NCBI GenBank assembly: GCA_965219685.1 | Contig: CBDCOH010000002.1 | Location: 3,040,001-3,104,000, forward strand | Direction: 5' to 3' | DNA from: Candidatus Spongiisociaceae bacterium | GTDB lineage: Bacteria > Actinomycetota > Acidimicrobiia > Spongiisociales > Spongiisociaceae | Length of the DNA: 64,000 nucleotides | Part shown: positions 1-64,000 of the stretch, one piece after another | Position numbering within the stretch: the stretch's first letter is position 1 | Layout of the letters: each line of letters starts with the position of its first letter | The notes under the pieces: generated by a model | Databases searched by the model: none | Seen by the model: only the letters and a program-made list of their open reading frames with translations | Told to the model about the DNA's origin: nothing | Program-made: the position numbers and the translations under genes

Positions 1-1960
1 TGGATGATGCTGACGGCTACGACGCTGAACTGGCCGTCGGGGACATCGAGGCTGTTTTCGTTGTCGTGGCCCCAACAGGCGATGCTGCCGTTTGTGCGGA
101 GCCCGCAGATGTGGTCGTAGCCGCCCGAGATGGCGGCGAATTGGCCGTCTGGTGCTTGGGTGTATCTGCCCCAGCACGCGATTGTGCGGTCGGTGCTTAT
201 GCCGCAGGTGTAGTCAATACCGACAGCCACGGCGGCGAACTGGCTGTCGGGGGCCGATAGCGCTGCTGCCGGTGCTTGGTCGCCCCAGCATGTGATGGTG
301 CCGTCCGCTCCGATCGCGCAAGAGTGGGAGATGCCGGTAACGAGCGCTGTGTGCTGACCGTCGGGTACGTTGAGTTGTCCTTGGTCGTTGTTTCCCCAGC
401 AGACGATGCCACCGTCGGTGCGGAGCCCACACGAGTGTTGGGCCCAGGCCGACACCGCGGCGAATTGTCCGTCGGGTGGGTCGGACTGTCCTTGGTTGTT
501 GTTTCCCCAGCAGGCGACACGACCGTCGGTGCCGAGCGCGCATGTGTGGCCCGATCCGGCGGTGAGGGATGTGTACTGCTCGTCGGGTACGTCGAGTTGG
601 TCGGGCGCCGCCTGCCCAGCAGGAGACGGTGCCGTCCGCTCGGAGCCCGCACAGGTGGTGGGTGCCGGCGACTACTGACGTGAAGGCCCCGTCTCGTATC
701 CGGCCGCCCCAGCAGGTGATGGTGGCGTCCTGGCCTAGCCCGCAGGTGTGGTTGGATCCCCCGCTTATTGCGGTGAAGCGCCCGTCGGGTGGGTCGGACT
801 GTCCTTGGTTGTTGTTTCCCCAGCAGACGATGGTGCCGTCTGCCCGGAGTCCGCAGGAGTGGGACGCTCCTGCGGTGATCGCCGCGAACGATCCATCAGC
901 AGGGTCGGATTGCCCGTCGGTGTTACGGCCCCAACACTGCGCCGTGCTGTCCGCTCGCAGCCCACAGGTGTGGAGGGGTCCTGCGGCTATGGCGGTGAAG
1001 GTTCCGTCTGGCGCGTCGAGCTGGCTAGCGAAGTCGTTGTCGCCCCAGCAGACGACAGTGCCGTCCTCTCGGAGGCCGCACGTGTGGACCGACCCGGCCG
1101 TGATCGCCGCGAATGTTCCGTCGGGGGCGTCGAGTTGCCCGTATTCGTTCCACCCCCAACACGCTGCGGTGCCGTCCTCTCGGAGGCCGCACGAATGCCC
1201 GAACCCGGCGGTGATCGCCGCGAAGCTTTCGTCGGGGGCGTCGAGTTGCCCGTATTCGTTCCACCCCCAACAGGCGGCGGTGCCGTCGGTGCGGAGGCCG
1301 CACGAATGGGCGATCAGGGAAGCGATGTCGGTGAACTTGCCGTCGGGGGCGTTCCCCTGTCCCCGATTGTTGAAGCCCCAGCAGAAGACAGACCCATCGG
1401 CTCTCAGGCCGCAGGTGTGGTCGGTGCCGGCTGCGATCTTGGTGAACTCGCCTGCGGGTGCCGTTGCCCCACCGTCGTCGCGTGGGGGTAGCAGCCCGAA
1501 CGCCCGGGTGAGGAAGGTGGCCATCTGCGCGCGGGTCACCGCTTCGTAGGGGCAGAACCGCAGCGGCTCTCGGGCGCATCCGGCTGTGACACCGAGGTCT
1601 GCGAGCCGTTCAACATACGGTGTCCACCACTCGTCGGTGTCCACGTCGGCGAACCGTGTTCCCTCCCCAGCCGTGGTGGGCGACTCGCCCAACGCTCGGA
1701 CCAGCCACACGGCCATCACCCAACGCTGGATCGGCTCCCCAGGACAGAACAGGCCTTCCCCGCACTCGGTACCCGCCAGCAGCCCTTCGGTGGCCAGAGC
1801 GTCAATCGCTGGTTCGTGCACCGACCCGTCATCGTCGCCGAACCAACCCACCGCGGACACACCTGTGGCCAACACAACAATTAGCAGCAGTATCGCTGCG
1901 GTGGGCCGACAGCATCCACACACGGCGGCGGCCACGCGTCACGCATCTATCTGCAGACAT
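1..1960 (-). pseudogene. SLH-domain + RCC1-like repeat surface protein; runs off the left window edge, two apparent frameshifts (~1905, ~615)
   Basis: SLH motifs (FCPGEPIQRWVMAVWLVR, FCP..VTRAQMATFL) then HxCGLRxDGTxxCWG repeats. Colinear with the intact paralog 32824-35157. The frame breaks sit in short C/G runs, so they may be sequencing errors. Confidence 0.8.
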
Positions 1961-2129
1961 GTTTCTCTCCCTGGATCAGCCTTCTACGCATCCGGGTTCC
2001 CCCTTTGCCACCAGCGGAATCCCAACACCCATCCCCGCCATCGCGCATAGTTAATGTGATAGTCTCACGCTATGAGCATACCATCGGGGTTCGTGTCGCT
2101 AAGGGGCATCGGCCGGTACAATCCGAGAG

Positions 2130-2594
2130 ATGGCAGACGGCACAGGATTAGGCACCCGGATCCGCGCCCGTCGCACAGCGCTAGGGCTAACACTCGCCCA
2201 AGTAGCAGAACGCGCCGGCCTCTCGAACCAGTACATGTCCAACCTTGAGAACGGTCACCGCAGCCCGAGCCTGGCCGCGCTCCGCTCCATCGCCGCAGCC
2301 CTCGGACAAACCGTCGCCGACCTCCTCGGCGACGGTGCGGACACCATGAACGTCGACCTCCTAGCGACAGCGCTGGCCGACGCTCCCCAGTCGCTGCTCA
2401 CCTTCCCCCGATCCGAACACTTCCGAGACGCCGTCGACCGCCTCGCCGACGAGCAAGGCATCGATCCCCAGGACATACATACACGGCTCACCATCGGGAT
2501 GGCCATCGCCCCCCGACACCCTGGCGGCATGCCCAGCGACCACGACTGGCGTCGCCTCCTCGACGCCTACACCCTCATCCTCCGAGACGGCTAA
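2130..2594 (+). CDS. XRE-family HTH transcriptional regulator
   Basis: IRARRTALGLTLAQVAERAGLSNQYMSNLENG HTH_3 signature; paralog at 35325-35789. Confidence 0.9.
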   Translation: MADGTGLGTRIRARRTALGLTLAQVAERAGLSNQYMSNLENGHRSPSLAALRSIAAALGQTVADLLGDGADTMNVDLLATALADAPQSLLTFPRSEHFRDAVDRLADEQGIDPQDIHTRLTIGMAIAPRHPGGMPSDHDWRRLLDAYTLILRDG

Positions 2595-2623
2595 CCACAG
2601 CCCAGCACCGCGAGAGGCAGGGC

Positions 2624-3070
2624 ATGACACGCACAGAAGCGCAGAACAGCCGACCAGAAGCGGTCTACACCGAAGAGCCCGCACCCGGCGAGGTGATCAT
2701 CCGGGACCAGACCGGATACCGCTACGGCTACGGAGCCATGTACGACGGACCCGTCGCTGTGGCGCTGCCCGACGACGTAGCAGACCCGAACACTCCCAAA
2801 GCGTCCGGCATTGTCGACCTCCCCCGCCATCTCGGACCGTCGCCGCCGATCCCCTTCGACCTCGACGACTGGGTAGACCGCCGAGCCGTGTACGCCAGAG
2901 TCCTCGAGGACGGCACCCCAGACGACGTACGCTGGTTCATCGACGTACACAAACTCGCAGAGATGTGGGACCGGATCATGCTGTCAGACTACGTGCTGTC
3001 GGTGTGGGAACCGTGGCTGCGCGAGAACGGCTACCTGCCCAAGACCAGCCAGCCGCTACCCAGACCATGA
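2624..3070 (+). CDS. Hypothetical protein resembling actinobacterial antitoxin-like partners of AbiEii nucleotidyltransferases
   Basis: GIVDLPRHL..FDLDD..RRAVYARVLEDG..L..MW..L..V..WE pattern; paralog at 35819-36238. Confidence 0.55.
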   Translation: MTRTEAQNSRPEAVYTEEPAPGEVIIRDQTGYRYGYGAMYDGPVAVALPDDVADPNTPKASGIVDLPRHLGPSPPIPFDLDDWVDRRAVYARVLEDGTPDDVRWFIDVHKLAEMWDRIMLSDYVLSVWEPWLRENGYLPKTSQPLPRP

Positions 3071-4099
3071 ACCACCAAACACGACACGTATCGCCGCCAC
3101 CCGCCGATGCTCCCCATACACCTTCGACCGACCAAGCCGAGTAGCCAACATGCAATCATTCGCACCGGCACCGTCCCTCTCGTTAAGACGCGGCGACAGT
3201 GCTGCCGGTTGAACTCCACCCAGCCGAGATCCCCGAGGTCGTCAGGCTGGAACCTGCTCAGAGCCATACTCACCGCGGTGTCCGTAGCGAATCGTGTTAC
3301 CGCGGAGGGTGCGGCCCTGCAGCCGGAACTCGACCACCTGGGAGTAACCCTCGAGGTTCGAGAACGCTTGAAGGGGGCTGTCATAGCCTTCGTTCCTGGG
3401 TTCAGTGATCAACACCGTTCCGGCAGGGATCGCTCAACGGGCTAGAACTGGAGTTCTTGGGATGCTGCGGCGGGGCCGGCAGACGGCCGTGGACTTCCGG
3501 CGGGTGCGCACAGGTCCGCCCGGCGGACGGACATGCGCCGCTGTTGGCGGCTCCAAGGGGTCGGGGCGGCTCGCTCTCCGGGGCTGGAAGCCGCCCTCGA
3601 CCAGGGTTCGCTGAACGTCATCTCGGACCGTGATAGTCCCGGTCAACGGCCCCAGACCGTTACCGGGCCCGATGCGGGGATGACACGAAATCCCAGGTCA
3701 GAGGGAATCGCGCGCGCTCGCGCGCGGGCCGCGGCTAGGTTCGGGAACATCGGCTGGTTCCTGCGCCACAGATGTCGGCGGGCGGACGAACGGGGAGGGG
3801 ACGGACAAGCCGCAGTATCGGGCAAGAGACTGTCGACAACTGCCTGTTTCCCCAGGTAGACAGGCATTTGGAGAGGGAGCCGATCGTACCCGGTCTCACT
3901 ATCCGGTAATACTTGGTGATCGGAGAGGTGACGAGCGACACTTGGACGCCGACTACCCAGTACCGACCCAGTCTCGACGAATTCAAGGCGGGGATGCGGT
4001 AGCAGCATTGCCCGTTGCCGCCACTTGCGGGCTTGCGTCGGCAGTGATGTTGGTGCCCAGCCGATGGTGTGATACTGAGGTCGGATCCGGGTTCCCAAC

Positions 4100-4326
4100 C
4101 CGTAGTACTCATCGGCGATCACCAGTCCGAACATGGCCAACGCCTGGTTGATGTCGATGCCACCGGCTACGAGCTTCTGGAAGGACTGGTTCCGTCGTGC
4201 CAAGTCGAACCTCGTAGGCCTAACGGCGGCGGGGCGAGCACTGAGTCTCGATGAGCCGCTTTCAATTCCGACCGACCCGACCGACGCGGCCAAACGCCCG
4301 ACAGCGACAGCCACATCGGCGTTCAC
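4100..4326 (-). pseudogene. Possible C-terminal fragment of a phage portal-like protein
   Basis: SFQKLVAGGIDINQALAMFGL recalls portal-like C-termini; short and degenerate. Confidence 0.2.
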
Positions 4327-4506
4327 TCCGGTATATCGTCTCCAGTGTTGTGTACTATCGGTTATTACTACTCACCGTCGGCTAGGGCACTGCGAGCGAT
4401 CCGACGTTCGGTACCTAGCCAGCGGGCCGCATCTCCACGGCCATACGCTACTATTCCGCCTTGTCATCAGCCCGCACCGTGCCGCCTATAGGAGCTTCGA
4501 CTGTCC

Positions 4507-7146
4507 ATGGATCCAAGTACCGCCGTCAGTTCGGCCGTAATCTTACCCCTCCGGAGGATGTGGGAACGCGTCGACCGAACTGCACCCGAGTCTGACGTCG
4601 CCTACTTTTATGACCTTCTTAACTTAGGTGAACTTCTGCTAAAATTGGTTGTCGCTGCGTTGGTCACGTCGATCGATAACCGGGATGGCCACCGATATCT
4701 TTTGGAACGGAGCCTTATTCATGCTAATGGTCTAGGTGTTTGGGTGTCTGCTCTTGATGAAGCCCTTAGCGGGCCATCTCGTACGATGATGAGAAGAGAG
4801 GCATATCCGTACCAGCAGGAAATCACTCAGAAATGGTCCCCGACCGAGCAGGCCTGGCAACGAGATGCTATCGAGTATCTAGACCTTACATGTCGGGAGA
4901 TCGATCGAGATCTACCTCAGCCACCACCCAAGGTCTCCCTTGAGTGGTGGTTTACGACCTTCGTCTTGATCCGCAACCGTACGCGTGGGCACGGATCGAC
5001 TCTACCTGGTAAGTCCGCAGTAGCCGCCGTCCCACTTGCCAAATCACTCAGTATCGTTACAAATAATCTCGCTACCTTACGCATACCTTGTGCAGTGATC
5101 CGTCGCAATCTCTCGGGAAAATATAGGGTCGTCCCATTGACAGCACTCGACGATACCCTTAAGGTATTAAAGCAAAAGACTACCCTCAGTTACCCAGACG
5201 GAGTCTACTTTAGTCTTGGCGATCTGCGCTTGACTCCTGTATGCTACACTGACATTGATCTTAGCGATGTCCACATCGCTAACGGCGACTTTCGCCCGTC
5301 TTCCGAGGGAGCCACTTATGAGGTACTCTCCTATATAACCGATAGTCGGGAGCACATTGATGGTTCTGACTACTTGGAACTTATTCGGCAACGTACCGAT
5401 AGCGAAACTCACGGTACATCTGATTTGGAAGTGATCGGTAAAAGTTTCACTAACCTGCCGCCACAGGCCGACGGATACGTTACACGCACTGTGCTAGAGC
5501 AAGAGCTAACCACCGTACTACTTGATGAGCGGCACCCTATGGTGAGTTTGGTAGGCCGTGGGGGAATAGGCAAGACATCTCTTGCTCTTAAGGTACTCCA
5601 CGAACTGTGTCACACGGACGCATTCGATTTTATTCTCTGGTTTAGTGCGCGTGACATAGATCTATTGTCTGAAGGGCCACGAAGCGTTCGACCACAGGTC
5701 TTAACGTTCACAGAGATTGCTAAAGAGTTCATTGCTCTTCTCCGAGACTATGACGTGGGCGATACGACTCTTGACGCGGACGAGTACCTTACGCGCACCC
5801 TTTTGGGTGAACTGACAGGTTACCGCTATTTGGTGGTTGTTGACAACTTCGAGACTGTGCGCAATCCCAAGGAACTCTTTCGTACACTTGATACCCATGT
5901 GCGTCTACCGAACAAGGTTCTAATAACGGGTCGCCACCGGGATTTCAAGGCAGACTATCCCGTCGAGGTGACCGGAATGGTCCGCTCGGAGTATGACGAG
6001 TTGGTCCGCTCCCTCGCCATTAGGCTCAATATATCATCATTGTTGTCCACCGACTACCGGACGAACTTGTATGAGGAGACGGAAGGGCATCCATATCTGA
6101 TCAAGGTGATACTTGGTGAAGTAGCGACGAACCGTAGAGCTACCAATGTTCAGCGCGTGCTTGCTCATCGAGATCGGATGCTTGATGCACTGTTCGAGCG
6201 GTCCTATGCGACCCTGACACCAGCAGCACAGCGTGTCTTCTTGACACTTTGTAATTGGCGCTCTGTAGTATCACAACTCGAACTAGAAGCTGCTCTCATG
6301 CGACCACAGGCTGACTATCTCGACGTCACGACAGCTGTTGACAGTTTGTCACGATACTCAATGGTGGAGGTTCTCAGGAGCCAATCGGACATCGCATTCT
6401 TACGGGTACCCGACGCTGCAAGGATCTTCGGGAAGAAGAAGCTGAAGGTTAGTCATGTGAAGCCGGTCGTCGATGTTGACACTCGAATCCTCCAGACGCT
6501 AGGCGACGTCCGGACCGGTGACATTCGTCGAGATTTCCATCACAGGCTCACTCGGATTTCTCACAATGTAGCTAAGCGAGCTGCACTGGAAGAAGATGTA
6601 AGCACTTATATGGCTATTCTAGAGTATATTGCAACTATCTACCCGCGCGCTTGGCTCGCCATCGCTGGTCTTCGCTTGGAGAATCCCCAGCTTGGTGACG
6701 CGATAGCTTCCCTGGATGCTGTGGAACGATATCTGCAGGAGGCCCCGGATGATGCAGACGCATGGCGAAGGTTGGCAACCTCAGCCCGGGACTTAGACAT
6801 GCACGATCGTGAAATGAATGCTCTGTACCGTTTAGCCAATCTCCCTGGTGCACCTCTTGAGAGCGTATCACGGGCGGCGGCGTGCCTGAGTCGCCACTGG
6901 GTAAGTGGCTTGACGAACGTTGGCCTTGACGAGAAACGGCTTATGGCAAGGCGGCTAGCCCAGTTGATGAGTTCCAAACGATCCGGGGCGAACGGAACCG
7001 ATTTCTCCCGTCTAGCTTGGCTTCATCTCTACCTTAAGGAGGCACACGAAGCTCGTGCGTGTGTTCAAGAGGGTCTGGAGACTGACCCAGGCAATACACA
7101 CCTGCTTAAGCTAGAGTACCGCCTCAGTGAAAAATCTTGGAGTTGA
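4507..7146 (+). CDS. STAND/NB-ARC NTPase (NLR-like): ~310-aa unknown N-terminal domain, NTPase, TPR-like C-terminus
   Basis: Walker A GRGGIGKT, Walker B LVVVDNFE, sensor LITGR, GHP motif, helical repeats; AGGAG upstream; visibly lower GC than flanks. Confidence 0.85.
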   Translation: MDPSTAVSSAVILPLRRMWERVDRTAPESDVAYFYDLLNLGELLLKLVVAALVTSIDNRDGHRYLLERSLIHANGLGVWVSALDEALSGPSRTMMRREAYPYQQEITQKWSPTEQAWQRDAIEYLDLTCREIDRDLPQPPPKVSLEWWFTTFVLIRNRTRGHGSTLPGKSAVAAVPLAKSLSIVTNNLATLRIPCAVIRRNLSGKYRVVPLTALDDTLKVLKQKTTLSYPDGVYFSLGDLRLTPVCYTDIDLSDVHIANGDFRPSSEGATYEVLSYITDSREHIDGSDYLELIRQRTDSETHGTSDLEVIGKSFTNLPPQADGYVTRTVLEQELTTVLLDERHPMVSLVGRGGIGKTSLALKVLHELCHTDAFDFILWFSARDIDLLSEGPRSVRPQVLTFTEIAKEFIALLRDYDVGDTTLDADEYLTRTLLGELTGYRYLVVVDNFETVRNPKELFRTLDTHVRLPNKVLITGRHRDFKADYPVEVTGMVRSEYDELVRSLAIRLNISSLLSTDYRTNLYEETEGHPYLIKVILGEVATNRRATNVQRVLAHRDRMLDALFERSYATLTPAAQRVFLTLCNWRSVVSQLELEAALMRPQADYLDVTTAVDSLSRYSMVEVLRSQSDIAFLRVPDAARIFGKKKLKVSHVKPVVDVDTRILQTLGDVRTGDIRRDFHHRLTRISHNVAKRAALEEDVSTYMAILEYIATIYPRAWLAIAGLRLENPQLGDAIASLDAVERYLQEAPDDADAWRRLATSARDLDMHDREMNALYRLANLPGAPLESVSRAAACLSRHWVSGLTNVGLDEKRLMARRLAQLMSSKRSGANGTDFSRLAWLHLYLKEAHEARACVQEGLETDPGNTHLLKLEYRLSEKSWS

Positions 7147-7299
7147 CGCTGTTCGAGATTTGTGAAGACCCGCCCCTACTGATACGCCGATCCGGGTTAT
7201 CGAATCGGCGACTAGGGAGGTGTGATCGAAAGTAATCCTCTGTAGGTCATCAGACAGCGGCGATTTCAATGAGAGTTTGTAATATCCCAAGGCATCCTC

Positions 7300-7370
7300 C
7301 GATAGGCGCAAGCCCATCGGTGCTAGCACCGATGCTACTTCATCCCGCAGCGCTTCAGCGTCGTTGCAGG
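7300..7370 (-). pseudogene. Small fragment of a group II intron reverse transcriptase
   Basis: DAEALRDEVASVLAPMGLRLSED matches the RT segment that follows YADD. Confidence 0.4.
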
Positions 7371-7630
7371 TTGCTGTGGCTATAGAGCAGGCTGGGGATT
7401 TCGAGTGGGCATCGTGGGTCGCTGGGCGGGGACGCTTGCCGCGGGAGGGTTGGCTTCGTGGTTCGGTTGACGACCTGGCTGCGTTCGTGGACAGGGCAGG
7501 CGAGGACGCGGCCGGCCTGTCGGGGCTGGTGGACGACGTGCGTGACACGCTGTCGGCGGCGGCTCTACAGGTGGAGAACTATCCTAACGGCGAGGCCATC
7601 TCCGCGGAGTTCGGGGACGTGCTCTATCAG
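7364..7630 (+). pseudogene. Possible fragment of a restriction-modification enzyme
   Basis: RLPREGWLRGSVDDLAAFV recalls a region of fused type IIG REase-MTases; no catalytic motif visible. Confidence 0.2.
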
Positions 7631-8056
7631 GCCGGGGGGGTGTCCCTGTCTTGTTGTCAAGCCGCTTTGGGCAGTTTCTCGGGTTGGCGGGGTTGGTAGG
7701 GCGTTTGGGTCTTGAGCATGTGATGGCGATCGAAACCGGGGCGGTTCACACAGGGTGGTGATGCTCCTATGACGCTCCTATATTGTGCAAGTCGGTTGTC
7801 GGGTGTCGATCCATTGTTGGTATCGGGTGGCGAGGTGGTGGTTGTGGTAGAGGCCCCGCTCGAGTCGCGATAGGAGGGTGGGTTGGGTATCGAGGTGGTG
7901 GGCGGCCTGGGTGAGGGTGATCCGGGCTTGGGTTCGACGGTTGCGTAGGTGGGTACCGTCCGGTGTTGGGTGGGGATTGGTCAGCAGTCGGTAGATCTCT
8001 CGGGCGATGTGCCGCTTGAGGCAGCGGATGATCTCTTTTCGTTTCTTTCCCTCGGC

Positions 8057-10002
8057 CCCGAGTTTGGCGGGTGTTTTGTGTTTTGCCTGGTCAGGGGGGA
8101 TTTGGGGTTGGGGTGTTTCCACTACATTGGCGGTGTGGGGGCTGGTGAGGGGGTTTAGGTGATGGTGGCTTTGTCCCAGGTGCGGGTATCTGCTCCGATG
8201 GCGGTGAGGGTTCGGGTTTGTAGGGGGCTGCGGCGGGTGGTGAGATGGATTCGGCGGCCGCTGGTGGTGAGTTGGTGGCGGCGGACACGGTTGAGGTCGC
8301 GCAGGGCTCGGGCGGCGGTGAGGTGCTGGTCTGCGAGGTCGGGGTCACGAACGTCGGCTGCTGCGAGAGCTTGGCTGATGAGGGTCTCGATTAGAGCGGC
8401 GTAGACACAGACCGCGACGTGGCCGCGGACTCGTTGTTCGGTCCAGTGTCTTATGGGGCGGAGCCGTAGGAAGTCTTTGAGGACCCGGAAGCGGGTTTCG
8501 ACTGCTTGCAGTTGGCGGTAGTAGTCCACGACTTGGGCGGTGGGGGCCTGGGTGGGTGTGAGGCTGGTAGCTAGCACGTAGCGGCCAGCGAGGAGCTCTT
8601 CGTATACGTGGGCGTCTTCGTTGTAGTGGTAGAGAAACCGTCCAGGTTCGATCTCGACGTCGAAGAGCCGCCCAGCCCCAACAGTGGCGAGGATACGCTG
8701 CGCGGCTGCCCCGATCTTGGCGGGGTCCTTCAGCCGGCCGGCACGGACGCGGAGCTCCAGCGCCCGCAGTTCGGTTTCGGCGGCGGCGACGATCTGGCCT
8801 GTGCGGGCGGTGTCTCGGCGGGCGCGGGCGTCGGATTCGACCACAACCGCCCGGGTGCCGTCCTCGAGGGTGATATCGGCGGCGCGGCAGCCGCGCTGGG
8901 GGAGGTCGACCCAGACGGTGTCGTCATCAAGAGCGCCAAGGGCTTGTTTGCTGATACGGTCACGACGCAGCTTTGTGGCCAATAGGTGGTCGAACCCGGC
9001 TTCGGCGACCGCCTCCACGTTGGCAGCTGACATCAGGCCCCGGTCGGCGACTACACAGATCCGGCCCACCGCGAACCTCGCCGCTAAGTCGCCCAACACG
9101 GCGGCCAGGGTGGTGGCGTCGCTGGTGTTCCCCGAGAACACATGATGGGCGATCGGGATCCCGTCGGAGGTGCATAGGAGGCCGATCACTATCTGGGGAC
9201 GATCAGCACGATGGTCCCGCGAATACCCGAACGCCCGGGAGGGGAACCGTCCAGAGGACCGTGTCGAACCCTCGAAATATGTGGAAGTCAGGTCGTAGCA
9301 AACCAGCCGCAGGTCCAGGTTCGTCAAGTCGCACAACCGGGCATACAGATGCGTCTCCGTTTGGTCTTTGGAGGCGGCGACCGCGTCCAGAGCCCGGTAA
9401 TACTGATCAAGGGACGGAGCCGACCAGCCGTCGGGCATCACCACATCCACCCCAGCCCACTCGGCCAGCCGCCGCTTCGAGCACGGCGCCACCAGGCGGT
9501 TTGCCACCATCGCGAACACCGCATGCTCCAGAGCCTTCGCGCCCCGCCTCGCGCCGACCTGAGCGAACCACTCCCCGAGGCCCAGCCGCTGCCACACCGA
9601 CCACACCGCCGCTACCGCCCCCACCGCAGGCGCCCCCTCAGCTGCCAACCCGCCGACATCGACACGTTCCCGCACCAGATGACGCTCCAGGGCGGCGACG
9701 ATGCGTTCCAGCTGACCGGACTCGCGCAAAGCGGTCACCTCCCCCAGCCGCAGAAGGGTCCGGTGACCGACCTTCGACCCGTGGCGGAAAGACTCCACCA
9801 AAGACAAATACTCGTACACCTTGTCGCCCCTGCGACGGCGGGTCGTCTTCACGAACATACCCAGAACCATACCACTAACAGCCCACCTATCCAACCATAT
9901 GTCGCCCCTACAAATCCCCACCCAAACCGTGCCCTACACCAAGAAACCCCAGGTCAGAGAACCGACCACCCCCACAAAGCCCCCCAACCCGCCAAACTCG
10001 GG
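8057..10002 (-). mobile_element. IS1634-family element
   Basis: 15-bp TIR CCCGAGTTTGGCGGG / CCCGCCAAACTCGGG; 5-bp TSD TCGGC (8052-8056, 10003-10007). Confidence 0.92.
8155..9858 (-). CDS. IS1634-family DDE transposase
   Basis: YLSLVES, YDLTSTYFEG, GYSRDHR, VADRG, VETRFRVLK, LRPIRHW motifs. Confidence 0.92.
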   Translation of the reverse strand: MFVKTTRRRRGDKVYEYLSLVESFRHGSKVGHRTLLRLGEVTALRESGQLERIVAALERHLVRERVDVGGLAAEGAPAVGAVAAVWSVWQRLGLGEWFAQVGARRGAKALEHAVFAMVANRLVAPCSKRRLAEWAGVDVVMPDGWSAPSLDQYYRALDAVAASKDQTETHLYARLCDLTNLDLRLVCYDLTSTYFEGSTRSSGRFPSRAFGYSRDHRADRPQIVIGLLCTSDGIPIAHHVFSGNTSDATTLAAVLGDLAARFAVGRICVVADRGLMSAANVEAVAEAGFDHLLATKLRRDRISKQALGALDDDTVWVDLPQRGCRAADITLEDGTRAVVVESDARARRDTARTGQIVAAAETELRALELRVRAGRLKDPAKIGAAAQRILATVGAGRLFDVEIEPGRFLYHYNEDAHVYEELLAGRYVLATSLTPTQAPTAQVVDYYRQLQAVETRFRVLKDFLRLRPIRHWTEQRVRGHVAVCVYAALIETLISQALAAADVRDPDLADQHLTAARALRDLNRVRRHQLTTSGRRIHLTTRRSPLQTRTLTAIGADTRTWDKATIT

Positions 10003-11039
10003 TCGGCCTTGCGTCGGGTGACGTAGGCTTTCGTGGCGGGGTCGGTACGCATCCGGTTGGTGGCGATCCGCCATAGCGCGTTGTTGGCTTGGCGGTTGCC
10101 GCCCTGGTTGAGCCGGTGGCGGATGGTCTGTCCGGATGATGCGGGGACGGGGCTGGTGCCGCAGAGGGCAGCGAAGGCTGCCTCGGTGCTCATGCGTTGG
10201 GGGTTGTCGCCCGCGGCTATAAGCAGAGCTGCTGCTGTGTCAGGTCCGACCCCACGAGCTGCCAGAAGCGCCGGGTTTGCCTGGGTGCAGAGACGGCGGA
10301 TCTCCGTGTCGAGGTCGGCGATCTCGGCAGTCAGCGACTGGTATCTGCGGGCCAGGTGCCGCAGGGCACGTTTCGCGTGGGTGGTGGTGGTGTGGTCTGT
10401 GCCGGGTCGGAAAGCGGCGCAGACCCGCACCCGGGCTTTGAGATTCTTGCCTCGGAGCTGGTTCTTTACCGACTCTGGGGCTGTTACCACCAGGGCGTGG
10501 ATCTGGTTAGCGGCCTGCGTGCGGGCTTTGGTGGCGGATCGGCGTACCACCCGCAGCATCCTGATCGACTCCACAGGCCCATCGGCGGTCTTAGGGCGGG
10601 CTGTCGCTTCGCCGTTAAGAGCAGCCCGAGCGGCGGCTTCGGCATCGGTGGAATCGGTCTTGCCCCGGCGGCGGCGTAGCTGGCGGTTGGGACGATTCAC
10701 CTCCACCACCTCGATGCCGACCTCGGTGAGGTGACGGGCCAACCCTGCCCCGTAGCTACCCGTTCCTTCCACCCCGACCCGGATCAGGCAGCCCTGCGAT
10801 CCCATCCAGGCGACCAACCCCCGATACCCGACACCATCCGCCGCGAACGACTCAGACCCCAGCAGCCGGCCTGCGTTATCAACCACCGCCCCAACATGGA
10901 GATCCCGATGCGTGTCCACTCCGCCGACCACAACCCCCTCGGTTCGAACCTTCTCTGCCATGATGCCCTCCCTCCGTGGGCCGCTTAGAATCCAACCCCC
11001 TGGCCCGGGCAGAGCGGCGGACAGAACACTCTGTGAGTA

Positions 11040-11240
11040 TCGGGTGGGTCTCGTTGAGGTTGCCAGGATTGGCGTCAGCGGCGGGGTCGTGACCCGAGAA
11101 CACTCTGACCTCTGTGTCTTTACCGTGATGCGTCCGACACCGCCGCTGCGCCGCCTGGGCGTTCCGTTGCTGGCCTGATCAGAAGCTTGTCCACCGTCCG
11201 GGGTGTGACCCATCACAGTCCTGCCGTCACGGTCTGCGCC
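11040..11240 (+). ncRNA. Predicted bridge RNA of IS110 element B
   Basis: AGAACACTC (11097-11105) equals the left flank. ACCGTGAT (11122-11129) is the reverse complement of the right flank with 1 mismatch. AGAAGC and TCACAG match the element's own ends. Confidence 0.75.
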
Positions 11241-11287
11241 TTTAGGAGGCGATAGCCCAGTTCGCACAAGAAAGAGAGCGTCTTCTT

Positions 11288-12361
11288 ATGTTGGCCACGA
11301 TGGTAGAGCACGTGATCGGAATCGATCCTGACCGGGACCGGGTCACCGCGTCGGTGGTGGACACTGCCACCACCGGAGAGCAGGCATCTGGGGTGTTTGG
11401 CGCCACCCGGGTGGGTTACGACCGTCTGCTGAAATGGGCAGGCACCCACACCCGGGTAGGTGACCGGGTGTGGTCTGTGGAAGGCACCGGCAGCTATGGA
11501 GCTGGCGTGGCCGGCTACCTTTCTGCCCGTGGTGAGTGGGTGGTGGAGTTCGGGGATCCCACCCCGACCCGCGACGGCGCCAAGACCGACGCCCTCGACG
11601 CACGGCGGGCCGCCCGCCAGGTCCTAGGCCGTGGTCGGCTGCCAGCTCCCCGCGCTCGGGGAAACCGCGAAGCGCTGCGAGTGTTGGAAACCACCCGCCG
11701 AGGAGCCCAAACAGCCAGGGTGGCGGCGATCAACGAGTTGAAAGCCCTGGTAGTAACCGCACCGGTTGGTCTGCGGGACCAACTCGGGGGCCTCACCACC
11801 GCTGGCCTGGTCGCCAAGTGCCACAGATTCCGGCTCCGAGGCGGGACCCTCACCGAGCACACCGCCACCAAGACAGCCATGCGATCTGTCGCCCGACGTA
11901 TCAAGACTCTCACCACCGAGATAGCCGAACTAACCGCGCTCATCGCCGAACTCGTCGAAACAGTCGCTCCCCACCTGGTTGACCAGCCCGGAGTCGGACC
12001 CATCACCGCCGCTCAGATCTATGTCGCCTGGTCACACCGGGGCCGCTTCCGTAACGAAGCAGCCTTCGCCCGCCTCGCCGGCGTAGCACCACTCGAGGCG
12101 TCCTCCGGACAAAACAGCCGCCACCGGCTCAACCGCCACGGCGACCGAACCCTCAACCAAGCCCTCCACACCATCGTCATCACCCGCACCCGCACCTGCC
12201 CCAAGACCCAGGCCTACATCGCTAAACGAACCGCCGAAGGCAAAACCCCCCGAGAAGCCCGACGCTGCCTCAAACGCTACATCGCCCGCCACCTCTACCG
12301 GCTCCTAGAGAACCCACCCAACCACAACACCCATACAGGACCCCCCGCCGGCAGCGGCTAA
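11288..12361 (+). CDS. IS110 bridge recombinase (intact)
   Basis: GIDPD, EGTGSYG, AKTDALDA, SSG, GDRTLN, RCLKRYIAR. Confidence 0.93.
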   Translation: MLATMVEHVIGIDPDRDRVTASVVDTATTGEQASGVFGATRVGYDRLLKWAGTHTRVGDRVWSVEGTGSYGAGVAGYLSARGEWVVEFGDPTPTRDGAKTDALDARRAARQVLGRGRLPAPRARGNREALRVLETTRRGAQTARVAAINELKALVVTAPVGLRDQLGGLTTAGLVAKCHRFRLRGGTLTEHTATKTAMRSVARRIKTLTTEIAELTALIAELVETVAPHLVDQPGVGPITAAQIYVAWSHRGRFRNEAAFARLAGVAPLEASSGQNSRHRLNRHGDRTLNQALHTIVITRTRTCPKTQAYIAKRTAEGKTPREARRCLKRYIARHLYRLLENPPNHNTHTGPPAGSG

Positions 12362-12410
12362 CCGAACCTCTCCCCACCCCCAACACCGGATTTGCACAAC
12401 ATAGAAGCAT

Positions 12411-12580
12411 CAAGGTGGTGGAGAACGGACAAAGCTCCTATTAGGTCACATCCGCTCCCCGGGCCTAGGGACCTCCCCCAAGGCCGGGAACAGGCCGACA
12501 GGTCATAGAAAAGGCACAACGGCCAGTTTGTCAATGGGTCAGACCCGCCCCGGCCAAGGGGGTCCTACCAGTATGAGTGG
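12411..12580 (-). ncRNA. Predicted bridge RNA of element A (5' part; the remainder lies at ~10985-11030)
   Basis: Same scaffold as 17215-17400; guides TTGACAAA and TTCTATGAC match A's junctions. Confidence 0.75.
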
Positions 12581-12583
12581 TTG

Positions 12584-13520
12584 TCAAATCGGCGAAGGGG
12601 CCGCCTCGTGAGTTCGGAGCCACCTCTGGTATCGGGTAGCGAGTTGGTGGTTGTGGTCTCGGCCTAGCTCAAGTGCTGAGATGCAGCTGGGGTGGGTGCT
12701 GAGAGCTCGGGCGGCCTGGGTGACGGTGATGCCGCCTTGTTGGCGTCGGGTGCGTAGCCCGGCGCAGTTCGGGGTTGGGGGCGGGTTGGTCAGGAGCCGG
12801 TAGATCTCTCGGGCGATGTGCCGCTTGAGGCAGCGGATGATCTCCCGCTTCTTCTTGCCCTCGGCCTTGCGTCGTGCCACGTAGGCTTTGGTGGCGGCGT
12901 CGTGGCGCATCCGGGTGGTAGCGATTCGCCAGAGGGCGCTGTTGGCTTGGCGGTTGCCTCCGCGGTTGAGACGATGCCGGATGGTCTGGCCTGATGACGC
13001 CTGGACGGGGCTGGTGCCGCACAGCGCAGCGAAGGACTTCTCCGATTTCATACGTCCGGGGTTGTCGCCGGCGGCGACCAGCAGAGCGGCGGCTGTGTCA
13101 GGGCCGATACCTTTGGCGGCTAGGAGAGCAGGGTTGGCCTTCGCGCAGAGGCGACGGATTTGGGCTTCGAGTTGGGTGATTTCTGTGTCGAGGGCCCGGT
13201 ATCGGCGGGCCAGGCGCCGCAGGGCACGCTTCGCATAGGCGGTGGTGGTGTGGTCTGTGCCGGGTCGGAAAGAGGCGCAGACCCGGACCCGGGCTCCGAT
13301 ATCGAGGTCCTTTAGCCGGCGTTTCACACCCTCAGGAGCGGTAACAGCCAGAGAATGGAGCTGGTTGGCAGCCTGGGTGCGGGCCTTGGTAGCGGACCGG
13401 CGGACCACCATCAGCATCCGTATGCACTCGACCGGACCATCACCAGATTTGGGAACGGCGGTAACTTGGCGGCTGGCAGCCGCCCGGGCTGCCGCCTCGG
13501 CGTCTACGCTGTCCGATCTG
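12584..13520 (-). pseudogene. IS110 element C, 5'-truncated recombinase with XRE-like C-terminus; distal right end displaced to 7760-7771
   Basis: Begins at SDSVDAEAAAR; GGNRQAN, RCLKRHIAR; ends GATTTGACAA, with the missing CATAGGAGCATC at 7771-7760. Confidence 0.85.
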
Positions 13521-13530
13521 ATACCTGTAA

Positions 13531-14265
13531 CTATGGCCCGGGTACGCCCGGTCCATAGTGAGCGTCATGGGCCTCGACCGCCGCGGCCTCCGCTGAGAGC
13601 AGCTGCCAGACCCTCCTGAGGACAACGCCGACTAACAGCGGTACGGCCAGGGCGACAAGGGATAACGGCACCAAGCCGCCGGCAATGGCCACGTCGACGC
13701 CCGGAGGCGGGTCCGCCCTGGCTACGACACCGAGCAGGGCGCAGGCCGACATCGCTGCGACCAGCAAAAGCAGGAGGGCGACCGCTTCGTCGATCATCTC
13801 CCGGATGTGGTCGGGGAGGGGTGAGCGGCCTAGAGGCACAAGCACGCCGATTCCTCCGAGGGCGGCCACCGCCCCGGCCACACCGACGGGTACGGCCACG
13901 TTGAGGCGGTCCAAGACCCCGGGGAGGCGCCCTATCTGGACGCTCGCCGAGTTGAGCGCTGCGATGAACCCCTCGTGGACGCCAGCGAGGCCGGACACGG
14001 CGGCGGCGCCCACCATCAGTAGGAGGCCACATGCCCACAAGAGCCCCAGCCACGACCACCAGCCGCCGGGTTGCTCCTGGCGGTACCGCCAGCCGAGTGT
14101 CAGAGCGGTACTCGTTGCGGCCCCGCTCAGCACGAGCCACACCGCCCACCACACTCCTGACGTCTCGGTACCCGCGTACACGAGCACCGCAGCGATCACC
14201 GCAAGCACAGGCGCAAGGTACGGGCGGAACCTCCGGTAGATGCCCCTGACGCGGTCGTAGTCCAT
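13531..14265 (-). CDS. Multi-pass membrane protein, unknown function
   Basis: About six hydrophobic segments after MDYDRVRG. Confidence 0.6.
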   Translation of the reverse strand: MDYDRVRGIYRRFRPYLAPVLAVIAAVLVYAGTETSGVWWAVWLVLSGAATSTALTLGWRYRQEQPGGWWSWLGLLWACGLLLMVGAAAVSGLAGVHEGFIAALNSASVQIGRLPGVLDRLNVAVPVGVAGAVAALGGIGVLVPLGRSPLPDHIREMIDEAVALLLLLVAAMSACALLGVVARADPPPGVDVAIAGGLVPLSLVALAVPLLVGVVLRRVWQLLSAEAAAVEAHDAHYGPGVPGP

Positions 14266-14797
14266 GCGGGGTTTCAAAGGCTTTGACCCGCGGTCAACGT
14301 CGAGGGGGCCTGCTTCGAGCTGCTGACCCTCGATGTGGCCACACCGCCACCCGGTCTGGGAGCACGGAGCGGCTGTGGAGGTGGGTTCGGCGTTGGCGCG
14401 GTGCCCGAGGTCGCGGTTGGCGGTGGCCACGCTGAGCAGCCCGAACTGGTCCAAGACTGGGTGTAACCAGTCGGTCCAGCCAACGCCGCAGTACCCCCTT
14501 GGGTAAGCCCCCATGCTCCCGCATCCCCGGTTAATAGTCCAACACCCGAGACTACGCCCCGGAGGCTCACACACACAGCCCGCGGGCGAGCAGCAGCGGG
14601 CGGCGCCGCTCCCGTCAATCCCCTGGGCATGCCCATTCCGCCGCTATCAGGGCCAGAGAGGCCTCCTCGTCCGAAAGCGTCCCGGTCTAACCGCCTAGCG
14701 CGACCCGAGCGGCGCCTTCCCTGGTCGTTGCCGCCTGAAGGCTCGCTGATCAGTTCGGTCTCGTCGGACCGTAAACGGGTGCCTAAGCATCCCACTG

Positions 14798-15055
14798 TCA
14801 CGTCTCGGTCTCTGGGAAGGCCCGGAGGTCTGCCAGTGTGCGGCCGTCCGGTACCCGCCACGCCATCCACCCGTTCGTCGCTTGTCCGCTGGCCGCGTGG
14901 GCGGCAGCCGATGGAGCGCCGTAAGTCCGGTCTCCGTGGCGGATAAGCGCTGACGGCAATAGCTCGGCGTGGTGAGTTACTCCGTGGTCGGGCCGACACC
15001 AGGTCAGAGGGACAGTGAACTCGATGTCCGGCCTCGATAGGGTGTCCGAAGACAT
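14798..15055 (-). CDS. Stand-alone RAMA/DUF4357-like modified-DNA reader domain (possibly a fragment)
   Basis: LTWCRP..G..H.A...Y.APSAAA....G...NGWMAWRVPDGRTLADLR. Confidence 0.65.
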   Translation of the reverse strand: MSSDTLSRPDIEFTVPLTWCRPDHGVTHHAELLPSALIRHGDRTYGAPSAAAHAASGQATNGWMAWRVPDGRTLADLRAFPETET

Positions 15056-15427
15056 GTTGCCATTCCGCCGGATGCTAGTAAACCGTCCCGAAGCGAGGGT
15101 TGGTGGCTCATCGGATTTCCGAAGTGCTGGGTTGGTGCGGTGCCTCGACATCAACATGGTTCTCCGCCGCCACCCCCCACAGGTCACCAACCCGAGGCTC
15201 CATTGAACCGCCGACTTGTATGTCGCTGAAGGTCCCCGTGTCTAGCGGAGAGCGTGCCCACCTAATCGGGTCAACCTCATATAGCATCCGTAACTACAGC
15301 ACAAGACGGTGCCACGCGCATGATCAGAACGCCCCACCGCCGCTGACCGCCTGCCGCGCGATGTTCCATCCCGCGGCCACCAGGACCGGAACTCAAAGGC
15401 CACCATCGGGGAACCGCACACCCGTAG

Positions 15428-15515
15428 CGTGGTACTAGAAGTGGGACTTCAATCGCCCGGTCGTCAACCAGCACACGGTCTAGCTGGCTGTTCGCCGTTT
15501 ACAGCAGCGGACAGC
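15428..15515 (+). repeat. Partial copy of dispersed ~200-bp non-coding element R
   Basis: GTGGTACTAGAAGTGGGACTTCAATCGCCCGGTC...CAGCAGCGGACAGC shared with the 23532-23720 and 56318-56503 copies. Confidence 0.8.
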
Positions 15516-15939
15516 TCTTCCGATGACGGTCAACACGGTTACTCAGAAAGTGCCGAGTCACGCTCATGCGTTTGGGCCTCGGCTAGATGGCCAAGCGACA
15601 CCAAACGTCTTGGGGTGCAGCGGGGGAAGTCCAATGGGTACGGTCCGGCCGCATTCCTACAGTGAGTCGTCCTGCTGGCCTGTGTGACTGTCTTCTCTTA
15701 GGTTGCCCTGCCTGCCAGCTGACTTGTACCGCCGCCTCGCGTTATCAGCCTTCGGATCCTACTGCCTCTTGACTCCACTCCGCGCCGGCTTCCGTGTTGG
15801 CTGTGGGTCGGACTCGGAGGGCTGGCGGATCGACTGTTGGCCGCGGGGGAAGAGGGTTGCTGGTGACCGGCCCTACAGAACCACCGCGTAGTTTTCAACC
15901 GGCCAAGTCCGCGCAACTTTCGACCGGCGTTGACACCGA

Positions 15940-16270
15940 TGTTGTCGAGCCTTTCCTGCGTGCCAGCTTCCGTGGTTGGATCTACTGCCGCGACAACCCC
16001 GACAGCTGCGTAGACACAGTCCTAGCCGCCGAACCTACACTTGGCCGCAGCCACCAGACATGGCAGATCAACGGCTCATCTGACCGTCACCGGCAGGTAG
16101 CGGCGTGATGGATGGAGCGCTATGGCAGCCGACCACTGGCGTGGCTACCAGCGCAGGGTGTTATCCAGGGAACTCTGCCGGCCGGCTCGCACCGGGCCGA
16201 CTTCGTCCAGAACGCGGTCGACGCGCTGGGGGACGAGCGACTCGATACTGTCGGAAATAACTGGCAGAGG
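15940..16270 (+). pseudogene. Fragments of an NMT1/THI5-like ABC substrate-binding protein (also ~57720-58050, minus strand)
   Basis: FLRASFRGWIYCRDNPDSCVDTVLAA.PTLG.SHQTWQ.N. Confidence 0.55.
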
Positions 16271-16492
16271 TCACAGTGCAGTCGAAACCCGGTGGCGAGT
16301 AGAAGCTCGGAGCGCCGCAGGCTCGTCACCGAGATCGAGTGACTGGAGAGAGAGGTGGCGAACATCCGGGCCGAGGTTTTGCAGCGCGCACGGACCGGTG
16401 ACCGGGAGCCGACGATAAGCGCGCCCACTTCGCGTACGAGGCGGCCGACCGAGCTGCACCGACGGCTTCGGGTCTTGTCGGCCCGGGATCGT

Positions 16493-17182
16493 TTATTGCT
16501 GACCTCGCGAAGGGCACTCAGAAGGTGGTGGATCGAGTTGGGCCTTGAGGAGAGAGGTCGATGGAAGCGTATTCGCGACGGTCTGGGCTAGTGAGCGGTA
16601 GGTACACGGTTGTACGAGGTCTCTTAGCGGGTTGAGGCCGATGGACTGTTGGCCTGGTGGAAGCTCCGCCTCGGGAGTCACGTAGAATTCCCACTGTCCG
16701 GCTTCTCGGTGGTCAGCAACGGCGTGTTCTGTTGTGCCGTGCCAGGCGAACACATAGATGTCGGCATGCCGTTGTCGTTCTGTGCTGATCGTGTGGTAGC
16801 CGCCCTCGGAGCACTTCCACGATTTGTTGCGTCCCTCAGAGCACGTCGTCCAATATGTATCGTGTGTAGCGATATCGAACGATGGGTAGGCCGGTCGATT
16901 CGTGGAGTCCGGGCTGGACCAGCTCTGGAGCCTGCTGGACTGCTTGACTTCGAGACGAGCACCGGTTCTGGCGTGTTCGAGGTCCCATGGCGCCCATGGT
17001 TCGGTAAGGCACCAGCCTTGGTCAACACTCCTTAAGATGAGCTCCACCAAGCACTCTACGTAGTCGGCACGTTTGATGTTGCTGATCAGCGGTCGGTTGT
17101 ACATGTGGTCCGCTAAGCGTTTCAGGACCTGAGTCGAGATCGTGCGTTGCTCGGTCAACTCGTGATGACTAGTCCTCGCCAT
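16493..17182 (-). CDS. PD-(D/E)XK restriction-endonuclease-like protein
   Basis: E...WDL...RLEVKQS..QSW and RHADIYVF motifs; AGGAG RBS. Confidence 0.65.
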   Translation of the reverse strand: MARTSHHELTEQRTISTQVLKRLADHMYNRPLISNIKRADYVECLVELILRSVDQGWCLTEPWAPWDLEHARTGARLEVKQSSRLQSWSSPDSTNRPAYPSFDIATHDTYWTTCSEGRNKSWKCSEGGYHTISTERQRHADIYVFAWHGTTEHAVADHREAGQWEFYVTPEAELPPGQQSIGLNPLRDLVQPCTYRSLAQTVANTLPSTSLLKAQLDPPPSECPSRGQQ

Positions 17183-17224
17183 GAGGTGATCTCCTCTCCT
17201 GAGGCTTCGCGAAAACACTCATAC

Positions 17225-17405
17225 TTGTAGGGTCCTCCTCGGCTGGGGGCCGGGTCTGACCCACGCGAAAACTGGCGTTTGGTGCCTTTCCCACGATCTG
17301 TCGACCTGGCCCTAGCCGGGAGCCCTGAACCGGGGAGCGGGGTGACCTTATAGGAGCTTCGACTTCTCCACCTTGAGTGTTCTGTCCGCCGCTCTGTCCG
17401 GCTCA
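17225..17405 (+). ncRNA. Predicted bridge RNA of element F
   Basis: Four 8-nt guides match the left flank, right flank, right end and left end, in IS621-like order. Confidence 0.85.
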
Positions 17406-17446
17406 GGGGGACTTGGAATTGTAGGCAGTTGGCGGAAGGTGGGCAC

Positions 17447-18682
17447 ATGGAAGAGCAAGATCGAGCCGATGGCATGGTTGTGGTCGGTGGGGTGGACACG
17501 CATCGGGATACCCATGTTGGGGCGGTGGTCGATAGCGCGGGTCGGCTGTTGGGATCGGCCCAGTTCCGGGCTGATACGGCCGGCTATGGGCAACTTGTCG
17601 CCTGGATGGAGTCGTGGGGTCGGATCAGCCGGGTCGGGGTGGAAGGGACTGGCAGCTACGGTGCCGGCTTGGCCCGTCACCTCACCGGCGCCGGTATCGA
17701 GGTGGTGGAGGTGAACCGTCCCAACCGCCAGCTACGCCGCCGGCGGGGCAAGGACGACCACACCGACGCCGAGGCAGCAGCTCGGGCAGCTCTGAATGGT
17801 GAAGCAACCGCGGTGCCCAAGTCCGGCGACGGGCCGGTCGAGTGGATACGGATGCTGACAGTGACGCGCCGCTCCGCCGTCAAGGCCCGCACCCAGGCCG
17901 CCAACCAACTCCATGCCTTGGTGGTTGGTGCCCCAGAGCCGATAAAAGACCAGGTAAAGGGCATGAAACTCAAAGGCCTGGTTAAGACTTGTGCCCGGTT
18001 CCGACCCAGCGGAGAGTCCTCCCTCAGCTACGCTAAGCAGGCTCTCCGCCGCCTGGCCCGCCGCTACCAGGTCCTCGACACCGAGATCGCAGAACTCGAT
18101 GTCGAGATCCGCCGCCTCTGCGCCAAGGCCAACCCGGCGCTCCTAGCCGCCGACGGCGTCGGCCCCGACACAGTCGCCAAGCTCCTAGTCGCAGCCGGCG
18201 ACAACCCCCAGCGCATGAAATCGGAACGATCCTTCGCTGCGCTGTGCGGTGTCAGCCCTGTGCAGGCGTCATCTGGGCGAAGGGTTCGGCATCGTCTCAG
18301 CCGAGGCGGCAACCGCCAAGCAAACAGCGCCCTGTGGCGGATCGCTACCAACCGGATGCGGACCGACCCCGCCACCCAAGAATACGTCGCCAGACGAGAG
18401 GCTGAGGGCAAAAAGCGAACCGAGATCATCCGCTGCCTCAAGCGGCACATCGCCCGAGAAACCTACCGGCTCCTCACCAACCCGCCACCAACCCCGAACT
18501 GCGCCCGGCTACGCAGCCGACGCCAACAACGCGGAATCACCGTCACCGAGGCCGCCCGAACTCTCGGAACCTACCCCAGCCGCATCTCAGCACTCGAGCT
18601 AGGCCGAGACCACAACCACCAACTCGCTACCCGATACCAGAGGTGGCTCCGAACCCACGAACCGGCCCCATCGCCGATTTGA
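17447..18682 (+). CDS. IS110 bridge recombinase with C-terminal XRE-like HTH
   Basis: GGVDTH, EGTGSYG, KDDHTDA, SSG, GGNRQAN; C-terminus GITVTEAARTLGTYPSRISALELG. Confidence 0.93.
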   Translation: MEEQDRADGMVVVGGVDTHRDTHVGAVVDSAGRLLGSAQFRADTAGYGQLVAWMESWGRISRVGVEGTGSYGAGLARHLTGAGIEVVEVNRPNRQLRRRRGKDDHTDAEAAARAALNGEATAVPKSGDGPVEWIRMLTVTRRSAVKARTQAANQLHALVVGAPEPIKDQVKGMKLKGLVKTCARFRPSGESSLSYAKQALRRLARRYQVLDTEIAELDVEIRRLCAKANPALLAADGVGPDTVAKLLVAAGDNPQRMKSERSFAALCGVSPVQASSGRRVRHRLSRGGNRQANSALWRIATNRMRTDPATQEYVARREAEGKKRTEIIRCLKRHIARETYRLLTNPPPTPNCARLRSRRQQRGITVTEAARTLGTYPSRISALELGRDHNHQLATRYQRWLRTHEPAPSPI

Positions 18683-18731
18683 CAAACATAGGAGCATCGT
18701 GGGGTAGGGCTGCTGTTGTCGGTGCGGGGGC

Positions 18732-18890
18732 TCATGTTACGAGAACTCCTCGGGCTGCGAAGTTGTTGGTGTTGGTGAAGCCGTGAGCGACTCGGCGTAG
18801 GACCTGGAGCAAGTTGTTGATCCCTTCGATGGGTCCGTTGGTTGCTGGTCTGCTGCGGTGGTAGGCGAGGATTCCTTCTCCCCATGCACC
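18732..18890 (-). pseudogene. ISL3 transposase C-terminal fragment
   Basis: TNGPIEGINNL...RRVAHGFTN. Confidence 0.8.
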
Positions 18891-19092
18891 CATGTCCGCA
18901 TGGACAACAGCGCCGGTCGTCGTTACGACGACCGCAAGATCAACGAGGGCAAAACCCACAAAGCAGCAATTAACGATGCCTCAAACGCAAGATCGCATCA
19001 CGCGTCTGGCGCCTCATGCCCGCCGACGAACACCACCGATCCAGTGTCGCCAGAGCGCAACCAAAGGCCGCTTGACAAACACAGAGGCACCC
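18891..19092 (+). pseudogene. IS110 C-terminal fragment with right end
   Basis: GRRY..RKINEGKTHKAA, CLKRKIAS; right end TTGACAAACACAGAGGCA. Confidence 0.6.
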
Positions 19093-19754
19093 CGGGTATC
19101 ACCCGAGTTTCCGGCAAACCCGGGGCAGTGCATCGGTCATCGTTGAAATGCTGACCACCTGAGGGGGGAGTTGGCCCGGGAGGGGTCGCGGTGCCCCGAC
19201 GGTTGGTCAAGTGTCTCAAGGTGTTGGACAGGCGGCGCAAACGGGTCACAGACCTGTAGGTGAGCGGCCAGCGCACCAACTCTGGTATGGCGCCGCCGGT
19301 TCGGCTGAGAAGCTGTCGCGACCGGCACTAACGCGGCCAGGCTGTGAGTGGGGGAAGCTTGGGGCCTTGGCGGCTGTTTACTCCGTCGGGGACAGCGTGT
19401 ACGGGGTGGTCGAGTGGGAAACCGAAGGCGTTCGGCTAGTGGTCACCGCCGACTTTGTCGGCCTATGCGGCCCGCTCCGCCCCCGTACCCCGTTCCCGGC
19501 TGGCGGAGTGGGTAGCCTCAGGGGGATGTCACGAGCCGAGGGGGTGCCCTGTCGTCCCCTCTCGATCGGACTTCAGCGAATGCACCCACCCGAAACCATT
19601 CGGTGGTCTCCCAGCGGTGCTCCGATCGCTCCGGCGGCGGGGAACTATCCGCCGGGGTGTGTAGAGCCCGCGTGGGCGAGGGTGCTTGGCGTGGGCCGGA
19701 TACCGGCTCGGTGGGTACTTATGTGGCCTTACGTGCTTGGGCCTCACAGCACAA

Positions 19755-22700
19755 TCACGACCGGGTTCCCGGCCCGATTGATGCATTTTGCGTGGCCCAG
19801 TCGACTCCGTCGGGTGCTGGGGTTGGTGTGTGGCCCCAGCAGGTGATGGTTCCGTCGCTGCCTAGCCCGCAGAAGTGGGAGTCACCCGCGGAGATGGCTG
19901 TGTAGGTCCCGCCGGGTACGTTGACCGCACGGTTGCCGCAGGTGATGGTTCCGTCGGTGCGTAACCCGCACGGATAACTGTCCCCGCTGGCCAATGCAGC
20001 GAACCTACCGTCGAGTGGCATAGTGGTTCCCCGGTTTGTCGTGCAGCTGATGGTCTGGTCGGTGCGTAGCCCACACGTATACCTAGGCCCGGTCGATACC
20101 GCCGTGAATGTCCCTTCTGGTGGTTCGGGTACCTCCGAGTCCTCAGCGCCCCAGCATGCAATGGTCTGGTCGGTGCGTAGCCCGCACGCATACGCTCCGA
20201 TGGAAACGGCGACAAACGTCCCTTCTGGTGGTTCCGACAAGCCGCCCCCCGCCGGGGTTCCCCAGCATGCAATGGTCTGATCGGTGCCTATCCCGCAGGA
20301 AGACTCATAGCCACTGCTGACAGCGGTGTAGGAGCCTTCGGGACGGTACTCCGAGAAGACCATGCAAGACCATCTGCCGTAGCTCGGAACACACTTCGGG
20401 ATCGCTCCCCAGCAGATTACGGTTCCGTCCGTGCGTATCCCGCACGAATGGGTCCTGCCGCTGCTCACCGAAGTGAACGTCCCGGGCGGCGGTTCGGCTT
20501 GGCCCGAGTTGTTGGCTCCCCAGCAGGTAATCGCCTGGTCGGCTCCTATTGCACAAGAATGGGTCCTGCCGCTGCTCACCGCGGTGAACTGTTCGTTAGC
20601 TTTTGGGGGGGAGACCACCCACAAGCTCCTGTCGCCCCAGCAGGTGATGTTGCCTCCCGCGCGTACCCCGCAGGTGTACCGCTGGCTAGCAGCGACCGAG
20701 GTGAACTTCCCAGGTGGCGGCTCCGCCTCGCCTCTGTTGTTGGCGCCCCAGCAAGTGACGGTTCCGTCGGCGCGTAGTCCGCACGAGTGGGTGTAACCGG
20801 CGGTGACGCTGACGAACCTGCCCCCGGGCGCGTCGGTTTGCCCACCGACGAAACCGTGTCCACGTGAGTTGTTACCCCAGCACTTGACCGTCTGGTCGGT
20901 TCGCAGCCCGCAGGTGTGACCACCGTCGATACTGCCACCCGCCGAGATAGCTGTGAACAGCCCTTGGGGCGGGTCGGTAGCGCCGGCGTGGTTCCAGCCC
21001 CAGCAGACCACGGTCCCGTCGGTTCGCAGCCCGCACGAGTGCCTGAAACCGGCTGTTACTGCGGTGAACCGCCCATCAGGAGCGTCCGCCTGTCCGTCTG
21101 TGTTGGTGCCCCAACAGGCAATCGTCTGGTCGGTTCGTAACCCACAGGAGTGGTCTCCGCCTCCGTAGGTAGAGATCGAGGTGAACTTTCCTTCCGGAAC
21201 ATGGACCCGGGTGGTGCCGTCCCAGTTACCCGACCAGCAGACGACTATCTGGTCGGGGCGTAGCCCACACGAGTTGCTAGCACCGGCTGTGACCGCGGTG
21301 AAGGGTCCGGGAGGTGGGTCCACCCCGCCGTCCCTGTTCGGGCCCCAACAAGCGACGGTTCCCTCGGTTCGGAGCCCACAGGTGTGGGAGTCTCCGGTGG
21401 CTACCGCGGTGAAGGTCCCAGATGGTATCCCCGCCTTACCGCCGTGATCGTATGCCAAGCAGGCAATGGCCCCATCCGACAACACCTCACACGAATGCGA
21501 CCAGCCCATCCCGGAGAAAGACCCAAACGGCGGCGACACCTGCCCAGACTTGTTGCTACCCCAGCAGATGATCGTATGGTCGGTTCGGAGCCCACACGAA
21601 TGCGACCCACCCGCTGATACCGCCGTGAAAGTCCCCGCCGGTGCCTCTGTCCGCTCCTGCCAGTTGCTACCCCAGCAGATGATGGTGTGGTCGGTTCGGA
21701 GCCCACACGAATGCCTTTCACCGGCTGATACCGCGGTGAAAGAACCCGCTGGTGCGTCCGCCCGTCCCCACGCGTTGCTGCCCCAGCAGATGATTGACAG
21801 GTCCGACAGCAGCCCGCACGAATGCGACTCACCAGCGGCTACTGCCGCGTAAGATCCGGTGGGTGCCTCTGTTTGTCCTGATGTATTGGCGCCCCAGCAG
21901 ATGATCGTGTGGTCGGTTCGGAGCCCACAGGTGTGGGAGTCTCCGGCGGATACCGCGCTGAAAGATCCAGGCGGTGCCTCTGTCTGTCCCCATGAGTTGG
22001 CACCCCAGCAGATGACGGTGTGGTCGGTTCGGAGCCCACAGGAGTGCGACCTACCGGCGGCTACTGCCGTATAAGACCCGGCCGGTGCCTCTGTCTTCCT
22101 CTCCCAGTTGCTGCCCCAGCAGGTGACCGATCCGTCCAGCAGTAGGCCACACAAGTGCGAGTAACCGGCGGACACCGCGGTGTAGGACCCAGACGGGGGT
22201 GACAGCTGTTGGTCGTCGGGCCAGCAGGTGACTGATCCGTCGGACAGTAGCCCACACGAGAAGTCCCCGTGACCGGCGGACACCGCGGTGAAATCCGAGC
22301 CGGAGGTACCTGCCTCTGGGGTTTCGCGACCGACCGTAGAAGCCCGCCGCAGGAACGTGGCCATCTGAGCGCGGGTAACCGGCTCGTCAGGGCAGAACCG
22401 CGGTGGCTCGGTCGCGCATCCCGCTGTAACCCCAGCAGCCCATAACGCCTCGATGTTCGCCTCGTGCCTGTTGCCGCCAGTATCTACAAAGCCCGCGCCA
22501 GACGCCACTGCGTCAGCCAGCCCGTACGCCCGCTGCAGGAACGTGGCCATCTGAGCGCGGGTAACCGGGTCGTCAGGGCAATAGCGGAGCGGCCCGGTCG
22601 CGCATCCCGCTGTGATCCCGGTCTCCGCTAGACGCTCAACATGATCCTGCCACCAAACCCCCGCCTCAACATCGGCAAACCCCGAGCCGGCCGCCGGGAC

Positions 22701-23075
22701 CGGATCCCCACCATCGAGAATCCGTACCAGCCACACAGCCATGACCCACCGCAGCAGAGGCGCCCCCGGACAGAACTCACCATCCCCACACTCAGTACTC
22801 TCGAACACTCCCTCAGACGCCAAGCGGCGAATGGCCTCAGCATGCACCGACCCATCGTCCACATCCTCGAACCCCCCAACAGCACCAACAGCACCACCCG
22901 ACCACCCGAACTCCCGTGCTCCTGCCGCGGATGGAACAGCTACAGACACCACCAGCATCGACACAACCGAAAGTACCAGACCAACACGACCCGCCCCACC
23001 CAAATCAAACCTCCCTGCGGCCGCCACCGGATGTTCGACCATCCTAAGAGCCGGACTCACGCCAACCGCCTCCAA
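19755..23075 (-). CDS. Secreted SLH x3 + about 20 RCC1-like repeat protein
   Basis: Hydrophobic signal region, three SLH repeats, many FTAVSAG.SHSCGLRTD.T..CWG repeats; true start uncertain. Confidence 0.9.
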   Translation of the reverse strand: MEAVGVSPALRMVEHPVAAAGRFDLGGAGRVGLVLSVVSMLVVSVAVPSAAGAREFGWSGGAVGAVGGFEDVDDGSVHAEAIRRLASEGVFESTECGDGEFCPGAPLLRWVMAVWLVRILDGGDPVPAAGSGFADVEAGVWWQDHVERLAETGITAGCATGPLRYCPDDPVTRAQMATFLQRAYGLADAVASGAGFVDTGGNRHEANIEALWAAGVTAGCATEPPRFCPDEPVTRAQMATFLRRASTVGRETPEAGTSGSDFTAVSAGHGDFSCGLLSDGSVTCWPDDQQLSPPSGSYTAVSAGYSHLCGLLLDGSVTCWGSNWERKTEAPAGSYTAVAAGRSHSCGLRTDHTVICWGANSWGQTEAPPGSFSAVSAGDSHTCGLRTDHTIICWGANTSGQTEAPTGSYAAVAAGESHSCGLLSDLSIICWGSNAWGRADAPAGSFTAVSAGERHSCGLRTDHTIICWGSNWQERTEAPAGTFTAVSAGGSHSCGLRTDHTIICWGSNKSGQVSPPFGSFSGMGWSHSCEVLSDGAIACLAYDHGGKAGIPSGTFTAVATGDSHTCGLRTEGTVACWGPNRDGGVDPPPGPFTAVTAGASNSCGLRPDQIVVCWSGNWDGTTRVHVPEGKFTSISTYGGGDHSCGLRTDQTIACWGTNTDGQADAPDGRFTAVTAGFRHSCGLRTDGTVVCWGWNHAGATDPPQGLFTAISAGGSIDGGHTCGLRTDQTVKCWGNNSRGHGFVGGQTDAPGGRFVSVTAGYTHSCGLRADGTVTCWGANNRGEAEPPPGKFTSVAASQRYTCGVRAGGNITCWGDRSLWVVSPPKANEQFTAVSSGRTHSCAIGADQAITCWGANNSGQAEPPPGTFTSVSSGRTHSCGIRTDGTVICWGAIPKCVPSYGRWSCMVFSEYRPEGSYTAVSSGYESSCGIGTDQTIACWGTPAGGGLSEPPEGTFVAVSIGAYACGLRTDQTIACWGAEDSEVPEPPEGTFTAVSTGPRYTCGLRTDQTISCTTNRGTTMPLDGRFAALASGDSYPCGLRTDGTITCGNRAVNVPGGTYTAISAGDSHFCGLGSDGTITCWGHTPTPAPDGVDWATQNASIGPGTRS

Positions 23076-23531
23076 GCGACCCCATACTTGTGTCAGCGGA
23101 TCCTGGGGACTCTGCAGTGCTCTAGCCTCTTAGGCCACTGTTCATGAGTGTTTCCATTCGAAGCCGACAGCGACGCTAGAACCAGCGACGACCAGATCGT
23201 CCCGTCGGCCGACGGCTAAGCGGGGAACTCCACCGAGTGGTGTTAGACCTATGGAAGAGTGAAACCGAAGAGTCCGGACACTGCCAAGGCGGAAACCGAC
23301 GAGTACCAATGAGTCGATCTGGGAAGCGTGTGAGGCGGGCCGAGTTGGAGGGAGAGGGCTTCAGCAGAGGGAGTCAGGGCCTGGCGGTGAGACGAGTCGC
23401 AAGGGCCAGATCGCAGTTGGCGGCTAAGACCTCCACCGCCTCGGCCAGGGACAGCACAGCGTGGAGTGGATTAACGGGCTCGAGAGCTGCTGAAGGGAAA
23501 CGGACGAATAACCTATGGCTTCGAGTATTCA

Positions 23532-23720
23532 GAGGCTTCGCGAAAGACGTATGGTTGGGGTGTTCTGGTGGTCGGTGTGGAAGTCATGATTCCGCGGGCT
23601 CGCATCGGGTCCACACGCCCAGGACGTGGTACCAGAAGTGGGACTTCAACCGCCCGGTCGTTAGCCAGCGCACGGTTCAGCTGGCGGTTCGCCGTTTGCA
23701 GCAGCGGACAGCACATCCGT
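23532..23720 (+). repeat. Dispersed non-coding element R, longest copy, beginning GAGGCTTCGCGAAA
   Basis: Aligns along its length with 56318-56503 (minus strand) and with the flanks of IS110 F and G. Confidence 0.8.
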
Positions 23721-26700
23721 CACCGGTAACCAATCACCCCTCATCGTTAGGACCACTTAGTCTATGTGTATTCCCGCGGTCCAGAGAACGGAGGCGGCTG
23801 CTCTTCGATGCCCTTCGTATCGCCTCCGAGTGGATCAAGCTGAGGTTGTTTTGGTTCCGATCGTGTTGCTGTGACAGAGCCTGATGGATGAGGAGCGAGC
23901 GCTTAGGAACGGGTGAGGCGCTTGCCTTTCGTAGGATTCGTCGTCGTGGGCGGGCTACCGATGTTAGTCGTGGGTTGATGATGGTGCTTCCCTTCCCACG
24001 ACTGACGACGTTTCGCTGGTCTGTAGACTCACCGGGACGGAAACGTCGGTGAAGGCTGAGCGGGTACAGTTGAGTTGGTGACGGCGTGGACGTGTCGTGT
24101 GGTTGCTGGTCGGTGGGTAGCGTTGGTGGTGGTGTCGGCTGTTGTCGGAGTTGTGGTGGGGGTAGGGGTTTCTGCACCAGCTGCGGCTGCTGATTCTGGT
24201 TCGGGGTTTTCGGATATTGGTGAGGCTGGGTCTCATCGGGGTTCTGTGGAGGCGTTGGCGGCTGAGGGTGTTCTGGCGGGGACGGAGTGCGCTCCGGAGA
24301 TGTTCTGCCCTGCTGAGCCGGTCCACCGGTGGGTGATGGCGGTCTGGCTGGTTCGGGTGATCGACGGCGCAGACCCCGACCGGTCAGGGGTGTCCCGGTT
24401 CGCGGATGTGGGTGCGGGCGAGTGGTGGGCGCCTCATGTGGAGCGTTTGGCCGAGTTGGGTGTTACTGCTGGTTGCGCTACCGGGCCGTTGCGGTTCTGC
24501 CCGTCCGAGGCTGTTACCCGCGCTCAGATGGCGTCGTTCCTGGTTCGGGCTTTCGGCCTTCCGGAGGGTTCGTCTGGTGAGTTCGCCGACATTGACGGAG
24601 ATGCTCACGCGGCGAATATCGATGCGTTGGCGGCTGCTGGTGTGACATCGGGCTGCTCGACCGATCCGCTCCGATACTGCCCTGGTCGGGATACCACTCG
24701 GGCTCAGATGGCAACGTTTCTGAGCCGTGCTCTGCAGTTTGGTTCGTCCAGACCGGTTGAGACACCGGAGGGTGGGGGGTTCAAAGCGGTTTCGGCTGGT
24801 AATGGTTTCTCGTGCGGGATCCGCGCCGATGGGACGGTTGCCTGCTGGGGTGCGAACTGGAGGGGTCAGGCAACCGCCCCGGAGGGGGAGTTCAGCACGG
24901 TAACCGCTGGCTTTGAGCACTCGTGTGGGGTACGCAGCGACGGGACTGTTGCCTGCTGGGGTGGGAACTGGGCCGGTCAGACCGATGCCCCCGAGGGGAA
25001 GTTCAGCACGGTTTCTGCCGGGTTTGGGCACTCGTGTGGGGTACGCACCGATTGGAGCGTTGTCTGCTGGGGCCAGAACTCCCATGGCCAGACCGACGCT
25101 CCCGCGGGCAAGTTCACCACAGTGTCCGCCGGATGGGCACATTCGTGTGGCGTACGCAGCGACCGCAGCGTTGTCTGCTGGGGAGACAACACCCATGGCC
25201 AGACCGACGCTCCCGGCGGCAAGTTCAGCGCCGTTTCCGCGGGACAGTCGCATTCGTGCGGGATAGGTAGCACTGGAAGGGTTGTCTGCTGGGGTGCGAA
25301 CTGGTGGGGTCAGGCTTCCGCCCCCGGGGGGAGGTTTAGCGCTGTCTCCGCGGGACGATCGCACTCGTGTGCGCTGTTTGATGATGCAACGGTTGCCTGC
25401 TGGGGTACCAATACCGATGGCAGAGCCGACCCACCCGACGGCCAGTTCACCAGCGTGTCCACTGGATGGGCACATTCGTGTGGGCTGTTTGATGATGCAA
25501 CGGTTGCCTGCTGGGGCAACGACAACGATCGCCGAGCCGGCCCGCCCGAAGGTGGGTTCAGGTCGGTATCGGTGGGAGGTGGGCACACATGCGGGATCCG
25601 CACCGATGGGACCGTCGCATGCTGGGGTTACGGCGCCGGTGGGCCTTTCGACCTATCGGACGGCAAGTTCATGAGTCTGGCTGTCGGGTTCGCTCATTCA
25701 TGTGGGATCCGCACCGACGGCACCGTTGCATGCTCGGGAGCCGATGCCGATGGCCGAACAGAGGCTCCGCGAGGAGAGTTCCGGTTGGTATCGGCAGGGT
25801 TTGCTCATTCATGTGGGATCCGCACCGATGGGACGGTCGTCTGCTGGGGCCAGAACTCCGATGGTCAGACCGATGCACCCGAGGGCAAGTTCACCACAGT
25901 GTCCGCCGGATGGGCCCACTCTTGTGGGATCCGCACCGATGGGACGGCTGTCTGCTGGGGTAACAACTGGGCGGGTCGCGCTGACGCTCCTAGCGGGAGT
26001 TTCAACGCTGTATCGGCCGGGAATGGGCATTCGTGTGGGATCCGCACCGATGGGACGGCTGTCTGCTGGGGAATCAACTGGGCGGGTCGCGCTGACGCTC
26101 CTAGCGGGAGTTTCAACGCTGTATCGGCCGGGGATGCGCATTCGTGTGGGATCCGTACCGATCGGACTGTTGTCTGCTGGGGGGACAACACCGACAGCCG
26201 AGCCGACGCACCCGAAGGCAAGTTCAGCGCGGTTGCCGCCGGGTGGGCGCATTCGTGTGGTGTCCGGTCGAGCGGGATCCCAGACTGTTGGGGCCGCGAC
26301 CCGGTTGTCCCGTTTCCCGCCGGTGTGCGACAAGCCGCATGGCCCGGGGGTCCGGACCCGCAGATGTGTCGTCCTAGGGGAGTGGAACGTCACACAGCCG
26401 GTTTCCCCCTCCCAGGCTGGGCGGTGCCGCCTAGCGGGAAACTACGGGTAGCGGTCCTCTTTGTGGACTTCCCCGACGCGGTGGCCCGACACTCCACCCA
26501 GCGCGAAGCCGCCGGGCGGTTGCGGGAGGTCGAAGAGCGCATCGAGCGTTACAGCTACGGAAAACTAGAAGTCGAGTTCGGAGTGCTACATGGCTGGCTG
26601 CGCGCCCAACATGGCTACAGGCACTACGAGGCTGACTCTGTGGCAGGTGGAGTCCAGATCGAGGCGGACACCGTCAGGGAGGCTGTGCGGCTCGCCGACG

Positions 26701-27139
26701 ACCGTTTCGACTTCGCCGGCTACCACCAAGTACTGGTCGTCGCACCCAGTTCACACTTCGGGGGCGGCGTCGCCGTTGACGGAGTCCACACCGATGAGGG
26801 ACCGATCGGCCGAGCGGCCGTGATCAACTCTTACAGACATGACAAGGACACAGACCCCAACGACTGGAGTTATGCTGCAGCTCACGAAATCGTCCACGGA
26901 CTCGGACTGCTAGACCTGTATCCCTTTGACCAGGCGCGGCACCGGCAACCAGCTCCCCCCAGAGACCGCAAATGGGTACCCTCCAGGTTCGGTCTCATGA
27001 ACCTATGGGCCTACTTCCTCACAGACGAAAGAGACCCACGCCTCGCGCTTACTTGGCATTGGCCCGACGGCAACACCACCACCGATCTGAACCGCCCCGG
27101 TTACCCCGGAGACTCGATTAGTTGGGAGATAATGGAGTC

Positions 27140-28380
<1,241 letters not shown>

Positions 28381-29297
28381 AACACTCTCCGGCAAACCCG
28401 GGGCGGTTCAATCACAACCTGGGTTCAGTGCTGGCTGAGGAAATGCTGGCGTGGAGTCGCTGGCAACTCGGTTGGCTCGAACCCGACCAAGTCCTGTGTG
28501 TCACCGACAAACACACAACCGTAACCCTGACTCCTGTTGCCGACCCCGGCCGGGGCACAGCAATGGTCGCAATCCCCCTATCCAGGTCCGAAGTCATCGT
28601 CATCGAGAGCCGACACAGGATCGGCTATGACAAGGGCCAAGAATACCAAGCCCCGAACGGGGCGCAGACCACCTTTCCAGCCCTCCTCACCGAGGGCGTC
28701 CTCGTATACACAGTCGACGCCACCCTCGGATCAGGGAACCTACCTGTGAAAGTGGCTGGCGACTCGGGAAACGGACAAGTAGACGACTACCCCATCCTCA
28801 CCCGCGGCCAGAGTGTCACCACCCACGGCTACACCATCACCGTGATCTCTACAACACCCAACACCACGATCACAATCACACAAGAGTGAATCCTCCTGAG
28901 CCGCGCTGAACATCCGTGGGTTAGGTAGGGGCCCTTCGCGTGTGTGGGCGTTGGGCCCCCCTTCCTGTTGTGTTGGTGGGTCCCGGCAGCCGTTTTGTTG
29001 TGGTGGTGGCTGGTGGGGGTCGAGTAGCTGTTTGAGGTTGACCCGCTTTGGTGGACACTACTCTCCGGCAGACCCGGGGCGGTTCACCCCTTCCAAACCC
29101 GAGTCATCACCCGAATCCCCGACTAGCCCCCATCCCTCCTAGCCGACCGAACCTACCCCCCAAACCGTCCCACAACACCCCGACCCGGAGGGCCGGAGAA
29201 CCCGCCGGCACAGACACCCTACGAACGCGACTACCCCCTCGTCAGATACCCACCTCAGCAACCCATAACGGGGTAGGTCGATCGTCGGGGTGGCAGC

Positions 29298-29342
29298 AGG
29301 ACGGGACCGGTGCCCGCAGCCAGACCCCGGTCCGACCTGTCC
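29298..29342 (-). other. Stem-loop 3' of the pentamer array
   Basis: GGACCGG...CCGGTCC inverted repeat, extendable by GGAC/GTCC; no U-tract, so not called a terminator. Confidence 0.5.
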
Positions 29343-29350
29343 GCTCTGGA

Positions 29351-29429
29351 TGTCCATGCCGTGCGCTGCCGCGCCATGCCTGGCGGTGCCATGCCAAGCT
29401 TTCCGTGCCTTGCCAAGCCAAGCCCCGCC
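29351..29429 (-). repeat. Pentamer array (GGC-NN)x~16, candidate guide RNA
   Basis: GGCGG GGCTT GGCTT GGCAA GGCAC GGAA AGCTT GGCAT GGCAC CGCCA GGCAT GGCGC GGCAG CGCAC GGCAT GGACA, starting 3 nt after the RAMP stop codon. Confidence 0.9.
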
Positions 29430-29432
29430 TCG

Positions 29433-30029
29433 CTAGTCGACCGTTTCGATGTTCTCCACTTCGAAGCGTCCGTACTGTCCCGACTTCTGGGGTCGCCAGT
29501 CCCCGATCCCGAGCCGCCGCCCACCGATGTCCAGCCAGGTGAGCAGCTGGTCACGGTCGACGAGTTCGTCGTCCACATCGACGACGAAAGTGACCGCCCA
29601 CCGCTCGAACCGGGCCCGGGTGCGCAACACTCGGCGGCCGTTCACCATCACCCCGGTCGTGAACTGGCAACTACGCGCCAACTCGGCGGCGGTGGTACCC
29701 AGCGACTGGTCGTAGTCGAAGGCCTCGACCGTCTGGACGTTGAGTCCTTCCCGTACTAGCGGTCCCTGGCGGAGTTTTCGGGCGGCGTACTCGATGTTTG
29801 ACCGAAGCGCCGCCGCCGGGACCGTAGGCGCTCCGATCTCGTCGAGGTAAAGCGAAACGAGGCACTCCAACTCCCGGAGGCGGACCTCGTCGGTCTCTGT
29901 CCGGTTACCCGCCCGTTTCTTGGTGATCTCCGCCTTCTCGATGTTGGCAGCCGATCGGGTGTCCAATCCGGCCGCTCCGTTGTTAGTGATGAGGGGGCTA
30001 ACACCCCGAATTGTGATCCGATACCGCAT
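29433..30029 (-). CDS. Stand-alone RAMP/Cas7-like protein (Vipr-like), 198 aa
   Basis: RAMP-type beta1 RITIRGVSPL, PTVPAAALRS helix motif, C-terminal G-rich loop LGIGDWRPQKSGQYGRFEV; GGAGG RBS. Confidence 0.8.
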   Translation of the reverse strand: MRYRITIRGVSPLITNNGAAGLDTRSAANIEKAEITKKRAGNRTETDEVRLRELECLVSLYLDEIGAPTVPAAALRSNIEYAARKLRQGPLVREGLNVQTVEAFDYDQSLGTTAAELARSCQFTTGVMVNGRRVLRTRARFERWAVTFVVDVDDELVDRDQLLTWLDIGGRRLGIGDWRPQKSGQYGRFEVENIETVD

Positions 30030-30391
30030 TCCGCGATCACCTCCCTAAAGCGAGCCACGAACTCATACACGCTGCCCCCAGCCCGACTGAACCGGCGCAG
30101 GCTGGTAGCCAGCCGATGACACAGCGAACACAAACCCACCAGATCCGACGCCACGAGCTTGGGCCGCCCACAGCAGGCGTCGTCCCGCCCGCACGGATAC
30201 ACCAGGGCGCTGTGATGCGCTTCTGCGGCTGCTCGGAGCCCGCAGAAGGAACAGCAGCCCCCGTTACGGGCCAACACGTAGGACCTCAACAGCAGGTACC
30301 TCGGCCCGTACGCATCCCCGCAACGCGCCACGACCGGCTTGTCCGCCCTGGCCGATACACGGTCCGGCGCCGATCCTTGCTCTGTGTTCAC
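29756..30391 (-). CDS. HNH endonuclease-like zinc-finger protein
   Basis: R..VLARNGGCCSFCG...EAHH...DLVGLCSLCH; the tail overlaps the RAMP gene. Confidence 0.65.
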   Translation of the reverse strand: MNTEQGSAPDRVSARADKPVVARCGDAYGPRYLLLRSYVLARNGGCCSFCGLRAAAEAHHSALVYPCGRDDACCGRPKLVASDLVGLCSLCHRLATSLRRFSRAGGSVYEFVARFREVIAECGIGSQFGVLAPSSLTTERPDWTPDRLPTSRRRRSPRNGRVTGQRPTRSASGSWSASFRFTSTRSERLRSRRRRFGQTSSTPPENSARDR

Positions 30392-30414
30392 CCGTCGGGA
30401 CCTCCCCGGGCTTC

Positions 30415-30510
30415 ATGGTACCGTAGCCCTATAGGCCTATGGTACCATACCATAGTAAGGGATAGAAGGGATCCGGTGGTTAGGGTCGGTACCATCGGGG
30501 CGTACCCGAT
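30415..30510. promoter_or_regulatory. Divergent promoter region with repeated GGTACC-centred palindromes
   Basis: ATGGTACCGT (30415), ATAGGCCTAT (30431), TATGGTACCATA (30438), CGGTACCAT (30487). Confidence 0.55.
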
Positions 30511-30523
30511 CCCCCTTCTCAGT

Positions 30524-30760
30524 GTGAGTGTCCGGCACCCAGACCACAGCGATATCGAGCAGCAGACCCTCCAAGCGTGGGAGACCTATCGGAGGGCTAA
30601 TCGGGCGCGTGTGGAGGCCTCGGCCGCTGTGGACGCGAAACTCGCTGCTGCCCGCTCGGAGGGGGTTTCCATGTATCGGATGGCCAAATGGCTCGGAGTC
30701 ACTGAACGGGCGATCAAGGTACGGCTCGAGAAGTACGACCGAACACACCCCAAGCCCTGA
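30524..30760 (+). CDS. Small HTH DNA-binding protein
   Basis: AARSEGVSMYRMAKWLGVTERAIKVRL; start codon uncertain. Confidence 0.65.
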   Translation: MSVRHPDHSDIEQQTLQAWETYRRANRARVEASAAVDAKLAAARSEGVSMYRMAKWLGVTERAIKVRLEKYDRTHPKP

Positions 30761-31494
30761 AGCCCCACCGAGGACAGGCACCACATCTGTAGCGCGTGCC
30801 GTTTCCGGGAGGACACCGTTTTGGACAGCGGCGCGAGGGTTGGTTTGTGCGGGGCGGGAGGCCGCGGATTGTTGTCTGGGTTTTCGTGTAGTGTCTGGTG
30901 GTGTGGGTTAGCGATCCGTCCGGGTCTATGGTGATCGGGTGACGACCCGACGCGACGGCTCCTATCCCGCTGCCCGACCCGGTTTTCCCTATACCGGGCT
31001 CGTTCCGCTGCTGTGAGCTTCCTCGCGGCGGAGATTGCCGCTCTGGGCGGGCTTGCGCAACGTGTCCGTATCCGGTTTCAGTGCCGTCCCAGCCAGGTCC
31101 GACCGAACGGCTTCCTCCGTGTCGAAATGGTCGCTCGCTGTTTCAGCCGGGGTCTGGTTCTGCGAGCGCTCGCCGCTCTTGTGGCCCGCCAGGCCGCTAA
31201 GGGAGTGGCTGCCGGCAGTCGGTTGGCGGGTGGGGGTTGTCCGGGCGCTGGGCTGGGCGTTGTTGTGGGTTGCAGCCGCCGAAGCCTGATCCGGATCGGT
31301 GTCGGAGCGTGGGCCGGGCCGCCACTCCTGGTTGCTGAGGATCGGGACAGTTAGCTGTCGAGGGTGTCTCGAGCGGCTGCTACGGCGTTTCGGGGTTGGT
31401 GAGGGTTGGCGGGGTCGAGCCGGGACCGTCCCAGACCGGTAGTGCCGAACCCGCATGTGCGACGTTCGTGTTTTGGTTGGGGCTGGTGTCGCGG

Positions 31495-32499
31495 TTAGGT
31501 GGGGTGGTCACCCCAGCGTTGGGCGCCGAGGTATTGGCCGGTTGCTAGGTCGTGGTCTTCGAGGGTTTCTATGAGGCGTTCGGTGGGACTGTTGGACCAG
31601 CCGAGCCGGTCTGCGGCTTGTGGGTCGGGGATGTGGGTGTCGGCGTACAGGGCTGCTCGGCAAGCCGCCCACCCGAGCGCTTCTGCCAGCCGTCCGGACG
31701 GTTCGGCACCGTGCCGTGCCGGTAGGGGCCGGGGATGCTCGAACCAGGCCGGAATGGTCTTCTCGTGCCAGACGCTGATCCAGTAGGCACCGGGTGGGGT
31801 GAGGAGGTGTTCGAAGTTGGCGCGGTGCGGCTGGAGCAGGCGGTCACACAGCTCGGAGATGTCATGTCCCCACGTTGTGGTACCGGGAACGGCTGCGAGG
31901 TGGATGAGCGCTCGGATCGAGTCTGCGACCACAGCATGGGCCGCTGCGCACGCCCACAACAGCGCGGTCGAGTACCGGTCGGGGTCTTTGGCCTGTTCTT
32001 GGCGGTTGCGGACAGCGCCGGCCAGGTAGCTGCGCAGCTGTGCCACGCCTGCGTCCACCGACCCGAGCATCGCGCGCGCCTCTCCCAGGGCGTTGGTGGC
32101 CGACACCATCGGCTTGTCCCAATCCACCCCTAGGGCCGGGCGGTCGGCGAGGACCTTCCCGTAGGAGGCCACGTGCCGTTCCATCGACGTTTCGATCCCT
32201 TCGGTACGGGTTTTCCACTCGGGCCGGTCAGTGACCAGCAGCTGTATCGGATATCCCGACGCTTCCTCAGCAGCCTCCCGCAGCGAGTCGGTCATGCTGT
32301 CGCGCTGGTCGTAGTCCAGGTCGTCGTAGACGGCGACGAGGTCGATGTCGCTTCGGGCGGTCTGTTCACCGCGAGCGACGGAGCCGAACAGCACCACCCG
32401 ACCAACACCAGCCTCCACCAGCACCTCCGCGGCCCGTTCCGCGTCGCGGAGCGACGGTGGCACTCCCGGCCCGGCCTTTCCGCGTTCAGAAACATTCAT
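31495..32499 (-). CDS. Minimal nucleotidyltransferase (MNT) fused to a HEPN-like domain
   Basis: VVLFGSVARG...SDIDL; helical C-terminal half with WGHDISEL. Confidence 0.75.
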   Translation of the reverse strand: MNVSERGKAGPGVPPSLRDAERAAEVLVEAGVGRVVLFGSVARGEQTARSDIDLVAVYDDLDYDQRDSMTDSLREAAEEASGYPIQLLVTDRPEWKTRTEGIETSMERHVASYGKVLADRPALGVDWDKPMVSATNALGEARAMLGSVDAGVAQLRSYLAGAVRNRQEQAKDPDRYSTALLWACAAAHAVVADSIRALIHLAAVPGTTTWGHDISELCDRLLQPHRANFEHLLTPPGAYWISVWHEKTIPAWFEHPRPLPARHGAEPSGRLAEALGWAACRAALYADTHIPDPQAADRLGWSNSPTERLIETLEDHDLATGQYLGAQRWGDHPT

Positions 32500-32823
32500 C
32501 CCGACACTTCCTCCCTTCCCTTACTTCATCCGCAGACCAGGCTGCCCCCGGCTCCTACGCACGTTCCACCCCGTGGCCTGGACCGGTCTGGTATCGCGCC
32601 CTCTGTTCCGCCGGTTGGGTCAACTCCCGGGTTTCGCATTGTTGCGGTAGAGCTATCCGCAAGACCCCCGATCCCGGCTCGCGAACGGATCAAAGCCCGA
32701 ACCGACCGGTCCGCCCGTACGGGCTGGTGCTCAGTTGCAACGAGCGGGACGGCCCGCTCCGGGAACGACTGCCTGCCTGCAGGATCTGTCCGGTCCTGTC
32801 GGTGTTCGCGGCACCTACAGCCG

Positions 32824-35157
32824 TTACTGTGCCCATCGGACTCCTTCGGGGGCTGGTATCAGGCCCCTTTGGCCCCAGCATGCTGCTTGGCCGTCTGTTC
32901 TTATTCCGCAGGATGTGTGGGTGAACAGGGTGAGGGAGCTGAATTCGCTTCCGGGTGGTTCTGTTTGTCCGTGGTCGTTGGGTCCCCAGCACGCGACGGT
33001 GCCGTCTGTTCGTATCCCACAGGAGTGCGTTCCGTCTTGGACGCTGACAGCCACGGCGGTGAACCGCCCGTCGGGTGCGTCTAGGTTCCCTTGATGGTCG
33101 TAGCCCCAGCATGCGATCGAGCCGTCGGTGCGGAGCCCGCAGATGTGGTCGTAGCCGCCCGAGAGGGCGGTGAACTGCCCGTCTGGTGCTTGGGTGTAGC
33201 GGCCCCAGCACGAGGCGGTGCGGTCGCTGCTGATGCCGCAGGTGTAGTCAACCCCGACGGCTACGGCGGTGTATTGGCTGTCGGGTGCGGCCAACGCTGC
33301 GGCGGGTGCTTGGTCACCCCAGCATGTGACAGCCCGGTCCGCTCGGATGGCGCAGGAGTGGGTGATGCCGGTGGCGAGGGTCGTGTATTGCCCGTCGGGT
33401 ACGTTCAGCTGTGCTTGGTCGTTCCGGCCCCAGCACACGATTCCACCGTCCTCCCGGAGTCCACATGAGTGTTGCGCCGAGGCCGACACCGTAGCGAACC
33501 GGCCGTCGGGTGGGTCGGACTGGCCTTCGTCGTTGTCTCCCCAGCACACGACCGTGGCGTCCGTGCGGAGTGCGCAGGTGTGTCCCCGTCCGGCGGTGAT
33601 GGACGTGAACCGTCCGTCGGGTACGTCGAGCTGGTCGGTTGTTCCTCCCCAGCAGGAGACAGTGCCGTCCGCTCGCAGACCACACAGATGGTGGAGCCCA
33701 CCGACCACCGAGGCGAACGCGCCGTCGCCTATTCGCCCGCCCCAGCAGACAACGGTGCCGTCCTCCCCCAACCCACACGTATGGAAGGGTCCTGTGGCTA
33801 TAGCAGCGAAGGTTCCGTCGGGAGCGTCGAGCTGTCCGTGGTCGTTCCCGCCCCAGCAGACGATGGTGCCGTCCTCCCGCAGGCCGCAGGAGTGGGCCGC
33901 CCCGGCGGTGACCGCCGCGAAGGAACCGTCGGGAGGGTCGGACTGCCCGTCTGTGTTACGGCCCCAACACTGGACGGTGCCATCCGCCCGCAGCCCACAC
34001 GTATGGAGGGGTCCCGCGGCTATGGCGGTGAAGGTCCCGTCGGGAGCGTCGCGCTGCCCGGCGAGGTCGTTGTCGCCCCAGCAGACAACCGTGCCGTCCT
34101 CCCGCAGCGCACACGTGTGGGCAGAACCGGCGGTGACCGCAGCGAAGGCTCCGTCGGGAGGGTCGGACTGCCCGTACTGGTTCCAACCCCAACACTCAAC
34201 CATCCCGTCCGCCCGGAGCCCGCACGAATGCCCGAACCCGGCTGTGATAGCAGTGAAGGTTCCGTCGGGTGCGTCGAGTTGTCCGTATTGGTTCCAGCCC
34301 CAGCACTGGGCGGTGCCGTCGGCCCGGAGTCCGCACGAATGCGCGAGCAAGGCGGCAAGGTCTGTGAACTTCCCATCGGGTGGATCCGCCTGACCCCAGG
34401 TGTCGAAACCCCAGCAGACCACAGAGCGGTCGGCTCTTAGCGCGCAGCTGTGGTCCGTGCCGGCTGCGATCTTGGTGAACCCCCCGCTGGGTGGGGTTGT
34501 CTCATCCGCGTCGGGTAGTAGGCCGAATGCTCTGGCTAGGAACGTGGCCATCTGAGCCCGGGTCGTCGCCTGGCCGGGGCAGAAACGGAGAGGGTCGGTG
34601 GCGCAGCCCACCGTGACTCCCGCCGCGGCCAACGCGTCGATGTTGGCCTCGTGAGTGTTACTGGCCGTGTCCGCGAACCCCGCCGGACCTGCGGGGTCGA
34701 GACCGACCGCCCGGACCAGGAACGTGGCCATCTGAGCGCGGGTCACGACCTGGTGGGGGCAGAACCGCAGCGGCTCCCGGGCGCAGCCCAAGGTGACCTC
34801 CAGGTCCGCGAGCCGCTCCACATAGGGTGTCCACCACTCGTCGGTGTCCACATCGGCGAAGCGTGTTCCCGCCTCGCTGGTTGGAGACTCGCCCAACGCT
34901 CGGACCAGCCACACCGCCATCACCCAACGGCGGATCGGATCTCCCGGACAGAACAGGCCCTCCCCACACTCGGTACCTGCCAGCACCCCCGCATTGGCCA
35001 GAGCATCGATCGCCGGCTCATGCACCGACCCGTCATCGTCACCAAACCAACCCGCCGCCGACACACTCACAGCCAGCACCACCAGCAGCATCACCGCCGT
35101 ACCCAACAGCATCCACACACCGACACGGCCACGAGCCACGCAACCATTCACAGACAT
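32824..35157 (-). CDS. Secreted SLH x3 + about 14 RCC1-like repeat protein (intact)
   Basis: Signal peptide, three SLH repeats, HSCGLRADGT..CWG repeats. Confidence 0.92.
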   Translation of the reverse strand: MSVNGCVARGRVGVWMLLGTAVMLLVVLAVSVSAAGWFGDDDGSVHEPAIDALANAGVLAGTECGEGLFCPGDPIRRWVMAVWLVRALGESPTSEAGTRFADVDTDEWWTPYVERLADLEVTLGCAREPLRFCPHQVVTRAQMATFLVRAVGLDPAGPAGFADTASNTHEANIDALAAAGVTVGCATDPLRFCPGQATTRAQMATFLARAFGLLPDADETTPPSGGFTKIAAGTDHSCALRADRSVVCWGFDTWGQADPPDGKFTDLAALLAHSCGLRADGTAQCWGWNQYGQLDAPDGTFTAITAGFGHSCGLRADGMVECWGWNQYGQSDPPDGAFAAVTAGSAHTCALREDGTVVCWGDNDLAGQRDAPDGTFTAIAAGPLHTCGLRADGTVQCWGRNTDGQSDPPDGSFAAVTAGAAHSCGLREDGTIVCWGGNDHGQLDAPDGTFAAIATGPFHTCGLGEDGTVVCWGGRIGDGAFASVVGGLHHLCGLRADGTVSCWGGTTDQLDVPDGRFTSITAGRGHTCALRTDATVVCWGDNDEGQSDPPDGRFATVSASAQHSCGLREDGGIVCWGRNDQAQLNVPDGQYTTLATGITHSCAIRADRAVTCWGDQAPAAALAAPDSQYTAVAVGVDYTCGISSDRTASCWGRYTQAPDGQFTALSGGYDHICGLRTDGSIACWGYDHQGNLDAPDGRFTAVAVSVQDGTHSCGIRTDGTVACWGPNDHGQTEPPGSEFSSLTLFTHTSCGIRTDGQAACWGQRGLIPAPEGVRWAQ

Positions 35158-35324
35158 CTCTTGTCTCCCTAGATCAGCCATGTACCCATCTGAGTTCCCC
35201 CCGCCACCAGCGAAATCCCAACACTCACCCCGCCATAGTGCATAGTCGTTGTGATAGTCTCACGCTATGAGCATACCATCGGGGTTTGTGTCGCTACCCA
35301 GCATCGGCCGGTACAATCCGAGAG

Positions 35325-35789
35325 ATGGCAGACGGCACAGGATTAGGCACCCGAATCCGAGCCCGTCGTACCGCTTTAGGGCTAACCCTTGCCGAAGTAG
35401 CAGAACGCGCCGGCCTCTCGAACCAGTACATGTCCAACCTTGAAAACGGCCACCGCAGCCCCAGCCTCGCCGCGCTCCGCGCCATCGCCGCAGCCCTCGG
35501 CCAAACCGTCGCCGACCTGCTCGGCGACGGTGCGGACACGATGAACGTCGACCTGTTGGCAACAGCACTAGCCGACGCCCCCCAGTCGCTACTCACCTTC
35601 ACCCGATCCGAACACTTCCGAGACGCCGTCCACCGCCTCGCCGACGAACACCAGATCGACCCCCAAGACCTACACACCCGGCTCACCATCGGGATGGCCA
35701 TCGCCCCCCGACACTCAGGCGACATGCCCACAGACCACGACTGGCGTCGCCTCCTCGACGCCTACACCCTCATCCTCCGAGACGGATAA
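35325..35789 (+). CDS. XRE-family HTH regulator (paralog of 2130-2594)
   Basis: HTH_3 signature; only a few substitutions relative to the first copy. Confidence 0.9.
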   Translation: MADGTGLGTRIRARRTALGLTLAEVAERAGLSNQYMSNLENGHRSPSLAALRAIAAALGQTVADLLGDGADTMNVDLLATALADAPQSLLTFTRSEHFRDAVHRLADEHQIDPQDLHTRLTIGMAIAPRHSGDMPTDHDWRRLLDAYTLILRDG

Positions 35790-35818
35790 CCAAAGCCGAC
35801 CAGGACGGGGAAGCAGGC

Positions 35819-36238
35819 ATGACACCCACAGAAAGCCAGCGCAGCCGCCCAGAATCCGTCTACACCAAAGAGCCCGCACCCGGCGAGGTGATCATCCGGG
35901 ACCAGACCGGATACCGCGACGGCTACAGCGCCATGTACGACGGACCCGTCGCCGTGGCCCTGCCCGACGACGTGGCAGACCCGAACACTCCCAAAGCGTC
36001 CGGCATTGTCGAGCTGCCGCGCCATCTCGGACCGTCACCGCCGATCCCCTTCGACCTCGACAACTGGGTGGACCGCCGAGCCGTCTACGGCAGAGTCCTC
36101 GAAGACGGCACCCCAGACGACGTAAGCTGGTTCATCGACGTACACAAACTCGTAGAGATGTGGGACCGGATCATGCTGTCGGACTATGTCCTGTCGGTGT
36201 GGGAACCATGGCTACGAGACAACGGCTACCTGCGCTAG
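35819..36238 (+). CDS. Hypothetical antitoxin-like protein (paralog of 2624-3070)
   Basis: Nearly identical translation to the first copy. Confidence 0.55.
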   Translation: MTPTESQRSRPESVYTKEPAPGEVIIRDQTGYRDGYSAMYDGPVAVALPDDVADPNTPKASGIVELPRHLGPSPPIPFDLDNWVDRRAVYGRVLEDGTPDDVSWFIDVHKLVEMWDRIMLSDYVLSVWEPWLRDNGYLR

Positions 36239-37149
36239 AACAGTCAACTGGTCCGTCGTTGGTCCTGCATCACGAAAGGCGACAAGCGTCACCTCCACCT
36301 CCCGGACGCCCTCAAGAAGGAATGCAGAGTTGGCAACAGGTAATCAAGTCGCTTGGCATCGTCCCTTGCGTCGAGGTACGCGACGATGGTGTCGACGATC
36401 ATCGCCCAGCCCGGGTGAGTGTCGCCCTCTCAGCTAGAAGCGATCGGACTTCGCTGGTGTAGGGCCGCCTTTGTGACCCGATCACATCAAGGCCTCTGCA
36501 GGCCTCGATCTAGCTCGCTCGGTCACGGCCAACTCCGTTACCAACGGTCTGGCAGAATCCCAACCGAGGTGAGCCCCTGGCACGGTTGGTGCGGGTCCCT
36601 GACTATGTCCACCTTCCCGCGCGCTGTGGCGGCGGTGAGTTCAGCCGCTTCGTGGGTCAGGACTGTTCGGATCAGGTATTCCGTTACGTCCAAGTGAGGG
36701 TCTGTCGCTCCTCTCCTGTGCTGCAGGTCTCCAATCTCGACTATGGCCGCTGAGAACCTGGCCACTACCAGAACGGTGGCCACCCGTAAGAACACTATCC
36801 GCCCGCCGCGTCTCCTCTGAGAGGCACGCCCGGACGCTCCTTGCCCAGCCACCGTGACCCTGATGGCGATCACTGGCCACCCAGAAGAAACCTTCTCAGG
36901 TTGTCAGCGAGCCAGTCCCCATCCGTCGACCCAACAAGCCGTCGTCGCCCGCTTACGCCCGTCAATGGACAGTCGCACCGCGGACCCGTTCCCCTGAGAG
37001 GACATACGCAAGAACTCGCCTCGTGCTAGAACGCTCGTCTCGCTGGCATTAGGAAACGGGCTCCCTTGCGGAGAACGACGCAGTTTCGCCGTTGTCGGAA
37101 CCGCAGGCATCGCGGGTGTCTCCGCCGCTTCCTACCTCACCGGGTGGGC

Positions 37150-37563
37150 CTACCTGTAGTAGGCGTCGTCTGCGAGACGCTCCAGCAGATCCTCGTCCAC
37201 ATCGTCCCGATGCCACAACGGGCCTGCGCCCGACACGTCCGCTTCCAGCCTGACCCCACCAAACACGGCTACCACTTCGAGACGACCGCCCATGTTCTCG
37301 ACGAGGGCACGGAGAGTAGAAAGCATGTAGTCGTTGCCGTCCGGGTCATCACGCTCATCCAGACCCATACGCCCCTGGAGGCGCAAAGCCAGCCCCCCGA
37401 GCAGAGAGAAACGGAACCGCTCGATCTCCAAAGCGTTGTAATCGACCACCTCCGCCCAGGCATCGTTCTCCGCCTCGATACGTCCGCGACTCCACACCGC
37501 GTCCTGGCTCCGCCCGGTGCCGGCAACACGGTGCTGTGTCGGTGGTCCCTGTGTAGTCGTCAT
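37150..37563 (-). CDS. Degenerate HigA/XRE-type antitoxin-like protein
   Basis: LSTLRALVENMGGRLEVVAVF C-terminal signature; HTH not recognisable. Confidence 0.5.
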   Translation of the reverse strand: MTTTQGPPTQHRVAGTGRSQDAVWSRGRIEAENDAWAEVVDYNALEIERFRFSLLGGLALRLQGRMGLDERDDPDGNDYMLSTLRALVENMGGRLEVVAVFGGVRLEADVSGAGPLWHRDDVDEDLLERLADDAYYR

Positions 37564-37584
37564 GTCGTCTCTATCCGCTTGAAG

Positions 37585-37640
37585 GTGATCGCGATCACTG
37601 CCATTCCCCAGAGTTGATCAGCGAAACTCCCCACCCTGGG
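37585..37640 (+). mobile_element. IS21-type terminal repeat remnant
   Basis: ATTCCCCAGAGTTGATCAGCGAAACTCCCCACCC resembles 58443-58493. Confidence 0.65.
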
Positions 37641-38635
37641 TGAATTGGTGAGTCTAATGGTGGCGACCTTTCGGTCGCTGCCTGCGGTCGTCGGGTTGGT
37701 TGGCTAACTGCTGGTGGCGGTCGCCTGATCGGCTACACCACAACCTCTCAGCCCGATGATCCGGCTACCAACGGCGCAGGCGTCTCTTTTCGTGCGTTGC
37801 GTGCAGCGGCCAGAACGCTCTGCTGATCGCCAGCAGCGAGGACCATCTCCACCATCGCCCAATACCGGCGCGGCTGTTCTCCGTGCAGAGGGCGGGGTTC
37901 CGGTTCTGGGCCTGGAGGTGGGTGGTTGCCGTTGACGGTAGCTCGGGGAGGAGGACCGCTAACGGGTTCGGTGGAGCCGAACCCGGCGAGGATCCGCTCA
38001 GCGCCGGCTCGCTCGTCTGTGGGATCGCGGCCTCCTCTTCAGCGCGGTTCCGCGGGCGGAAGGCCGAGCAGGTGACCGAAAGGAAGGAGGGGCAGGGGGG
38101 CAGGGGCGAAGCGGCTGTCGACGCCGAGCGGCGAAACGCTGGCCGTGGCCAGCGGTGGTGAGGCAGAGAAGGGTGGTTCAGGGCGGAGTCCTTCACCTAG
38201 CGAGCTAAGAACTTCTTGGGCAGGGAGAAGTGCAGTCTGGTGGTACACCGCGGCCCTAAAGGGGACGCAATCGGTCCTCGGTCGTCGACAGGGTCAAGAG
38301 GCATAACCCTTCCGCTACCGCGCGGAACCGAAGGCGCACACGAGCCGACTGGCGTCGGCGGAACACACCGACGATGCGCATTCTTACAAGCTGACGGGCG
38401 AACCGAAACACGGACTCGGGTCAGGGTCGAACTCGTCGGTGGGAAGTAGACCATGCCGTACAAGCCCGTTTGAGGGATCAGTCATTGGGGATCTCCACTG
38501 GGTCTGGCCCTCGGCCAGCAGGTGAAAGAGTAGTCAACTGACTGCCAGCGTCGTCGAGGGGTGGTCGCCGGTGGCGAAACGCCTAATAACCGACGGTTTG
38601 GCGACTGCAGCGACAGTGGCCGACAGTAAATACAT

Positions 38636-38719
38636 GCGCGCGAGTAGGCGCGCGACGAGGCGCGCGAGTAGGCGCGCGACGAGGCGCGCGAGTAAGCGCG
38701 CGACGGGGCGCGCGACGTA
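38636..38719. repeat. 12-bp tandem repeat x7 (GCGCGCGA-NNNN)
   Basis: Units start at 38636, 38648, 38660, 38672, 38684, 38696, 38708. Confidence 0.9.
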
Positions 38720-38999
38720 GCGCTGCCTTCTCCTGAGTCGGAACAGCCGGGGCTAGGAGTGGGAGTGCCAGCGGCCGTCGAGGTCTCGAATCCAGCGGCT
38801 CGGCCTCGACCAGACTCCTGGGGTGTCCCGAGCATCGCCCCTGTGGAGGGGTCGGTGAATTCTGCCGCGGCGGACACGATCCCGCAGCTGGCCTCGTCCG
38901 TCTTTGGGGGATACGTCACCACTCCCATTCGAAGGCGACCACCACGGCCTCTATAGAAGCGCGAATCACCGTTCCTCGAGCCAGGTAGTCGAACTGGTT

Positions 39000-39650
39000 G
39001 GCGGTGAGCTGGCGAATGCTCCAACGCCGGGCAGGGTGTACACCGACAAGTCCGCAAGGCCCGGTGCCGACAATCGACCTACAGAATCACCGCAGACGCT
39101 CCCGCTTCGGCCAGATGCCTCAACGACGAGTGACACAACTGGTGGAGGGTCCAGCCGCTGTGTTTGCCGAACTCGGACGCGGCAGTGCGATAGGACAGCC
39201 GGGCCTCGCCGGTCGGCGTGTACAGGTCCCGCCGTGCCGCCACGGTACGGGTCTTCCACCGTGTCAGCGTCCGCCACCCTTGGAGCGGATCCGGGCCCTC
39301 CACCGGGTCCGGCCCAGGTCCTCCACAACGAGGACCAACGCCCTAGCCACGGTTCCGCGCAGCATCCACCACAGGGTCTTCTCCGCAGCGGCACACTGCG
39401 CCGGTTACACAGCGCCTAGAGATCCGCATACGGGATCACCCTGAAGTAATCCACTCTCCACCGACGGGACAGTAACCCCAGCCAGCAAACCGGCGTCCAA
39501 GGGCCAGCGCTGCTAACGCCAGGACACAAAGGCTCGGAAAGCGACTCGTTGGGTGTTCCACGTCGCAGGCGCGCAATCATCCCACCGCTCCCGGAAGACC
39601 GCCTCGACCGCGCCGGCGAGGGATGGCACGTGATGGAGGAGATCACCGTC
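39000..39650 (-). pseudogene. Tyrosine recombinase pseudogene
   Basis: APATWN....FRAFVSW and RLSYR...GWTLHQLCHSSL.HLAEAG in different frames. Confidence 0.7.
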
Positions 39651-41997
39651 TCCGGAGCAGCCAGGGAGGCTCCGAGGTGCAGCCAGCGCCGATACCACCC
39701 AAGGAGGAAGCCTTGTCGCGTAAAGGGTAACGGCGCGGGAGCATGCTCTAGCGCTGGAGCTTCGCCATCCGGACCGTATCGAAGGTATGAGGCTGTGGTC
39801 CACGACGACATCTGCACAACCGGTCTGCAAGTCAACCGTGGCGCGGCGGTTACGGGAATGGGCAGCCGTTTCCGTTCACGGGATAGCGCTCGCCCGTCAG
39901 CCATGTAGGAAAGGCTGGCGGATCCTGTGTGAATCAGCCGGGCATCCGTGTCCTCCTGTCCATACCGTGTAGGGCAAGTAATCATCGGATGTGAACGGTA
40001 AGGCAGGCAGAGGCCGACGGTTGGCAGCTTCAACTGCCCGACGAGCCACCCGTTCCCCCCGGAGCGCTAACACTGAGGAGGACCGGCGGAGCCAGACGCC
40101 CGCTGCTTCATCCGTTTGTCATACGGCACTGTTGAGCTACCCAAGCAGTGACATCGTTGCACTGACGTGCCGGGGGGCTGGCCAGGCAGCGAGAGCGGCG
40201 ATGTGTCATCCAACCATCCGACCCCGCTATCGGACTCGACTCGGGGTAATGCCATTGCTCCGGCGCCAGGTTGGCGGGTCTCCGAATGGCCGGTTTCGGG
40301 TGCCTCTCCGGACCGAGTGTGGTACTAGAAGTGGGACGTGTCCTCAGAATGTCGTTCGATGAGCCGATTTGGGTCGGTGTTCGGTACGGTCGGTATCGGA
40401 CAGTCCTTCCGCGGCACACTAAGACGAACACTGCGCCACCGGCCGGGTGTTGGCGATCCACTGTGGCATTAGAGCGGCAGTCACGATGCGGCCGAGACCA
40501 ACTTCGAGAGCATGAGTCGTACAACGAACGACGATAGAGGCCCAGCACATAGGACGCTCTCGGGTGTTGCAGGTGTGGCCCCATACCCTTAATCTGGGGC
40601 ACCGTCCGTTCAGGTGATCGACCGTCACGTCCACTGGACCGGCGGGTTCCGGGGGCTCGGTGGGTTCGCAACTGCTGCGTTGTCTTGATCACTGCGAGGC
40701 TACGCCGAGCCCAAACTCGGTCCTCGGACCCGCAGGACGGGTTCCCACAGGGCGCTCCAGCCACCAGTATTGAGTTGGGTCCAGACCCCCCCGGTTTCAG
40801 GGGGCACCCGGTTCATCGCAGCAGCCACCTAACAAACCGGGCACGCTCCTCCATGAGTGAGTCTCGCTGATCGGCAACATCGTGGAGTGGGACTGTGGAA
40901 TCTGGTAGTCGGGTGACCGACAAAGGAATGTCTCACTTCGTAGCGCGCTATAGGCACAAAGCGATTGTTCCATCGGGGCTACGGGACCGAGAAGCGCGCA
41001 CTGGCTACTTACTCCTGATTCAGTCGAGAGTGTCGTCTGCCGGTTCTGTGCAGGCAGGCGGTTTCGTTGTCCAGTATCCACCCCAGCAGAGCATTCAGCC
41101 TTTGGCTCCGCGCAGTTAGGTTGTTTCCCCGCCCGTAGGCCACGGCCTCGAAGACAGCCTCGCGTCTGCAGTGACGGATCGCTCCCACATCGCACCCGCA
41201 GCCGTCGGCCACGTTCCACTGAGCGTCGTGTTCGAAGCCGAGCCGGACTGCCCGGTCGGTGGCGAACTCGTCGATGACTGCGACCGACCCGCTATCGCCA
41301 CGGATCAGAACCGACCAGCCCCTATAGGTAAGCCCCCCAGGTGCCCGCTGGTAGGTGCCTTCAACCACTCACGGCTCCTCTAGCTATCGTCCCTCACGGC
41401 CCGGACTTCCTTCCAAGAGGGGTCAGTTCCCGATCCAGTTCGGCTAGGCAGCTATGTTCCCGAAGACGTGACTCGATGCTTCCGAGGCCGACTCGGACTT
41501 CGGCAATGTCGTTGGCGATGACTGAGAGGCGTTCCGCAATCAAACCAGCCAACGGACGATGACCGATGTCAGGTTCTCCATGCCAAAGAGATCCCGGCGG
41601 AGCTGCCGAGCACGAGTGAACGAGCGCGGCCAGGATCTCGCCGCCGTACGCGAGTTGTCGAGCACTCTTGCCGGTTCCGCTCTCCGCGGAACCTTCGCAG
41701 GTCTTGCGAACCTTACTTGCAGCCCGGAGCCACTTGCTCAAACTCGCCAGTCCTCTCATCTGTGCGACCGACGGAACATAGCACGTTTGGGTTACGTGTT
41801 GAAACGACCGGTTAGGGACATAGGGCACGGAACAGAACGTTGCGTCAACCGTCCGCCACATCGTCGCTGCCATAGACTCAGACTGCCTGACATCCAATAC
41901 AGGTTTCCCGGGTGAAGGGCAACTGTTCCAAGTCACAACACCACACCTATAAGGGCGAGATCGACGTGCCCGGGGCGGTTCATGGTTGGGTTAGAGT

Positions 41998-43513
41998 TAG
42001 ACACCCCAGGCGGCAAATGTCAAGCTGCGGCTTGGTCGGCAAATGTCAAGCTGCGGCTTGGTCGAGGGTGGTGCGGTGGGCCCAGGTAGTGTGTTCGTCA
42101 TAGGTGGTTCGGTGTTTGAGACAGCCGTGGAGGATACCCACGAGCCGGTTGGCGAGGGCTCGGAGTGCTTGGTGGTGGAGGTCGCCGGCGGCTCGGCGTT
42201 GGTCGTAGAACGCTCGGGCGCCTGGACTTCGGGTTAGGGAACAGAATGCCCATTGGTCGAGGGCGTCGTAGAGGCGCCGGTTGCGGACGTGGCGGGCCAT
42301 AACGGTGTGTTTGCGGCCTGACGCGATGGTGATGGGCGACGTGCCGGCATAGTTCCTGGGTGACTTGGCGCTGGTGTAGCGTTGGGGGTCGTCCCCGGAC
42401 TCTCTGCGAGCGCCCGGGCGCCGAGCACGGTACCGAGTCCTGGCTGGGAGTGGTAGATGACGGCGTCCGGGTGCTCCTCAAAGCGGGTTTCCAGGGTTGC
42501 TTCGAGGTCTGTGAACTGGCGGTTGGTTTCCGCAATGACGCTCACCAGCGCCCCCACAGTGGCCCCGTGTGCGTCGGTGACCCGCCCAGGAGCGGCGAGT
42601 TGGCGGGTGCGGAGCCCTTTTTGTATTCGACGGGCAGCCGTATCGAGGGTGCGGCGTCGGCCGGCGGCGCGGAGCGCGGCCCTAATCTGGGTGACGGTCA
42701 GGCGGGCACCCCGGGTGGGGGTGGTTGCCCGACCCAGCACGGCGACGGTGTCGCGATTAGCCCGCTCATCGAAGGTTTCGAGGGCTGCGGGGTAGTACTC
42801 GCGCAGGGCGTTGCGGATCTGGTTGGTGTGACGCACCCGAGCCCAGATCAGGTTCTGATGCGTCCTAGCCAGGACTTTGATCCCTTCGGCTTCGGGGCTA
42901 TCACCGGCAACCCGACGATGGTTGTGCCGGTCGGTGCGTACTAGGTCGGCTAACACCTTGGCGTCGCCACGGTCTGATTTGGCCCCACCCTGGCTATGAC
43001 GGGTCCCGGTAACGCGAAACTGCCATCGGGTTGATCGCATACACCTGATAACCCGCCCCGACCAGAGCACCGACCCACAAACCACGGTCACACTCGATGC
43101 CCACCACCACCTCGGACGGATCCGATACGTGCTCGCCGATCATCTCATGCAACTGGGCCACACCTGCCAGACCTTCTGGTAGCCGCCGAGCGGCCAACGG
43201 AACTCCGGACTCGTCCATGAGACACACATCATGATGTCCCTCAGCCCAGTCATCACCCACAAAGATCATCCTTGCCTCCTCCATAGACGGATCACTCTCG
43301 AGCTGTGGAGGAAACGCCTGGCGGCGACCTAGCAGATCAGTGCTCTTCGCGGCACGCCACCCCATGAGCGCTACAAGCAGCCCTCACTCACCGGCCGGAG
43401 CACGATCTATCAACAGGAATCAGAGTTCCAGGAGCTTGGAGTACTCACCGGCCAGCCAGCTCAACCACCACACCCTCCCAGATGAACCAGAAGAAGTGGT
43501 GGACCCCCATTAG
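41998..43513 (-). mobile_element. IS110 element D1 (frameshifted recombinase 42046-43269)
   Basis: GDDWAE.HHD, AKSDRGDA, ASG, RNRRL motifs; CTA core at both ends; inverted twin of D2. Confidence 0.9.
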
Positions 43514-44842
43514 GAGCTTTGAGTTCTCCACCACGGTGAGTGTTCTGTCCGCCGCCCCTCAGGTTGGATCGAGAGAAGCCTACTAAGGAGGGAAGTCGCA
43601 TGGTAGACAGCCAGGTCGAAGTGTGTGGTGGGGTGGACACCCATCGGGATACCCATGTTGTGGCGGTGGTCGATACCGCTGGCCGGGTGTTGGGAACCGC
43701 CCCGTTCCCCGCTGATAGGGTCGGATATGAGCAGATGACCAGGTGGTTACGAACACATGGGCAGCTGCTCCGGGTTGGCGTGGAGGGAACCGGCAGCTAC
43801 GGTGCCGGCCTCGCCCGATATCTGACGGAAGCGGGCATAGCCGTGGTTGAGGTGAACCGCCCCAACCGCCAACTACGCCGCCAGAGGGGCGGCAAGTCTG
43901 ACAGCATCGACGCCGAGGCGGCAGCTCGGGCGGCCGCCTCGGGTCAAGCTACCGCAGTTCCCAAATCCGGTGTGGGCCCCGTTGAGTGCATTCGGATGCT
44001 GTTGGTGGCCCGCCGCTCCGCGGTTAAGGCACGCACCCAGGCCGCTAACCAGATCCATGCACTGGTCATAACAGCCCCTGAACACCTAAACGCCAGCTCA
44101 GAGGCCTCAAGATCAAGGCCCGGGTCAGGGTCTGTGCCCGATGGCGTCCCGGTGGGGACCAGACCACGACCGCGTATGCGAAGATGGCTCTGCGCCACCT
44201 CTCCCGCCGATACCAGACCCTCGATGCAGAAATCGCGCAACTCGACGCTGAGATCCGTCGCCTCTGCGCCCAGGCGAACCCTGCTCTCCTAGCCGCCAAA
44301 GGCGTAGGCCCTGACACAGCAGCCGCTCTCCTGGTCGCAGCCGGCGACAACCCCGAACGGATGAAATCAGAGAGGTCCTTCGCGGCGTTATCTGGCACCA
44401 GCCCCGTCCAGGCATCATCCGGCCAAACGGTCCGCAATCGCCTCAACCGGGGCGGCAACCGCAAAGCCAACAACGCGCTATGGCGAATTGCCACCAACCG
44501 GATGCGCACCGACGCCGCCACCAAAGCCTACGTGGCACGACGCAAGGCCGAGGGCAAGAAGAGAAAAGAGATCATCCGCTGCCTCAAGCGGCACATAGCA
44601 CGAGAAATCTACCGGCTCCTGACCAACCCGCCACCAACCCCGAACTGCGCCCGCCTACGGCACCAGCGACAACAAGCTGGCATCACTATCACCCGAGCCG
44701 CCCAACAACTCCGAACCCACCCCAGCCGCATCTCAGTACTCGAACACGGCCGGGACCACAACCACCATCTCGCCACCCGATACCAGAACTGGCTGCACAC
44801 CCACCGACGGCCGACTCCATCGATTTGACAAACATAGGAGCA
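43514..44842 (+). mobile_element. IS110 element E body (recombinase 43600-44828, frameshift ~44090, XRE-like C-terminus)
   Basis: IS110 motifs; right end TTGACAAACATAGGAGCA; left end cut at the donor loop by D. Confidence 0.85.
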
Positions 44843-44854
44843 TCGATGAGCGCC

Positions 44855-45175
44855 TAATCGCGCAGTCGGAACCTGGGCACATCCACCGCCGTTTCCGCCA
44901 CCGCATCCGCACCGGCCGCCAAGCGCCGACAGATCCACCAACACGACCCTCCGATACCCCTTGGACCACACCCGGCTCCGATAGCCGTCACAGACCGGGC
45001 AGGGTTTGCGGGAGCGGATCACCACCAGAGGTTCCCCCTTGCCCAGCTCGTCGGTACCGACCAATCAACCCTCGCCATGGCCTACCTGCAACTCGCACAT
45101 GCGCGTAGGATCAACTCCCACAGGGGTCCTCCTCGCCCTCAAGATGCCCTACTCCCCACTCACTTCCGAAGAACC
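44855..45175 (-). pseudogene. ISL3 left end and N-terminal fragment
   Basis: GGTTCTTCGGA end; CPVC, LVDL..GRPV..RWRKRRW.CP. Confidence 0.75.
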
Positions 45176-46163
45176 TGTTTGCTGTTGTGGTTGGTAGGTT
45201 CCGAGTCGTGGTTTGGATCGTGTTCCTGAGTTGGTGACGTAGCTCGGCTAGTGAGGGAGTTGGTGTGTCGGTGTGTAGTCTGTCCAGCAGTTCGTTAAGG
45301 TCCCATCGTAGGGTTTTACCCTGGCGGGCTAGGTAGATACCGACCTCCTTTATGTGGTATTCATCTTCGTAGTCCAGTAGAACGTAGCCGATTAGCTGAT
45401 ACAACATCGTGTTCGTGATCTTGGGAACGACAGTGGTCTTGATATCTAGAAGACACTCGTTCAATATCAGGTCAGCGTCGGCTCCGCCGATGTCTCCGCT
45501 TCCCTTAAACGTTGGGTTCAGATGGACAGGGTCGGAGAGATGTTCGCTATAGCGTTCATAGAATCTGTTTGACATTGAACACAAGTCGTCTATCCACCGG
45601 TCGTCAGGGATCGAGAGCAAATCCGAAACTGTTGAAGTGTTCGTCTGCGCGAAGAGAAGGTTCTTGGGATGTGCACCGATTCGGAAGAGTTGTTCGAAGA
45701 GAGCAAGAGCGAAACAATACCTATTCAGTTGTCGTTCCTGAACCGTCCCCAGGTCTCTGCCGCATGGATCAACCTGCCCAAGGAACCTCTCCAGGTCCTC
45801 GAAGAACCGACTGATCAGGGCTGGTGAGATAGAGTATCTCCGATCCAGAGTCTGCTTATGGCGGTATGCTCCCTTAAGAGCGACCAGTTCCGTAGAGCGG
45901 GTAATCGCAAAGTAGTAACGAATGCGATAGTCAATCGCTATACCCAATTCCCCATACGGTACAGGCTGATCTAGTAGACTCTCGGGGAGAACAGTATGGA
46001 CCTGTGCCAGTCTCCTGTTCTGCCCCCTGATAACACCACCAGTGTTAGGGAATCTCTCGTAGAAGAACCGACGTATATCATTGTCCGCCATCTGCGGTGA
46101 TCCAAGACGACGATGGCGAGACGGCTTGCTCAAGAAGAAACTCAACGACACCAATCCTCCCAT
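45111..46163 (-). CDS. PD-(D/E)XK nuclease-like protein
   Basis: GGADADLI....LLDIKTT...YQLIGY; lower GC; start uncertain; 3' end runs into the ISL3 end. Confidence 0.7.
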   Translation of the reverse strand: MGGLVSLSFFLSKPSRHRRLGSPQMADNDIRRFFYERFPNTGGVIRGQNRRLAQVHTVLPESLLDQPVPYGELGIAIDYRIRYYFAITRSTELVALKGAYRHKQTLDRRYSISPALISRFFEDLERFLGQVDPCGRDLGTVQERQLNRYCFALALFEQLFRIGAHPKNLLFAQTNTSTVSDLLSIPDDRWIDDLCSMSNRFYERYSEHLSDPVHLNPTFKGSGDIGGADADLILNECLLDIKTTVVPKITNTMLYQLIGYVLLDYEDEYHIKEVGIYLARQGKTLRWDLNELLDRLHTDTPTPSLAELRHQLRNTIQTTTRNLPTTTANRFFGSEWGVGHLEGEEDPCGS

Positions 46164-46260
46164 CGTAGTAAGTCAAACTGGAACTACTTGGCTGAATAGT
46201 TCCTCGTCACGGACCCGCGGTGCAGGCATTTGTCACAGACTCAACCATATACTCGGGCGA

Positions 46261-46791
46261 ATGGCGATCACGAACGAGCGAAAGACACGCCTTCACAGCC
46301 TTGACAACGAGTGTTGCCTCCGCTGCGGTAGCAGCCGCGAGCTCCAGGTTGACCACATACTCCCCAAAGACTTGGGCGGGTCCGACCGTTGGGAGAACCT
46401 CCAAACCCTCTGTAAAGCTTGTAATCAACGGAAAAATGCCTTATACATAGACTACCGAACGGATGGTCGTCGTCTTGCCGCCGAAAAAATGGACGGCGGT
46501 GCGCCGCTACAAGCTCCGGAACTAGAGAGACTCGCGGCTGCCACCGGAGCCTTGGACAGAGCACTCCAGCAACGGTATGAGGCCCTGCTAGCTGCGGTCA
46601 CAGCTGAGCCTTCCCAGCAGGCCCTTGCAGCGGCTGCTATCGGGGCCTTGGACAGAGCACTCCGGCAATGGGATGAGACGCTGCTAGCTGCGGTCACAGC
46701 TGAGCCTTCCCAGCAGGCCGTGGCAGCTGCGGCCGGTTTGACTGCGCCCGCGCGTCTAGATGCTCCGCCAGTCATGGACAAGCAGACATAG
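46261..46791 (+). CDS. HNH endonuclease with duplicated ~31-aa C-terminal helix
   Basis: CLRCG...VDHILP...GG.D..ENLQTLCKACNQRK. Confidence 0.85.
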   Translation: MAITNERKTRLHSLDNECCLRCGSSRELQVDHILPKDLGGSDRWENLQTLCKACNQRKNALYIDYRTDGRRLAAEKMDGGAPLQAPELERLAAATGALDRALQQRYEALLAAVTAEPSQQALAAAAIGALDRALRQWDETLLAAVTAEPSQQAVAAAAGLTAPARLDAPPVMDKQT

Positions 46792-46883
46792 GGTGATGTT
46801 GATGAATCCCGGACCCAGGCTCTCTTGTCGGCTCAGCGGGCCGGGGCGTCGAGGTGTTTAGCGGTCAACCCGGGCCAAGGCAT

Positions 46884-47020
46884 CTACTGCGGGCCGCGTG
46901 TACACGGTGATAGGGTACGTAGGTCACGGTCGCGGCTCTTCGCCTGCAGCACTAAGGCGGAAACTCCGGCCTCGGCCAGGTACCTGAGGTTTGAGTGGGG
47001 GAACTGGCGGAGGGTGATAC
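46884..47020 (-). pseudogene. Second tyrosine recombinase C-terminal fragment
   Basis: TLRQFPHSNLRYLAEAGVS...LQAKS....LRTL, homologous to the 39-kb remnant. Confidence 0.55.
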
Positions 47021-47141
47021 GTGTTTCCGGGCCGCTCCTCCGGGATGGGCTGATGACCCCCGGACCCCCAACTCGCGAACTGGTACACGTTCGAGGTAGC
47101 CACACGGACCGACCGAACCCCCAGAGAGCACAGTTGGCCTG

Positions 47142-48152
47142 TCAGAGGTTGTTCTCCCCGCCTGGGGGAGCCAGAGAACGGGGAACAACCTTTTGGGTGG
47201 GTGCATTTGGTGGGTTGACGAGGCGGAGCACCACATAGCTCGGCTCGTGGGCTGCGTGGCCGATGACCCACACCTCGTCGAAGCAGCCGAATGAGACACC
47301 GCCGAAGGCCTCAAACGGGTAGGGAGCGACAGCGTCGGGACCGAAGTGATCGTTGAGTTGCCAAGCAGTAGCTTCGTCGAGCATTACCGCCAGCCACTTC
47401 AGACCGGGTGCACCGTCCATCTGGCCCTTCGTCGTCTTGATCTCTACTCGTTCCTCGATCGCCTGAGCCAACATCTCCAGATTGTCGAGGGATGCTGAGC
47501 CGGTCATCCCATGAATGCGTATCATGCCGGCTCCCGGCCCGGTCCGCTGTGGGGGTTTCAGCACGGTTACGTATCTGGCTGCCATCGAGTCATGGAAATG
47601 GTCGATCAACAGGTCGGGGTACCAGTAACCGGAAACCGGCGCCCAAGAGCGCAACCACTCCTCGAAACTGACAACTTGCGGGGCGGCCTCCCGCCATGCC
47701 CTGATCCAATGACTGGTCTTGAGGTATCCATGCACACTGACGAGTTCCGCGTTTGCGGCCTCAGCAATCTCCACAGGAGTGCCACCGGTGCCCTCTGCCG
47801 CTACGAGAACCTCAACGAGCGCGTCCACAAGATCCCTGAGAGGACGACTCTTGTTAGCCTCCGGGTCCAGATCTGACACCTTTACCGTCCACACATACGA
47901 CAGCCGACGATCAAACCGTTCTGGACCAGGGCGGCTAGTCACCTGACTCCAGAAACTCAGCGCCGCGGGCTCCGTATGCATCGTCACCTCAACATCGGCC
48001 ACGCGCCCGTCGGCTAATGTCACCCGCCAATCAGCAGTGGGCTCGTTACCCGAGTCATCAAGCCGCACCGGCACGGCAACCACATCCTCGACCGCGCAGA
48101 CGACATCCCGCGCAGCAAGTTCCTCAATGCGAGGCGGCCGCTGCGTACCCAT
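47142..48152 (-). CDS. Hypothetical protein, possible restriction-endonuclease fold
   Basis: EELAA...TADWRVTLADGRVADVEVT; 336-aa clean ORF. Confidence 0.5.
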   Translation of the reverse strand: MGTQRPPRIEELAARDVVCAVEDVVAVPVRLDDSGNEPTADWRVTLADGRVADVEVTMHTEPAALSFWSQVTSRPGPERFDRRLSYVWTVKVSDLDPEANKSRPLRDLVDALVEVLVAAEGTGGTPVEIAEAANAELVSVHGYLKTSHWIRAWREAAPQVVSFEEWLRSWAPVSGYWYPDLLIDHFHDSMAARYVTVLKPPQRTGPGAGMIRIHGMTGSASLDNLEMLAQAIEERVEIKTTKGQMDGAPGLKWLAVMLDEATAWQLNDHFGPDAVAPYPFEAFGGVSFGCFDEVWVIGHAAHEPSYVVLRLVNPPNAPTQKVVPRSLAPPGGENNL

Positions 48153-48161
48153 GGGAAGAAC

Positions 48162-49652
48162 CTAATGGGGGTCCACCACTTCTTCTGGTTCATCTGGGAG
48201 GGTGTGGTGGTTGAGCTGGCTGGCCGGTGAGTACTCCAAGCTCCTGGAACTCTGATTCCTGTTGATAGATCGTGCTCCGGCCGGTGAGTGAGGGCTGCTT
48301 GTAGCGCTCATGGGGTGGCGTGCCGCGAAGAGCACTGATCTGCTAGGTCGCCGCCAGGCGTTTCCTCCACAGCTCGAGAGTGATCCGTCTATGGAGGAGG
48401 CAAGGATGATCTTTGTGGGTGATGACTGGGCTGAGGGACATCATGATGTGTGTCTCATGGACGAGTCCGGAGTTCCGTTGGCCGCTCGGCGGCTACCAGA
48501 AGGTCTGGCAGGTGTGGCCCAGTTGCATGAGATGATCGGCGAGCACGTATCGGATCCGTCCGAGGTGGTGGTGGGCATCGAGTGTGACCGTGGTTTGTGG
48601 GTCGGTGCTCTGGTCGGGGCGGGTTATCAGGTGTATGCGATCAACCCGATGGCAGTTTCGCGTTACCGGGACCCGTCATAGCCAGGGTGGGGCCAAATCA
48701 GACCGTGGCGACGCCAAGGTGTTAGCCGACCTAGTACGCACCGACCGGCACAACCATCGTCGGGTTGCCGGTGATAGCCCCGAAGCCGAAGGGATCAAAG
48801 TCCTGGCTAGGACGCATCAGAACCTGATCTGGGCTCGGGTGCGTCACACCAACCAGATCCGCAACGCCCTGCGCGAGTACTACCCCGCAGCCCTCGAAAC
48901 CTTCGATGAGCGGGCTAATCGCGACACCGTCGCCGTGCTGGGTCGGGCAACCACCCCCACCCGGGGTGCCCGCCTGACCGTCACCCAGATTAGGGCCGCG
49001 CTCCGCGCCGCCGGCCGACGCCGCACCCTCGATACGGCTGCCCGTCGAATACAAAAAGGGCTCCGCACCCGCCAACTCGCCGCTCCTGGGCGGGTCACCG
49101 ACGCACACGGGGCCACTGTGGGGGCGCTGGTGAGCGTCATTGCGGAAACCAACCGCCAGTTCACAGACCTCGAAGCAACCCTGGAAACCCGCTTTGAGGA
49201 GCACCCGGACGCCGTCATCTACCACTCCCAGCCAGGACTCGGTACCGTGCTCGGCGCCCGGGCGCTCGCAGAGAGTCCGGGGACGACCCCCAACGCTACA
49301 CCAGCGCCAAGTCACCCAGGAACTATGCCGGCACGTCGCCCATCACCATCGCGTCAGGCCGCAAACACACCGTTATGGCCCGCCACGTCCGCAACCGGCG
49401 CCTCTACGACGCCCTCGACCAATGGGCATTCTGTTCCCTAACCCGAAGTCCAGGCGCCCGAGCGTTCTACGACCAACGCCGAGCCGCCGGCGACCTCCAC
49501 CACCAAGCACTCCGAGCCCTCGCCAACCGGCTCGTGGGTATCCTCCACGGCTGTCTCAAACACCGAACCACCTATGACGAACACACTACCTGGGCCCACC
49601 GCACCACCCTCGACCAAGCCGCAGCTTGACATTTGCCCGCCTGGGGTGTCTA
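48162..49652 (+). mobile_element. IS110 element D2 (frameshifted recombinase 48406-49629)
   Basis: Near-identical to D1, including both frameshifts; CTA core. Confidence 0.9.
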
Positions 49653-49868
49653 TCAGGTCACATCCGCTTCGAAGCCAAAGCTCCGCCATCAGGTCACATC
49701 CGCTTCGAAGCCAAAGCTCCGCCCCTGACCGGCGGGACAGGCCGACAGATCCCCAGCAAGGCAACACACGCGCCGGATTTCGATTGGGTCAGACCCGCCC
49801 CCCAGTCCAGGGGACCACCACTCATCCTCGCAGCAGTCCCCCTCAAAAGGGCACCTTCAGTATGAGTG
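49653..49868 (-). ncRNA. Displaced IS110 left end with target-binding loop (probably element E); carries a 36-bp tandem duplication at 49652-49723
   Basis: CACTCATACT...GGTCTGACCCA...GATCTGTCGGCC...GTGACC scaffold. Confidence 0.75.
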
Positions 49869-49888
49869 AATTTCGCTGATCGCCAACA

Positions 49889-50227
49889 AGAGACCGTGCG
49901 GGGCATCTACGACATCGACAGCCCAGCCGTCGCTCTCCGCTACACCCTCCAGCTCGCCGACGACCTCCAAGACGAATCCTGCCCACCGGAGATCCACAAG
50001 CTGGGCCGAACCATCGCCCGCTGGACGCCGCAGATCGCCAACTGGCACATCTCCAAGGTGACCAACGGACCCACCGAAGCGCTCAACAACCTGATCAAGA
50101 GGATCAAGCGAGCAGCGTTCGGGTTCCGGAACTTCGCGAACTACCGAATCCGGGCTCTCCTCTACGCCGGGAAGCCCAACTGGGATCTACTCCCATCGGT
50201 CACTCCCCACTGAAACGCGATGAGCCC
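49889..50227 (+). pseudogene. ISL3 C-terminal fragment and right end, preceded by an IS21 terminus (49869-49888)
   Basis: TNGPTEALNNLIKRIKRAAFGFRNF; end CCCACTGAAACGCGATGAGCC. Confidence 0.85.
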
Positions 50228-50229
50228 TA

Positions 50230-50895
50230 TTAGCTGTCTTACCTGAAACTATGTCGATCAGCTGGCGGCCTCCCACATCGACCACAGACGTGCACCACTG
50301 TTTGGCACGGAACTGGCCGCGCCGCCAGAACACCGTCTCATCGACCCCGACAGCCTCGACCCTGCCTACCCGGTTGCTGTCTGCCTCCAGGAGTGCTTCA
50401 CCCCAGCGGCGGACCTCGTCATTCACCGTATGCCAATCACAGCCCAGTTCTGTGGCAACTTCCTCGACCGATCGACCCATCCGACCCACCTGTGTCGTAA
50501 CCCACCTCGCGGCTCGGGACGTCAACAACGCTCGAGTCGGAGCGATCATCGGGTCTTGTTCAACGAACGAGCGAACCGCACAGTCGGAGTTCGGACACGT
50601 CCAGCGCCTTTTCCCCACCGCAACCGCACCGGCCGGCCGAACGCCGCCAGATCCACCAACACCACGCTCCGATACCCCTTGGACCACACCCGGCTCCCAC
50701 AACCCTTACAGGTCGGGCGGGGTCGACGGGAACGGATCACCACCACAAGCGGTGCGTCCTCGCCCCGCTCTTCTATCCCTACCAGGTCAACGTCGCCCAG
50801 GCCTACCAGCAACTCACACATGCGCGTAGGTCAGCTTCCACAGGGTTCCTCCTCGCCCTCAAGATGCCCTAATCCCCACTGAAATCCGAAGAGCC
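50230..50895 (-). pseudogene. ISL3 N-terminal fragment and left end
   Basis: KRRWTCP, VA.ELGCDWHTVN, GVDET; end GGCTCTTCGGATTTCAGTGGG. Confidence 0.85.
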
Positions 50896-50958
50896 ACTTA
50901 ACTGGAAGCTACGTACACGAGATGCTGCTAGGAGGTCTGGGCGATGTCTAGGGACCGA

Positions 50959-52134
50959 CTAACTCGGTCGTGGTATTGCCGCGTGGAGATAGGCACCGTC
51001 CTCCGATGTCCTTGTTGCCAACTCGAGATATCTCTTTGAGTTCGGGAATGATCTGATTGAGACGGTGGGTCCACACGGACGGAATGTCGACGTATTGTCC
51101 TTATGAGATATCGCAACGAGGCCGTCGCTTGTTTCGATAATGAGTGAAGACGTGGTTTCACAGGCCGTGAGAGGCTTGCCTTTGTAACGGCCGATTCGAT
51201 GAACTCTCTTCGCGATTCGGCGGCCACCGATACTCCGATACAGACGTGCAGCGAACACACGGCCCTCTAGTAGGGCGATCAGACGCTGCCGAGAGAACAG
51301 GATGTAGTCGAGTGTCTCATTGAGGAAGGGCGAACCGGAACCGTCACTCGACGTGCTCACGCTTGCTGGCTCCACTCCAACTAGTACCTTGTCTGGTACA
51401 CTCCTGGCTGAAGAATTGGTGTCTTCCCGTTGGCCTTCTAGATAGGAAAACTCATTACGTGAGGGGAAATTGAAGAGCCCTCCACTTCCAAACGTGGCTC
51501 GCTCTGAAGCAACCGCTACTTGTCGCTCCTTAGCGCGTTGGCCTGAGCGATAGCCAAAGTCGTCGAACAGCATACGAAGCCCAGCGTCGCCACAAGAAGC
51601 TGCTATCGATCCAAGGCTCGCTGCTGCGGAGTAGCACGAGTGCCTGATCCGGGATTCGAAGGTCACAGTGTCTTTTCGCGTATGCCATGTAGGGATGTGG
51701 GGTGTGTGTGATCGTATCGTCTGGGGTTCTGTGAGTTCGAATAGGCCCTCGTCTGTACCACAATAGATTCGATCTGCGTAGATCAGTATGTCGAGCAAGC
51801 TGTTGGCTTCTAGCCGGGTCTCGAAGACCCAATATGGGGTATTGTCGAGATCGATCACCAAGTCTAAGTCGGAGTCACGTTCACTAAGTCTTGTCGCGCT
51901 CCGATATTGACCAGCCGCGGCTCCAAGTCTGTTTGAGTGGAAGAGTTGGAAGCAAGCTCCAGCCGCGGCCTGTGGGTCATCCGATAGTTCCGTTCTAATT
52001 AGTGACTCGATACCTGACACAGGAAACAAATATAGCCTACTGTCGTAACTCCAAGCATGGATCGTGGTCCGGTAAACGAACATGTCCTCGATAGGTGGAC
52101 CCTCTAATCGTACAGAGATCCAACGGTCTGTCAT
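50959..52134 (-). CDS. Hypothetical 391-aa beta-rich protein
   Basis: Long clean ORF in a lower-GC block; ATGA overlap with the upstream gene. Confidence 0.75.
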   Translation of the reverse strand: MTDRWISVRLEGPPIEDMFVYRTTIHAWSYDSRLYLFPVSGIESLIRTELSDDPQAAAGACFQLFHSNRLGAAAGQYRSATRLSERDSDLDLVIDLDNTPYWVFETRLEANSLLDILIYADRIYCGTDEGLFELTEPQTIRSHTPHIPTWHTRKDTVTFESRIRHSCYSAAASLGSIAASCGDAGLRMLFDDFGYRSGQRAKERQVAVASERATFGSGGLFNFPSRNEFSYLEGQREDTNSSARSVPDKVLVGVEPASVSTSSDGSGSPFLNETLDYILFSRQRLIALLEGRVFAARLYRSIGGRRIAKRVHRIGRYKGKPLTACETTSSLIIETSDGLVAISHKDNTSTFRPCGPTVSIRSFPNSKRYLELATRTSEDGAYLHAAIPRPS

Positions 52135-52571
52135 ACCTTACCTCTTCGTATCCGTGCAGCCTGTGGCTCACTGATGATATGTTTGCTTATCCAGTCTTTT
52201 ACCAAATTAGGAGGGGGAAGGTGCTCAAAGTGTCGATTAGTATCGAGAGCAGACACTGGATAACCGTGCCACGGATCGGTGTCGTTACGACGCCTAGGAA
52301 ACTTTGCAAGGCGCTCATCTGCAGATCCTAGTACTACTAGATCGTCTTGCAGGCCCCACAGATGTCCCGACGTGTCCAACCAATTGCTAACAAACGAACG
52401 CTTGAAGATATAATATTCATGTCGTGGCTCTATCGACTTGGCCCACTTGTTGGCACGAATTCGACTCGTTGGACGATGTTTATGCATCGACAAGTATGAG
52501 TCACAACCATTTAGCGCGGGGAAGTGGACACCGGACTGAGTGGCTGTTCCCATGGGCAATGCGCTCCTCAC
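52131..52571 (-). CDS. Small hypothetical protein with WHGYP motif (possible RNase toxin)
   Basis: LG...ERLAKFP......PWHGYP; coupled to 50959-52134; start uncertain. Confidence 0.55.
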   Translation of the reverse strand: MRSALPMGTATQSGVHFPALNGCDSYLSMHKHRPTSRIRANKWAKSIEPRHEYYIFKRSFVSNWLDTSGHLWGLQDDLVVLGSADERLAKFPRRRNDTDPWHGYPVSALDTNRHFEHLPPPNLVKDWISKHIISEPQAARIRRGKV

Positions 52572-53131
52572 TCGTAGACGGCTGCCACCCGGACTCTCAA
52601 GGGTGTCGTGTTGGGGATCATAGGCACAGTCGATGATCGAATCCGGCGGCCACGCGCTTCGCCCCTTGCAGAGTGCCCGCGGGCTACGGCGTTCGGGGCG
52701 TCGCGTAGGACTTCCGGGGTTGCTTACGTTCCTACCACTCCTGACCCTGCTCGAGCGATACCTCTGGCCTAGCTCAAGCAGGGTTCGATCTGCCCCACGC
52801 GATCCTGCTTGCGGGTCCTGCTGACGGCAATAAGGACCTGAACCCCGAACTGTTCCCCCCGGCCCAGGACCAGCTGATCGCCGTCACACTCGGCGACGAG
52901 TACCCCAACGGGATAACCGTCAGCGGCTACCTGTCTTCCCGAGTGGGCATCTACCAGCCGAACAACAGCTCACGCTGCACACAGCCAGGGCACACGACCG
53001 GGGCGCCACATGCGCCGACATCGCCGCCACCGTCGGCTACCCGACCGAGATAGTCCGCCAACTGGTCGACCAACACCACTGGGACGACTGCCGGAACTGC
53101 GGCCAACAGAACAACAAGAGGCTTCGCGAAA

Positions 53132-54615
53132 ACACTCATACTTGTAGGGTCCTCCTCGGCTGGGGGCCGGGTCTGACCCACGCGAAAACTGGCGTTTGGT
53201 GCCTTTCCACGATCTGTCGACCTGGCCCTAGCCGGGAGCCCTGGACCGGGGAGCGGGGTGACCTAATAGGAGCCTTCGACTTCTCCACCATGAGTGTTCT
53301 GTCCGCCGCTCTGCCCGGCTCAGGGAACTTGGAATTGTAGGCAGCCGACGGAAGGCGGGCACATGGAAGAGCAAGATCGAGCCGATGGCATGGTTGTGGT
53401 CGGTGGGGTGGACACGCATCGGGATACCCATTGTTGGGGCCGCGGTCGATACCACGGGTCGCCTGTTGGGATCGGCCCAGTTCCAGGCTGATACGGCTGG
53501 CTATGGGCAACTGGTTGCCTGGATGGAGTCGTGGGGTCGGGTCAGCCGGGTCGGGGTGGAAGGGACTGGCAGCTACGGTGCCGGCTTGGCCCGTCACCTC
53601 ACCGGCGCCGGTATCGAGGTGGTGGAAGTGATGCGTCCCAACCGCCAGTTACGCCGCCGGAGAGGCAAGGACGACCACACCGACGCCGAAGCAGCAGCTC
53701 GAGCAGCTCTGAATGGCGAAGCAACCGCGGTGCCCAAGTCCGGTGACGGACCGGTCGAGTGGATACGGATGCTGACCGTAGTTCGCCGCTCCGCCGTCAA
53801 GGCCCGCACCCAGGCCGCCAACCAACTCCATGCCCTGGTGGTTGGTGCCCCAGAACCGGTAAAAGACCAGCTAAAGGACATGAAACTCAAAGGCCTGGTT
53901 AAGACTTGTGCCCGCTTTTCGACCTAGCGGAGAGTCCTCCCTCAGCTACACGAAGCAGGCCCTCCGCTGCCTAGCCCGCCGCTACCAGGTCCTCGACACC
54001 GAGATCGCAGAGCTCGATGTCGAGATCCGCCGTCTCTGCGCCAAGGCCAACCCGGCGCTCCTAGCCGCCAAAGGTGTCGGTCCCGACACAGCCGCCAAGC
54101 TGCTGGTCGCAGCCGGCGACAACCCCCAACGCATGAAATCGGAACGGTCCTTCGCTGCGCTGTGCGGCACCAGCCCCGTCCCCGCATCATCAGGACGCAC
54201 AGTCCGGCATCGTCTCAACCGGGGCGGCAACCGCCAAGCCAACAGCGCCCTGTGGCGGATCGCTACCACCCGGATGCGTACCGACGCCGCCACCAAAGAA
54301 TACGTGACCAGACGCGAGGCTGAAGGCAAGAAGCGAACCGAGATCATCCGCTGCCTCAAGCGGCACATCACCCGAGAGATCTACCGGCTCCTCACCAACC
54401 CACCCCCAACCCCGAACTGCCCCCAACTGCGCAACCGGCGCCAACACCAGGGAATCACCGTCACCCGAGGCCGCCCGAACTTTCGGAACCTACCCCAGCC
54501 GCATCTCAGCACTCGAGCTCGGCCGAGACCACAACCACCAACTCGCTACCCGATACCAGAGGTGGCTCCGAACTCCCGAACCCGGCCCGTCGCCGATTTG
54601 ATAAACATAGGAGCA
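53132..54615 (+). mobile_element. IS110 element G, frameshifted sibling of F
   Basis: Same ends and near-identical guides; inserted in GAGGCTTCGCGAAA|TCGTGGG; frameshifts ~53430, ~53920, ~54470. Confidence 0.9.
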
Positions 54616-54680
54616 TCGTGGGATTTGGGCTGTTCTGGTGGTCGGTGTTGAGGAGCCCTCAACAGGATGAGTGCCGTCTA

Positions 54681-54818
54681 TGAGGTCACATCCGCTCCGG
54701 GCTGGCTGCCCGTACCCCCCGACCGGTGCCCGGCCGACAGATCCGGGGTAAAAGGCACCACAGCCAGTTTCCCGGTGGGTCAGACCGGACCCCGGTCGAG
54801 GTCCCTTAAGTATGAGTG
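54681..54818 (-). ncRNA. Orphan IS110 left end H (target-binding loop only)
   Basis: Same scaffold; guides ACCGGGAAA and CCCCGGAT; truncated at the start of the donor loop. Confidence 0.7.
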
Positions 54819-55693
54819 TTACCCCTGAGACTCAGGTGATTCGGCGACGCGGGTGGAGCTTCGCGCCGGTGGCGGCTGAGGCAATTTGTTGTGTCGGTGC
54901 CTATGGGGGTGTAGGGGGTGAGTACGGCGTTGGCGCCTGCGATGATGGACGCGCAGTCGGGGTGGGTGGGGTCCCCGGTCAGGTTGATCATTCGTATGAG
55001 CCACCAGGCGTACCAGCGGACTTCGATCTCTCCGCCCATGTCGCGTATGTCTTGGGCTGAGGACACTCCGAGGTCGGTTAGGGCCTGGTTGAGTTCGGCT
55101 TCGGTGTGGGGTCGGAAGGTGTCGTCGGTTCGGGGAGGGTATTGTCCGGGTCCGTGGTGGGGTTCCCAGCCCGGGTTTTCTAGGGCGAGGGCTATGAGTT
55201 CGTCGTGGGCTGTGAGGTAGTGGAAGGTTGAGCCCCACCAGCTGTACCAGTTGGGGTTGTCGATGAGTTCGTACTTGAGGGTGTCGTTGCATGCGGTGGC
55301 TTCGAGACCGGCTCTGCTGGCGGGCATCCGGTCGTCCCATGCGGGGTGGCTGGATCGGCGCAGGTAGTAGTCCCATTCCATTTGGGCCAGGGTGGTGCTG
55401 GTGGTCGGCTGGGTGGTCGGGGTTGTGGTGGTGGGGGTCTGTGCAGAGCGGGTGTCTTCTGGTTCGGGGGGTGGAGCGAGGGTCGTGTCGGTGACCGGCA
55501 CGCCTCGTGTTGAGCCGTCCGTGCCGGCGGGTGCTGTGCTGTCGGTAACCGCGAGGCTGGTCGCGGTGGTTGCGTTGGTGGTGCCCACTCGTTGGTTCTG
55601 GGCGCCCATCGCGGAGACCACTGTCACCGCAACGACACCGACCAGGCCCGCAGCAACCAGCAGTATCCGGACGGTTGGGCCGGTTAACCTCAT
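54806..55693 (-). CDS. Secreted protein with Pro/Thr-rich linker, C-terminus probably truncated by IS debris
   Basis: N-terminal hydrophobic segment and PT/TTT linker; the ORF ends inside IS ends. Confidence 0.7.
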   Translation of the reverse strand: MRLTGPTVRILLVAAGLVGVVAVTVVSAMGAQNQRVGTTNATTATSLAVTDSTAPAGTDGSTRGVPVTDTTLAPPPEPEDTRSAQTPTTTTPTTQPTTSTTLAQMEWDYYLRRSSHPAWDDRMPASRAGLEATACNDTLKYELIDNPNWYSWWGSTFHYLTAHDELIALALENPGWEPHHGPGQYPPRTDDTFRPHTEAELNQALTDLGVSSAQDIRDMGGEIEVRWYAWWLIRMINLTGDPTHPDCASIIAGANAVLTPYTPIGTDTTNCLSRHRREAPPASPNHLSLRGNTHT

Positions 55694-56317
55694 CTGCCTT
55701 TCCTGTTCCCCTGCACCGCAGCCGCGCCCACGAGCAGCCTATGGCACATGCTAGAAGTCCAAACCCTGTGGAGTTCCCCCTGCTGGCCGGACATTCCCAC
55801 AGTGAGCGCGTCTTGTCTCCGACAATGGGATTGCGCTCCAGTCTCTCAGGATTACAACCCCACGAACATGACAGCAGCCGACAGACCAACAGAGTTTCTC
55901 AGCACCCTCCTAGACGCCAGAACCGAATACCCCCCACTCCGAAACTCCCCGAACGGGCAAAACGCGAAGTGCCAAGACGTGTGAGCCTCGTCGGACATCT
56001 GGAATTCCTCACAGTTCGGACGGTCCGGGTATCGGAAGAGGTTGAAGAGTGAGTGGGAATAGGCCACCGGCTCTCACCCTTTCGATCCCTCCGACGGCGG
56101 AACGTCCTCTTGAACGTTATCTTCTGGTTCCCAAGCCGCAGGTGGTTATCACTCTGCGGTTGTCACAGCTTGTCGGTCGGATGAGATTGGACGGTTGGTC
56201 GACGGCGGACGTGGTCTCGACGGGTCTCGGACGGAGGTCGCCCTGTATCGTGAGCCGTTCCGCTCGTCGCGAACCTGTTCTTGATCGGTCGGGACGGAGC
56301 TGACGGATTACTCGTTG

Positions 56318-56503
56318 CGGATGTGCTGTCCGCTGCTGCAAACGGTGAACAGCCAGCTAGACCGTGCGCTTGTCAAGGACCGGGCGGTTGAAGTCCCACG
56401 TCTGGTACCACGTTCCGGGCGTGTGCACCTGATGCTGGCCTGCGGAATCATGACCCCTGCACCAACCACAGCAGCACCCAAGCCCACGAAATCGCGCAGC
56501 CTC
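56318..56503 (-). repeat. Dispersed element R copy with an empty IS110-F-like target site
   Basis: GAGGCTGCGCGATTTCGTGGG...GTGGTACCAGACGTGGGACTTCAACCGCCCGG. Confidence 0.8.
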
Positions 56504-56789
56504 CGTTTGTTCGGCCATGTGTTGTGAGCAGCGCCGCTTCGCGGGTGGGTCCCCACCCGAGGGATTCGTGCTTCGGATGTTCCGGTTTCGGGTGCTCCCT
56601 CCAGTAGCACGTACCCAAGCCGTTGCGTTCGGACAGGTCCAACAGCGGCTGCCGGTACTCGAGGGTCCCGGTCCCGTCGGCGCGCCTTCCTTCCTGTCAC
56701 CGCCAGGCGGACTTCTCCAATCGGGCTGACTTCACAAGACTGGGGGACCATCACTCAACCCGCGAGACTGCGCGATACCCGCGTACCGA

Positions 56790-58440
56790 AGGAGAGGAGA
56801 TCACCTCATGGCGAGGACTAGTCATCACGAGTTGACGGAGCAACGCACGATCTCGACTCAGGTCCTGAAACGCTTAGCGGACCACATGTACAACCGACCG
56901 CTGATCAGCAACATCAAACGTGCCGACTACGTAGAGTGCTTGGTGGAGCTCATCTTAAGGAGTGTTGACCAAGGCTGGTGCCTTACCGAACCATGGGCGC
57001 CATGGGACCTCGAACACGCCAGAACCGGTGCTCGTCTCGAAGTCAAGCAGTCCAGCAGGCTCCAGAGCTGGTCCAGCCCGGACTCCACGAATCGACCGGC
57101 CTACCCATCGTTCGATATCGCTACACACGATACATATTGGACGACGTGCTCTGAGGGACGCAACAAATCGTGGAAGTGCTCCGAGGGCGGCTACCACACG
57201 ATCAGCACAGAACGACAACGGCATGCCGACATCTATGTGTTCGCCTGGCACGGCACAACAGAACACGCCGTTGCTGACCACCGAGAAGCCGGACAGTGGG
57301 AATTCTACGTGACTCCCGAGGCGGAGCTTCCACCAGGCCAACAGTCCATCGGCCTCAACCCGCTAAGAGACCTCGTACAACCGTGTACCTACCGCTCACT
57401 AGCCCAGACCGTCGCGAATACGCTTCCATCGACCTCTCTCCTCAAGGCCCAACTCGATCCACCACCTTCTGAGTGCCCTTCGCGAGGTCAGCAATAAACG
57501 ATCCCGGGCCGACAAGACCCGAAGCCGTCGGTGCAGCTCGGTCGGCCGCCTCGTACGCGAAGTGGGCGCGCTTATCGTCGGCTCCCGGTCACCGGTCCGT
57601 GCGCGCTGCAAAACCTCGGCCCGGATGTTCGCCACCTCTCTCTCCAGTCACTCGATCTCGGTGACGAGCCTGCGGCGCTCCGAGCTTCTACTCGCCACCG
57701 GGTTTCGACTGCACTGTGACCTCTGCCAGTTATTTCCGACAGTATCGAGTCGCTCGTCCCCCAGCGCGTCGACCGCGTTCTGGACGAAGTCGGCCCGGTG
57801 CGAGCCGGCCGGCAGAGTTCCCTGGATAACACCCTGCGCTGGTAGCCACGCCAGTGGTCGGCTGCCATAGCGCTCCATCCATCACGCCGCTACCTGCCGG
57901 TGACGGTCAGATGAGCCGTTGATCTGCCATGTCTGGTGGCTGCGGCCAAGTGTAGGTTCGGCGGCTAGGACTGTGTCTACGCAGCTGTCGGGGTTGTCGC
58001 GGCAGTAGATCCAACCACGGAAGCTGGCACGCAGGAAAGGCTCGACAACATCGGTGTCAACGCCGGTCGAAAGTTGCGCGGACTTGGCCGGTTGAAAACT
58101 ACGCGGTGGTTCTGTAGGGCCGGTCACCAGCAACCCTCTTCCCCCGCGGCCAACAGTCGATCCGCCAGCCCTCCGAGTCCGACCCACAGCCAACACGGAA
58201 GCCGGCGCGGAGTGGAGTCAAGAGGCAGTAGGATCCGAAGGCTGATAACGCGAGGCGGCGGTACAAGTCAGCTGGCAGGCAGGGCAACCTAAGAGAAGAC
58301 AGTCACACAGGCCAGCAGGACGACTCACTGTAGGAATGCGGCCGGACCGTACCCATTGGACTTCCCCCCGCTGCACCCCAACACGTTTTGGTGTCGCTTG
58401 GCCATCTAGCCGAGGCCCAAACGCATGAGCGTGACTCGGC
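56790..58440. repeat. Inverted duplication, copy 2
   Basis: Reverse complement of 15552-17200. Confidence 0.95.
56808..57497 (+). CDS. PD-(D/E)XK nuclease-like protein (identical second copy)
   Basis: Same 229-aa translation as 16493-17182. Confidence 0.65.
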   Translation: MARTSHHELTEQRTISTQVLKRLADHMYNRPLISNIKRADYVECLVELILRSVDQGWCLTEPWAPWDLEHARTGARLEVKQSSRLQSWSSPDSTNRPAYPSFDIATHDTYWTTCSEGRNKSWKCSEGGYHTISTERQRHADIYVFAWHGTTEHAVADHREAGQWEFYVTPEAELPPGQQSIGLNPLRDLVQPCTYRSLAQTVANTLPSTSLLKAQLDPPPSECPSRGQQ

Positions 58441-58442
58441 TC

Positions 58443-58767
58443 TGTTGGCGATTAGCGAGATTCCCCAGAGTCGATAATCGAAATTCCCCACCCTTGGTGT
58501 GTTGGTGAGTCTAGTTGCGGACTCCTTTCGGTCGGTGTTTTCTGGCTTGGGCGTGGTAGCCGCGTAGCCGGTAGCTGTCTCCTGTGATGGTGAACACGAC
58601 GCTTCGGTGCAATAGCCGGTCGAGCATTGCTGCGGCGATGGTGGTGTCGGAGAAGATGTCTCCCCAGGCGGCGACGCTGCGGTTGGTGGTCAGGATGATC
58701 GAGCCTTTCTGGTATCTGCGGGAGATGACCTGGAACAGGGAGGCGGCTTCGGGGTCGAAGGGGATGT
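58443..58767 (-). pseudogene. istB: IS21 istB C-terminal fragment and right end
   Basis: LFQVISRRY..GSIILTTN...WGDIF...AAAMLDRLLH......GDSYR; TGTTGGCGA terminus with internal repeats. Confidence 0.88.
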
Positions 58768-58870
58768 GTTGGGTCGGGGACGGGACGCCCTGCGGCCTTG
58801 CGGCCGTGGGTCGTCCTGTCCCCGCCCTCGTGATGCGGACGTGCACGTTTCTGCGCATCCGGCTCTCCAC
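58768..58870 (-). ncRNA. Group II intron 3' end (domains V-VI) remnant
   Basis: GAGAGCCGGATGCGCAGAAACGTGCACGTCCG (domain V) and a domain VI ending CCGACCCAAC that abuts istB. Confidence 0.8.
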
Positions 58871-59095
58871 GTGTGTCGTTAGGTTGGGTTGAGGTGTTCT
58901 GAGACCTTCCCGACGAATGCCTCGTCGTTGTGGTTGGTTCGGCGGAAGCATGCTCCTGCCGGGTCCAGGTCGTCGAGGTTGTGAGATCCAAGCAGTCACA
59001 GACACCATCGACAACAGACCCCGCAGGTCCCTTTCGATGGGACACACCCCGCGGATGCGCTCGACGAGCACTCACGCTCGCCCCACGGCAGACAG

Positions 59096-62000
59096 TTACG
59101 GCTGGGTCGTGGCGGTGACCGTGAGCAGGTAGGTGCCGAGCCACGCGGCGGTGGCGGTGGCCTCGATGTAGTAGGTGCCGTCGACGGTGGGAGTGAACGT
59201 GAACCGGCTGTTCTGGCCGTATCCGCCGTTGCCGGACACGGTGAGGTCCCCGGTGCCGGGCACGAGCGTTCCGGACTCGTCGTAGACGCCGCTTAGCATC
59301 GGGTCCACCAGCGTGTAGTCAGATTCCCACACCCCCGTCGGCGACAGCGACCCGGTCCACTGGCCCTCCATGTCGATCTGGTAGACGACCCCGGCCTGCA
59401 GCTCGACGCGGTGCCAGTCCCGCTCACCCGCGGAGTCGATCCTCGACAGCAGGCCCACACCCACCTCGAGGTCGCTGACAGTGGTGGTATCCGCGGCGGC
59501 GTCGGGCGCGGGGCGGGTGATCGTGACCGAGTAGTTCAGCTGCGTGACGCCGTCGGGCGCCAGCGAGGTCAACACAACGACTGTCACCGTCTCGGTGCCT
59601 GCCGCGCCGAGGTCCACCTGCCAACCCGCGGCCGGATCGATATCGGCAACGGCCGGCACGATCACCGTGCCCGCCAGCGTCGCGGCCGCCTCGATGGTCG
59701 CAACGGCAACGTCATCGGCGACCGTCACCGCATAGTCGTGGACGCCGCTGGAGAACCCCGGCACCAGGTCGTAGCCGGCGACCGACAGCGAACTCAACGA
59801 CGCGTCGTCCTCGATGGGGCTGTCCACGATGATCGAGAAGAAGCCCGCCGGTCGGCGCTCCACCGCGATGTGATAGGTGCCGGTGCGGGTCGCGGTGAAC
59901 TCCAACTGCCCCTTGGCAGCCGTGCCGTGCACGACGCCGACATCGAAGTACTCAGGGTCACCGTCCTGGTAGAACACGCCGCGGATGTACGCATCGAACA
60001 CGCCGCGGATGCCCGTATCGAGCTGATGGCGCGAAGCGACGCCGCCCAGCGACTCCACATTCACCACATACGTTCTGTTGGCGATGAGCTTCACGCTGAT
60101 CCACGTCGGAACCTGCCCGTGAGGGTACGCGCCGGGGTCGCTGTCGGCATGGCCTTTCGTGACCGTGTCGAGATCGATCACCCTGCTGCCGTCATAAGCC
60201 CAGAAGTACGACACGGCCTTGCTTCTGGCGGCCTGATCGTCTGCGACAGTGCCGTCAGGACGAACCGGGGACACCTCCACGGTGATCGTGTAGTCGCCCA
60301 CATGGAAGTCCCAGCCCCGGGCGTCGATGTAGTAGGTGCCGTCCGCGGCGGGCGCGACGACTATCGCGTCGGGATAGTCCACTATGTTGTTCGTGCTGAC
60401 GGGCTCGCCGCTGCCGGGCACCAGATTCCCGTGGGCGTCGTACACGCCGGCGATGTCGCGGTTCTCCCAGTGCCCCAGCGCGGCCTTGTTGGCGTGGTCG
60501 GGACCCATCGCGACCGTGTAGTACTGGCCGCCCTGCAGCTGCACCGCGATCCAGTCGCGGTCGTAGTGTCGGTCGATGCGGCCGTGGTAAGCGCCGCCGC
60601 CCACGACCACGCTCGCGGTCGTAGAGGTATCCGCGGCCACATCGGGCAACTCTGCCAGCCCGGTCACCGACAACGTGTAGGTGCCCAGCTCATCCGGAAA
60701 GGCGGAAGCGTCGTATGAGCGGCCGAACGCGAGTATGTAATAGTCGCCGTCGCTGGTGGGCGAGAACACCTGACGGTCGTTACGGGTGCCGTCGGCGTTG
60801 CGGACGGTGTGCACCGTGTCGATCGGGAACCGTTGACCGTCGCGGGGCCCCACATTCAGGCCCGGATCTTCGAGGGTGCCGTGGCCGGTGTCGGCGCCCA
60901 TCATCTCGAGCACATAGATCCGGTTCGCCTCCAGCGACACCCGCCACCAGTCATGGTCGCCGGTCCACAACTCCCCGTCGGCGCCTCCCGAGTCGTAGAA
61001 CACCTCCCACGGGTCGATGTCGATCTCGCTCTCGACGGAGTCGCCCACGGTGATTTGCTGCGACGTCGCGGGCGTGTCACCGACCTCGGGCAGCCTCTCG
61101 AGGATCTCCAGGTCGTACACGCCGTTGTGGTACAGCGACGGATCCGAGGCGCCGCGCCCCGCCGACACGTAGTAGGTGCCGCTTCGCTCCGGCACGAACT
61201 TCACGAACGCGTCACGCCTGCCGAAGTCGTAGGGACCGGACTCATAGATCTCGGTCCAGGACGGGAACACCCCGTCGTAGTCCCACTCCAGCTGCAGATC
61301 CCAACTCAAGTCCACCCAGCGGGTGTCGCCTCCGTCGTCGTTGGCGCTGCCCGCCACCAGCACGCCGTCGGCGTCGTAGACCCCATGAATCATCGGATCC
61401 GCCAGCGAGTCGTCCCAGCCGGTCTGCTTCATGTCGATGTAATAGCGGCGGTCGCGCACCATCTCCACTTTGAACCAGTCCCGGTCGCCGTCATCATGGA
61501 TGAAGCTTCGGGCGCTGGCGGAACGGTTGACGTTGCCGGTCCTGTCGCCGAGGTCCAGCACCGCGGCGGTCGTGGAGTCGCCCGCGATGTCGTCGGGCTC
61601 GGCCCGTACGGCGTGGACGGTGTAGGCCGTATAGGGCCGGCCGTCGCCGGCGATGGTGACAGTGATCGTGGTGACGCGCCCGGCGAGGTCGACCTGGTGT
61701 CCTTCGGTGAACGGGTCGGTGTCTGCGGGCAGGATCTCCACGCTGGCGCCCGCGCTGTCGTCGGCCGCCGCGGCCGAGACCGTGGTGACCGACACCGCCT
61801 CGGGCACCGCCGCCGCATAGCTGGACTGCTCGGGGGCGAAGTCGATCTCGATGCCGGACAGCTCCAAGGACGCCAGCCGGAACGGAACGCCGGGCATGTT
61901 GTAGGCGTAGAGCTTGCGGTCTTTGTCGTCGAGGACCCACATGGTGTCGCCGTCGGACCAGATGGACTTGGGATGGGTGTTGCCCGCGCCGGCGAGAGTG

Positions 62001-63790
62001 TCGAAGTCCAGGTTGGCCTGCCGTTCGCCGGTGTGCATGTCGTAAGCGGAGATCTTGACACGGTGTATGTCCAGCGCCCACATGGTGTCGCCGTCGGACC
62101 AGATGCTCCAGGCGAGGCGGGCGTCTATGTCACGATCGGGCCGCCGGTCGCCGCTGGCCAGGTCGAACGCGTAGATCGTGGAGATCCTGTCGTCGGAGAC
62201 CCACACGGTGTCGCCGTCGGACCACAGGTCCAGGGGCCAGCGCATGTCAGGGTAATCGAGCAGGCCGAAGCCTCCGCCGGCCAGGCGGTCGCCGCCGACC
62301 AGGTCGAACGCGGCCACCTTGGCGTCGTAGCTGTTGAGGACCCACATGGTCTCTTCGTTGGACCACACCCCGGCCCACCAATGATCCAGCCGGGCCCCCG
62401 ACTCGAGGGTGTCGATGTCTCGGTCGGCGAGGCGGTCGCCGCTGGCCAGTTCGTACGCGTAGACCTTGGCGTCCCGACCGACGTTGATCCACATGATGTC
62501 GCCGTCGGACCACAGACCGTACTCTGAGTAGTCCGACCGTCCTCCCAAGTAGTTCGACCATCCGCCCCGCCTGCGCACCGTGTCGTCTGCGTCGAGGTCG
62601 CGCTGGGGGTCTCGGGCGAACGCCGCGCCCCGGGCGCGGTCAACGGTGACGGTGTAGGTCTGGCGCCGGGTGCCGTCGGGGGACTCGACGGTGACGGTGA
62701 CGGTGTTGGCGCCCACCGCGAGGGCGACCTGGTGGCCGTTGGCGGCGTCAGCGTCGGCGTCGGCCGGCAGGACCGTCACCCCGGCGTCGGGATCGGCGGG
62801 GTCCGCGGTGACGGCGGTGGACGCCACCGCGTGAGCCACGTCGGCCTGGTAGCTGTGGACAGCCGCGTCGAAGGCGCCGATGTCGATACCGGAGAGCTCC
62901 AACGACGCCAGCCGCAACGGGAGGTCGTCGTCGGCGTCGAGGGACTCTGCTGTGTCGGGTTCGGTGATGGTGTTGGGTTGTCCGGTGGCGTACGCGGGCG
63001 CCGATCTCAAGGTGGGGGCGTCGCCGCTGCCGTAGAGTGCCTGCACCCGGTACTCGTACTCCACGCCGTCCTCGTCGGCGGTCAGATCTACATAGACGGT
63101 GTCGGCGGTGGCGGTGTCATCCACCAGCACCGAAACCTCCGCGCCGTCGCTGCCGCGATACAGCCGGTAGCCGCCCACCAGCTCGGTGTACAGCACCGGA
63201 GCGTCCCAACTCAGCACCACATGGCCCGGCGCGGCGGCCGCAACCAGATTCGACGGTGCCAACTCAGCCGTCGTGGGCTGCGACGGCGCGGACGGTGTCT
63301 CGTCGGGTGTGGCACCGCATGTCGGCGCCGTGTCATCGGCGGCGAACCCGACCACCTCAGCAGACCACTCACTCGAGGGGATGCCCTTCCCGAAGCGGGC
63401 CCGCACCATCACCTTGTACTCGCCGCCGGGCACCAGCCCCGCTATGACCGTCTCGGTGCCGGACTCGAACGTGTTCGTTATCGCGTCGCCGAGCTTGCCG
63501 CCGAACTCGCCGCCCACGTAGCCGCCATCGACTGCAGCGATCGCCACCCGATACGGACTCGACGGCGCGTCGGGATGCGGATCCCAGGACACCACCAACT
63601 CGCCGCGGCACTCCCCGGACGCCGCAGACACGCCCGTCACCGCCGCCGGGCGCACCACCTGCGCCAACACGTCACCGGCCACCAAACCCACAACACACAT
63701 CGCCACAACAACAACGACCACAGCCCCGCGACGGCGGCGTGAGCCTCCGCCCCTACGCGAAGACACCCTCACCGGCACCGCTGACGACAT
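59096..63790 (-). CDS. Giant secreted adhesin-like protein: Fn3 x2, cadherin-like beta-sandwiches, beta-propeller repeats, PPC-like repeats
   Basis: Signal peptide; VSWD/YKVMVRA; LASLELSG...YTVTV.R; WSDGDTMWV repeats; DRDWF.V.L...YYI repeats. Confidence 0.88.
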   Translation of the reverse strand: MSSAVPVRVSSRRGGGSRRRRGAVVVVVVAMCVVGLVAGDVLAQVVRPAAVTGVSAASGECRGELVVSWDPHPDAPSSPYRVAIAAVDGGYVGGEFGGKLGDAITNTFESGTETVIAGLVPGGEYKVMVRARFGKGIPSSEWSAEVVGFAADDTAPTCGATPDETPSAPSQPTTAELAPSNLVAAAAPGHVVLSWDAPVLYTELVGGYRLYRGSDGAEVSVLVDDTATADTVYVDLTADEDGVEYEYRVQALYGSGDAPTLRSAPAYATGQPNTITEPDTAESLDADDDLPLRLASLELSGIDIGAFDAAVHSYQADVAHAVASTAVTADPADPDAGVTVLPADADADAANGHQVALAVGANTVTVTVESPDGTRRQTYTVTVDRARGAAFARDPQRDLDADDTVRRRGGWSNYLGGRSDYSEYGLWSDGDIMWINVGRDAKVYAYELASGDRLADRDIDTLESGARLDHWWAGVWSNEETMWVLNSYDAKVAAFDLVGGDRLAGGGFGLLDYPDMRWPLDLWSDGDTVWVSDDRISTIYAFDLASGDRRPDRDIDARLAWSIWSDGDTMWALDIHRVKISAYDMHTGERQANLDFDTLAGAGNTHPKSIWSDGDTMWVLDDKDRKLYAYNMPGVPFRLASLELSGIEIDFAPEQSSYAAAVPEAVSVTTVSAAAADDSAGASVEILPADTDPFTEGHQVDLAGRVTTITVTIAGDGRPYTAYTVHAVRAEPDDIAGDSTTAAVLDLGDRTGNVNRSASARSFIHDDGDRDWFKVEMVRDRRYYIDMKQTGWDDSLADPMIHGVYDADGVLVAGSANDDGGDTRWVDLSWDLQLEWDYDGVFPSWTEIYESGPYDFGRRDAFVKFVPERSGTYYVSAGRGASDPSLYHNGVYDLEILERLPEVGDTPATSQQITVGDSVESEIDIDPWEVFYDSGGADGELWTGDHDWWRVSLEANRIYVLEMMGADTGHGTLEDPGLNVGPRDGQRFPIDTVHTVRNADGTRNDRQVFSPTSDGDYYILAFGRSYDASAFPDELGTYTLSVTGLAELPDVAADTSTTASVVVGGGAYHGRIDRHYDRDWIAVQLQGGQYYTVAMGPDHANKAALGHWENRDIAGVYDAHGNLVPGSGEPVSTNNIVDYPDAIVVAPAADGTYYIDARGWDFHVGDYTITVEVSPVRPDGTVADDQAARSKAVSYFWAYDGSRVIDLDTVTKGHADSDPGAYPHGQVPTWISVKLIANRTYVVNVESLGGVASRHQLDTGIRGVFDAYIRGVFYQDGDPEYFDVGVVHGTAAKGQLEFTATRTGTYHIAVERRPAGFFSIIVDSPIEDDASLSSLSVAGYDLVPGFSSGVHDYAVTVADDVAVATIEAAATLAGTVIVPAVADIDPAAGWQVDLGAAGTETVTVVVLTSLAPDGVTQLNYSVTITRPAPDAAADTTTVSDLEVGVGLLSRIDSAGERDWHRVELQAGVVYQIDMEGQWTGSLSPTGVWESDYTLVDPMLSGVYDESGTLVPGTGDLTVSGNGGYGQNSRFTFTPTVDGTYYIEATATAAWLGTYLLTVTATTQP

Positions 63791-64000
63791 CACACACGAC
63801 CTCCCCCGGCAAGAACCGCTGAACCATGCGTCAGAGGCCCAAAGGTGGCGACCCCCACCGCGAGACAGACCGATAGCCCTAGACCCCAAGCAAGGTCGCA
63901 CCCGGCCCATCCGCCCTGATCGGCGGGTACGTACTCATCCACTGTCGGAAACCAGATCCGCAAGGGAGTACCAACCGCCAAGGCCGCGAAGACCAGCGTG

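What the first reader, a model, noticed from the sequence alone, without database searches (positions are those of the whole stretch)
7760..54833. IS110 bridge recombinases whose guides all point at other mobile elements
Every bridge RNA I could decode here (A, B, D1/D2, E, F/G, H) has target guides matching an end or guide RNA of another element: an IS110 right end, the IS110 donor loop (two different sites), an IS21 terminus, an IS3 terminus, and the terminus of repeat R. A, E, F/G and H share one scaffold with different guides, which is natural reprogramming within one genome. Established: IS110/IS1111 elements use bridge/seek RNAs, and some target transposon inverted repeats. Inference: safe-harbour targeting and/or RNA-guided conflict between IS elements. 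I am not aware of descriptions of IS110s targeting other IS110 bridge RNAs.
Basis: partly seen in the sequence, partly recalled or inferred. Interest (0 to 1): 0.8.

Follow-up and report, generated by a model that had tools for sequence, protein, structure and literature searches.

The report
IS110 elements that insert into other transposons
This stretch is a pile-up of RNA-guided IS110 jumping genes whose guide RNAs are set to the ends of other jumping genes, including the guide-RNA gene and right end of rival IS110 elements, a habit that recurs in related genomes.

Summary
The window holds three IS110-group scaffolds (main, E3-type, D-type). Each has a 5' two-loop bridge RNA upstream of a DEDD/Transposase_20 recombinase.

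The guide code was read from flanks and uninterrupted sites. The left target guide repeats the left flank, and the right target guide is the reverse complement of the right flank. Over 34 main-scaffold insertions and 14 guide sets in five genomes, own flanks match 8.09 of 9 and 5.48 of 6 positions. Other sets' flanks match 4.63 and 2.20.

Targets in the window:
- The type-5 fragment: an IS3 terminal repeat.
- E7: an IS21-like terminus.
- E2: the right end of another IS110.
- E3 and D1/D2: two sites in the DNA encoding the donor-binding loop of other IS110s.

The two E3 copies are 99.7% identical but sit in hosts only 75-81% identical, so they inserted independently. The same nesting was found in G002, G007, G013, G001 and a public MAG.

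Caveats: 3 of 21 insertions genome-wide lie in ordinary DNA. E7's right flank and a second D site do not fit their guides. Whether this is safe-harbour use or conflict is untested.

IS-end targeting is known. I found no description of targeting of another IS110's bridge-RNA gene.

The parts
7761..7771 (-). Last 11 nt of the right end of E4, cut off from the rest of E4 by the insertion of E2
   Evidence: It reads as the family right-end tail directly after E2's own right end.
7772..8056 (-). 3' end of E2 (main scaffold), separated from its body by a DDE IS
   Evidence: tblastn covers aa 313-413 of the E5 protein. Junctions.
8057..10003 (-). DDE_Tnp_1 insertion sequence inside E2 (CDS 8155-9921), with inverted ends and a 5-bp TCGGC duplication. 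It is not IS110.
   Evidence: Pfam PF01609, E 2e-12. Three further copies at 88.65% identity. Ends.
10004..11030 (-). Body of E2 (recombinase gene, interrupted)
11032..12410 (+). E3-type IS110, intact. Bridge RNA region 11032-11287, CDS 11288-12361. It sits in the donor-binding-loop DNA of E2, antisense to it. Core C at 11031 and 12411.
   Evidence: Pfam. Structure. LTG GAGAACACTC against left flank ..CAGAACACTC. 99.7% identical second copy in a different host.
12412..12579 (-). E2 5' region with target-binding loop (LTG TTGACAAAC, RTG reading CATAG) and the left half of its donor loop
12581..13516 (-). E4, main-scaffold IS110 lacking its 5' part. Its right end is the target of E2.
   Evidence: Pfam PF02371.
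17201..17215 (+). Outer 15 nt of the ISL3 terminal repeat (repeat R), the left target half of E5
   Evidence: Uninterrupted R copies read GAGGCTTCGCGAAAA directly followed by CGTGGGG...
17216..18697 (+). E5, intact main-scaffold IS110. LTG 17264-17272, RTG 17290-17295, LDG 17350-17357, RDG 17375-17382, CDS 17429-18682.
18698..18887 (-). Repeat R: inner part of the terminal repeat and C-terminal coding end of an ISL3-family transposase (remnant)
   Evidence: Pfam PF01610, E 1.6e-11 for 18744-18887(-). Eight other copies aligned.
27088..28410 (+). IS3-family element with unoccupied terminal repeats. It is the reference for the type-5 target.
   Evidence: rve/HTH_21. ALIL pseudoknot. Ends.
41998..43513 (-). 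D1, D-type IS110 (frameshifted) with core CTA at both ends. Its left end abuts the right half of E7's donor loop.
43514..44843 (+). E7 3' part: right half of the donor loop plus a frameshifted recombinase gene and right end
48162..49652 (+). D2, identical to D1 over 1477 nt and inverted. Its right end abuts the left half of E7's donor loop.
49653..49868 (-). E7 5' part: left end, target-binding loop (LTG ATCGAAATC, RTG reading CCCCAG) and the left half of the donor loop, with a 36-nt tandem duplication
49869..49889 (-). 21 nt of an IS21-like terminus, the left target half of E7
   Evidence: Homologues of the neighbouring ISL3-like DNA diverge here. The same terminus type is at 58446.
53133..54616 (+). 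E9, frameshifted copy with the same guides as E5, inserted at the same point of another R copy (R halves at 53118-53132 and 54617-54649)
54650..54673 (-). 24-nt left-end fragment of a further main-scaffold IS110. Its origin is unresolved.
54678..54818 (-). Type-5 5' fragment: left end, target-binding loop (LTG CCGGGAAAC, RTG reading CCGGGG) and a donor loop cut at ..CATAG
54819..54833 (-). IS3-terminal-repeat-like left target half of the type-5 fragment
58446..58762 (-). IS21-like terminus with two direct repeats of the E7 target motif, next to the C-terminal end of an IstB gene (58559-58762)
   Evidence: PF01695, E 4.5e-23.

Best explanation
The region is a nest built by successive RNA-guided, site-specific insertions of IS110-group elements into other insertion sequences.

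Each element encodes a bridge RNA upstream of its DEDD/Ser recombinase, with two stem-internal-loop-hairpin modules:
- In the first loop, the left target guide repeats the 8-9 nt left of the insertion point, including the core. The right target guide is the reverse complement of the 5-6 nt to its right.
- In the second loop, two guides copy the element's own right end and the complement of its left end.

Three scaffolds carry many guide sets, and the sets present here are tuned to conserved, multicopy, host-neutral sequences. These are the terminal repeats of ISL3, IS3 and IS21-like elements, the right end of main-scaffold IS110s, and the DNA encoding those IS110s' donor-binding loop. That DNA must mirror the element's ends and so is hard to mutate.

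Shown here: the anatomy, the guide-flank code, same-site independent insertions, and recurrence across genomes.

Inferred: the habit persists because such sites are safe harbours that travel with other mobile DNA. A side effect is that the targeted element is disabled, through a split terminal repeat, a split donor loop, or separation of the -35 box in the right end from the circle junction. Later homologous recombination between copies, such as the D1/D2 inversion, scrambled some flanks.
For: Family membership:
- Pfam finds DEDD_Tnp_IS110 plus Transposase_20 in E5, E3 and E2 and in an intact D-type copy.
- E5 aligns to IS621 and ISCro4 transposases.

RNA structure:
- Two-module consensus folds were obtained for the main scaffold (40 pairs, 6 with compensatory changes).
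- The same was obtained for the E3 type (60 pairs, 5 compensatory).

Guide-flank code (34 insertions, 14 guide sets):
- LT matches 8.09 of 9 for own flanks against 4.63 for cross pairs.
- RT matches 5.48 of 6 against 2.20.
- 1 of 50,000 permutations reached the observed total.

Uninterrupted and identified targets:
- Uninterrupted R sites.
- The IS3 repeat.
- The IS21-like terminus beside an IstB remnant.

E3 type:
- Two copies match at 1374 of 1378 positions, while their hosts match at 752 of 997 and 129 of 160.
- The same junction occurs in G013, G007 and MAG locus L001.
- The E3-type LTG co-varies with the flank across 8 loci.

D type (21 copies):
- 3 in G002 have both flanks in main-scaffold donor loops.
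- The G000 D1/D2 pair is a further donor-loop case, with the two halves of E7's donor loop split between the copies (D1 left flank, D2 right flank).
- gD3132 and L084 have both flanks in an IS110 right end. L089 and L095 show it on the left flank only.
- Guides fit the flanks in each class.
Against: - No activity data exist. No RNA holder was listed, and contigs of one sample showed no joints.
- 3 of 21 insertions in this genome are in ordinary DNA: g1190 upstream of a nadD-like gene, and gD130 and gD2495, which are the intact D copies.
- Only 1 of 5 type-5 copies abuts a complete IS3. The others sit in repeat-like sequence without a transposase.
- E7's right flank fits its right guide at 2 of 6 positions.
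- The second D1/D2 site fits poorly.
- One G002 copy (L054) fits neither guide.
- Perfect unoccupied sites remain, so targeting is not saturating: 2 R copies, and E5 and g1190 for E3.
- Genomes of one genus are not independent samples.
Confidence: 0.8

Rival explanations
1. Directed antagonism. E3-type and D-type lineages are selected because their insertion destroys the bridge RNA or right end of competing IS110 lineages. This would be an RNA-guided transposon-against-transposon conflict that may also benefit the host genome, rather than mere use of a neutral landing site.
For: - Insertion points fall inside the two guide segments of the donor loop and between the -35-like TTGACA of the right end and the element tip. 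These are positions that should abolish host-element function.
- D-type guide sets differ between right-end and donor-loop targeters in the way the two sites differ, so the donor loop is hit on purpose.
- An E2-type right end abuts an E3-type-like right-end tail at C2:3576876, which suggests reciprocal hits.
Against: - The same scaffolds also target ISL3, IS3 and IS21-like repeats, a heptamer microsatellite and ordinary intergenic DNA. That fits opportunistic choice of conserved repeats.
- Intact E5 and g1190 keep perfect unoccupied E3 sites.
- No fitness or activity data exist.
Confidence: 0.25
2. Collateral hits. E3- and D-type elements really target the physical ends of main-scaffold IS110s. 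Insertions in the donor-loop DNA would then be off-target or half-match events, because the loop mirrors those ends.
For: - The donor-loop segments share 7-8 nt with the true ends.
- D-type copies occur at both the right end and the loop.
- Half-match insertion is reported for IS621 (abstract of 10.64898/2026.08.31.748434).
Against: - The right guides of D1/D2 and of L080-L082 read CTATCA.., which fits the loop flank (CTA-TCAGG or TCAAG) and not the right-end flank (CTA-TGTTT). Right-end targeters read CTATGTTC.
- E3's right guide fits the loop flank at 5 of 6 positions. By my hand comparison it fits the left-end context at about 3 of 6.
- No E3-type copy was found at a true left end in the genomes examined.
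Confidence: 0.1
3. Chance accumulation or assembly artefact. Elements pile up in a recombination-tolerant graveyard, and the guide matches are coincidental or created by misassembly of repeats.
For: - 11 of 17 IS110 loci lie within about 130 kb.
- Many copies are broken.
- Short-read contigs break at repeat borders.
Against: - Cross-set controls and permutations argue against coincidence.
- Identical junctions recur in five host elements of different sequence and in other assemblies.
- Contigs of 2 of 4 runs bridge the E2|E3 left junction (records 12 and 29).
Confidence: 0.02

Closest known systems
IS621 / IS110-group bridge recombinases (Durrant et al. 2024, PMC11208160; structure entries 8wt6-8wt9)
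   Same: - DEDD plus Ser-domain recombinase.
- 5' non-coding RNA with a target-binding and a donor-binding loop.
- Left guide in the same sense as the left flank, right guide complementary to the right flank.
- Short core, no terminal inverted repeats.
- -35 and -10 boxes that would meet only across a circle junction (TTGACA in the right end, 17 nt, then CATACT in the left end, read).
   Different: - The protein is only distantly related (E 1.4e-10 to IS621).
- The core is a single C (main and E3 types) or CTA (D type).
- Main-scaffold proteins carry a C-terminal HTH_3-like tail.
- Natural targets are ends of other IS and of IS110s themselves, rather than REP sequences.
IS1111-group elements IS4321/IS5075 (Tn21-family terminal repeats) and IS1383 (repeats of IS1384)
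   Same: DEDD-family elements that insert at a fixed point inside the terminal inverted repeats of other transposable elements. I saw only the titles, in the reference list of PMC11208160. The rest is recalled.
   Different: - Those elements belong to the IS1111 group, with subterminal repeats and a 3' seekRNA. Here the RNA is 5' and the right non-coding end is about 16 nt.
- Here one scaffold shows at least 14 natural guide sets.
- Two lineages here aim at another IS110's right end and bridge-RNA gene.
Expanded or repeatedly hit IS110 loci (bioRxiv 10.64898/2026.08.14.744561; passages read)
   Same: - Recurrent insertion into already occupied IS110 loci.
- Tandem duplication of non-coding units.
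- Inversions.
- No target immunity.
   Different: In the passages I read, that work describes growth of loci by same-family insertion and duplication. It does not describe heterologous IS110 lineages whose target guides are programmed to the donor-loop DNA or right end of another lineage.

Membership tests
IS110 family, IS110 group (bridge recombinase elements) | N-terminal DEDD RuvC-like domain and C-terminal Transposase_20 domain | tested here: met
   - PF01548 and PF02371 are found in E5 (7.5e-24 / 9.9e-21), E3 (2.3e-11 / 5.8e-19) and E2.
- Both are found in the intact D-type copy (1e-36 / 6.6e-10).
- In the alignment to IS621, the D, E, D, D and S positions of the motifs GIDT, EATG, DxxD and ESG are matched. 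The residue roles are recalled, not tested.
IS110 family, IS110 group (bridge recombinase elements) | Long 5' non-coding end folding into two internal-loop modules (target-binding and donor-binding loops) | tested here: met
   RNAalifold consensus for 10 main-scaffold and 8 E3-type sequences. No Rfam family matches.
IS110 family, IS110 group (bridge recombinase elements) | Target guides match the two flanks; donor guides match the element's own ends | tested here: met
   The donor guides ATAGGAGC (right end) and TGAGTG (complement of the left end) are read.
IS110 family, IS110 group (bridge recombinase elements) | No terminal inverted repeats; short core repeated at both junctions; scarless uninterrupted sites | tested here: met
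   Occupied sites compared with uninterrupted R sites. Core C for the main and E3 types, CTA for the D type.
IS110 family, IS110 group (bridge recombinase elements) | Excision to a circle and RNA-dependent insertion | not testable with these tools
   Only contigs of one sample were available and they showed no joints.
IS1111 group | Subterminal inverted repeats and guide RNA downstream of the recombinase gene | tested here: not met
   The guide RNA region is upstream. Only about 16 nt follow the stop codon in E5.
ISL3 family (identity of repeat R) | DDE_Tnp_ISL3 transposase ending next to the terminal repeat | tested here: met
   PF01610, E 1.6e-11 for the 48-aa piece in the window and 4.6e-35 for a fuller copy.
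IS21 family (identity of the E7 target) | IstA/IstB genes bounded by termini with multiple direct repeats | tested here: inconclusive
   One terminus of this type (58446) lies beside an IstB C-terminal remnant (PF01695, 83 bits) and carries two direct repeats. No complete IS21 with this terminus was found in the genome.
IS3 family (identity of the type-5 target) | rve integrase with frameshift signal, bounded by the terminal repeat that is split | tested here: met
   - Window IS3 at 27088-28410: rve/HTH_21, ALIL pseudoknot, repeat read.
- Copy g3020 splits the left repeat of an IS3 at C2:3022162-3023473.
- The other four type-5 copies lie in repeat-like sequence without an adjacent transposase.

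The most novel reading that the evidence does not exclude
IS110 lineages wage RNA-guided warfare on each other. E3-type and D-type elements have evolved target guides aimed at the one part of a rival IS110 that cannot drift, namely the right end and the donor-loop DNA that must mirror the element's ends. Insertion then permanently disarms the rival's bridge RNA. Guide sets and rival ends co-evolve, as suggested by GAACACTC against GACCACTC in different genomes. On this reading the system is a natural insertion-based counterpart of CRISPR-like interference among transposons, with possible benefit to the host genome.
Probability: 0.25. Interest if true: 0.85.

Novelty: new variant of a known kind. 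Interest (0 to 1): 0.62.

Why it matters
Bridge recombinases are being developed as programmable genome-writing tools, yet little is known about what their guides are set to in nature.

This locus and its relatives give a natural reprogramming series:
- At least 14 guide sets on the main scaffold.
- At least 5 guide sets on the D scaffold.
- Matched occupied and unoccupied targets.
- Natural mismatches and apparent off-target events.

The series can be used to derive specificity rules. It also shows a layered ecology: DDE transposons are parasitised by IS110s, which are in turn hit by other IS110s at their guide-RNA gene. If selection for disabling rivals were shown, it would be a new kind of conflict between mobile elements.

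Tried and rejected
- Rfam: no bridge-RNA family matched at gathering scores over the window or at E up to 1 over 17150-17450.
- Sequencing runs: no RNA holder was listed.
- Read laying: contigs of four runs of one sample, laid on 7500-19500, gave no joints, no circle junctions and no empty-site forms. They only bridge the left E2|E3 junction in 2 of 4 runs.
- My first guess was a mycobacterium with PE/PPE-like repeats and an IS6110-like repeat. I dropped it. The nearest relatives of the E3 protein are Acidimicrobiia and Microthrixaceae MAGs, and one large repeat-domain protein I scanned elsewhere in the genome (beside g215, outside the window) is fn3-rich. The large repetitive frames inside the window were not scanned. 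The organism itself is not named to me.
- IS21 genes were sought next to three other copies of the IS21-like terminus and none was found. The only link is the IstB remnant.
- Pfam found nothing (at E up to 0.001 to 0.01) for many frames in the nest: 13531-14574, 14274-14999, 16493-17218, 45111-46163, 47142-48152, 50959-52134, 54806-55693 and others.

Unresolved:
- Why E7's right flank (CGATGAGCGCC, an ISL3-repeat-like target of a different guide set seen in G002) does not fit E7's right guide.
- Whether the two E7 halves come from one host or two.
- How the second D1/D2 site (..GAAGAAC-CTA-ACTCTAAC..) arose. It could be an inversion between two D copies, a half-match event or gene conversion.
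- The origin of the 24-nt left-end fragment at 54650-54673.
- L009's right flank and L054's flanks.

I did not build covariance models. Guides were extracted with anchored patterns instead, so scaffold copies with diverged anchors may have been missed.

Supplementary tables of the 2024 papers, which list natural targets, were closed. They might already list IS-in-IS110 cases.

Literature searches that found no description of IS110s targeting another IS110's bridge-RNA gene were made, plus passages.

Full report
**What is there**

The window is G000:C2:3040001-3104000. A tblastn search with three IS110 proteins from the window finds IS110-like coding sequence at seven places. A fourth, divergent type occurs twice. 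Genome-wide there are 17 IS110 loci, and 11 of them lie between C2:3,020,695 and 3,149,389.

Pfam finds DEDD_Tnp_IS110 plus Transposase_20 in E5 (CDS 17429-18682), E3 (11288-12361) and E2 (9954-11267). It also finds both in an intact D-type copy outside the window. E5 aligns distantly to the IS621 and ISCro4 transposases of solved structures (E 1.4e-10).

The closest relatives of the E3 protein are in Acidimicrobiia and Microthrixaceae MAGs.

**Element ends and scaffolds**

I set the ends by aligning copies that sit in different contexts and by comparing them with uninterrupted sites. There are three scaffolds:
- The main scaffold: E2, E4, E5, E7, E9, the type-5 fragment, and copies elsewhere.
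- The E3 type.
- The D type: D1 and D2.

In all three the recombinase gene is preceded by about 215-255 nt of non-coding DNA. Only about 16 nt follow the stop codon in E5 and about 50 in E3, which is the IS110-group layout rather than the IS1111 layout.

RNAalifold on 10 main-scaffold and 8 E3-type sequences gives two successive modules, each a stem, an internal loop and a small hairpin. The first consensus has 40 pairs, 6 with compensatory changes. The second has 60 pairs, 5 with compensatory changes.

In E5 the loops read as follows:
- First loop: CGCGAAAAC (17264-17272) and CCCACG (17290-17295).
- Second loop: ATAGGAGC (17350-17357), which equals the right end ..ATAGGAGCAT.
- Second loop: TGAGTGTT (17375-17382), which is the complement of the left end.

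This is the architecture of a bridge RNA as described for IS621 (passages of PMC11208160). Rfam has no matching family.

**The guide code**

For the main scaffold I extracted guides and flanks with anchored patterns from G000 and from the loci of four related genomes, G001, G002, G007 and G021. After collapsing identical flank pairs, 34 insertions and 14 guide sets remain.

| Measure | Own flank | Flanks of other guide sets |
|---|---|---|
| Left guide, mean positions matched of 9 | 8.09 | 4.63 (n=426) |
| Right guide, mean positions matched of 6 | 5.48 (n=27) | 2.20 (n=341) |
| RT at 5 or more of 6 | 25 of 27 | 1 of 341 |

With one representative per guide set (9 sets with both flanks), 125 of 135 positions match. 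One of 50,000 permutations reaches that total.

One copy (L054) fits neither guide. The genomes are relatives, so the events are not fully independent.

The same code holds for the E3 type, where the left guide changes with the left flank across eight loci. It also holds for the D type, with at least five guide sets and core CTA.

**Targets in the window**

1. E5 (17216-18697) and E9 (53133-54616) carry identical left guides; their right-guide regions differ by one base (a 1-nt deletion in E9). Both split the sequence GAGGCTTCGCGAAAA / CGTGGG. Uninterrupted copies of this sequence exist at C2:3147620 and 105049. It is the tip of repeat R, which Pfam identifies as the C-terminal end of an ISL3 transposase (PF01610, E 1.6e-11, with a fuller copy at 4.6e-35).
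2. The type-5 fragment (54678-54818) and its four relatives elsewhere carry CCGGGAAAC / CCGGGG. They split a sequence that is the reverse complement of the IS3 terminal repeat, read at 27088 in the window.
   - Copy g3020 sits in the repeat of a complete IS3.
   - The others sit in repeat-like sequence without an adjacent transposase.
3. The E7 5' part (49653-49868) carries ATCGAAATC / CCCCAG.
   - Its left flank is 21 nt that do not belong to the neighbouring ISL3-like DNA.
   - Those 21 nt match a terminus with two direct repeats at 58446, next to an IstB remnant (PF01695, 83 bits).
4. E2 carries TTGACAAAC / CATAG. It sits in the right end of E4, with ..GATTTGACAA on its left (12581 upward) and E4's last 11 nt on its right (7761-7771).
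   - E2 is itself broken by E3 and by a DDE_Tnp_1 IS (8057-10003, with a TCGGC duplication).
   - The 'fragment' at 7772-8056 is therefore E2's own 3' end.
5. E3 (11032-12410) lies antisense inside E2's donor-binding-loop DNA, within the segment that mirrors the left end. Its left guide GAGAACACTC repeats the flank ..CAGAACACTC, and its right guide fits at 5 of 6 positions.
6. D1 and D2 are identical over 1477 nt and inverted.
   - D1's left flank and D2's right flank are the two halves of E7's donor loop, split at ..ATAG/GAGC.
   - Both fit the D1/D2 guides CAAGCTCCT and CTATCAAC.
   - The simplest history is one insertion followed by an inversion between two inverted D copies. The other pair of flanks fits the guides poorly.

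**Independent insertion and recurrence**

The second E3 copy (C2:3130xxx) matches the window copy at 1374 of 1378 positions. Its host matches E2 at only 752 of 997 (body) and 129 of 160 (5' region) positions. These are therefore two insertions at the same site, not a duplicated block.

The same junction, an E3-type left end abutting GAGTG..TGTCC of a main-scaffold 5' region, is present in three further places:
- G013.
- G007, at a contig end.
- The public MAG locus L001, with both flanks. L004 shows it on one side.

In L001 the attacker's left guide (GACCACTC) and the host segment carry the same A-to-C difference from G000.

For the D type, I examined 21 copies in G000, G001, G002 and G007:
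- Three G002 copies (L080-L082) have both flanks in main-scaffold donor loops. L081 and L082 share identical 20-nt flanks and may be one event duplicated.
- gD3132 and L084 have both flanks in an IS110 right end. L089 and L095 have only the left flank scored, and it is an IS110 right end.
- L092 has a right-end left flank and a donor-loop right flank.
- Six copies target a heptamer repeat.
- Five copies target other sites.

Right-end targeters read CTATGTTC in the right guide and loop targeters read CTATCA... That matches the difference between the two sites, so the loop is not merely a collateral hit.

In G002, 11 main-scaffold copies sit in the terminal repeat of another ISL3-family element. 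I read that identity from the transposase C-terminus encoded in their shared left flank.

**Counter-evidence**

Of 21 scorable insertions in G000, three are in ordinary DNA:
- g1190 lies about 160 nt upstream of a nadD-like gene, at a look-alike site.
- gD130 lies beside a DNA methylase and a hydantoinase-like gene.
- gD2495 lies between a transketolase-like gene and a hydrolase-like gene.

One further site is unclear, namely the second D site.

Other points against or limiting the reading:
- E7's right flank fits a different guide set.
- Perfect unoccupied sites remain, both for E5-type elements and for E3 in E5 and g1190.
- There is no evidence of current activity. No RNA run was listed, and contigs of a single sample showed no joints.

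**How it most likely works**

Shown by sequence:
- The recombinase-plus-bridge-RNA anatomy.
- The guide-flank rule.
- The donor guides matching each element's own ends.

Read from sequence: the right end carries TTGACA, and the left end carries CATACT. Across a circle junction these would lie 17 nt apart. This fits the junction promoter described for the family (passage).

Inferred: excision to a circle, expression of the RNA from the junction promoter, and insertion where both target guides pair.

The chosen sites are multicopy, neutral for the cell, carried around by other mobile DNA, and constrained. Terminal repeats must bind their transposase, and the donor loop must mirror the ends. The effect on the victim is inactivation.

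Whether selection acts on that effect (conflict) or only on the safety of the site cannot be told from sequence. I put about 0.25 on conflict being selected.

**Comparison with what is known**

Already in print:
- RNA-guided target choice by IS110 and IS1111 elements, and natural reprogramming between related IS (PMC11208160 passages; PMC11187229 passages and section 13).
- Insertion of IS1111-group members into terminal repeats of Tn21-family transposons and of IS1384. I saw only the titles, in a reference list.
- Repeated insertion into occupied IS110 loci, tandem duplication and lack of target immunity (preprint, passages).
- Half-match recombination (preprint, abstract).

Five full-text searches and these readings turned up no description of IS110 lineages whose target guides are set to another IS110's right end or donor-loop DNA. 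The supplementary tables were closed and might bear on this.

I therefore file it as a new variant of a known kind.

**Verdict**

- The mechanism is ordinary bridge recombination.
- The target ecology is the interesting part. It has three layers, runs from IS110 onto IS110, recurs across genomes, and supplies a rich natural reprogramming series.
- Interest 0.62.

Noticed in passing
window 42364-42447 (+) and 49228-49311 (-): The Rfam sRNA family Ms_AS-4 (63.9 bits) matches antisense to the 3' part of the D-type IS110 recombinase gene in both copies. The family may simply be a conserved piece of IS110 transposase genes.
   Followed up: no
window 17429-18682 (aa 359-394) and 12584-13417: Main-scaffold recombinases carry a C-terminal HTH_3/HTH_31-like tail that the IS621 structure chain does not cover in the alignment.
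   Followed up: no
window 49653-49724 and about 42012-42063: There is a 36-nt tandem duplication in the left half of E7's donor loop, right at the D2 junction. There is also a 26-nt tandem duplication at D1's right end that D2 lacks. Both recall the non-coding repeat units at IS110 borders described in a 2026 preprint.
   Followed up: partly
window 15549-17200 and 56790-58443: A 1654-bp inverted repeat (99.7% identity) brackets about 40 kb of the nest. One copy ends exactly at the ISL3 repeat tip split by E5, and the other ends at the IS21-like terminus. Its frames have no Pfam match.
   Followed up: partly
G000:C2:3576876-3576962: An E2-type right end is directly followed by the tail ..CATAGAAGCAT, which is typical of E3-type right ends. 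This hints that main-scaffold elements also insert into E3-type ends, that is, reciprocal targeting.
   Followed up: no
L083, L085-L088, L090 (G002): A D-type subfamily has guides set to a heptamer microsatellite (CTGACAC/CTGGCAC repeats). Six copies are flanked by the repeat on both sides.
   Followed up: no
L092 (G001:C180): A D-type copy has a left flank made of an IS110 right end plus IS3 repeat, and a right flank made of a donor loop. This looks as if the host body between two D target sites had been deleted. L036 (G001) keeps a 22-nt D-type left-end footprint in its donor loop.
   Followed up: no
window 4507-7146: An 879-aa NB-ARC/TPR (STAND-type) protein gene lies in a low-GC stretch (0.54-0.57) just left of the nest.
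   Followed up: no
L054 (G002:C1:3663054-3665474): This main-scaffold copy has flanks that fit neither guide (LT 5 of 9, RT 2 of 6). It is a candidate off-target or rearranged insertion.
   Followed up: no
G000:C2:101200-101330 and L013/L041 (G002): A further guide set (CCTCGTAAC / CATGAC) targets the stop-codon region of the ISL3 transposase gene, about 45 nt inside repeat R. It is seen as an intact copy in G002 and as a left-end fragment in G000.
   Followed up: partly

What the first reader, a model, noticed from the sequence alone, without database searches (positions are those of the whole stretch)
7760..12590. IS110 A is programmed against the right end (-35 box/donor site) of related IS110s
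Seen: A's guides read TTGACAAA (12534-27) and TTCTATGAC (12510-02). A sits between GATTTGACAA (12590-81) and CATAGGAGCATC (7771-60), the split right end of element C. Inference: the insertion separates C's -35 box from its donor site, and F, E and G carry the same target. The result is a nest of C containing A, which contains B and IS1634.
Basis: partly seen in the sequence, partly recalled or inferred. Interest (0 to 1): 0.72.

Follow-up and report, generated by a model that had tools for sequence, protein, structure and literature searches.

The report
IS110 elements that insert into IS110s
A jumping gene that picks its landing site with a small guide RNA has landed exactly where its guides point, inside the end of a related jumping gene, and two other guided elements in this genome do the same to other working parts of that family.

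Summary
Element A (window 12579 to 7771, minus strand) is an IS110-family element. It lies between GATTTGACAA and CATAGGAGCATC, the two halves of the right end (RE) of a 5'-truncated sibling, C. Rejoined, they give a natural RE variant.

A's left end encodes a bridge-RNA target loop. Its guides, TTGACAAAC and the reverse complement of GTCATAGA, match the flanks at 8 of 9 and 5 of 6 positions. This guide-flank rule holds across the family: 31 of 44 left flanks against 1.2% of controls.

The left guide covers C's -35 box and stop codon. The insertion moves that box 4.8 kb from C's crossover base. Intact REs of E and F match the programmed 14-mer at 13 of 14, and G at 12 of 14.

The pattern is still general:
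- B sits in the right-donor-guide DNA of the family at 4 of 4 assembled loci.
- X has separate guide programs for the RE and for the left-donor-guide DNA, and each sits in the matching motif in three genomes.

This is a new variant of known RNA-guided targeting. Whether it reflects antagonism or simply use of an abundant, harmless repeat is open.

The parts
12580..13516 (-). C: a 5'-truncated IS110 element. It keeps the transposase C-terminal part (ORF 12584-13417) and the inner half of its right end. The -35 box TTGACA lies at 12587-12582 and overlaps the stop codon TGA at 12586-12584.
   Evidence: PF02371 and an HTH tail. 80-81% DNA identity to E, F and G. Sequence read.
7760..7770 (-). Outer half of C's right end, ATAGGAGCATC. 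Base 7760 is C's own crossover C.
   Evidence: Identical to the last 11 nt of the RE of E, F and G.
7771..12579 (-). A: the whole nested IS110 element. One of the two Cs at 12579 and 7771 is the base shared with the target.
   Evidence: Left end ACTCATACT... and right end ...TATAGGAGCGT align with the family. Register taken from empty sites.
12526..12534 (-). A's left target guide, TTGACAAAC.
   Evidence: Lies in the hypervariable patch of alignment A1 that equals the left flank in relatives. Matches the flank TTGACAACC at 8 of 9.
12502..12509 (-). A's right target guide, TCTATGAC (reverse complement GTCATAGA). GT matches A's own last two RE bases, and CATAG matches the right flank.
   Evidence: All siblings have AT here and end in ...GCAT, whereas A has GT and ends in ...GCGT.
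12412..12578 (-). A's left end, proximal part. It holds the target-binding loop and the left donor guide (TAATAGGAGCTTTG, 12443-12430).
   Evidence: Alignment and RNAalifold. The donor guide resembles A's RE, TATAGGAGCGTC.
11032..12411 (+). B: an intact IS110 element with a 357-aa transposase at 11288-12361. Left target guide AGAACACTC at 11097-11105, right target guide ACCGTGAT at 11122-11129. It is inserted in the DNA that encodes A's right donor guide.
   Evidence: PF01548 and PF02371. NF033542. A second copy, 99.4% identical, occupies the same site of another family member.
10003..11031 (-). A's left end, distal part, plus the transposase N-terminal 320 codons (ATG at 10961).
   Evidence: Open frame, 74% identical to E's transposase. 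NF033542 at 185 bits.
8058..10002 (-). IS1634-family element that splits A's transposase. TCGGCC is duplicated at 8052-8057 and 10003-10008.
   Evidence: NF033559 at 346 bits. Three other full copies at 88.7% identity. Inverted ends read.
7772..8057 (-). A's transposase C-terminal part (stop at 7780-7778) and A's right end. The -35-like hexamer TTGCAC lies at 7790-7785.
   Evidence: translation. TTGCAC, 17 nt, CATACT in the deduced circle.
18679..18692 (+). Unoccupied A target in the RE of E (E spans 17217-18698, transposase intact at 411 aa).
   Evidence: 13 of 14 match to A's program. ORF status.
44824..44837 (+). Unoccupied A target in the RE of F (F ends at 44844; its left end is cut by X1).
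   Evidence: 13 of 14 match. Sequence read.
54598..54611 (+). Unoccupied A target in the RE of G (G spans 53134-54617, transposase broken).
   Evidence: 12 of 14 match..
42001..43513 (-). X1: a third IS110 lineage (broken ORF). Its left flank is the left-donor-guide DNA of F.
48162..49651 (+). X2: a second X copy. Its right flank is the left-donor-guide DNA of another family left end (49652 to about 49830, minus strand).

Best explanation
A is an IS110-family element that moves by bridge-RNA-guided recombination. Its target-binding loop specifies TTGACAAA-C-ATAGA. That sequence is the inner part of the right end of its own relatives: the transposase stop codon, the -35 box of the circle-junction promoter, and the first bases of the left donor arm.

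A inserted at the specified C in the right end of C. Afterwards an IS1634-family element broke A's transposase, and B broke A's donor-binding loop.

The insertion leaves C's last 11 nt next to the chromosome but moves C's -35 box 4.8 kb away. A circle excised from C would then lack the promoter that normally drives bridge-RNA expression.

A's own right end differs from its target at 5 of 14 positions, including the crossover base (T instead of C), so A cannot hit itself.

Shown:
- the sequence matches;
- the family-wide guide-flank rule;
- the insertion register, from empty sites;
- the promoter geometry.

Inferred:
- that the RNA is made;
- that the promoter works;
- that the host element is disabled.

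The most likely selective reason is that conserved, multi-copy and harmless sequence makes a good landing site. Sibling ends are one such sequence, because coding, promoter and donor recognition all constrain them.
For: - Coordinates and nest.
- Register: empty sites show one shared C for two subfamilies.
- Guides: the variable patches co-vary with the flanks in four specificities in this genome.
- Relatives: 31 of 44 left flanks match at 8 of 9 or better against 1.2% of controls, and 28 of 31 right flanks match at 5 of 6 or better against 2.8%.
- Structure: a stem closing an internal loop holds the two guides, among 40 predicted pairs of which 4 show compensatory change.
- Host RE: C's rejoined RE equals a natural RE variant exactly (10 of 31 rows).
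- Specificity: A's 14-mer has 8 genome hits at 2 mismatches or fewer against 2.2 for permuted controls. Five are IS110 REs, and 3 of the 4 single-mismatch hits are the intact REs of e3, E and F.
- Promoter: a -35 hexamer, 17 nt, then a -10-like hexamer in 9 of 9 deduced circle junctions. The published precedent is that the IS621 circle rebuilds a promoter across the core, and removing the -35 box abolishes recombination in cis (PMC11208160, passages).
- Handshake-type covariation: A's right guide starts with GT and its RE ends in GCGT. All siblings have AT and GCAT.
- Generality, B: 2 of 2 copies here and the only hits in G013 and G007 lie at the right-donor-guide site.
- Generality, X: its guides switch between an RE program and a left-donor-guide program, with matching flanks.
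- Assembly: contigs from reads bridge 4 of the 6 junctions of the nest.
Against: - Only one A copy exists, and it is dead.
- No A relative closer than 77% DNA or 78% protein identity turned up in the genome, in 61 relatives or in 185,579-species genome contigs.
- The exact 18-nt guide string found 26 metagenome stretches, and none is an IS110 left end.
- The left guide mismatches C's RE at the base next to the crossover. The right guide mismatches at its last position.
- There are no RNA data. The donor-binding loop was not recovered by RNAalifold.
- C is 5'-truncated, so no effect of the insertion on C can be read.
- In G002 and G005, 13 of 19 X copies carry programs for non-IS repeats. This favours 'any abundant repeat' over a dedicated anti-IS role.
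- A B copy in run X1 has a left flank unlike the family beyond the 9 guide-matched bases.
Confidence: 0.82

Rival explanations
1. The sibling RE is a near-cognate accident. A's true target is some other sequence, for example a host promoter with TTGACAAAC, and C's RE was hit once off-target.
For: The left guide matches C's RE at only 8 of 9, and there is a single insertion. One of the four single-mismatch genome hits (window 19072) lies in DNA with no detectable IS110 homology upstream. Published work reports frequent off-target insertion (abstract of 10.64898/2026.08.31.748434).
Against: No perfect 14-mer exists in the genome. The best hits are REs of intact siblings, where the left guide matches 9 of 9. 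The window 19072 site itself resembles the family RE at 17 of 20 positions by my own count on the sequences. B and X show the same habit independently.
Confidence: 0.1
2. The nest arose by growth of an occupied IS110 locus through half-match recombination. The resident element's own donor arms drove this, not A's target guides.
For: Preprint 10.64898/2026.08.14.744561 (section 8 read) reports recurrent insertion into occupied IS110 loci, with boundaries matching the host's LD or RD. A's ends are near-identical to the host family's donor ends.
Against: The break in C's RE lies 11 nt inside C's own crossover base. It is exactly the C specified by guides that only A carries; siblings carry other guides. 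Both flanks fit the guides, not just one.
Confidence: 0.05
3. The arrangement is an assembly artefact in a repeat-rich region of a metagenome-assembled genome.
For: The region is dense in 72-99% similar repeats. The contig pieces shown did not cover the junctions at 12411 and 12579.
Against: Short-read contigs of X16 and X18 bridge 7771, 10003 and 11031; 8057 is bridged in X15 and X18. The two flanks rejoin into a perfect natural RE, which a random mis-join would not give. A contig of another sample (X1) carries window 7760-7834 exactly.
Confidence: 0.03

Closest known systems
IS621 / IS110-group bridge-RNA recombination (Durrant et al. 2024, PMC11208160; Hiraizumi et al. 2024, PMC11208158)
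   Same: - A DEDD plus Tnp recombinase.
- A long non-coding left end upstream of the gene.
- A target loop with left and right guides that read the two flanks.
- A donor loop that reads the element's own ends.
- A promoter rebuilt across the RE-left-end junction of the circle.
- No inverted repeats.
   Different: - In the A family and B only one base (C) is shared at the two junctions, and the base before it differs between donor (T) and target (A or C). IS621 has a CT core. X does share CT.
- The transposase of the A family carries an extra C-terminal helix-turn-helix tail.
- The natural target is a sibling element's end, not a REP sequence.
[quoted passage not shown] Partridge and Hall 2003 was seen only as a reference-list entry in PMC11187229.
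   Same: A member of the same superfamily whose specific target is the end of another mobile element, so that it nests in and probably cripples that element.
   Different: - There the victim is an unrelated DDE transposon and the site is its inverted repeat.
- Here the victim is a relative using the same RNA-guided chemistry.
- The sites here are its promoter box and donor arm, or the DNA that encodes its donor guides.
REP- and attC-targeting IS110/IS1111 elements: ISPa11, ISPpu9/10, ISKpn4, ISPst6 (PMC11187229 passages; PMC1525189 search listing only)
   Same: The target is a short, conserved, multi-copy and harmless sequence. Other members of the A family here do exactly this: subfamily 1 sits in an ~86-nt repeat unit.
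   Different: The repeat used by A, B and part of X is itself an IS110 functional motif.
Expanded IS110 loci (preprint 10.64898/2026.08.14.744561, section 8 read)
   Same: Repeated insertion into already occupied IS110 loci. The preprint states that IS110 lacks target immunity.
   Different: That work explains the boundaries by half-matches to the resident element's donor arms. Here the incoming element's own target guides specify the site. In my term search of that text, 'nested', 'another IS110' and 'self-target' occur 0 times.

Membership tests
IS110 family (IS110 group, RNA-guided) | Transposase with an N-terminal DEDD domain (PF01548) and a C-terminal PF02371 domain. | tested here: met
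   A's N-part has PF01548 (88 bits) and PF02371 (68 bits). B has both. X has both. NF033542 is above its cut-off for A's N-part, B, X and E.
IS110 family (IS110 group, RNA-guided) | No terminal inverted repeats, and no target duplication beyond a short core shared by donor and target. | tested here: met
   Occupied and empty sites compared for two subfamilies show one shared C. For X, CT is shared.
IS110 family (IS110 group, RNA-guided) | A long non-coding left end upstream of the gene that folds into a target-binding and a donor-binding loop. | tested here: inconclusive
   The target loop is recovered: a stem closing an internal loop with both guides. The run predicted 40 pairs in all, 4 with compensatory change. 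The donor loop was not predicted as such and is assigned by sequence match only. There is no Rfam hit at the gathering threshold.
IS110 family (IS110 group, RNA-guided) | Guide segments that match the target flanks and the element's own ends. | tested here: met
   Left guide against left flank: 31 of 44 at 8 of 9 or better, control 1.2%. Right guide against right flank: 28 of 31 at 5 of 6 or better, control 2.8%. The donor guides resemble the RE and the start of the left end.
IS110 family (IS110 group, RNA-guided) | A promoter formed across the circle junction. | tested here: met
   Met by sequence only: a -35-like hexamer, 17 nt, then a -10-like hexamer in 9 of 9 deduced junctions. Activity was not tested.
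IS110 family (IS110 group, RNA-guided) | A circular intermediate and an expressed bridge RNA. | not testable with these tools
   No RNA run holds the stretch. Contigs cannot show circles.
IS1634 family (the element inside A) | An IS1634-type DDE transposase, terminal inverted repeats and a short target duplication. | tested here: met
   NF033559 at 346 bits against a cut-off of 100. Inverted ends CCGAGTTTGGCGGG / CCCGCCAAACTCGG and a 6-bp duplication TCGGCC are read.

The most novel reading that the evidence does not exclude
This genome and its relatives host a guild of RNA-guided hyperparasites. Three IS110 lineages have each retargeted their bridge RNA to a different working part of one resident IS110 family:
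- A is aimed at the -35 box and left donor arm of the right end.
- X is aimed at the left donor arm, and, with a second guide program, at the DNA encoding the left donor guide.
- B is aimed at the DNA encoding the right donor guide.

Each hit removes the victim's ability to make or use its own bridge RNA. The attackers' own ends are mismatched to their guides. On this reading it is selected transposon-against-transposon interference that tracks the victim's sequence, not merely use of a convenient repeat.
Probability: 0.3. Interest if true: 0.8.

Novelty: new variant of a known kind. Interest (0 to 1): 0.62.

Why it matters
Bridge-RNA recombinases are being developed as programmable genome-writing tools, yet little is known about how their guides are retargeted in nature or how elements of this kind interact.

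- **Natural retargeting.** The same X left end (mean column identity 84%) carries at least three guide programs in this genome, and each copy sits in the matching sequence.
- **Sibling parts as targets.** The chosen targets can be the promoter box, the donor arm and the donor-guide DNA of a related element. Such hits should switch the victim off.
- **What follows.** This gives a testable case of competition or hyperparasitism between RNA-guided transposons. It also explains how IS110 'graveyards' build up in symbiont genomes.
- **A practical caution.** The DNA encoding a bridge RNA's donor guides resembles the element's own ends, so it can itself be a recombination target.

Tried and rejected
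- BLAST of A's three pieces against the genome gave only 72-78% relatives.
- In 61 related genomes the best hit was 77%.
- The junction pattern with 1 mismatch, tried on 301 genomes of the order, matched 3 genomes besides the window's own. None is an insertion into an IS110 end.
- Genome contigs searched with A's protein gave 74 loci, best 78%.
- The exact 18-nt guide string matched 26 metagenome stretches, none an IS110 left end.
- The test therefore could not be run.

**Register.** My first guess was a CA core. It made A's RE 3 nt too long and the target unlike an RE. I rejected it once empty sites were found.

**Site at window 19072.** I suspected an IS110 remnant upstream. tblastn with the E, B and X proteins and Pfam at E up to 1 found nothing.

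**Donor loop.** RNAalifold did not return a donor-binding loop.

**Reads.**
- Parts of the stretch without cover in X1 (10082-10937 and 12436-13700) say nothing either way.
- The pieces shown do not cover the junctions at 12411 and 12579.
- The X1 contig that equals 7760-7834 and then diverges hints at a second context for the A-RE/host-RE junction. It is 133 nt long and I give it little weight.

**Literature.** Four searches and passages from three papers found no report of IS110 elements aimed at IS110 ends or bridge-RNA DNA. I could not see the supplementary target lists of PMC11208160 and PMC11187229, and they may hold such cases.

**Rfam** at the gathering threshold has no hit on any left end.

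Full report
**What is there**

Window 7,760-13,516 is a nest of four insertion sequences.
- Outermost is C, an IS110-family element on the minus strand that has lost its 5' half. Its transposase C-terminal ORF is 12584-13417 (PF02371). It is 80-81% identical in DNA to three fuller relatives in the window: E (17217-18698), F (ending at 44844) and G (53134-54617).
- C's right end (RE) is split. GATTTGACAAC lies at 12590-12580 and ATAGGAGCATC at 7770-7760.
- Between them lies A (12579 to 7771, minus strand), a sibling of the same family. Its transposase N-part is open and 74% identical to E's.
- A is itself broken twice. An IS1634-family element at 8058-10002 (NF033559, 346 bits; 6-bp duplication TCGGCC) splits its transposase. 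B, another IS110 element at 11032-12411 on the plus strand, splits its left end.

**Are the 'guides' guides?**

I aligned ten left ends from this genome. The alignment is conserved except for two patches.
- The first is 9 nt after CTGACCCA. It equals the DNA just left of the element in four different specificities: CGCGAAAAC, CCGGGAAAC, TCTCGTAAC and, for A, TTGACAAAC.
- The second, read as reverse complement, equals the DNA just right of the element.

RNAalifold places both patches on the two sides of an internal loop, closed by a conserved stem and capped by a small hairpin (40 pairs, 4 with compensatory change). This is the layout published for the target-binding loop of IS621 (PMC11208160, passages read).

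I then fetched 74 related loci from public genomes and scored all left ends a tolerant pattern could find.
- In 44 distinct element/flank combinations the first patch matches its own left flank at 8 of 9 or better in 31. Pairings with another element's flank do so in 1.2% of 1728.
- The second patch matches its own right flank at 5 of 6 or better in 28 of 31, against 2.8% of control pairings.

**Register**

Empty copies of the target of two subfamilies exist in the genome. Comparing them with occupied sites shows that a single C is shared between the left and right junctions. The element proper runs from ACTCATACT to GGAGCAT.

In that register A's flanks are TTGACAAC-C on the left and C-ATAGG on the right. 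The guides read TTGACAAA-C and C-ATAGA. That is 8 of 9 and 5 of 6.

Rejoined, the flanks give TTGACAACCATAGGAGCATC. This is exactly the commonest RE variant among relatives (10 of the 31 rows with an RE). C's RE was therefore an ordinary RE, and A sits at the C its guides name.

The two bases before the shared C in the right guide read GT in A and AT in every sibling. A's RE ends in GCGT and the siblings' in GCAT. That fits the handshake-guide idea (abstract of PMC13626964).

**What the target is**

In the RE, TTGACA overlaps the transposase stop codon (TGA at 12586-12584 in C). In the deduced circle junction it lies 17 nt upstream of a -10-like hexamer in the left end. This held in 9 of 9 elements tested: six siblings (E, G, e3, e2, e4, e12), A itself, B and X.

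For IS621 the circle is known to rebuild a promoter across the junction, and removing the -35 box abolishes recombination in cis (PMC11208160, passages).

A's left guide covers this box plus two bases. The crossover C lies 11 nt inside C's own crossover base. After insertion, C's box is 4.8 kb from its last 11 nt. That this disables C is inference, and C is truncated anyway.

**Is the match more than chance, and do E, F and G carry it?**

A's programmed 14-mer has 8 hits in the genome at 2 mismatches or fewer. One hundred permuted 14-mers give a mean of 2.2, sd 2.4, max 13.
- Five of the 8 are IS110 REs: e3, E and F at one mismatch, G and e11 at two.
- The fourth single-mismatch hit is at window 19072. 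It lies in RE-like sequence, but no IS110 homology could be shown upstream.
- A's own RE differs from the program at 5 of 14 positions, including the crossover base.

No second A copy could be found.
- The genome holds nothing above 78%.
- In 61 relatives the best hit is 77%.
- The junction pattern in 301 genomes of the order returns no other nested case.
- The best protein identity in genome contigs is 78%.
- The exact guide string in metagenome contigs hits 26 stretches, none an IS110 left end.

A 133-nt contig of another sample (run X1) equals window 7760-7834 exactly, which is A's RE plus the 12 nt of host RE. It then diverges where C ends.

**The wider pattern**

B has two copies in the genome, 99.4% identical, both with intact genes.
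- Both lie at the homologous base of two different family members, A and e11.
- That base is in the DNA encoding the right donor guide: target AGAACACT-C-AAGGT or AAAACACT-C-AGGGT against guides AGAACACTC and C-ACGGT.
- B's only hits in five relatives, one each in G013 and G007, are at the same site.
- All four single-mismatch hits of B's program in the genome are the same site in E, F, G and e3.

A third IS110 lineage, X (1,485 bp, core CT; PF01548 and PF02371), has six copies or fragments here.
- Two carry guides GGATGCTCCT and (reverse complement) CTATGTT. They sit in family REs, one of them in e11.
- Two carry CCAAGCTCCT and CTATCAA. They abut the left-donor-guide DNA of family left ends (X1 and X2 in the window).
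- Two carry a third program and sit in non-IS DNA.
- The X left ends are otherwise conserved (mean column identity 84%), and the differences fall in the two guide patches.

An unbiased census of X in two complete relatives gives the following.
- In G002, 12 copies. The 3 with the donor-guide program are all in such sites on both flanks. Of the 2 with the RE program, one has a clear family RE plus its target flank on its left and the other an RE-like left flank. The other 7 have a program for a heptamer tandem repeat and sit in it.
- In G005, 7 copies: 1 with the donor-guide program, in such a site, and 6 with another program.

The three perfect genome hits of the RE program are the unoccupied REs of e2, e4 and e12.

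A family member in G002 is also inserted in the 3' coding end of another IS110 transposase gene.

**Reading**

The evidence that A, B and X are placed by their own guides is strong. What it means is less certain.

Most X copies in relatives aim at ordinary repeats, and other A-family members aim at an ~86-nt repeat unit. So the simplest account is that these elements drift towards any abundant, conserved, harmless sequence. Sibling ends and guide DNA are such sequences because several functions constrain them.

The bolder account is selected interference between transposons. It is not excluded: every hit removes a part the victim needs, and the attackers' own ends escape their guides.

**Assembly**

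Contigs built from reads of runs X15, X16 and X18 (probably the source sample) bridge the junctions at 7771, 8057, 10003 and 11031. The junctions at 12411 and 12579 were not among the pieces shown.

**Limits**
- There are no RNA data, no circles and no activity test.
- The donor loop is assigned by sequence match only.
- A is a single dead copy.
- Record titles name the relatives as Acidimicrobiia genomes assembled from metagenomes. I did not look further into sources.

Noticed in passing
window 11032-12411; G000:C2:3130169-3131572; L016 1198-1404; L145 (G007:C19 contig end): B, an intact IS110 element, sits at the same base of the right-donor-guide DNA in four different family members. This is a second and better replicated case of IS110-in-IS110 targeting.
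   Followed up: yes
window 42001-43513 and 48162-49651; G000:C2:3132870-3134354, 3118970-3119132, 130166-131656, 2495987-2497477: X, a third IS110 lineage, has three guide programs. X1 has the expected left flank only and X2 the expected right flank only. They are inverted relative to each other about 5 kb apart, which suggests a rearrangement between them.
   Followed up: partly
window 42364-42447 (+) and 49228-49311 (-): The Rfam family Ms_AS-4 (RF02464, 63.9 bits) matches inside both X copies, antisense to the 3' part of the X transposase gene. That 'sRNA' family may simply be IS110 sequence.
   Followed up: no
window 18490-18680 (E) and 7800-7960 (A): Transposases of the A family carry an extra C-terminal helix-turn-helix region (HTH_3 / HTH_31, E about 1e-5) after the PF02371 domain. 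B and X did not show this in the same scans.
   Followed up: no
window 18699-18790; G000:C2:3147630-3147716, 105059: The target of subfamily 1 (TTCGCGAAAAC|GTGGGG) lies in an ~86-nt repeat unit, present in tandem at C2:3147630-3147716. The unit also holds the target of another family member (e1, guide TCTCGTAAC).
   Followed up: partly
window 54678-54817 (-): H is a solitary 140-nt left-end fragment. It runs from the normal start to ...CTCATAG, the same base where X inserts, and abuts the repeat that carries G. How it arose is unexplained.
   Followed up: no
L009 2694-2995 and L042 3435-3736: Five or six tandem copies of a ~51-nt piece of the left-end start lie upstream of a family element in two related genomes.
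   Followed up: no
L019 (G007:C75): A left end broken after ...TGTAG is followed by ACAC and a fresh left-end start. This gives two left ends in tandem.
   Followed up: no
L131-L137 (G002): Seven X copies in G002 carry guides for, and sit inside, tandem heptamer repeats (CACCTGA)n. A microsatellite is serving as an IS110 target.
   Followed up: partly
L023 3066-3884 and 3698: A family member with guide AAAGAACAC is inserted in the 3' coding end of another IS110-family transposase gene (PF02371, 78.6 bits).
   Followed up: partly
L065 1302-2523: A 75% relative of B carries the guide CGATTTGAC and sits after ACGATTTGAC. Its right flank is the middle of an A-family transposase gene.
   Followed up: no
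window 27418-27534: An ALIL pseudoknot (RF01497, 104 bits) lies at the start of ORF 27460-28380. This is the frameshift signal of an IS3-type element, so yet another IS family is present in the window.
   Followed up: no
window 4507-7146: An 879-aa protein with NB-ARC and TPR matches lies just outside the nest.
   Followed up: no

Follow-up and report, generated by a model that had tools for sequence, protein, structure and literature searches.

The locus examined here raises the question of what a small, stand-alone RAMP-like gene does beside an array of five-nucleotide units, each with a nearly constant triplet and a variable dinucleotide (NN), in a bacterial chromosome. The window, by which we mean the whole 64,000-nt stretch of DNA that was analysed, had been read from its letters alone, and the original prediction took gene and array for a candidate non-CRISPR RNA-guided system, pointing to a resemblance to VIPR (Viral Interference Programmable Repeat). 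That system has been published (PMC13142463; 10.64898/2026.04.26.720927), and the resemblance proved right. In the available text of PMC13142463, Vipr is an ancestral RAMP of about 20 kDa, the vrRNA consists of 9–16 YNNGG repeats followed by a 3′ tail, and the NN pairs read double-stranded DNA, skipping one base. The same text distinguishes seven types and six vap accessory genes, with predicted nucleases or helicases in types III–V, and proposes target destruction rather than silencing for the nuclease-bearing types. Our analysis indicates that the locus is very probably a chromosomal VIPR, composed of an HNH vap-like gene, vipr and a vrRNA array in the vipr 3′ UTR. It belongs to the VIPR systems published in 2026 and is not a new kind of system; since VIPR has already been described, the locus opens no new category. 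What it adds are details, namely an overlapping HNH partner, what are probably short linker-joined guides, and a relaxation of the first G of the repeat alongside changed contact residues.

The vipr gene is preceded by a ribosome-binding site (GGGAGG, 10 nt 5′ of the start codon) and has GC contents of 0.66, 0.46 and 0.80 at the three codon positions, which is typical of coding sequence in a window of 63% GC, the GC3 of 0.80 being a strong coding signature. In a single-sequence phmmer search the only PDB sequence match of the product is 36pp_D, "SUSP1 Vipr protein" (E 3.8e-11), from the VIPR prototype of Escherichia phage SUSP1, which is named type II in the available text of PMC13142463. A family profile built from 27 sequences matches the same chain over nearly its full length (positions 4–193, E 2e-18), and the identity between the two proteins, estimated from the alignment, is about 20–25% over the aligned part. 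The protein also matches phrog_4652, a family of unknown function, from end to end (E 1.9e-31), and has zero matches in Pfam, NCBIfam and PADLOC. The family is large: of 1,617 candidates of comparable length, 814 reach E ≤0.001. The AF2 model (pLDDT 91.7, pTM 0.85) is in agreement with the original description of a RAMP-type protein: a Foldseek search of the PDB puts Csm3, Cmr, type VII Cas7 and Cas6 first among the solved structures (TM 0.44–0.54, E about 1e-4), and 33 chains fall at E ≤0.001, the matches listed being CRISPR RAMPs, in a library that ends on 2026-04-08 and may lack Vipr structures. The protein is thus a sequence homolog of SUSP1 Vipr with a predicted RAMP fold, comprising a minimal single RRM, a G-loop (GIGDWRP) and a thumb.

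The residues that read the repeat in SUSP1 are kept in part. The available text of 10.64898/2026.04.26.720927 places one SUSP1 Vipr protomer on each repeat and describes the contacts to the GGY triplet as H17 and D177 for G1, R138 and W178 for G2, and R179 and others for Y3. R138, D177, W178 and R179 occur in the window protein under the same numbering and are invariant in 27/27 family members. The equivalent of SUSP1 H17 (H16 in the family), which is His in 24/27 members, is Asn in the window protein. The window Vipr is full length and keeps every residue that is invariant in the family.

The array begins 3 nt 3′ of the vipr stop on the minus strand, where TAG is followed by CGA and then by the units GGCGG GGCTT GGCTT GGCAA GGCAC GGAA AGCTT GGCAT GGCAC CGCCA GGCAT GGCGC GGCAG CGCAC GGCAT GGACA. 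The position of the array behind the 198-aa gene, the total of about 16 units, one of them of 4 nt, and the triplet counts (11 GGC, 2 CGC, 1 AGC and 2 GGA) had all been given by the original prediction and were exact on re-reading the sequence. With an indel-tolerant scanner for period-5 GGY-NN runs, applied to both strands of the 4.42 Mb genome, four matches reach a score of at least 5, of which the array scores 7.5 with 15 units and the three others are 5-unit runs at 5.0. A relaxed xGY scan, with six matches at 8 or more, two of them the array locus read on both strands, again ranks the array first in the genome (12 versus 9 for the runner-up). It is the best GGY-NN array of the whole genome. 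Tandem Repeats Finder returned only weak period-10 and period-20 rows on it, with scores of 33 and 51; the array is therefore not an ordinary microsatellite, as had been argued from its letters, and is what one expects where the triplet is fixed and the dinucleotide free. The coordinates of all features are collected in the table.

Table. Features of the VIPR locus, in window coordinates.
Feature	Position	Strand	Remarks
GC-rich hairpin	29293-29344	minus	MFE -36.3 kcal/mol; possible 3′ cap or terminator
3′ end motif GGACATCCA	29347-29355	minus	closes the array; aligned with array-end motifs of relatives
vrRNA repeat block 2	29356-29395	minus	eight units, six GGC and two CGC; from sequence and scanner
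9-nt GGA-type linker GGAAAGCTT	29396-29404	minus	putative; from geometry in relatives
vrRNA repeat block 1	29405-29429	minus	five GGC-NN units, NN = GG TT TT AA AC; from sequence and scanner
vipr	29433-30029 (including stop codon)	minus	ATG start, 198 aa; Vipr-family RAMP protein
candidate vap	29756-30391	minus	211-aa HNH-type nuclease ORF, conserved directly upstream of vipr
small divergent ORF	30476-30760	plus	weak HTH signal; start uncertain, GTG 30476 or 30524

The pairing of gene and array extends across the family. From genome, viral and metagenome contigs we collected 138 homolog loci, 121 after removal of duplicates, and 92 of the 121 carry a GGY-NN array (score ≥6) on the same strand within 1 kb of vipr, as against 2 of the 121 with an opposite-strand array near the gene. 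The density of arrays is 0.72 per kb near vipr and 0.006 per kb further out. In 28 loci no array lies near vipr on either strand, and one further locus has an opposite-strand array only; some of these array-less loci are truncated at a contig end, and in two the array is so long that its midpoint lies beyond the 1-kb limit. The original prediction had proposed testing homologs for downstream arrays with variable NN, and such variation is indeed found. In the near-identical loci L001, L002 and L099, 16 of 241 aligned columns vary, 10 of the 16 in the second guide and 8 of these ten at N4/N5, and between L092 and L093 there are changes in NN as well as an indel of 15 nt, equal to three whole units. 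Compared at the level of sequence, the constant GGY, free NN and modular units of these relatives correspond to the published VIPR signature. The NN variation was scored in near-identical sets of other loci; the NN series of the window array is shared with none of its closest loci, and a same-genus locus has 15/15 perfect GGC-NN units 3′ of its vipr.

Directly upstream of vipr lies the HNH ORF, the last ~91 codons of which overlap vipr in the +1 frame. By tblastn an HNH ORF lies upstream of vipr in 11 collected loci, in addition to the same-genus/same-family loci L143 and L145, and C47, C50, H59, H60, C88 and H92 are invariant in ten aligned copies; the resulting CxxC...HH...CxxCH arrangement in the candidate vap is the pattern expected of a zinc-bound HNH nuclease. 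A profile of the HNH protein finds its best PDB match in the HNH domain of Cas5-HNH (8yb6_A, residues 280–340, E 5.8e-7), followed by the HNH domain of IscB (2.1e-5), the HNH endonuclease of phage GVE2 (9.3e-5) and ZRANB3 (1.8e-4). Pfam HNH is matched by 3/10 family members, with a best E of 6e-4, the window copy being among those unmatched. The structural model is confident only at residues 30–125 (pLDDT 85–92); HNH enzymes make up all of its leading fold matches, Cas5-HNH among them, though these matches are weak (E 0.08 or worse), and the basic C-terminal tail, which is the part that overlaps vipr, is predicted to be disordered except for a single short helix. This gene had been missed in the original prediction.

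The +1 frame of vipr is free of stops over the first 76–98 codons in 9/9 HNH-bearing loci, as against 1–4 stops in the +2 frame over the same stretch, and the overlap of the two genes thus looks maintained; a role in coupling their translation, or in fixing the ratio of their products, is conceivable. The presence of an HNH partner suggests that a bound target would be cut or nicked, and not merely silenced, and by the main text of PMC13142463 it would place the locus among the nuclease-bearing VIPR types. A search for fusions among 5,836 candidates gave two longer proteins at E ≤0.001. Both were rejected as chimeras assembled from shifted frames, and in one of them it is the array itself that is translated. 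Beyond the HNH ORF, the C-terminal 70–90 residues of the divergent ORF recur in L143 and L145 at an equivalent position and with unchanged orientation, with 52–57% identity, and the ORF matches the HTH family phrog_7061 (E 0.0018), which makes it a possible regulator of the vipr locus.

Since the array starts 3 nt past the vipr stop, as it does in many relatives, the simplest assumption is that it is transcribed together with vipr and that the RNA is then processed. A sigma-70 promoter scan of 29000–31600 gave zero matches, and Rfam gave zero matches at E up to 1 in 28800–31600. The hairpin announced by the original prediction does follow the array, but it is not statistically distinctive (z −0.73; 48 of 200 shuffles fold equally well), and a consensus fold of the post-array hairpin over four relatives is weak (−4.5 kcal/mol). 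The terminator scan produced two matches against 1.6 expected, neither at the array, so that the hairpin is without a T-run terminator match.

The 14 regular units of the window array vary at position 1 (11 G, 2 C, 1 A), whereas G2 and C3 are present in 14/14. The window protein, with G1 in 11/14 units, has Asn16 and keeps Asp177. Among the other three of four loci from one bacterial family, one with His16/Asp177 has GGC in 15/15 units, one with Asn177 and a truncated vipr has G1 in 7/14, and one with Asp16/Asn177 has G1 in 4/14, G2 in 13/14 and C3 in 14/14; positions 2 and 3 thus remain G and C in 13–14 of 14 units where G1 is degenerate. Across 103 distinct loci with at least 8 units, a G1 fraction of 0.67 or less is found in 5/5 loci with residue-16/177 variants, three of which are kin and one of which has a broken gene, and in 10/98 other loci, several of these ten being doubtful arrays; all arrays come from a home-made caller. 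Position 16 is unaligned in 56 of the 103, including the variant L146, and for these only residue 177 decided the class. That divergent Viprs can have non-canonical repeat triplets beside them has been reported previously (10.64898/2026.10.21.760802), and in the available part of that source a residue-level link to the triplets was not seen. We regard the link between changes at the G1 contacts and NGC repeats as a lead and not as a result. Its fuller form is speculative, and we would give it only a low probability: a VIPR lineage armed with a nuclease, in which changes in both protein contacts to G1 led the repeat code to relax from GGC/NN to NGC/NN. If true, the relaxation of G1 would provide a naturally occurring means of studying repeat recognition by Vipr, together with a compact RNA-guided nuclease; the link itself is a testable clue to the evolution of repeat recognition.

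Insertion sequences are dense in the surroundings of the locus (genes or fragments of the IS110 type, and IS3, ISL3 and IS4 types), and two large RCC1/SLH surface-protein genes flank it. Among 56 further ORFs of the window (30 searched with Pfam, 26 with PHROGs) the matches are to transposases, regulators and one DnaC-like loader, and none is to a phage structural family; no prophage is therefore recognised around the locus. The window holds no CRISPR-type array, its 20 Tandem Repeats Finder rows being mostly 111/222-nt RCC1 coding repeats, and Pfam finds no Cas family in the four ORFs of the locus or in 30 other ORFs of the window, in line with what had been read from the letters. Of 60 related genomes, 3 carry a vipr gene, and a sample of 400 further genomes of the class yielded none. 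The three bearers are a member of the genus with a full-length copy, a member of the family, and a genome in which two copies are truncated. This patchy occurrence fits a mobile accessory system. The window genome itself contains a further copy of the HNH gene, 72% identical, accompanied by a vipr fragment of 33 residues (residues 71–104), as well as vipr fragments with an internal TGA (residues 88–164) about 60 kb downstream of the locus.

The original prediction had reported no target by eye, and our gapped searches of the window genome, 60 relatives and viral contigs likewise gave nothing convincing. In the own genome, the NN series with a 1-nt skip has zero targets at up to 2 mismatches; at 3 mismatches there are six matches versus an estimated ~3 expected, three of the six being one repeated non-coding element, while skips of 0, 2 and 3 nt give 0, 0 and 1 matches, excluding the self-match of the array at skip 3. 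The pattern searched had nine NN pairs, one unit too strict if AGCTT belongs to the linker. In the 60 related genomes there is one match at up to 2 mismatches (it has 2), versus none for the reversed control. Viral contigs gave three exact 18-base matches, all on contigs of 28–38% GC and judged to be about chance level, and a search of 150 loci for a target returned nothing besides these three. The 15-unit guide of the same-genus locus has no match in 61 genomes at up to 3 mismatches, and no viral contig contains its 20-base sub-pattern.

How else might the locus be explained? An orphan CRISPR Cas7/Csm3 gene beside a chance GC-rich repeat would account for the best solved folds of the model being Csm3, Cmr and type VII Cas7 subunits, and a cas1 gene does exist elsewhere in the genome. 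That cas1, the nearest, is however ~167 kb before the window start and ~197 kb from the vipr locus, the fold library may predate Vipr structures, and at the level of sequence the homology is to Vipr and to no Cas family. Furthermore, the array is unique in its genome and recurs beside the homologs, and we consider such a chance association extremely improbable. Within the preferred reading of the locus as a VIPR, the array itself could still be a single guide of 16 units that has lost 1 nt from unit 6. In the closest relatives (72–75% protein identity) the array is undivided, with 15 units in L143 and about 14–16 in L145 and L146, and one end motif follows each, and the window total is 16 units. 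Distant relatives (45–67% protein identity) instead have multi-block arrays whose blocks are joined by GGA-starting 9-nt elements, found with the same geometry as GGAAAGCTT in L001, L008, L087, L089 and L092, and a motif similar to these elements ends each of the arrays. The 4-nt unit of the original prediction is present, but it is better understood as part of the 9-nt linker: its first letters read GGAAA, as they do in the L143 end motif and in the linkers inside the L001 and L092 arrays, the phase is regained after exactly 9 nt, as in the five loci just named, and a random deletion would not also produce a linker-like GGA motif. GGACATCCA aligns with the motifs that end the arrays in L008, in L087 and in the loci from the same genus and family. 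Both GGA motifs of the window array are without the CG found in most relatives' linkers. Block 1, with 5 units, is shorter than the 9–16 repeats given in the available text of PMC13142463, a range that covers two clades only, those of SUSP1 and P. fulva; the first blocks of relatives 3′ of the stop codon are themselves often short (6–8 units). The match of GGAAAGCTT and GGACATCCA to the linkers and closing motifs of relatives leads us to read two guides in the window, and the array probably consists of two short ones, of 5 and of 8–9 units, split by the 9-nt GGA linker; a single guide we regard as possible but rather doubtful. Within GGAAAGCTT, AGCTT (29396–29400) might alternatively be the degenerate unit that opens block 2, whose NN series is AT AC CA AT GC AG AC AT.

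It might also be argued that the locus is a true member of the family that no longer works, its array having been damaged by the loss of 1 nt and by point changes at the first G, so that the guides now match nothing. The two broken vipr/vap copies and the IS-rich surroundings make decay plausible, and a same-genus genome holds truncated vipr copies only, one of them beside a degenerate array. The window array has its irregular 4-nt unit and 3/14 units in which position 1 is C or A, Asn16 replaces the G1-contact His, and the target searches came back without a convincing hit. Several features argue otherwise. The gene is full length, retains the invariant residues and has a strong coding signature, and the candidate vap frame is intact. 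The degeneracy is confined to position 1 (3/14, versus 0/14 at positions 2 and 3), a pattern that neutral decay would not give, and the odd unit shares the 9-nt geometry of linkers in healthy multi-guide relatives. We consider a locus in decay unlikely.

The sequences themselves show membership of the Vipr family, the layout of the locus and the pairing of gene with array throughout the family. If the locus works as a VIPR, its operation can be sketched by homology to SUSP1. Vipr protomers would polymerise along the transcript, one per pentamer, each holding the GGC and presenting the NN dinucleotide. The dinucleotides would then pair with double-stranded DNA in a gapped fashion, with a 1-nt skip by which every third base of the target is passed over; we infer both the one-subunit-per-repeat arrangement and the skip in this lineage from SUSP1. 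The array would give two short guides, closed by the GGA motif and hairpin, and the HNH partner may cut or nick the bound target. A VIPR locus was recognisable from a reading of the sequence alone, and it provides an annotated example outside the phage-borne silencing types that have been studied, being chromosomal, in a high-GC genome and paired with an HNH gene. Since VIPR combines a protein of ~20 kDa with a short RNA and may suit use as a tool, a version with a small nuclease partner is of practical interest.

Compared with the SUSP1 VIPR (PDB 36pp), the window locus has the same ~200-aa single-RRM RAMP protein with a GDWRP G-loop and a thumb Arg, the same adjoining GGY-NN array on the gene's strand, with NN varying among relatives, and the same two-gene organisation with an accessory gene and without cas genes or a CRISPR array. 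It differs in that its accessory gene encodes an HNH nuclease and overlaps vipr, whereas the SUSP1-type vap genes code for proteins that are predicted to bind DNA; its array ends in a short GGA motif and a hairpin instead of a ~40-nt pseudoknot tail; its blocks are short (5 and 8–9 units), with a partly degenerate first G and N16 in place of His; and, unlike phage-borne SUSP1, it is chromosomal without a recognisable prophage.

In CRISPR class 1 systems the backbone subunits polymerise on the guide RNA with a fixed step. These subunits (Cas7, Csm3/Cmr4, type VII Cas7) have the RRM/RAMP fold, glycine-rich loop and thumb in common with Vipr, but their step is 6 nt with 5 paired bases, as opposed to the 5-nt step with 2 informative bases in VIPR, and the window locus is unlike class 1 in having no Cas sequence-family match, no CRISPR repeats and no cas1/cas2. 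In type I-E HNH Cascade (Cas5-HNH; 8yb6, 8yha, 8zlu) an HNH domain is likewise coupled to a RAMP-based RNA-guided complex; there it is fused to Cas5 in a multi-subunit Cascade, whereas the window HNH is a separate small protein. The match of the latter to Cas5-HNH may merely reflect the general spread of HNH domains. TIGR-Tas, too, is a non-CRISPR system with tandem-repeat guide arrays, but with a period of 18 nt versus 5 nt in VIPR, and its effector is an unrelated, non-RAMP protein. In the available part of 10.64898/2026.10.21.760802, TIGR-Tas is listed alongside VIPR.

The reading frame of the HNH gene that overlaps the upstream part of vipr remains without a stop codon for 76-98 codons into vipr at every locus that carries this HNH gene, namely in the window (29756-30029) and at the related loci L001, L002, L007, L008, L087, L088, L092 and L093. 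A one-base backward shift inside the overlap would fuse the HNH protein to Vipr. Among the database proteins, frame-mixed HNH/vipr products number two (P0122 and P0123), and both look like errors or pseudogenes.

The organism's own genome carries two decayed VIPR remnants (L006 and L148). In one, an HNH copy (72% identity over 105 aa) accompanies a fragment of vipr covering residues 71-103; in the other, vipr is present as fragments (residues 88-164) with a TGA inside. An array is absent from both. The two remnants share the sequence past their break point, which resembles an IS end. Approximately 167 kb ahead of the window start lies a cas1 gene, and on the strength of this PF01867 match the genome has CRISPR-Cas alongside VIPR. 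None of the four period 111/222-nt tandem-repeat tracts in the window is a CRISPR array, and two of them fall within two RCC1-repeat genes.

The nucleotidyltransferase that adjoins the VIPR locus has PADLOC matches to PDC-S09 and PDC-M05A, and its matches to the MntA antitoxin and Hailong HalB models are weak and under the cutoff; the gene could be part of a defence or toxin-antitoxin system of its own. Elsewhere in the window, the large SLH/RCC1-repeat surface-protein gene looks interrupted by an IS3-family element, because its reading frame seems to resume beyond the insertion. The 4,636 nt between two perfect inverted repeats contain IS110-type fragments. Two readings fit this arrangement: a structure like a composite transposon, or a feature of the assembly.

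Features of the window and of the organism's own genome (G000:C2, contig coordinates)
Feature	Coordinates	Strand	Details
SLH/RCC1-repeat gene	24075-28889		frame apparently resumes at 28221-28889
IS3-family orfA	27122-27463		element with rve and HTH_21 domains
IS3-family orfB	27460-28380		same element
Nucleotidyltransferase	31495-32499	−	334 aa; NTP_transf_2, 1.6e-8
Inverted repeats	42038-43519, 48156-49637		1,482 nt each, 100% complementary
Tandem repeats	1058-1352, 21552-22179		period 111/222 nt
Tandem repeats, RCC1-repeat genes	24809-26260, 33739-34382		period 111/222 nt
VIPR remnant L006	G000:C2:860337-863438
VIPR remnant L148	G000:C2:3128256-3131387
cas1 (L150)	G000:C2:2872770-2873609		PF01867, E 3.8e-88; 552-aa open frame

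Very long GGY-NN tracts adjoin vipr on the viral contigs L048, L049, L072, L083 and L085. With 84 to 360 units as counted by our own scanner, and a maximum length of about 1.7 kb, these viral tracts far exceed the array of the window in size.

Follow-up and report, generated by a model that had tools for sequence, protein, structure and literature searches.

Where the gene for an HNH-type zinc-finger protein runs into the gene for a stand-alone RAMP protein, does it supply a nuclease to an RNA-guided filament, or is it a passenger that happens to lie there? The question was approached in a 64,000-nt stretch of contig CBDCOH010000002.1 (assembly GCA_965219685.1, positions 3,040,001–3,104,000), hereafter the window, to whose positions all coordinates refer. 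The features concerned are listed below.

29756..30391, minus strand: vap-HNH gene, 211 aa, GTG start, with GGAGG at 30405-30401, 9 nt upstream; its relatives also lie upstream of vipr
30030..30331, minus strand: folded zinc-finger HNH domain, approximately residues 21-121, with C47, C50, H59, H60, Y65, D83, C88, C91 and H92
29756..30028, minus strand: arginine/serine-rich tail of 90 aa, read in frame +1 within vipr codons 1-91
30039..30044, minus strand: Shine-Dalgarno sequence of vipr, GGAGGT, within the HNH coding sequence
29433..30029, minus strand: vipr gene, encoding a stand-alone RAMP/Cas7-like protein of 198 aa with the G-loop IGDWRP; 814 homologs
29823..29852, minus strand: focal constrained stretch, vipr codons ~60-68, corresponding to tail residues F181-R190
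29351..29434, minus strand: vrRNA repeat tract of 6 pentamers, a 4-nt GGAA unit and 10 pentamers, starting at the vipr stop
29290..29344, minus strand: possible hairpin in the 3' tail of the vrRNA, whose fold is not significant (z -1.35)
30515..30760, plus strand: short HTH-like gene, divergently oriented and with an uncertain start; its match to Pfam HTH_50 (E 0.059) is below the cut-off

VIPR, a CRISPR-like RNA-guided DNA-binding system, was first described in 2026 (bioRxiv 10.64898/2026.04.26.720920). The RAMP protein of the window has the RRM, thumb and G-loop of a stand-alone RAMP and is homologous to Vipr; its model (pLDDT 93.8) matches Csm3/Cas7-type folds at an E of about 2e-4. The profile of its clade scores the Vipr of Felixounavirus HY02, to which the window protein is 26% identical, at E 3e-25, and HY02 Vipr in turn carries, at the same numbers, 13 of the 14 SUSP1 Vipr residues checked, which were taken from the accessible part of the structure paper (bioRxiv 10.64898/2026.04.26.720927). 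The Vipr of the type II VIPR of phage SUSP1 is likewise homologous to that of the window, and shares with it R39, R138, D177, W178 and R179, K82 being present as R. The window protein differs in having Asn at the G1-reading His17 and Ala at both E71 and M72; SUSP1 K33 aligns with A33, beside a near-invariant K32. As far as the SUSP1 system is described in the accessible parts of the VIPR papers, it uses a GGY/NN guide, as in the window, but it is phage-borne, silencing and accompanied by the non-enzyme vap1, whereas the window system is chromosomal and has a predicted nuclease Vap. In HY02 the gene neighboring vipr lies downstream of it without overlap, whereas the HNH gene of the window lies upstream and overlaps.

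The repeat tract adjoining vipr is a GGY/NN tandem array of 17 units, where such tracts have at least four and typically 9–16. Exact GGY-NN is found in 11 of the 17 units, and the GGAA unit introduces a 1-nt register shift. This tract is the best in the 64-kb window, nowhere else in which at least 8 of 17 is reached, and relatives of the locus carry similar tracts with register shifts. In this shift the tract is like the staggered arrays that the VIPR preprint describes for Fig. S18, and it may possibly give two staggered guides. Just past the vrRNA lies a lone insertion-sequence end (29064-29087). Besides the downstream array, loci L003 and L004 (3647-3686 in each) carry a further GGY tract of 8 units immediately before the HNH start, and one genome holds two near-identical systems. 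In another genome (L153, G739) about 1 kb following a distant vipr contains GGY 13 times over, which makes a long array for several guides. The window locus is minimal, with a vap gene and no adjoining CRISPR array or cas operon: no CRISPR-like repeats occur among the 20 largest repeat families in 24000-38000, and no cas families among the neighboring ORFs scanned. Together, the HNH gene, vipr and the GGY/NN tract make up a chromosomal VIPR system.

A search for guide targets returned no credible one in the genome itself or in the viral contigs scanned. The best site in the genome matched 16 of 20 bases (15–17 in shuffles). Scanning viral contigs turned up exact 18-base matches, 2 in one scan and 3 in the other, on 4 contigs, about what chance would yield by estimate; one viral contig matches all 20 guide bases, yet it is a GVMAG record, which we take to denote a giant virus, and not a plausible target. 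No sigma-70-like promoter was found. The stretch 30392-30515, which separates the HNH gene from the HTH-like gene, has three GGTACC palindromes, candidate operators, and the HTH-like gene, which occupies the same place in two other intact loci of the family (L006 and L007, 52–59% identity), is a candidate regulator.

The first-pass annotation had described a CxxC...HH...LCxxCH protein on the RAMP strand whose folded part ends where the RAMP gene starts, and both observations proved correct. C47xxC50, H59-H60, Y65, D83 and L-C88xxC91-H92 are all present, and the last helix ends at about residue 121, its codons holding the vipr Shine-Dalgarno sequence at 30044-30039. Residues 21-120 were modeled with a pLDDT of 91.8. 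Searched singly, neither the window vap-HNH nor the window Vipr matched Pfam; the HNH assignment comes from the family alignment, in which 15 of 28 members match PF01844. Across these 28 sequences, 17–64% identical, the columns of C47, H59, H60, Y65, C88 and H92 are invariant and that of D83 is nearly so.

Among solved structures, profile comparison puts the HNH that is fused to Cas5 in type I-E Cascade (PDB 8YB6, 8YHA, 8ZP9) nearest, at E 8.5e-11, the next family following at 1.6e-6. In a fold search with the HNH model, Cas5-HNH took the top five ranks, the best E being 9.6e-3 and none falling below 0.001. Both proteins share the pattern CxxC…H-x-x-Y…DL…CxxCH, and H60, D83 and H92 of vap-HNH align with H310, D324 and H333 of Cas5-HNH; this is the ββα fold with a His/Asn(Asp)/His site, in which the change from Asn to Asp is common to both. 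In Cas5-HNH, H310A and D324A abolish cleavage and H333A does not, according to the accessible part of that report (bioRxiv 10.1101/2024.07.22.604555). With H60, D83 and H92 intact, the vap-HNH site looks active as judged from its sequence, and the idea of a cutting rather than silencing variant fits the retention of a site whose counterparts H310 and D324 are needed for cleavage. The Vap thus carries a predicted HNH nuclease domain, as expected of a nuclease-type VIPR.

Linkage was followed in both directions. A total of 135 loci were gathered by Vipr homology, except four found through the HNH; 132 had a Vipr profile match, and dropping 42 loci (partial, with less than 350 nt upstream, N-containing or identical) left 90 non-identical ones. 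An HNH-profile match was present in 54 of the 132 Vipr loci (the window being counted twice), always on the same strand and directly upstream, and 48 of the 90 non-identical full-length loci have the HNH directly upstream of vipr. The reverse evidence consists of 61 related genomes and the 150 best HNH database matches: all three HNH-matching genomes among the 61 have the HNH against vipr, and 69 of the 150 matches have C-terminal tails that match vipr read in a shifted frame, with 0 in shuffles. The gene-neighborhood comparison of RAMP homologs that the first-pass annotation had called for therefore finds the HNH linked to vipr in other genomes, and its alternative of a passenger HNH is refuted by the fixed upstream site together with the vipr-frame tails. 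HNH genes are common, and the same genome has eight other, weaker HNH-profile matches, which would suit a passenger, but with linkage running from vipr to HNH and from HNH to vipr a passenger without a VIPR link is hardly credible. The HNH accompanies VIPR as a regular partner.

Only the nearest part of the HNH family is VIPR-linked, since the family as a whole is very large, with 86,443 of 1.84 billion representatives matching at E≤0.001. Within the window's own Vipr clade (support 95 on a quick tree) the HNH is present in 11 of 15 rows and absent in 4, and is therefore dispensable there. On the same tree HNH presence clusters, requiring 7 changes compared with 37.7 in shuffles, a contrast inflated by kinship among the loci. 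The vipr cassette is patchy, being found in 5 of 401 genomes of the order; the order sample yielded nothing beyond the known loci except remnants and broken copies, no further loci of the clade turned up in 400 other genomes of the class sample, and the class of genome G435 gave 2 distant matches. In a word-indexed protein search with the HNH domain none of 25 candidates scored, a tblastn search of the Vap against named phages gave no match, and a single-protein HNH scan of viral contigs returned only the protein itself.

Patchiness of this kind, the common decayed copies and the very large HNH family would all suit a homing-like mobility nuclease that spreads the vipr cassette, with the overlap a form of hitch-hiking outside interference. 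We consider this improbable, given that the HNH keeps a constant upstream position across deep Vipr divergence and clusters on the Vipr tree, is not inserted into vipr, and shows no separate DNA-binding domain in the 100-aa model.

Several decayed copies were seen directly. The genome of the window has a second copy at L001:4841-5214 (G000:C2:861840-862213), without a nearby repeat tract, in which the HNH is 77% identical and a deletion of about 234 nt joins it to vipr codons 71-103. At L002:4757-5000 (G000:C2:3129756-3129982) there is a frameshifted vipr remnant, codons 89-164, which stops where an insertion sequence ends, similar to the end at 29064-29087 in the window. Related loci L138 and L139 (G002) and L156 (G1071) hold 5'-truncated or broken vipr copies, L156 retaining a broken HNH and the tail in place. 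The vipr cassette seems to decay often.

The overlap itself was confirmed at 274 nt (29756-30029), read in frame +1 and encoding 90 aa. Contigs from four runs of one sample, possibly the source of the window DNA, show 0 substitutions or indels over the stretch, and three of the four span it unbroken; since the contigs of all four runs agree, the overlap is not an obvious assembly slip. The first-pass annotation had also raised the possibility that homologs stop near 30030, and the opposite was seen: 47 of the 48 HNH genes continue into vipr, 11 of them in frame +1 by 232–298 nt and 36 in frame +2 by 86–299 nt, where the start of one locus (L094) was set by hand and is approximate. Frame +1 overlaps belong to the window's clade, which is mostly cellular, and frame +2 overlaps to a distant viral group. 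In the remaining locus, L022, the HNH gene ends 32 nt before vipr, so overlap is not obligatory.

Openness of the vipr region follows the frame of the HNH. The window-clade loci are open in +1 in 11 of 11 cases and in +2 in 1 of 11, and the viral loci in +2 in 35 of 36 and in +1 in 0 of 36; among HNH-less loci, 4 of 42 are open in +1 and 20 of 42 in +2. Over vipr codons 2-76, nine clade loci, the near-duplicates L004 and L015 left out, have 0 frame +1 stops at 115 possible sites, compared with 12 of 142 distally. Four close HNH-less relatives have frame +1 stops at 3 of 50 sites, L013 having none; because these relatives are also stop-poor, a single locus would be stop-free about 30% of the time. 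For the 274-nt open frame of the window locus, synonymous re-drawing gives p 0.019 and the distal stop rate of the clade about 0.25. One open frame alone is not very surprising, and the recurrence across loci is the part beyond chance.

An HNH domain that ends exactly at the vipr start recalls Cas5-HNH, which is fused in frame to the Cas5 C-terminus within a multi-subunit Cascade using a contiguous crRNA (bioRxiv 10.1101/2024.07.22.604555, as far as accessible), and raises the possibility that a programmed frameshift joins HNH to Vipr; one database protein (P0191) indeed passes from the tail into Vipr sequence over some 38 residues. That protein leaves the frame again, however, as a sequencing error would, and full in-frame fusion occurs in 0 of the best 150 HNH matches. 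A slippery site of the form X-XXY-YYZ lies near the junction in 0 of 11 clade loci and in only 2 of the 36 viral ones. In the window the vipr frame holds a TAG (30047-30045) 18 nt before vipr begins, vipr has its own Shine-Dalgarno sequence, and the two groups would need opposite shifts. On the missing slippery site, the upstream TAG and the separate Shine-Dalgarno sequence we rejected a frameshift fusion, which is very improbable. Vap-HNH is unlike Cas5-HNH in being a separate protein, N-terminal to its tail, with that tail coded in a shifted frame over vipr, and the window locus has no in-frame HNH-RAMP fusion within a Cascade operon with a CRISPR array.

Is the overlapped tail under selection? 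Among its 90 residues are 20 Arg and 16 Ser, giving a net charge of +14. Fourfold-site divergence of vipr in the clade is 0.444 in the overlap compared with 0.609 in the rest (column permutation p 0.0009, and 0.005 without Leu/Val). The same test on 18 of 36 viral loci shows a weaker effect (p 0.03), and on 25 of 42 HNH-less loci no effect (p 0.17 and 0.58); since loci share ancestry, these p values overstate the signal. Constraint is focal: third-position divergence falls to 0.24 at vipr codons 61-75, compared with 0.41–0.52 elsewhere in the overlap. T184, E187 and R188 are invariant in 13 of 13 aligned tails, and the uncommon vipr codons CTT, GGA and CCT are retained in the focal stretch, where all 9 loci use GGA and 6 of 7 use CCT, compared with distal frequencies of 16/82 and 2/25. 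The motif at 181-190 is lost in the HNH-less loci L012, L013, L016 and L019, absent from the frame +2 tails and only partial in L054. Of the changes in the tail frame 18.4% are silent, compared with 13.5% of the distal ones, and they are also milder (BLOSUM -0.92 vs -1.26). The codon positions did not show the ratio that selection on the protein should produce (pos1/pos2 1.32 vs 1.29). The overlapped tail is likely under selection, at the level of protein or RNA, as far as these comparisons of sequence indicate.

The competing account is that the tail has no function as protein: an old loss of the HNH stop would have led to read-through without harm, and the codons would be conserved for the sake of an RNA hairpin or of translational control of vipr. 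We take this account seriously, while holding it to be short of even odds. In its favor is a consensus RNA hairpin at vipr codons 60-67, which has 8 pairs, 2 of them with compensatory change, but the hairpin is weak (whole structure -1.44 kcal/mol), has a positive covariation term and leaves the conserved GCG and CCT codons outside it. Tails often end where a Leu-Lys/Arg codon pair of vipr spells TGA, at +259 in 5 of 11 loci, and there are two unrelated tail sequences in two frames, which together with the stop-poor HNH-less relatives and the missing pos1/pos2 shift speak for tolerated read-through. The absence of stops at all 115 sites, the agreement of the open frame with the HNH frame in both groups and the loss of the motif in the four HNH-less loci argue in the other direction.

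Our preferred reading, to which we assign a probability of roughly 0.6, is that the Vipr-vrRNA complex binds a gapped DNA target and that the HNH, held nearby by its tail, cuts it, acting as the nuclease Vap of a VIPR system on a host chromosome. From the layout, vap-HNH, vipr and the repeat tract would be read as one unit. Vipr, by homology with SUSP1, where this is shown, would coat GGY/NN RNA and bind DNA by a code that skips 1 nt. The zinc-bound HNH would then nick or cut DNA through H60 and D83, at or beside the bound filament, and if the HNH cuts, the invader would be destroyed, not only silenced. The tail may serve as a long, flexible, basic tether, its motif at 181-190 most likely docking on the filament or its DNA, and its location inside vipr would keep the genes from separating and tie their translation. 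A comparable arrangement is the Cas5-HNH Cascade, in which the HNH sits on a long linker to the RAMP-RNA filament (bioRxiv 10.1101/2024.07.22.604555, accessible part). Tethering, docking and gene tying form the weakest step of the proposal, for which the odds are about even. The predicted complex of two Vipr and one full Vap scored 0.20 against a mark of 0.32 and was weighed neither way.

The HNH may instead be a true partner that does not cut the guide target, either as a DNA clamp that strengthens silencing, in the manner of vap1, or as a DNase without specificity that is triggered when the filament finds a target and causes the death or arrest of the cell. Some Vaps are not enzymes, and protection is enhanced when vap1 is co-expressed (bioRxiv 10.64898/2026.04.26.720920, accessible part). 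The accessible part of the structure paper (bioRxiv 10.64898/2026.04.26.720927) calls what accessory nucleases sense unknown and places both DNA strands inside the filament core, where they may be shielded. The strongly basic tail would also suit such a role. Mere binding, however, needs none of the HH, D and CH residues, yet these are invariant or nearly so, and among solved structures the nearest relative is an HNH that cuts its target under RNA guidance; we consider this alternative unlikely and retain cutting at the guide target as the preferred reading.

The locus lies on a 4.39-Mb contig amid insertion sequences and SLH/RCC1 surface proteins, and no phage hallmark was found among the neighboring ORFs scanned. 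PADLOC matches occur in 3 of 25 neighboring proteins (a nucleotidyltransferase, an HTH and a PD-(D/E)XK protein), all generic domains, in an IS-rich region. The neighborhood is mostly insertion sequences and surface proteins, with no clear defense island. An IS3-type element (orfA/orfB, 27122-28390) splits a protease-like end (remainder 28221-28889) from an SLH/RCC1 gene (24075-27248). A nucleotidyltransferase gene lies at 31495-32499, and the helical C-terminal part of its product may perhaps be HEPN-like; an interrupted copy, 84% identical, is present at G000:C2:3037178-3039540. About 15 kb from the VIPR locus, 45111-46791 contains a PD-(D/E)XK-like gene together with a gene for a classical HNH (PF01844) that is unrelated.

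According to the accessible parts of the VIPR preprint (bioRxiv 10.64898/2026.04.26.720920), predicted nucleases or helicases are found in types III–V, of which III and V resemble host defense and probably destroy their targets, and HNH is among the Vap domains in the legend of Fig. S21, where types II, III and VII are shown. Since the preprint already predicts nuclease and HNH Vaps, the idea of a cutting variant is not new; two later preprints (bioRxiv 10.64898/2026.10.15.759431 and 10.64898/2026.10.21.760802) contain 0 occurrences of HNH in their accessible text. As described there, the nuclease-Vap types III–V resemble the window locus in having vipr, one vap and a GGY/NN RNA, no adjoining CRISPR array and a cellular location. 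They differ in being linked to host defense or defense islands, whereas the window locus has no clear defense island, and in that the overlap and tail are present in the window locus but absent from the preprint text and legends found. The window system is a well-supported member of the nuclease-type VIPRs, probably of type III. A tail overlapping vipr was not found in print in the preprint's text and legends, though locus drawings may already show the overlap. In a 15-billion-protein collection, neither of the vap-HNH forms looked up was found, although the Vipr from the contig was present, so that nuclease-type VIPRs may be more numerous than published counts suggest.

In the VIPR papers found, as far as accessible, no nuclease-type VIPR is reported to cut DNA, and the structure paper (bioRxiv 10.64898/2026.04.26.720927) names the question as open. 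The window locus offers a compact test case, with H60, D83, E187 and R188 as the residues to mutate. An HNH cloned only as far as the vipr start would lack its 90-aa tail, which appears to be under selection, and recoding vipr would alter that tail. More broadly, and tentatively, nuclease-type VIPRs could tether an HNH to the guide filament by a shifted-frame tail inside vipr, in two versions, one in frame +1 and mostly cellular, the other in frame +2 and viral. Doubtful as this generalization still is, it would describe a programmable nuclease of about 1 kb with inseparable genes, similar to an HNH-Cascade of the Cas5-HNH kind, with a closely related HNH but without the fusion, and perhaps the type of module behind the HNH-Cascades.
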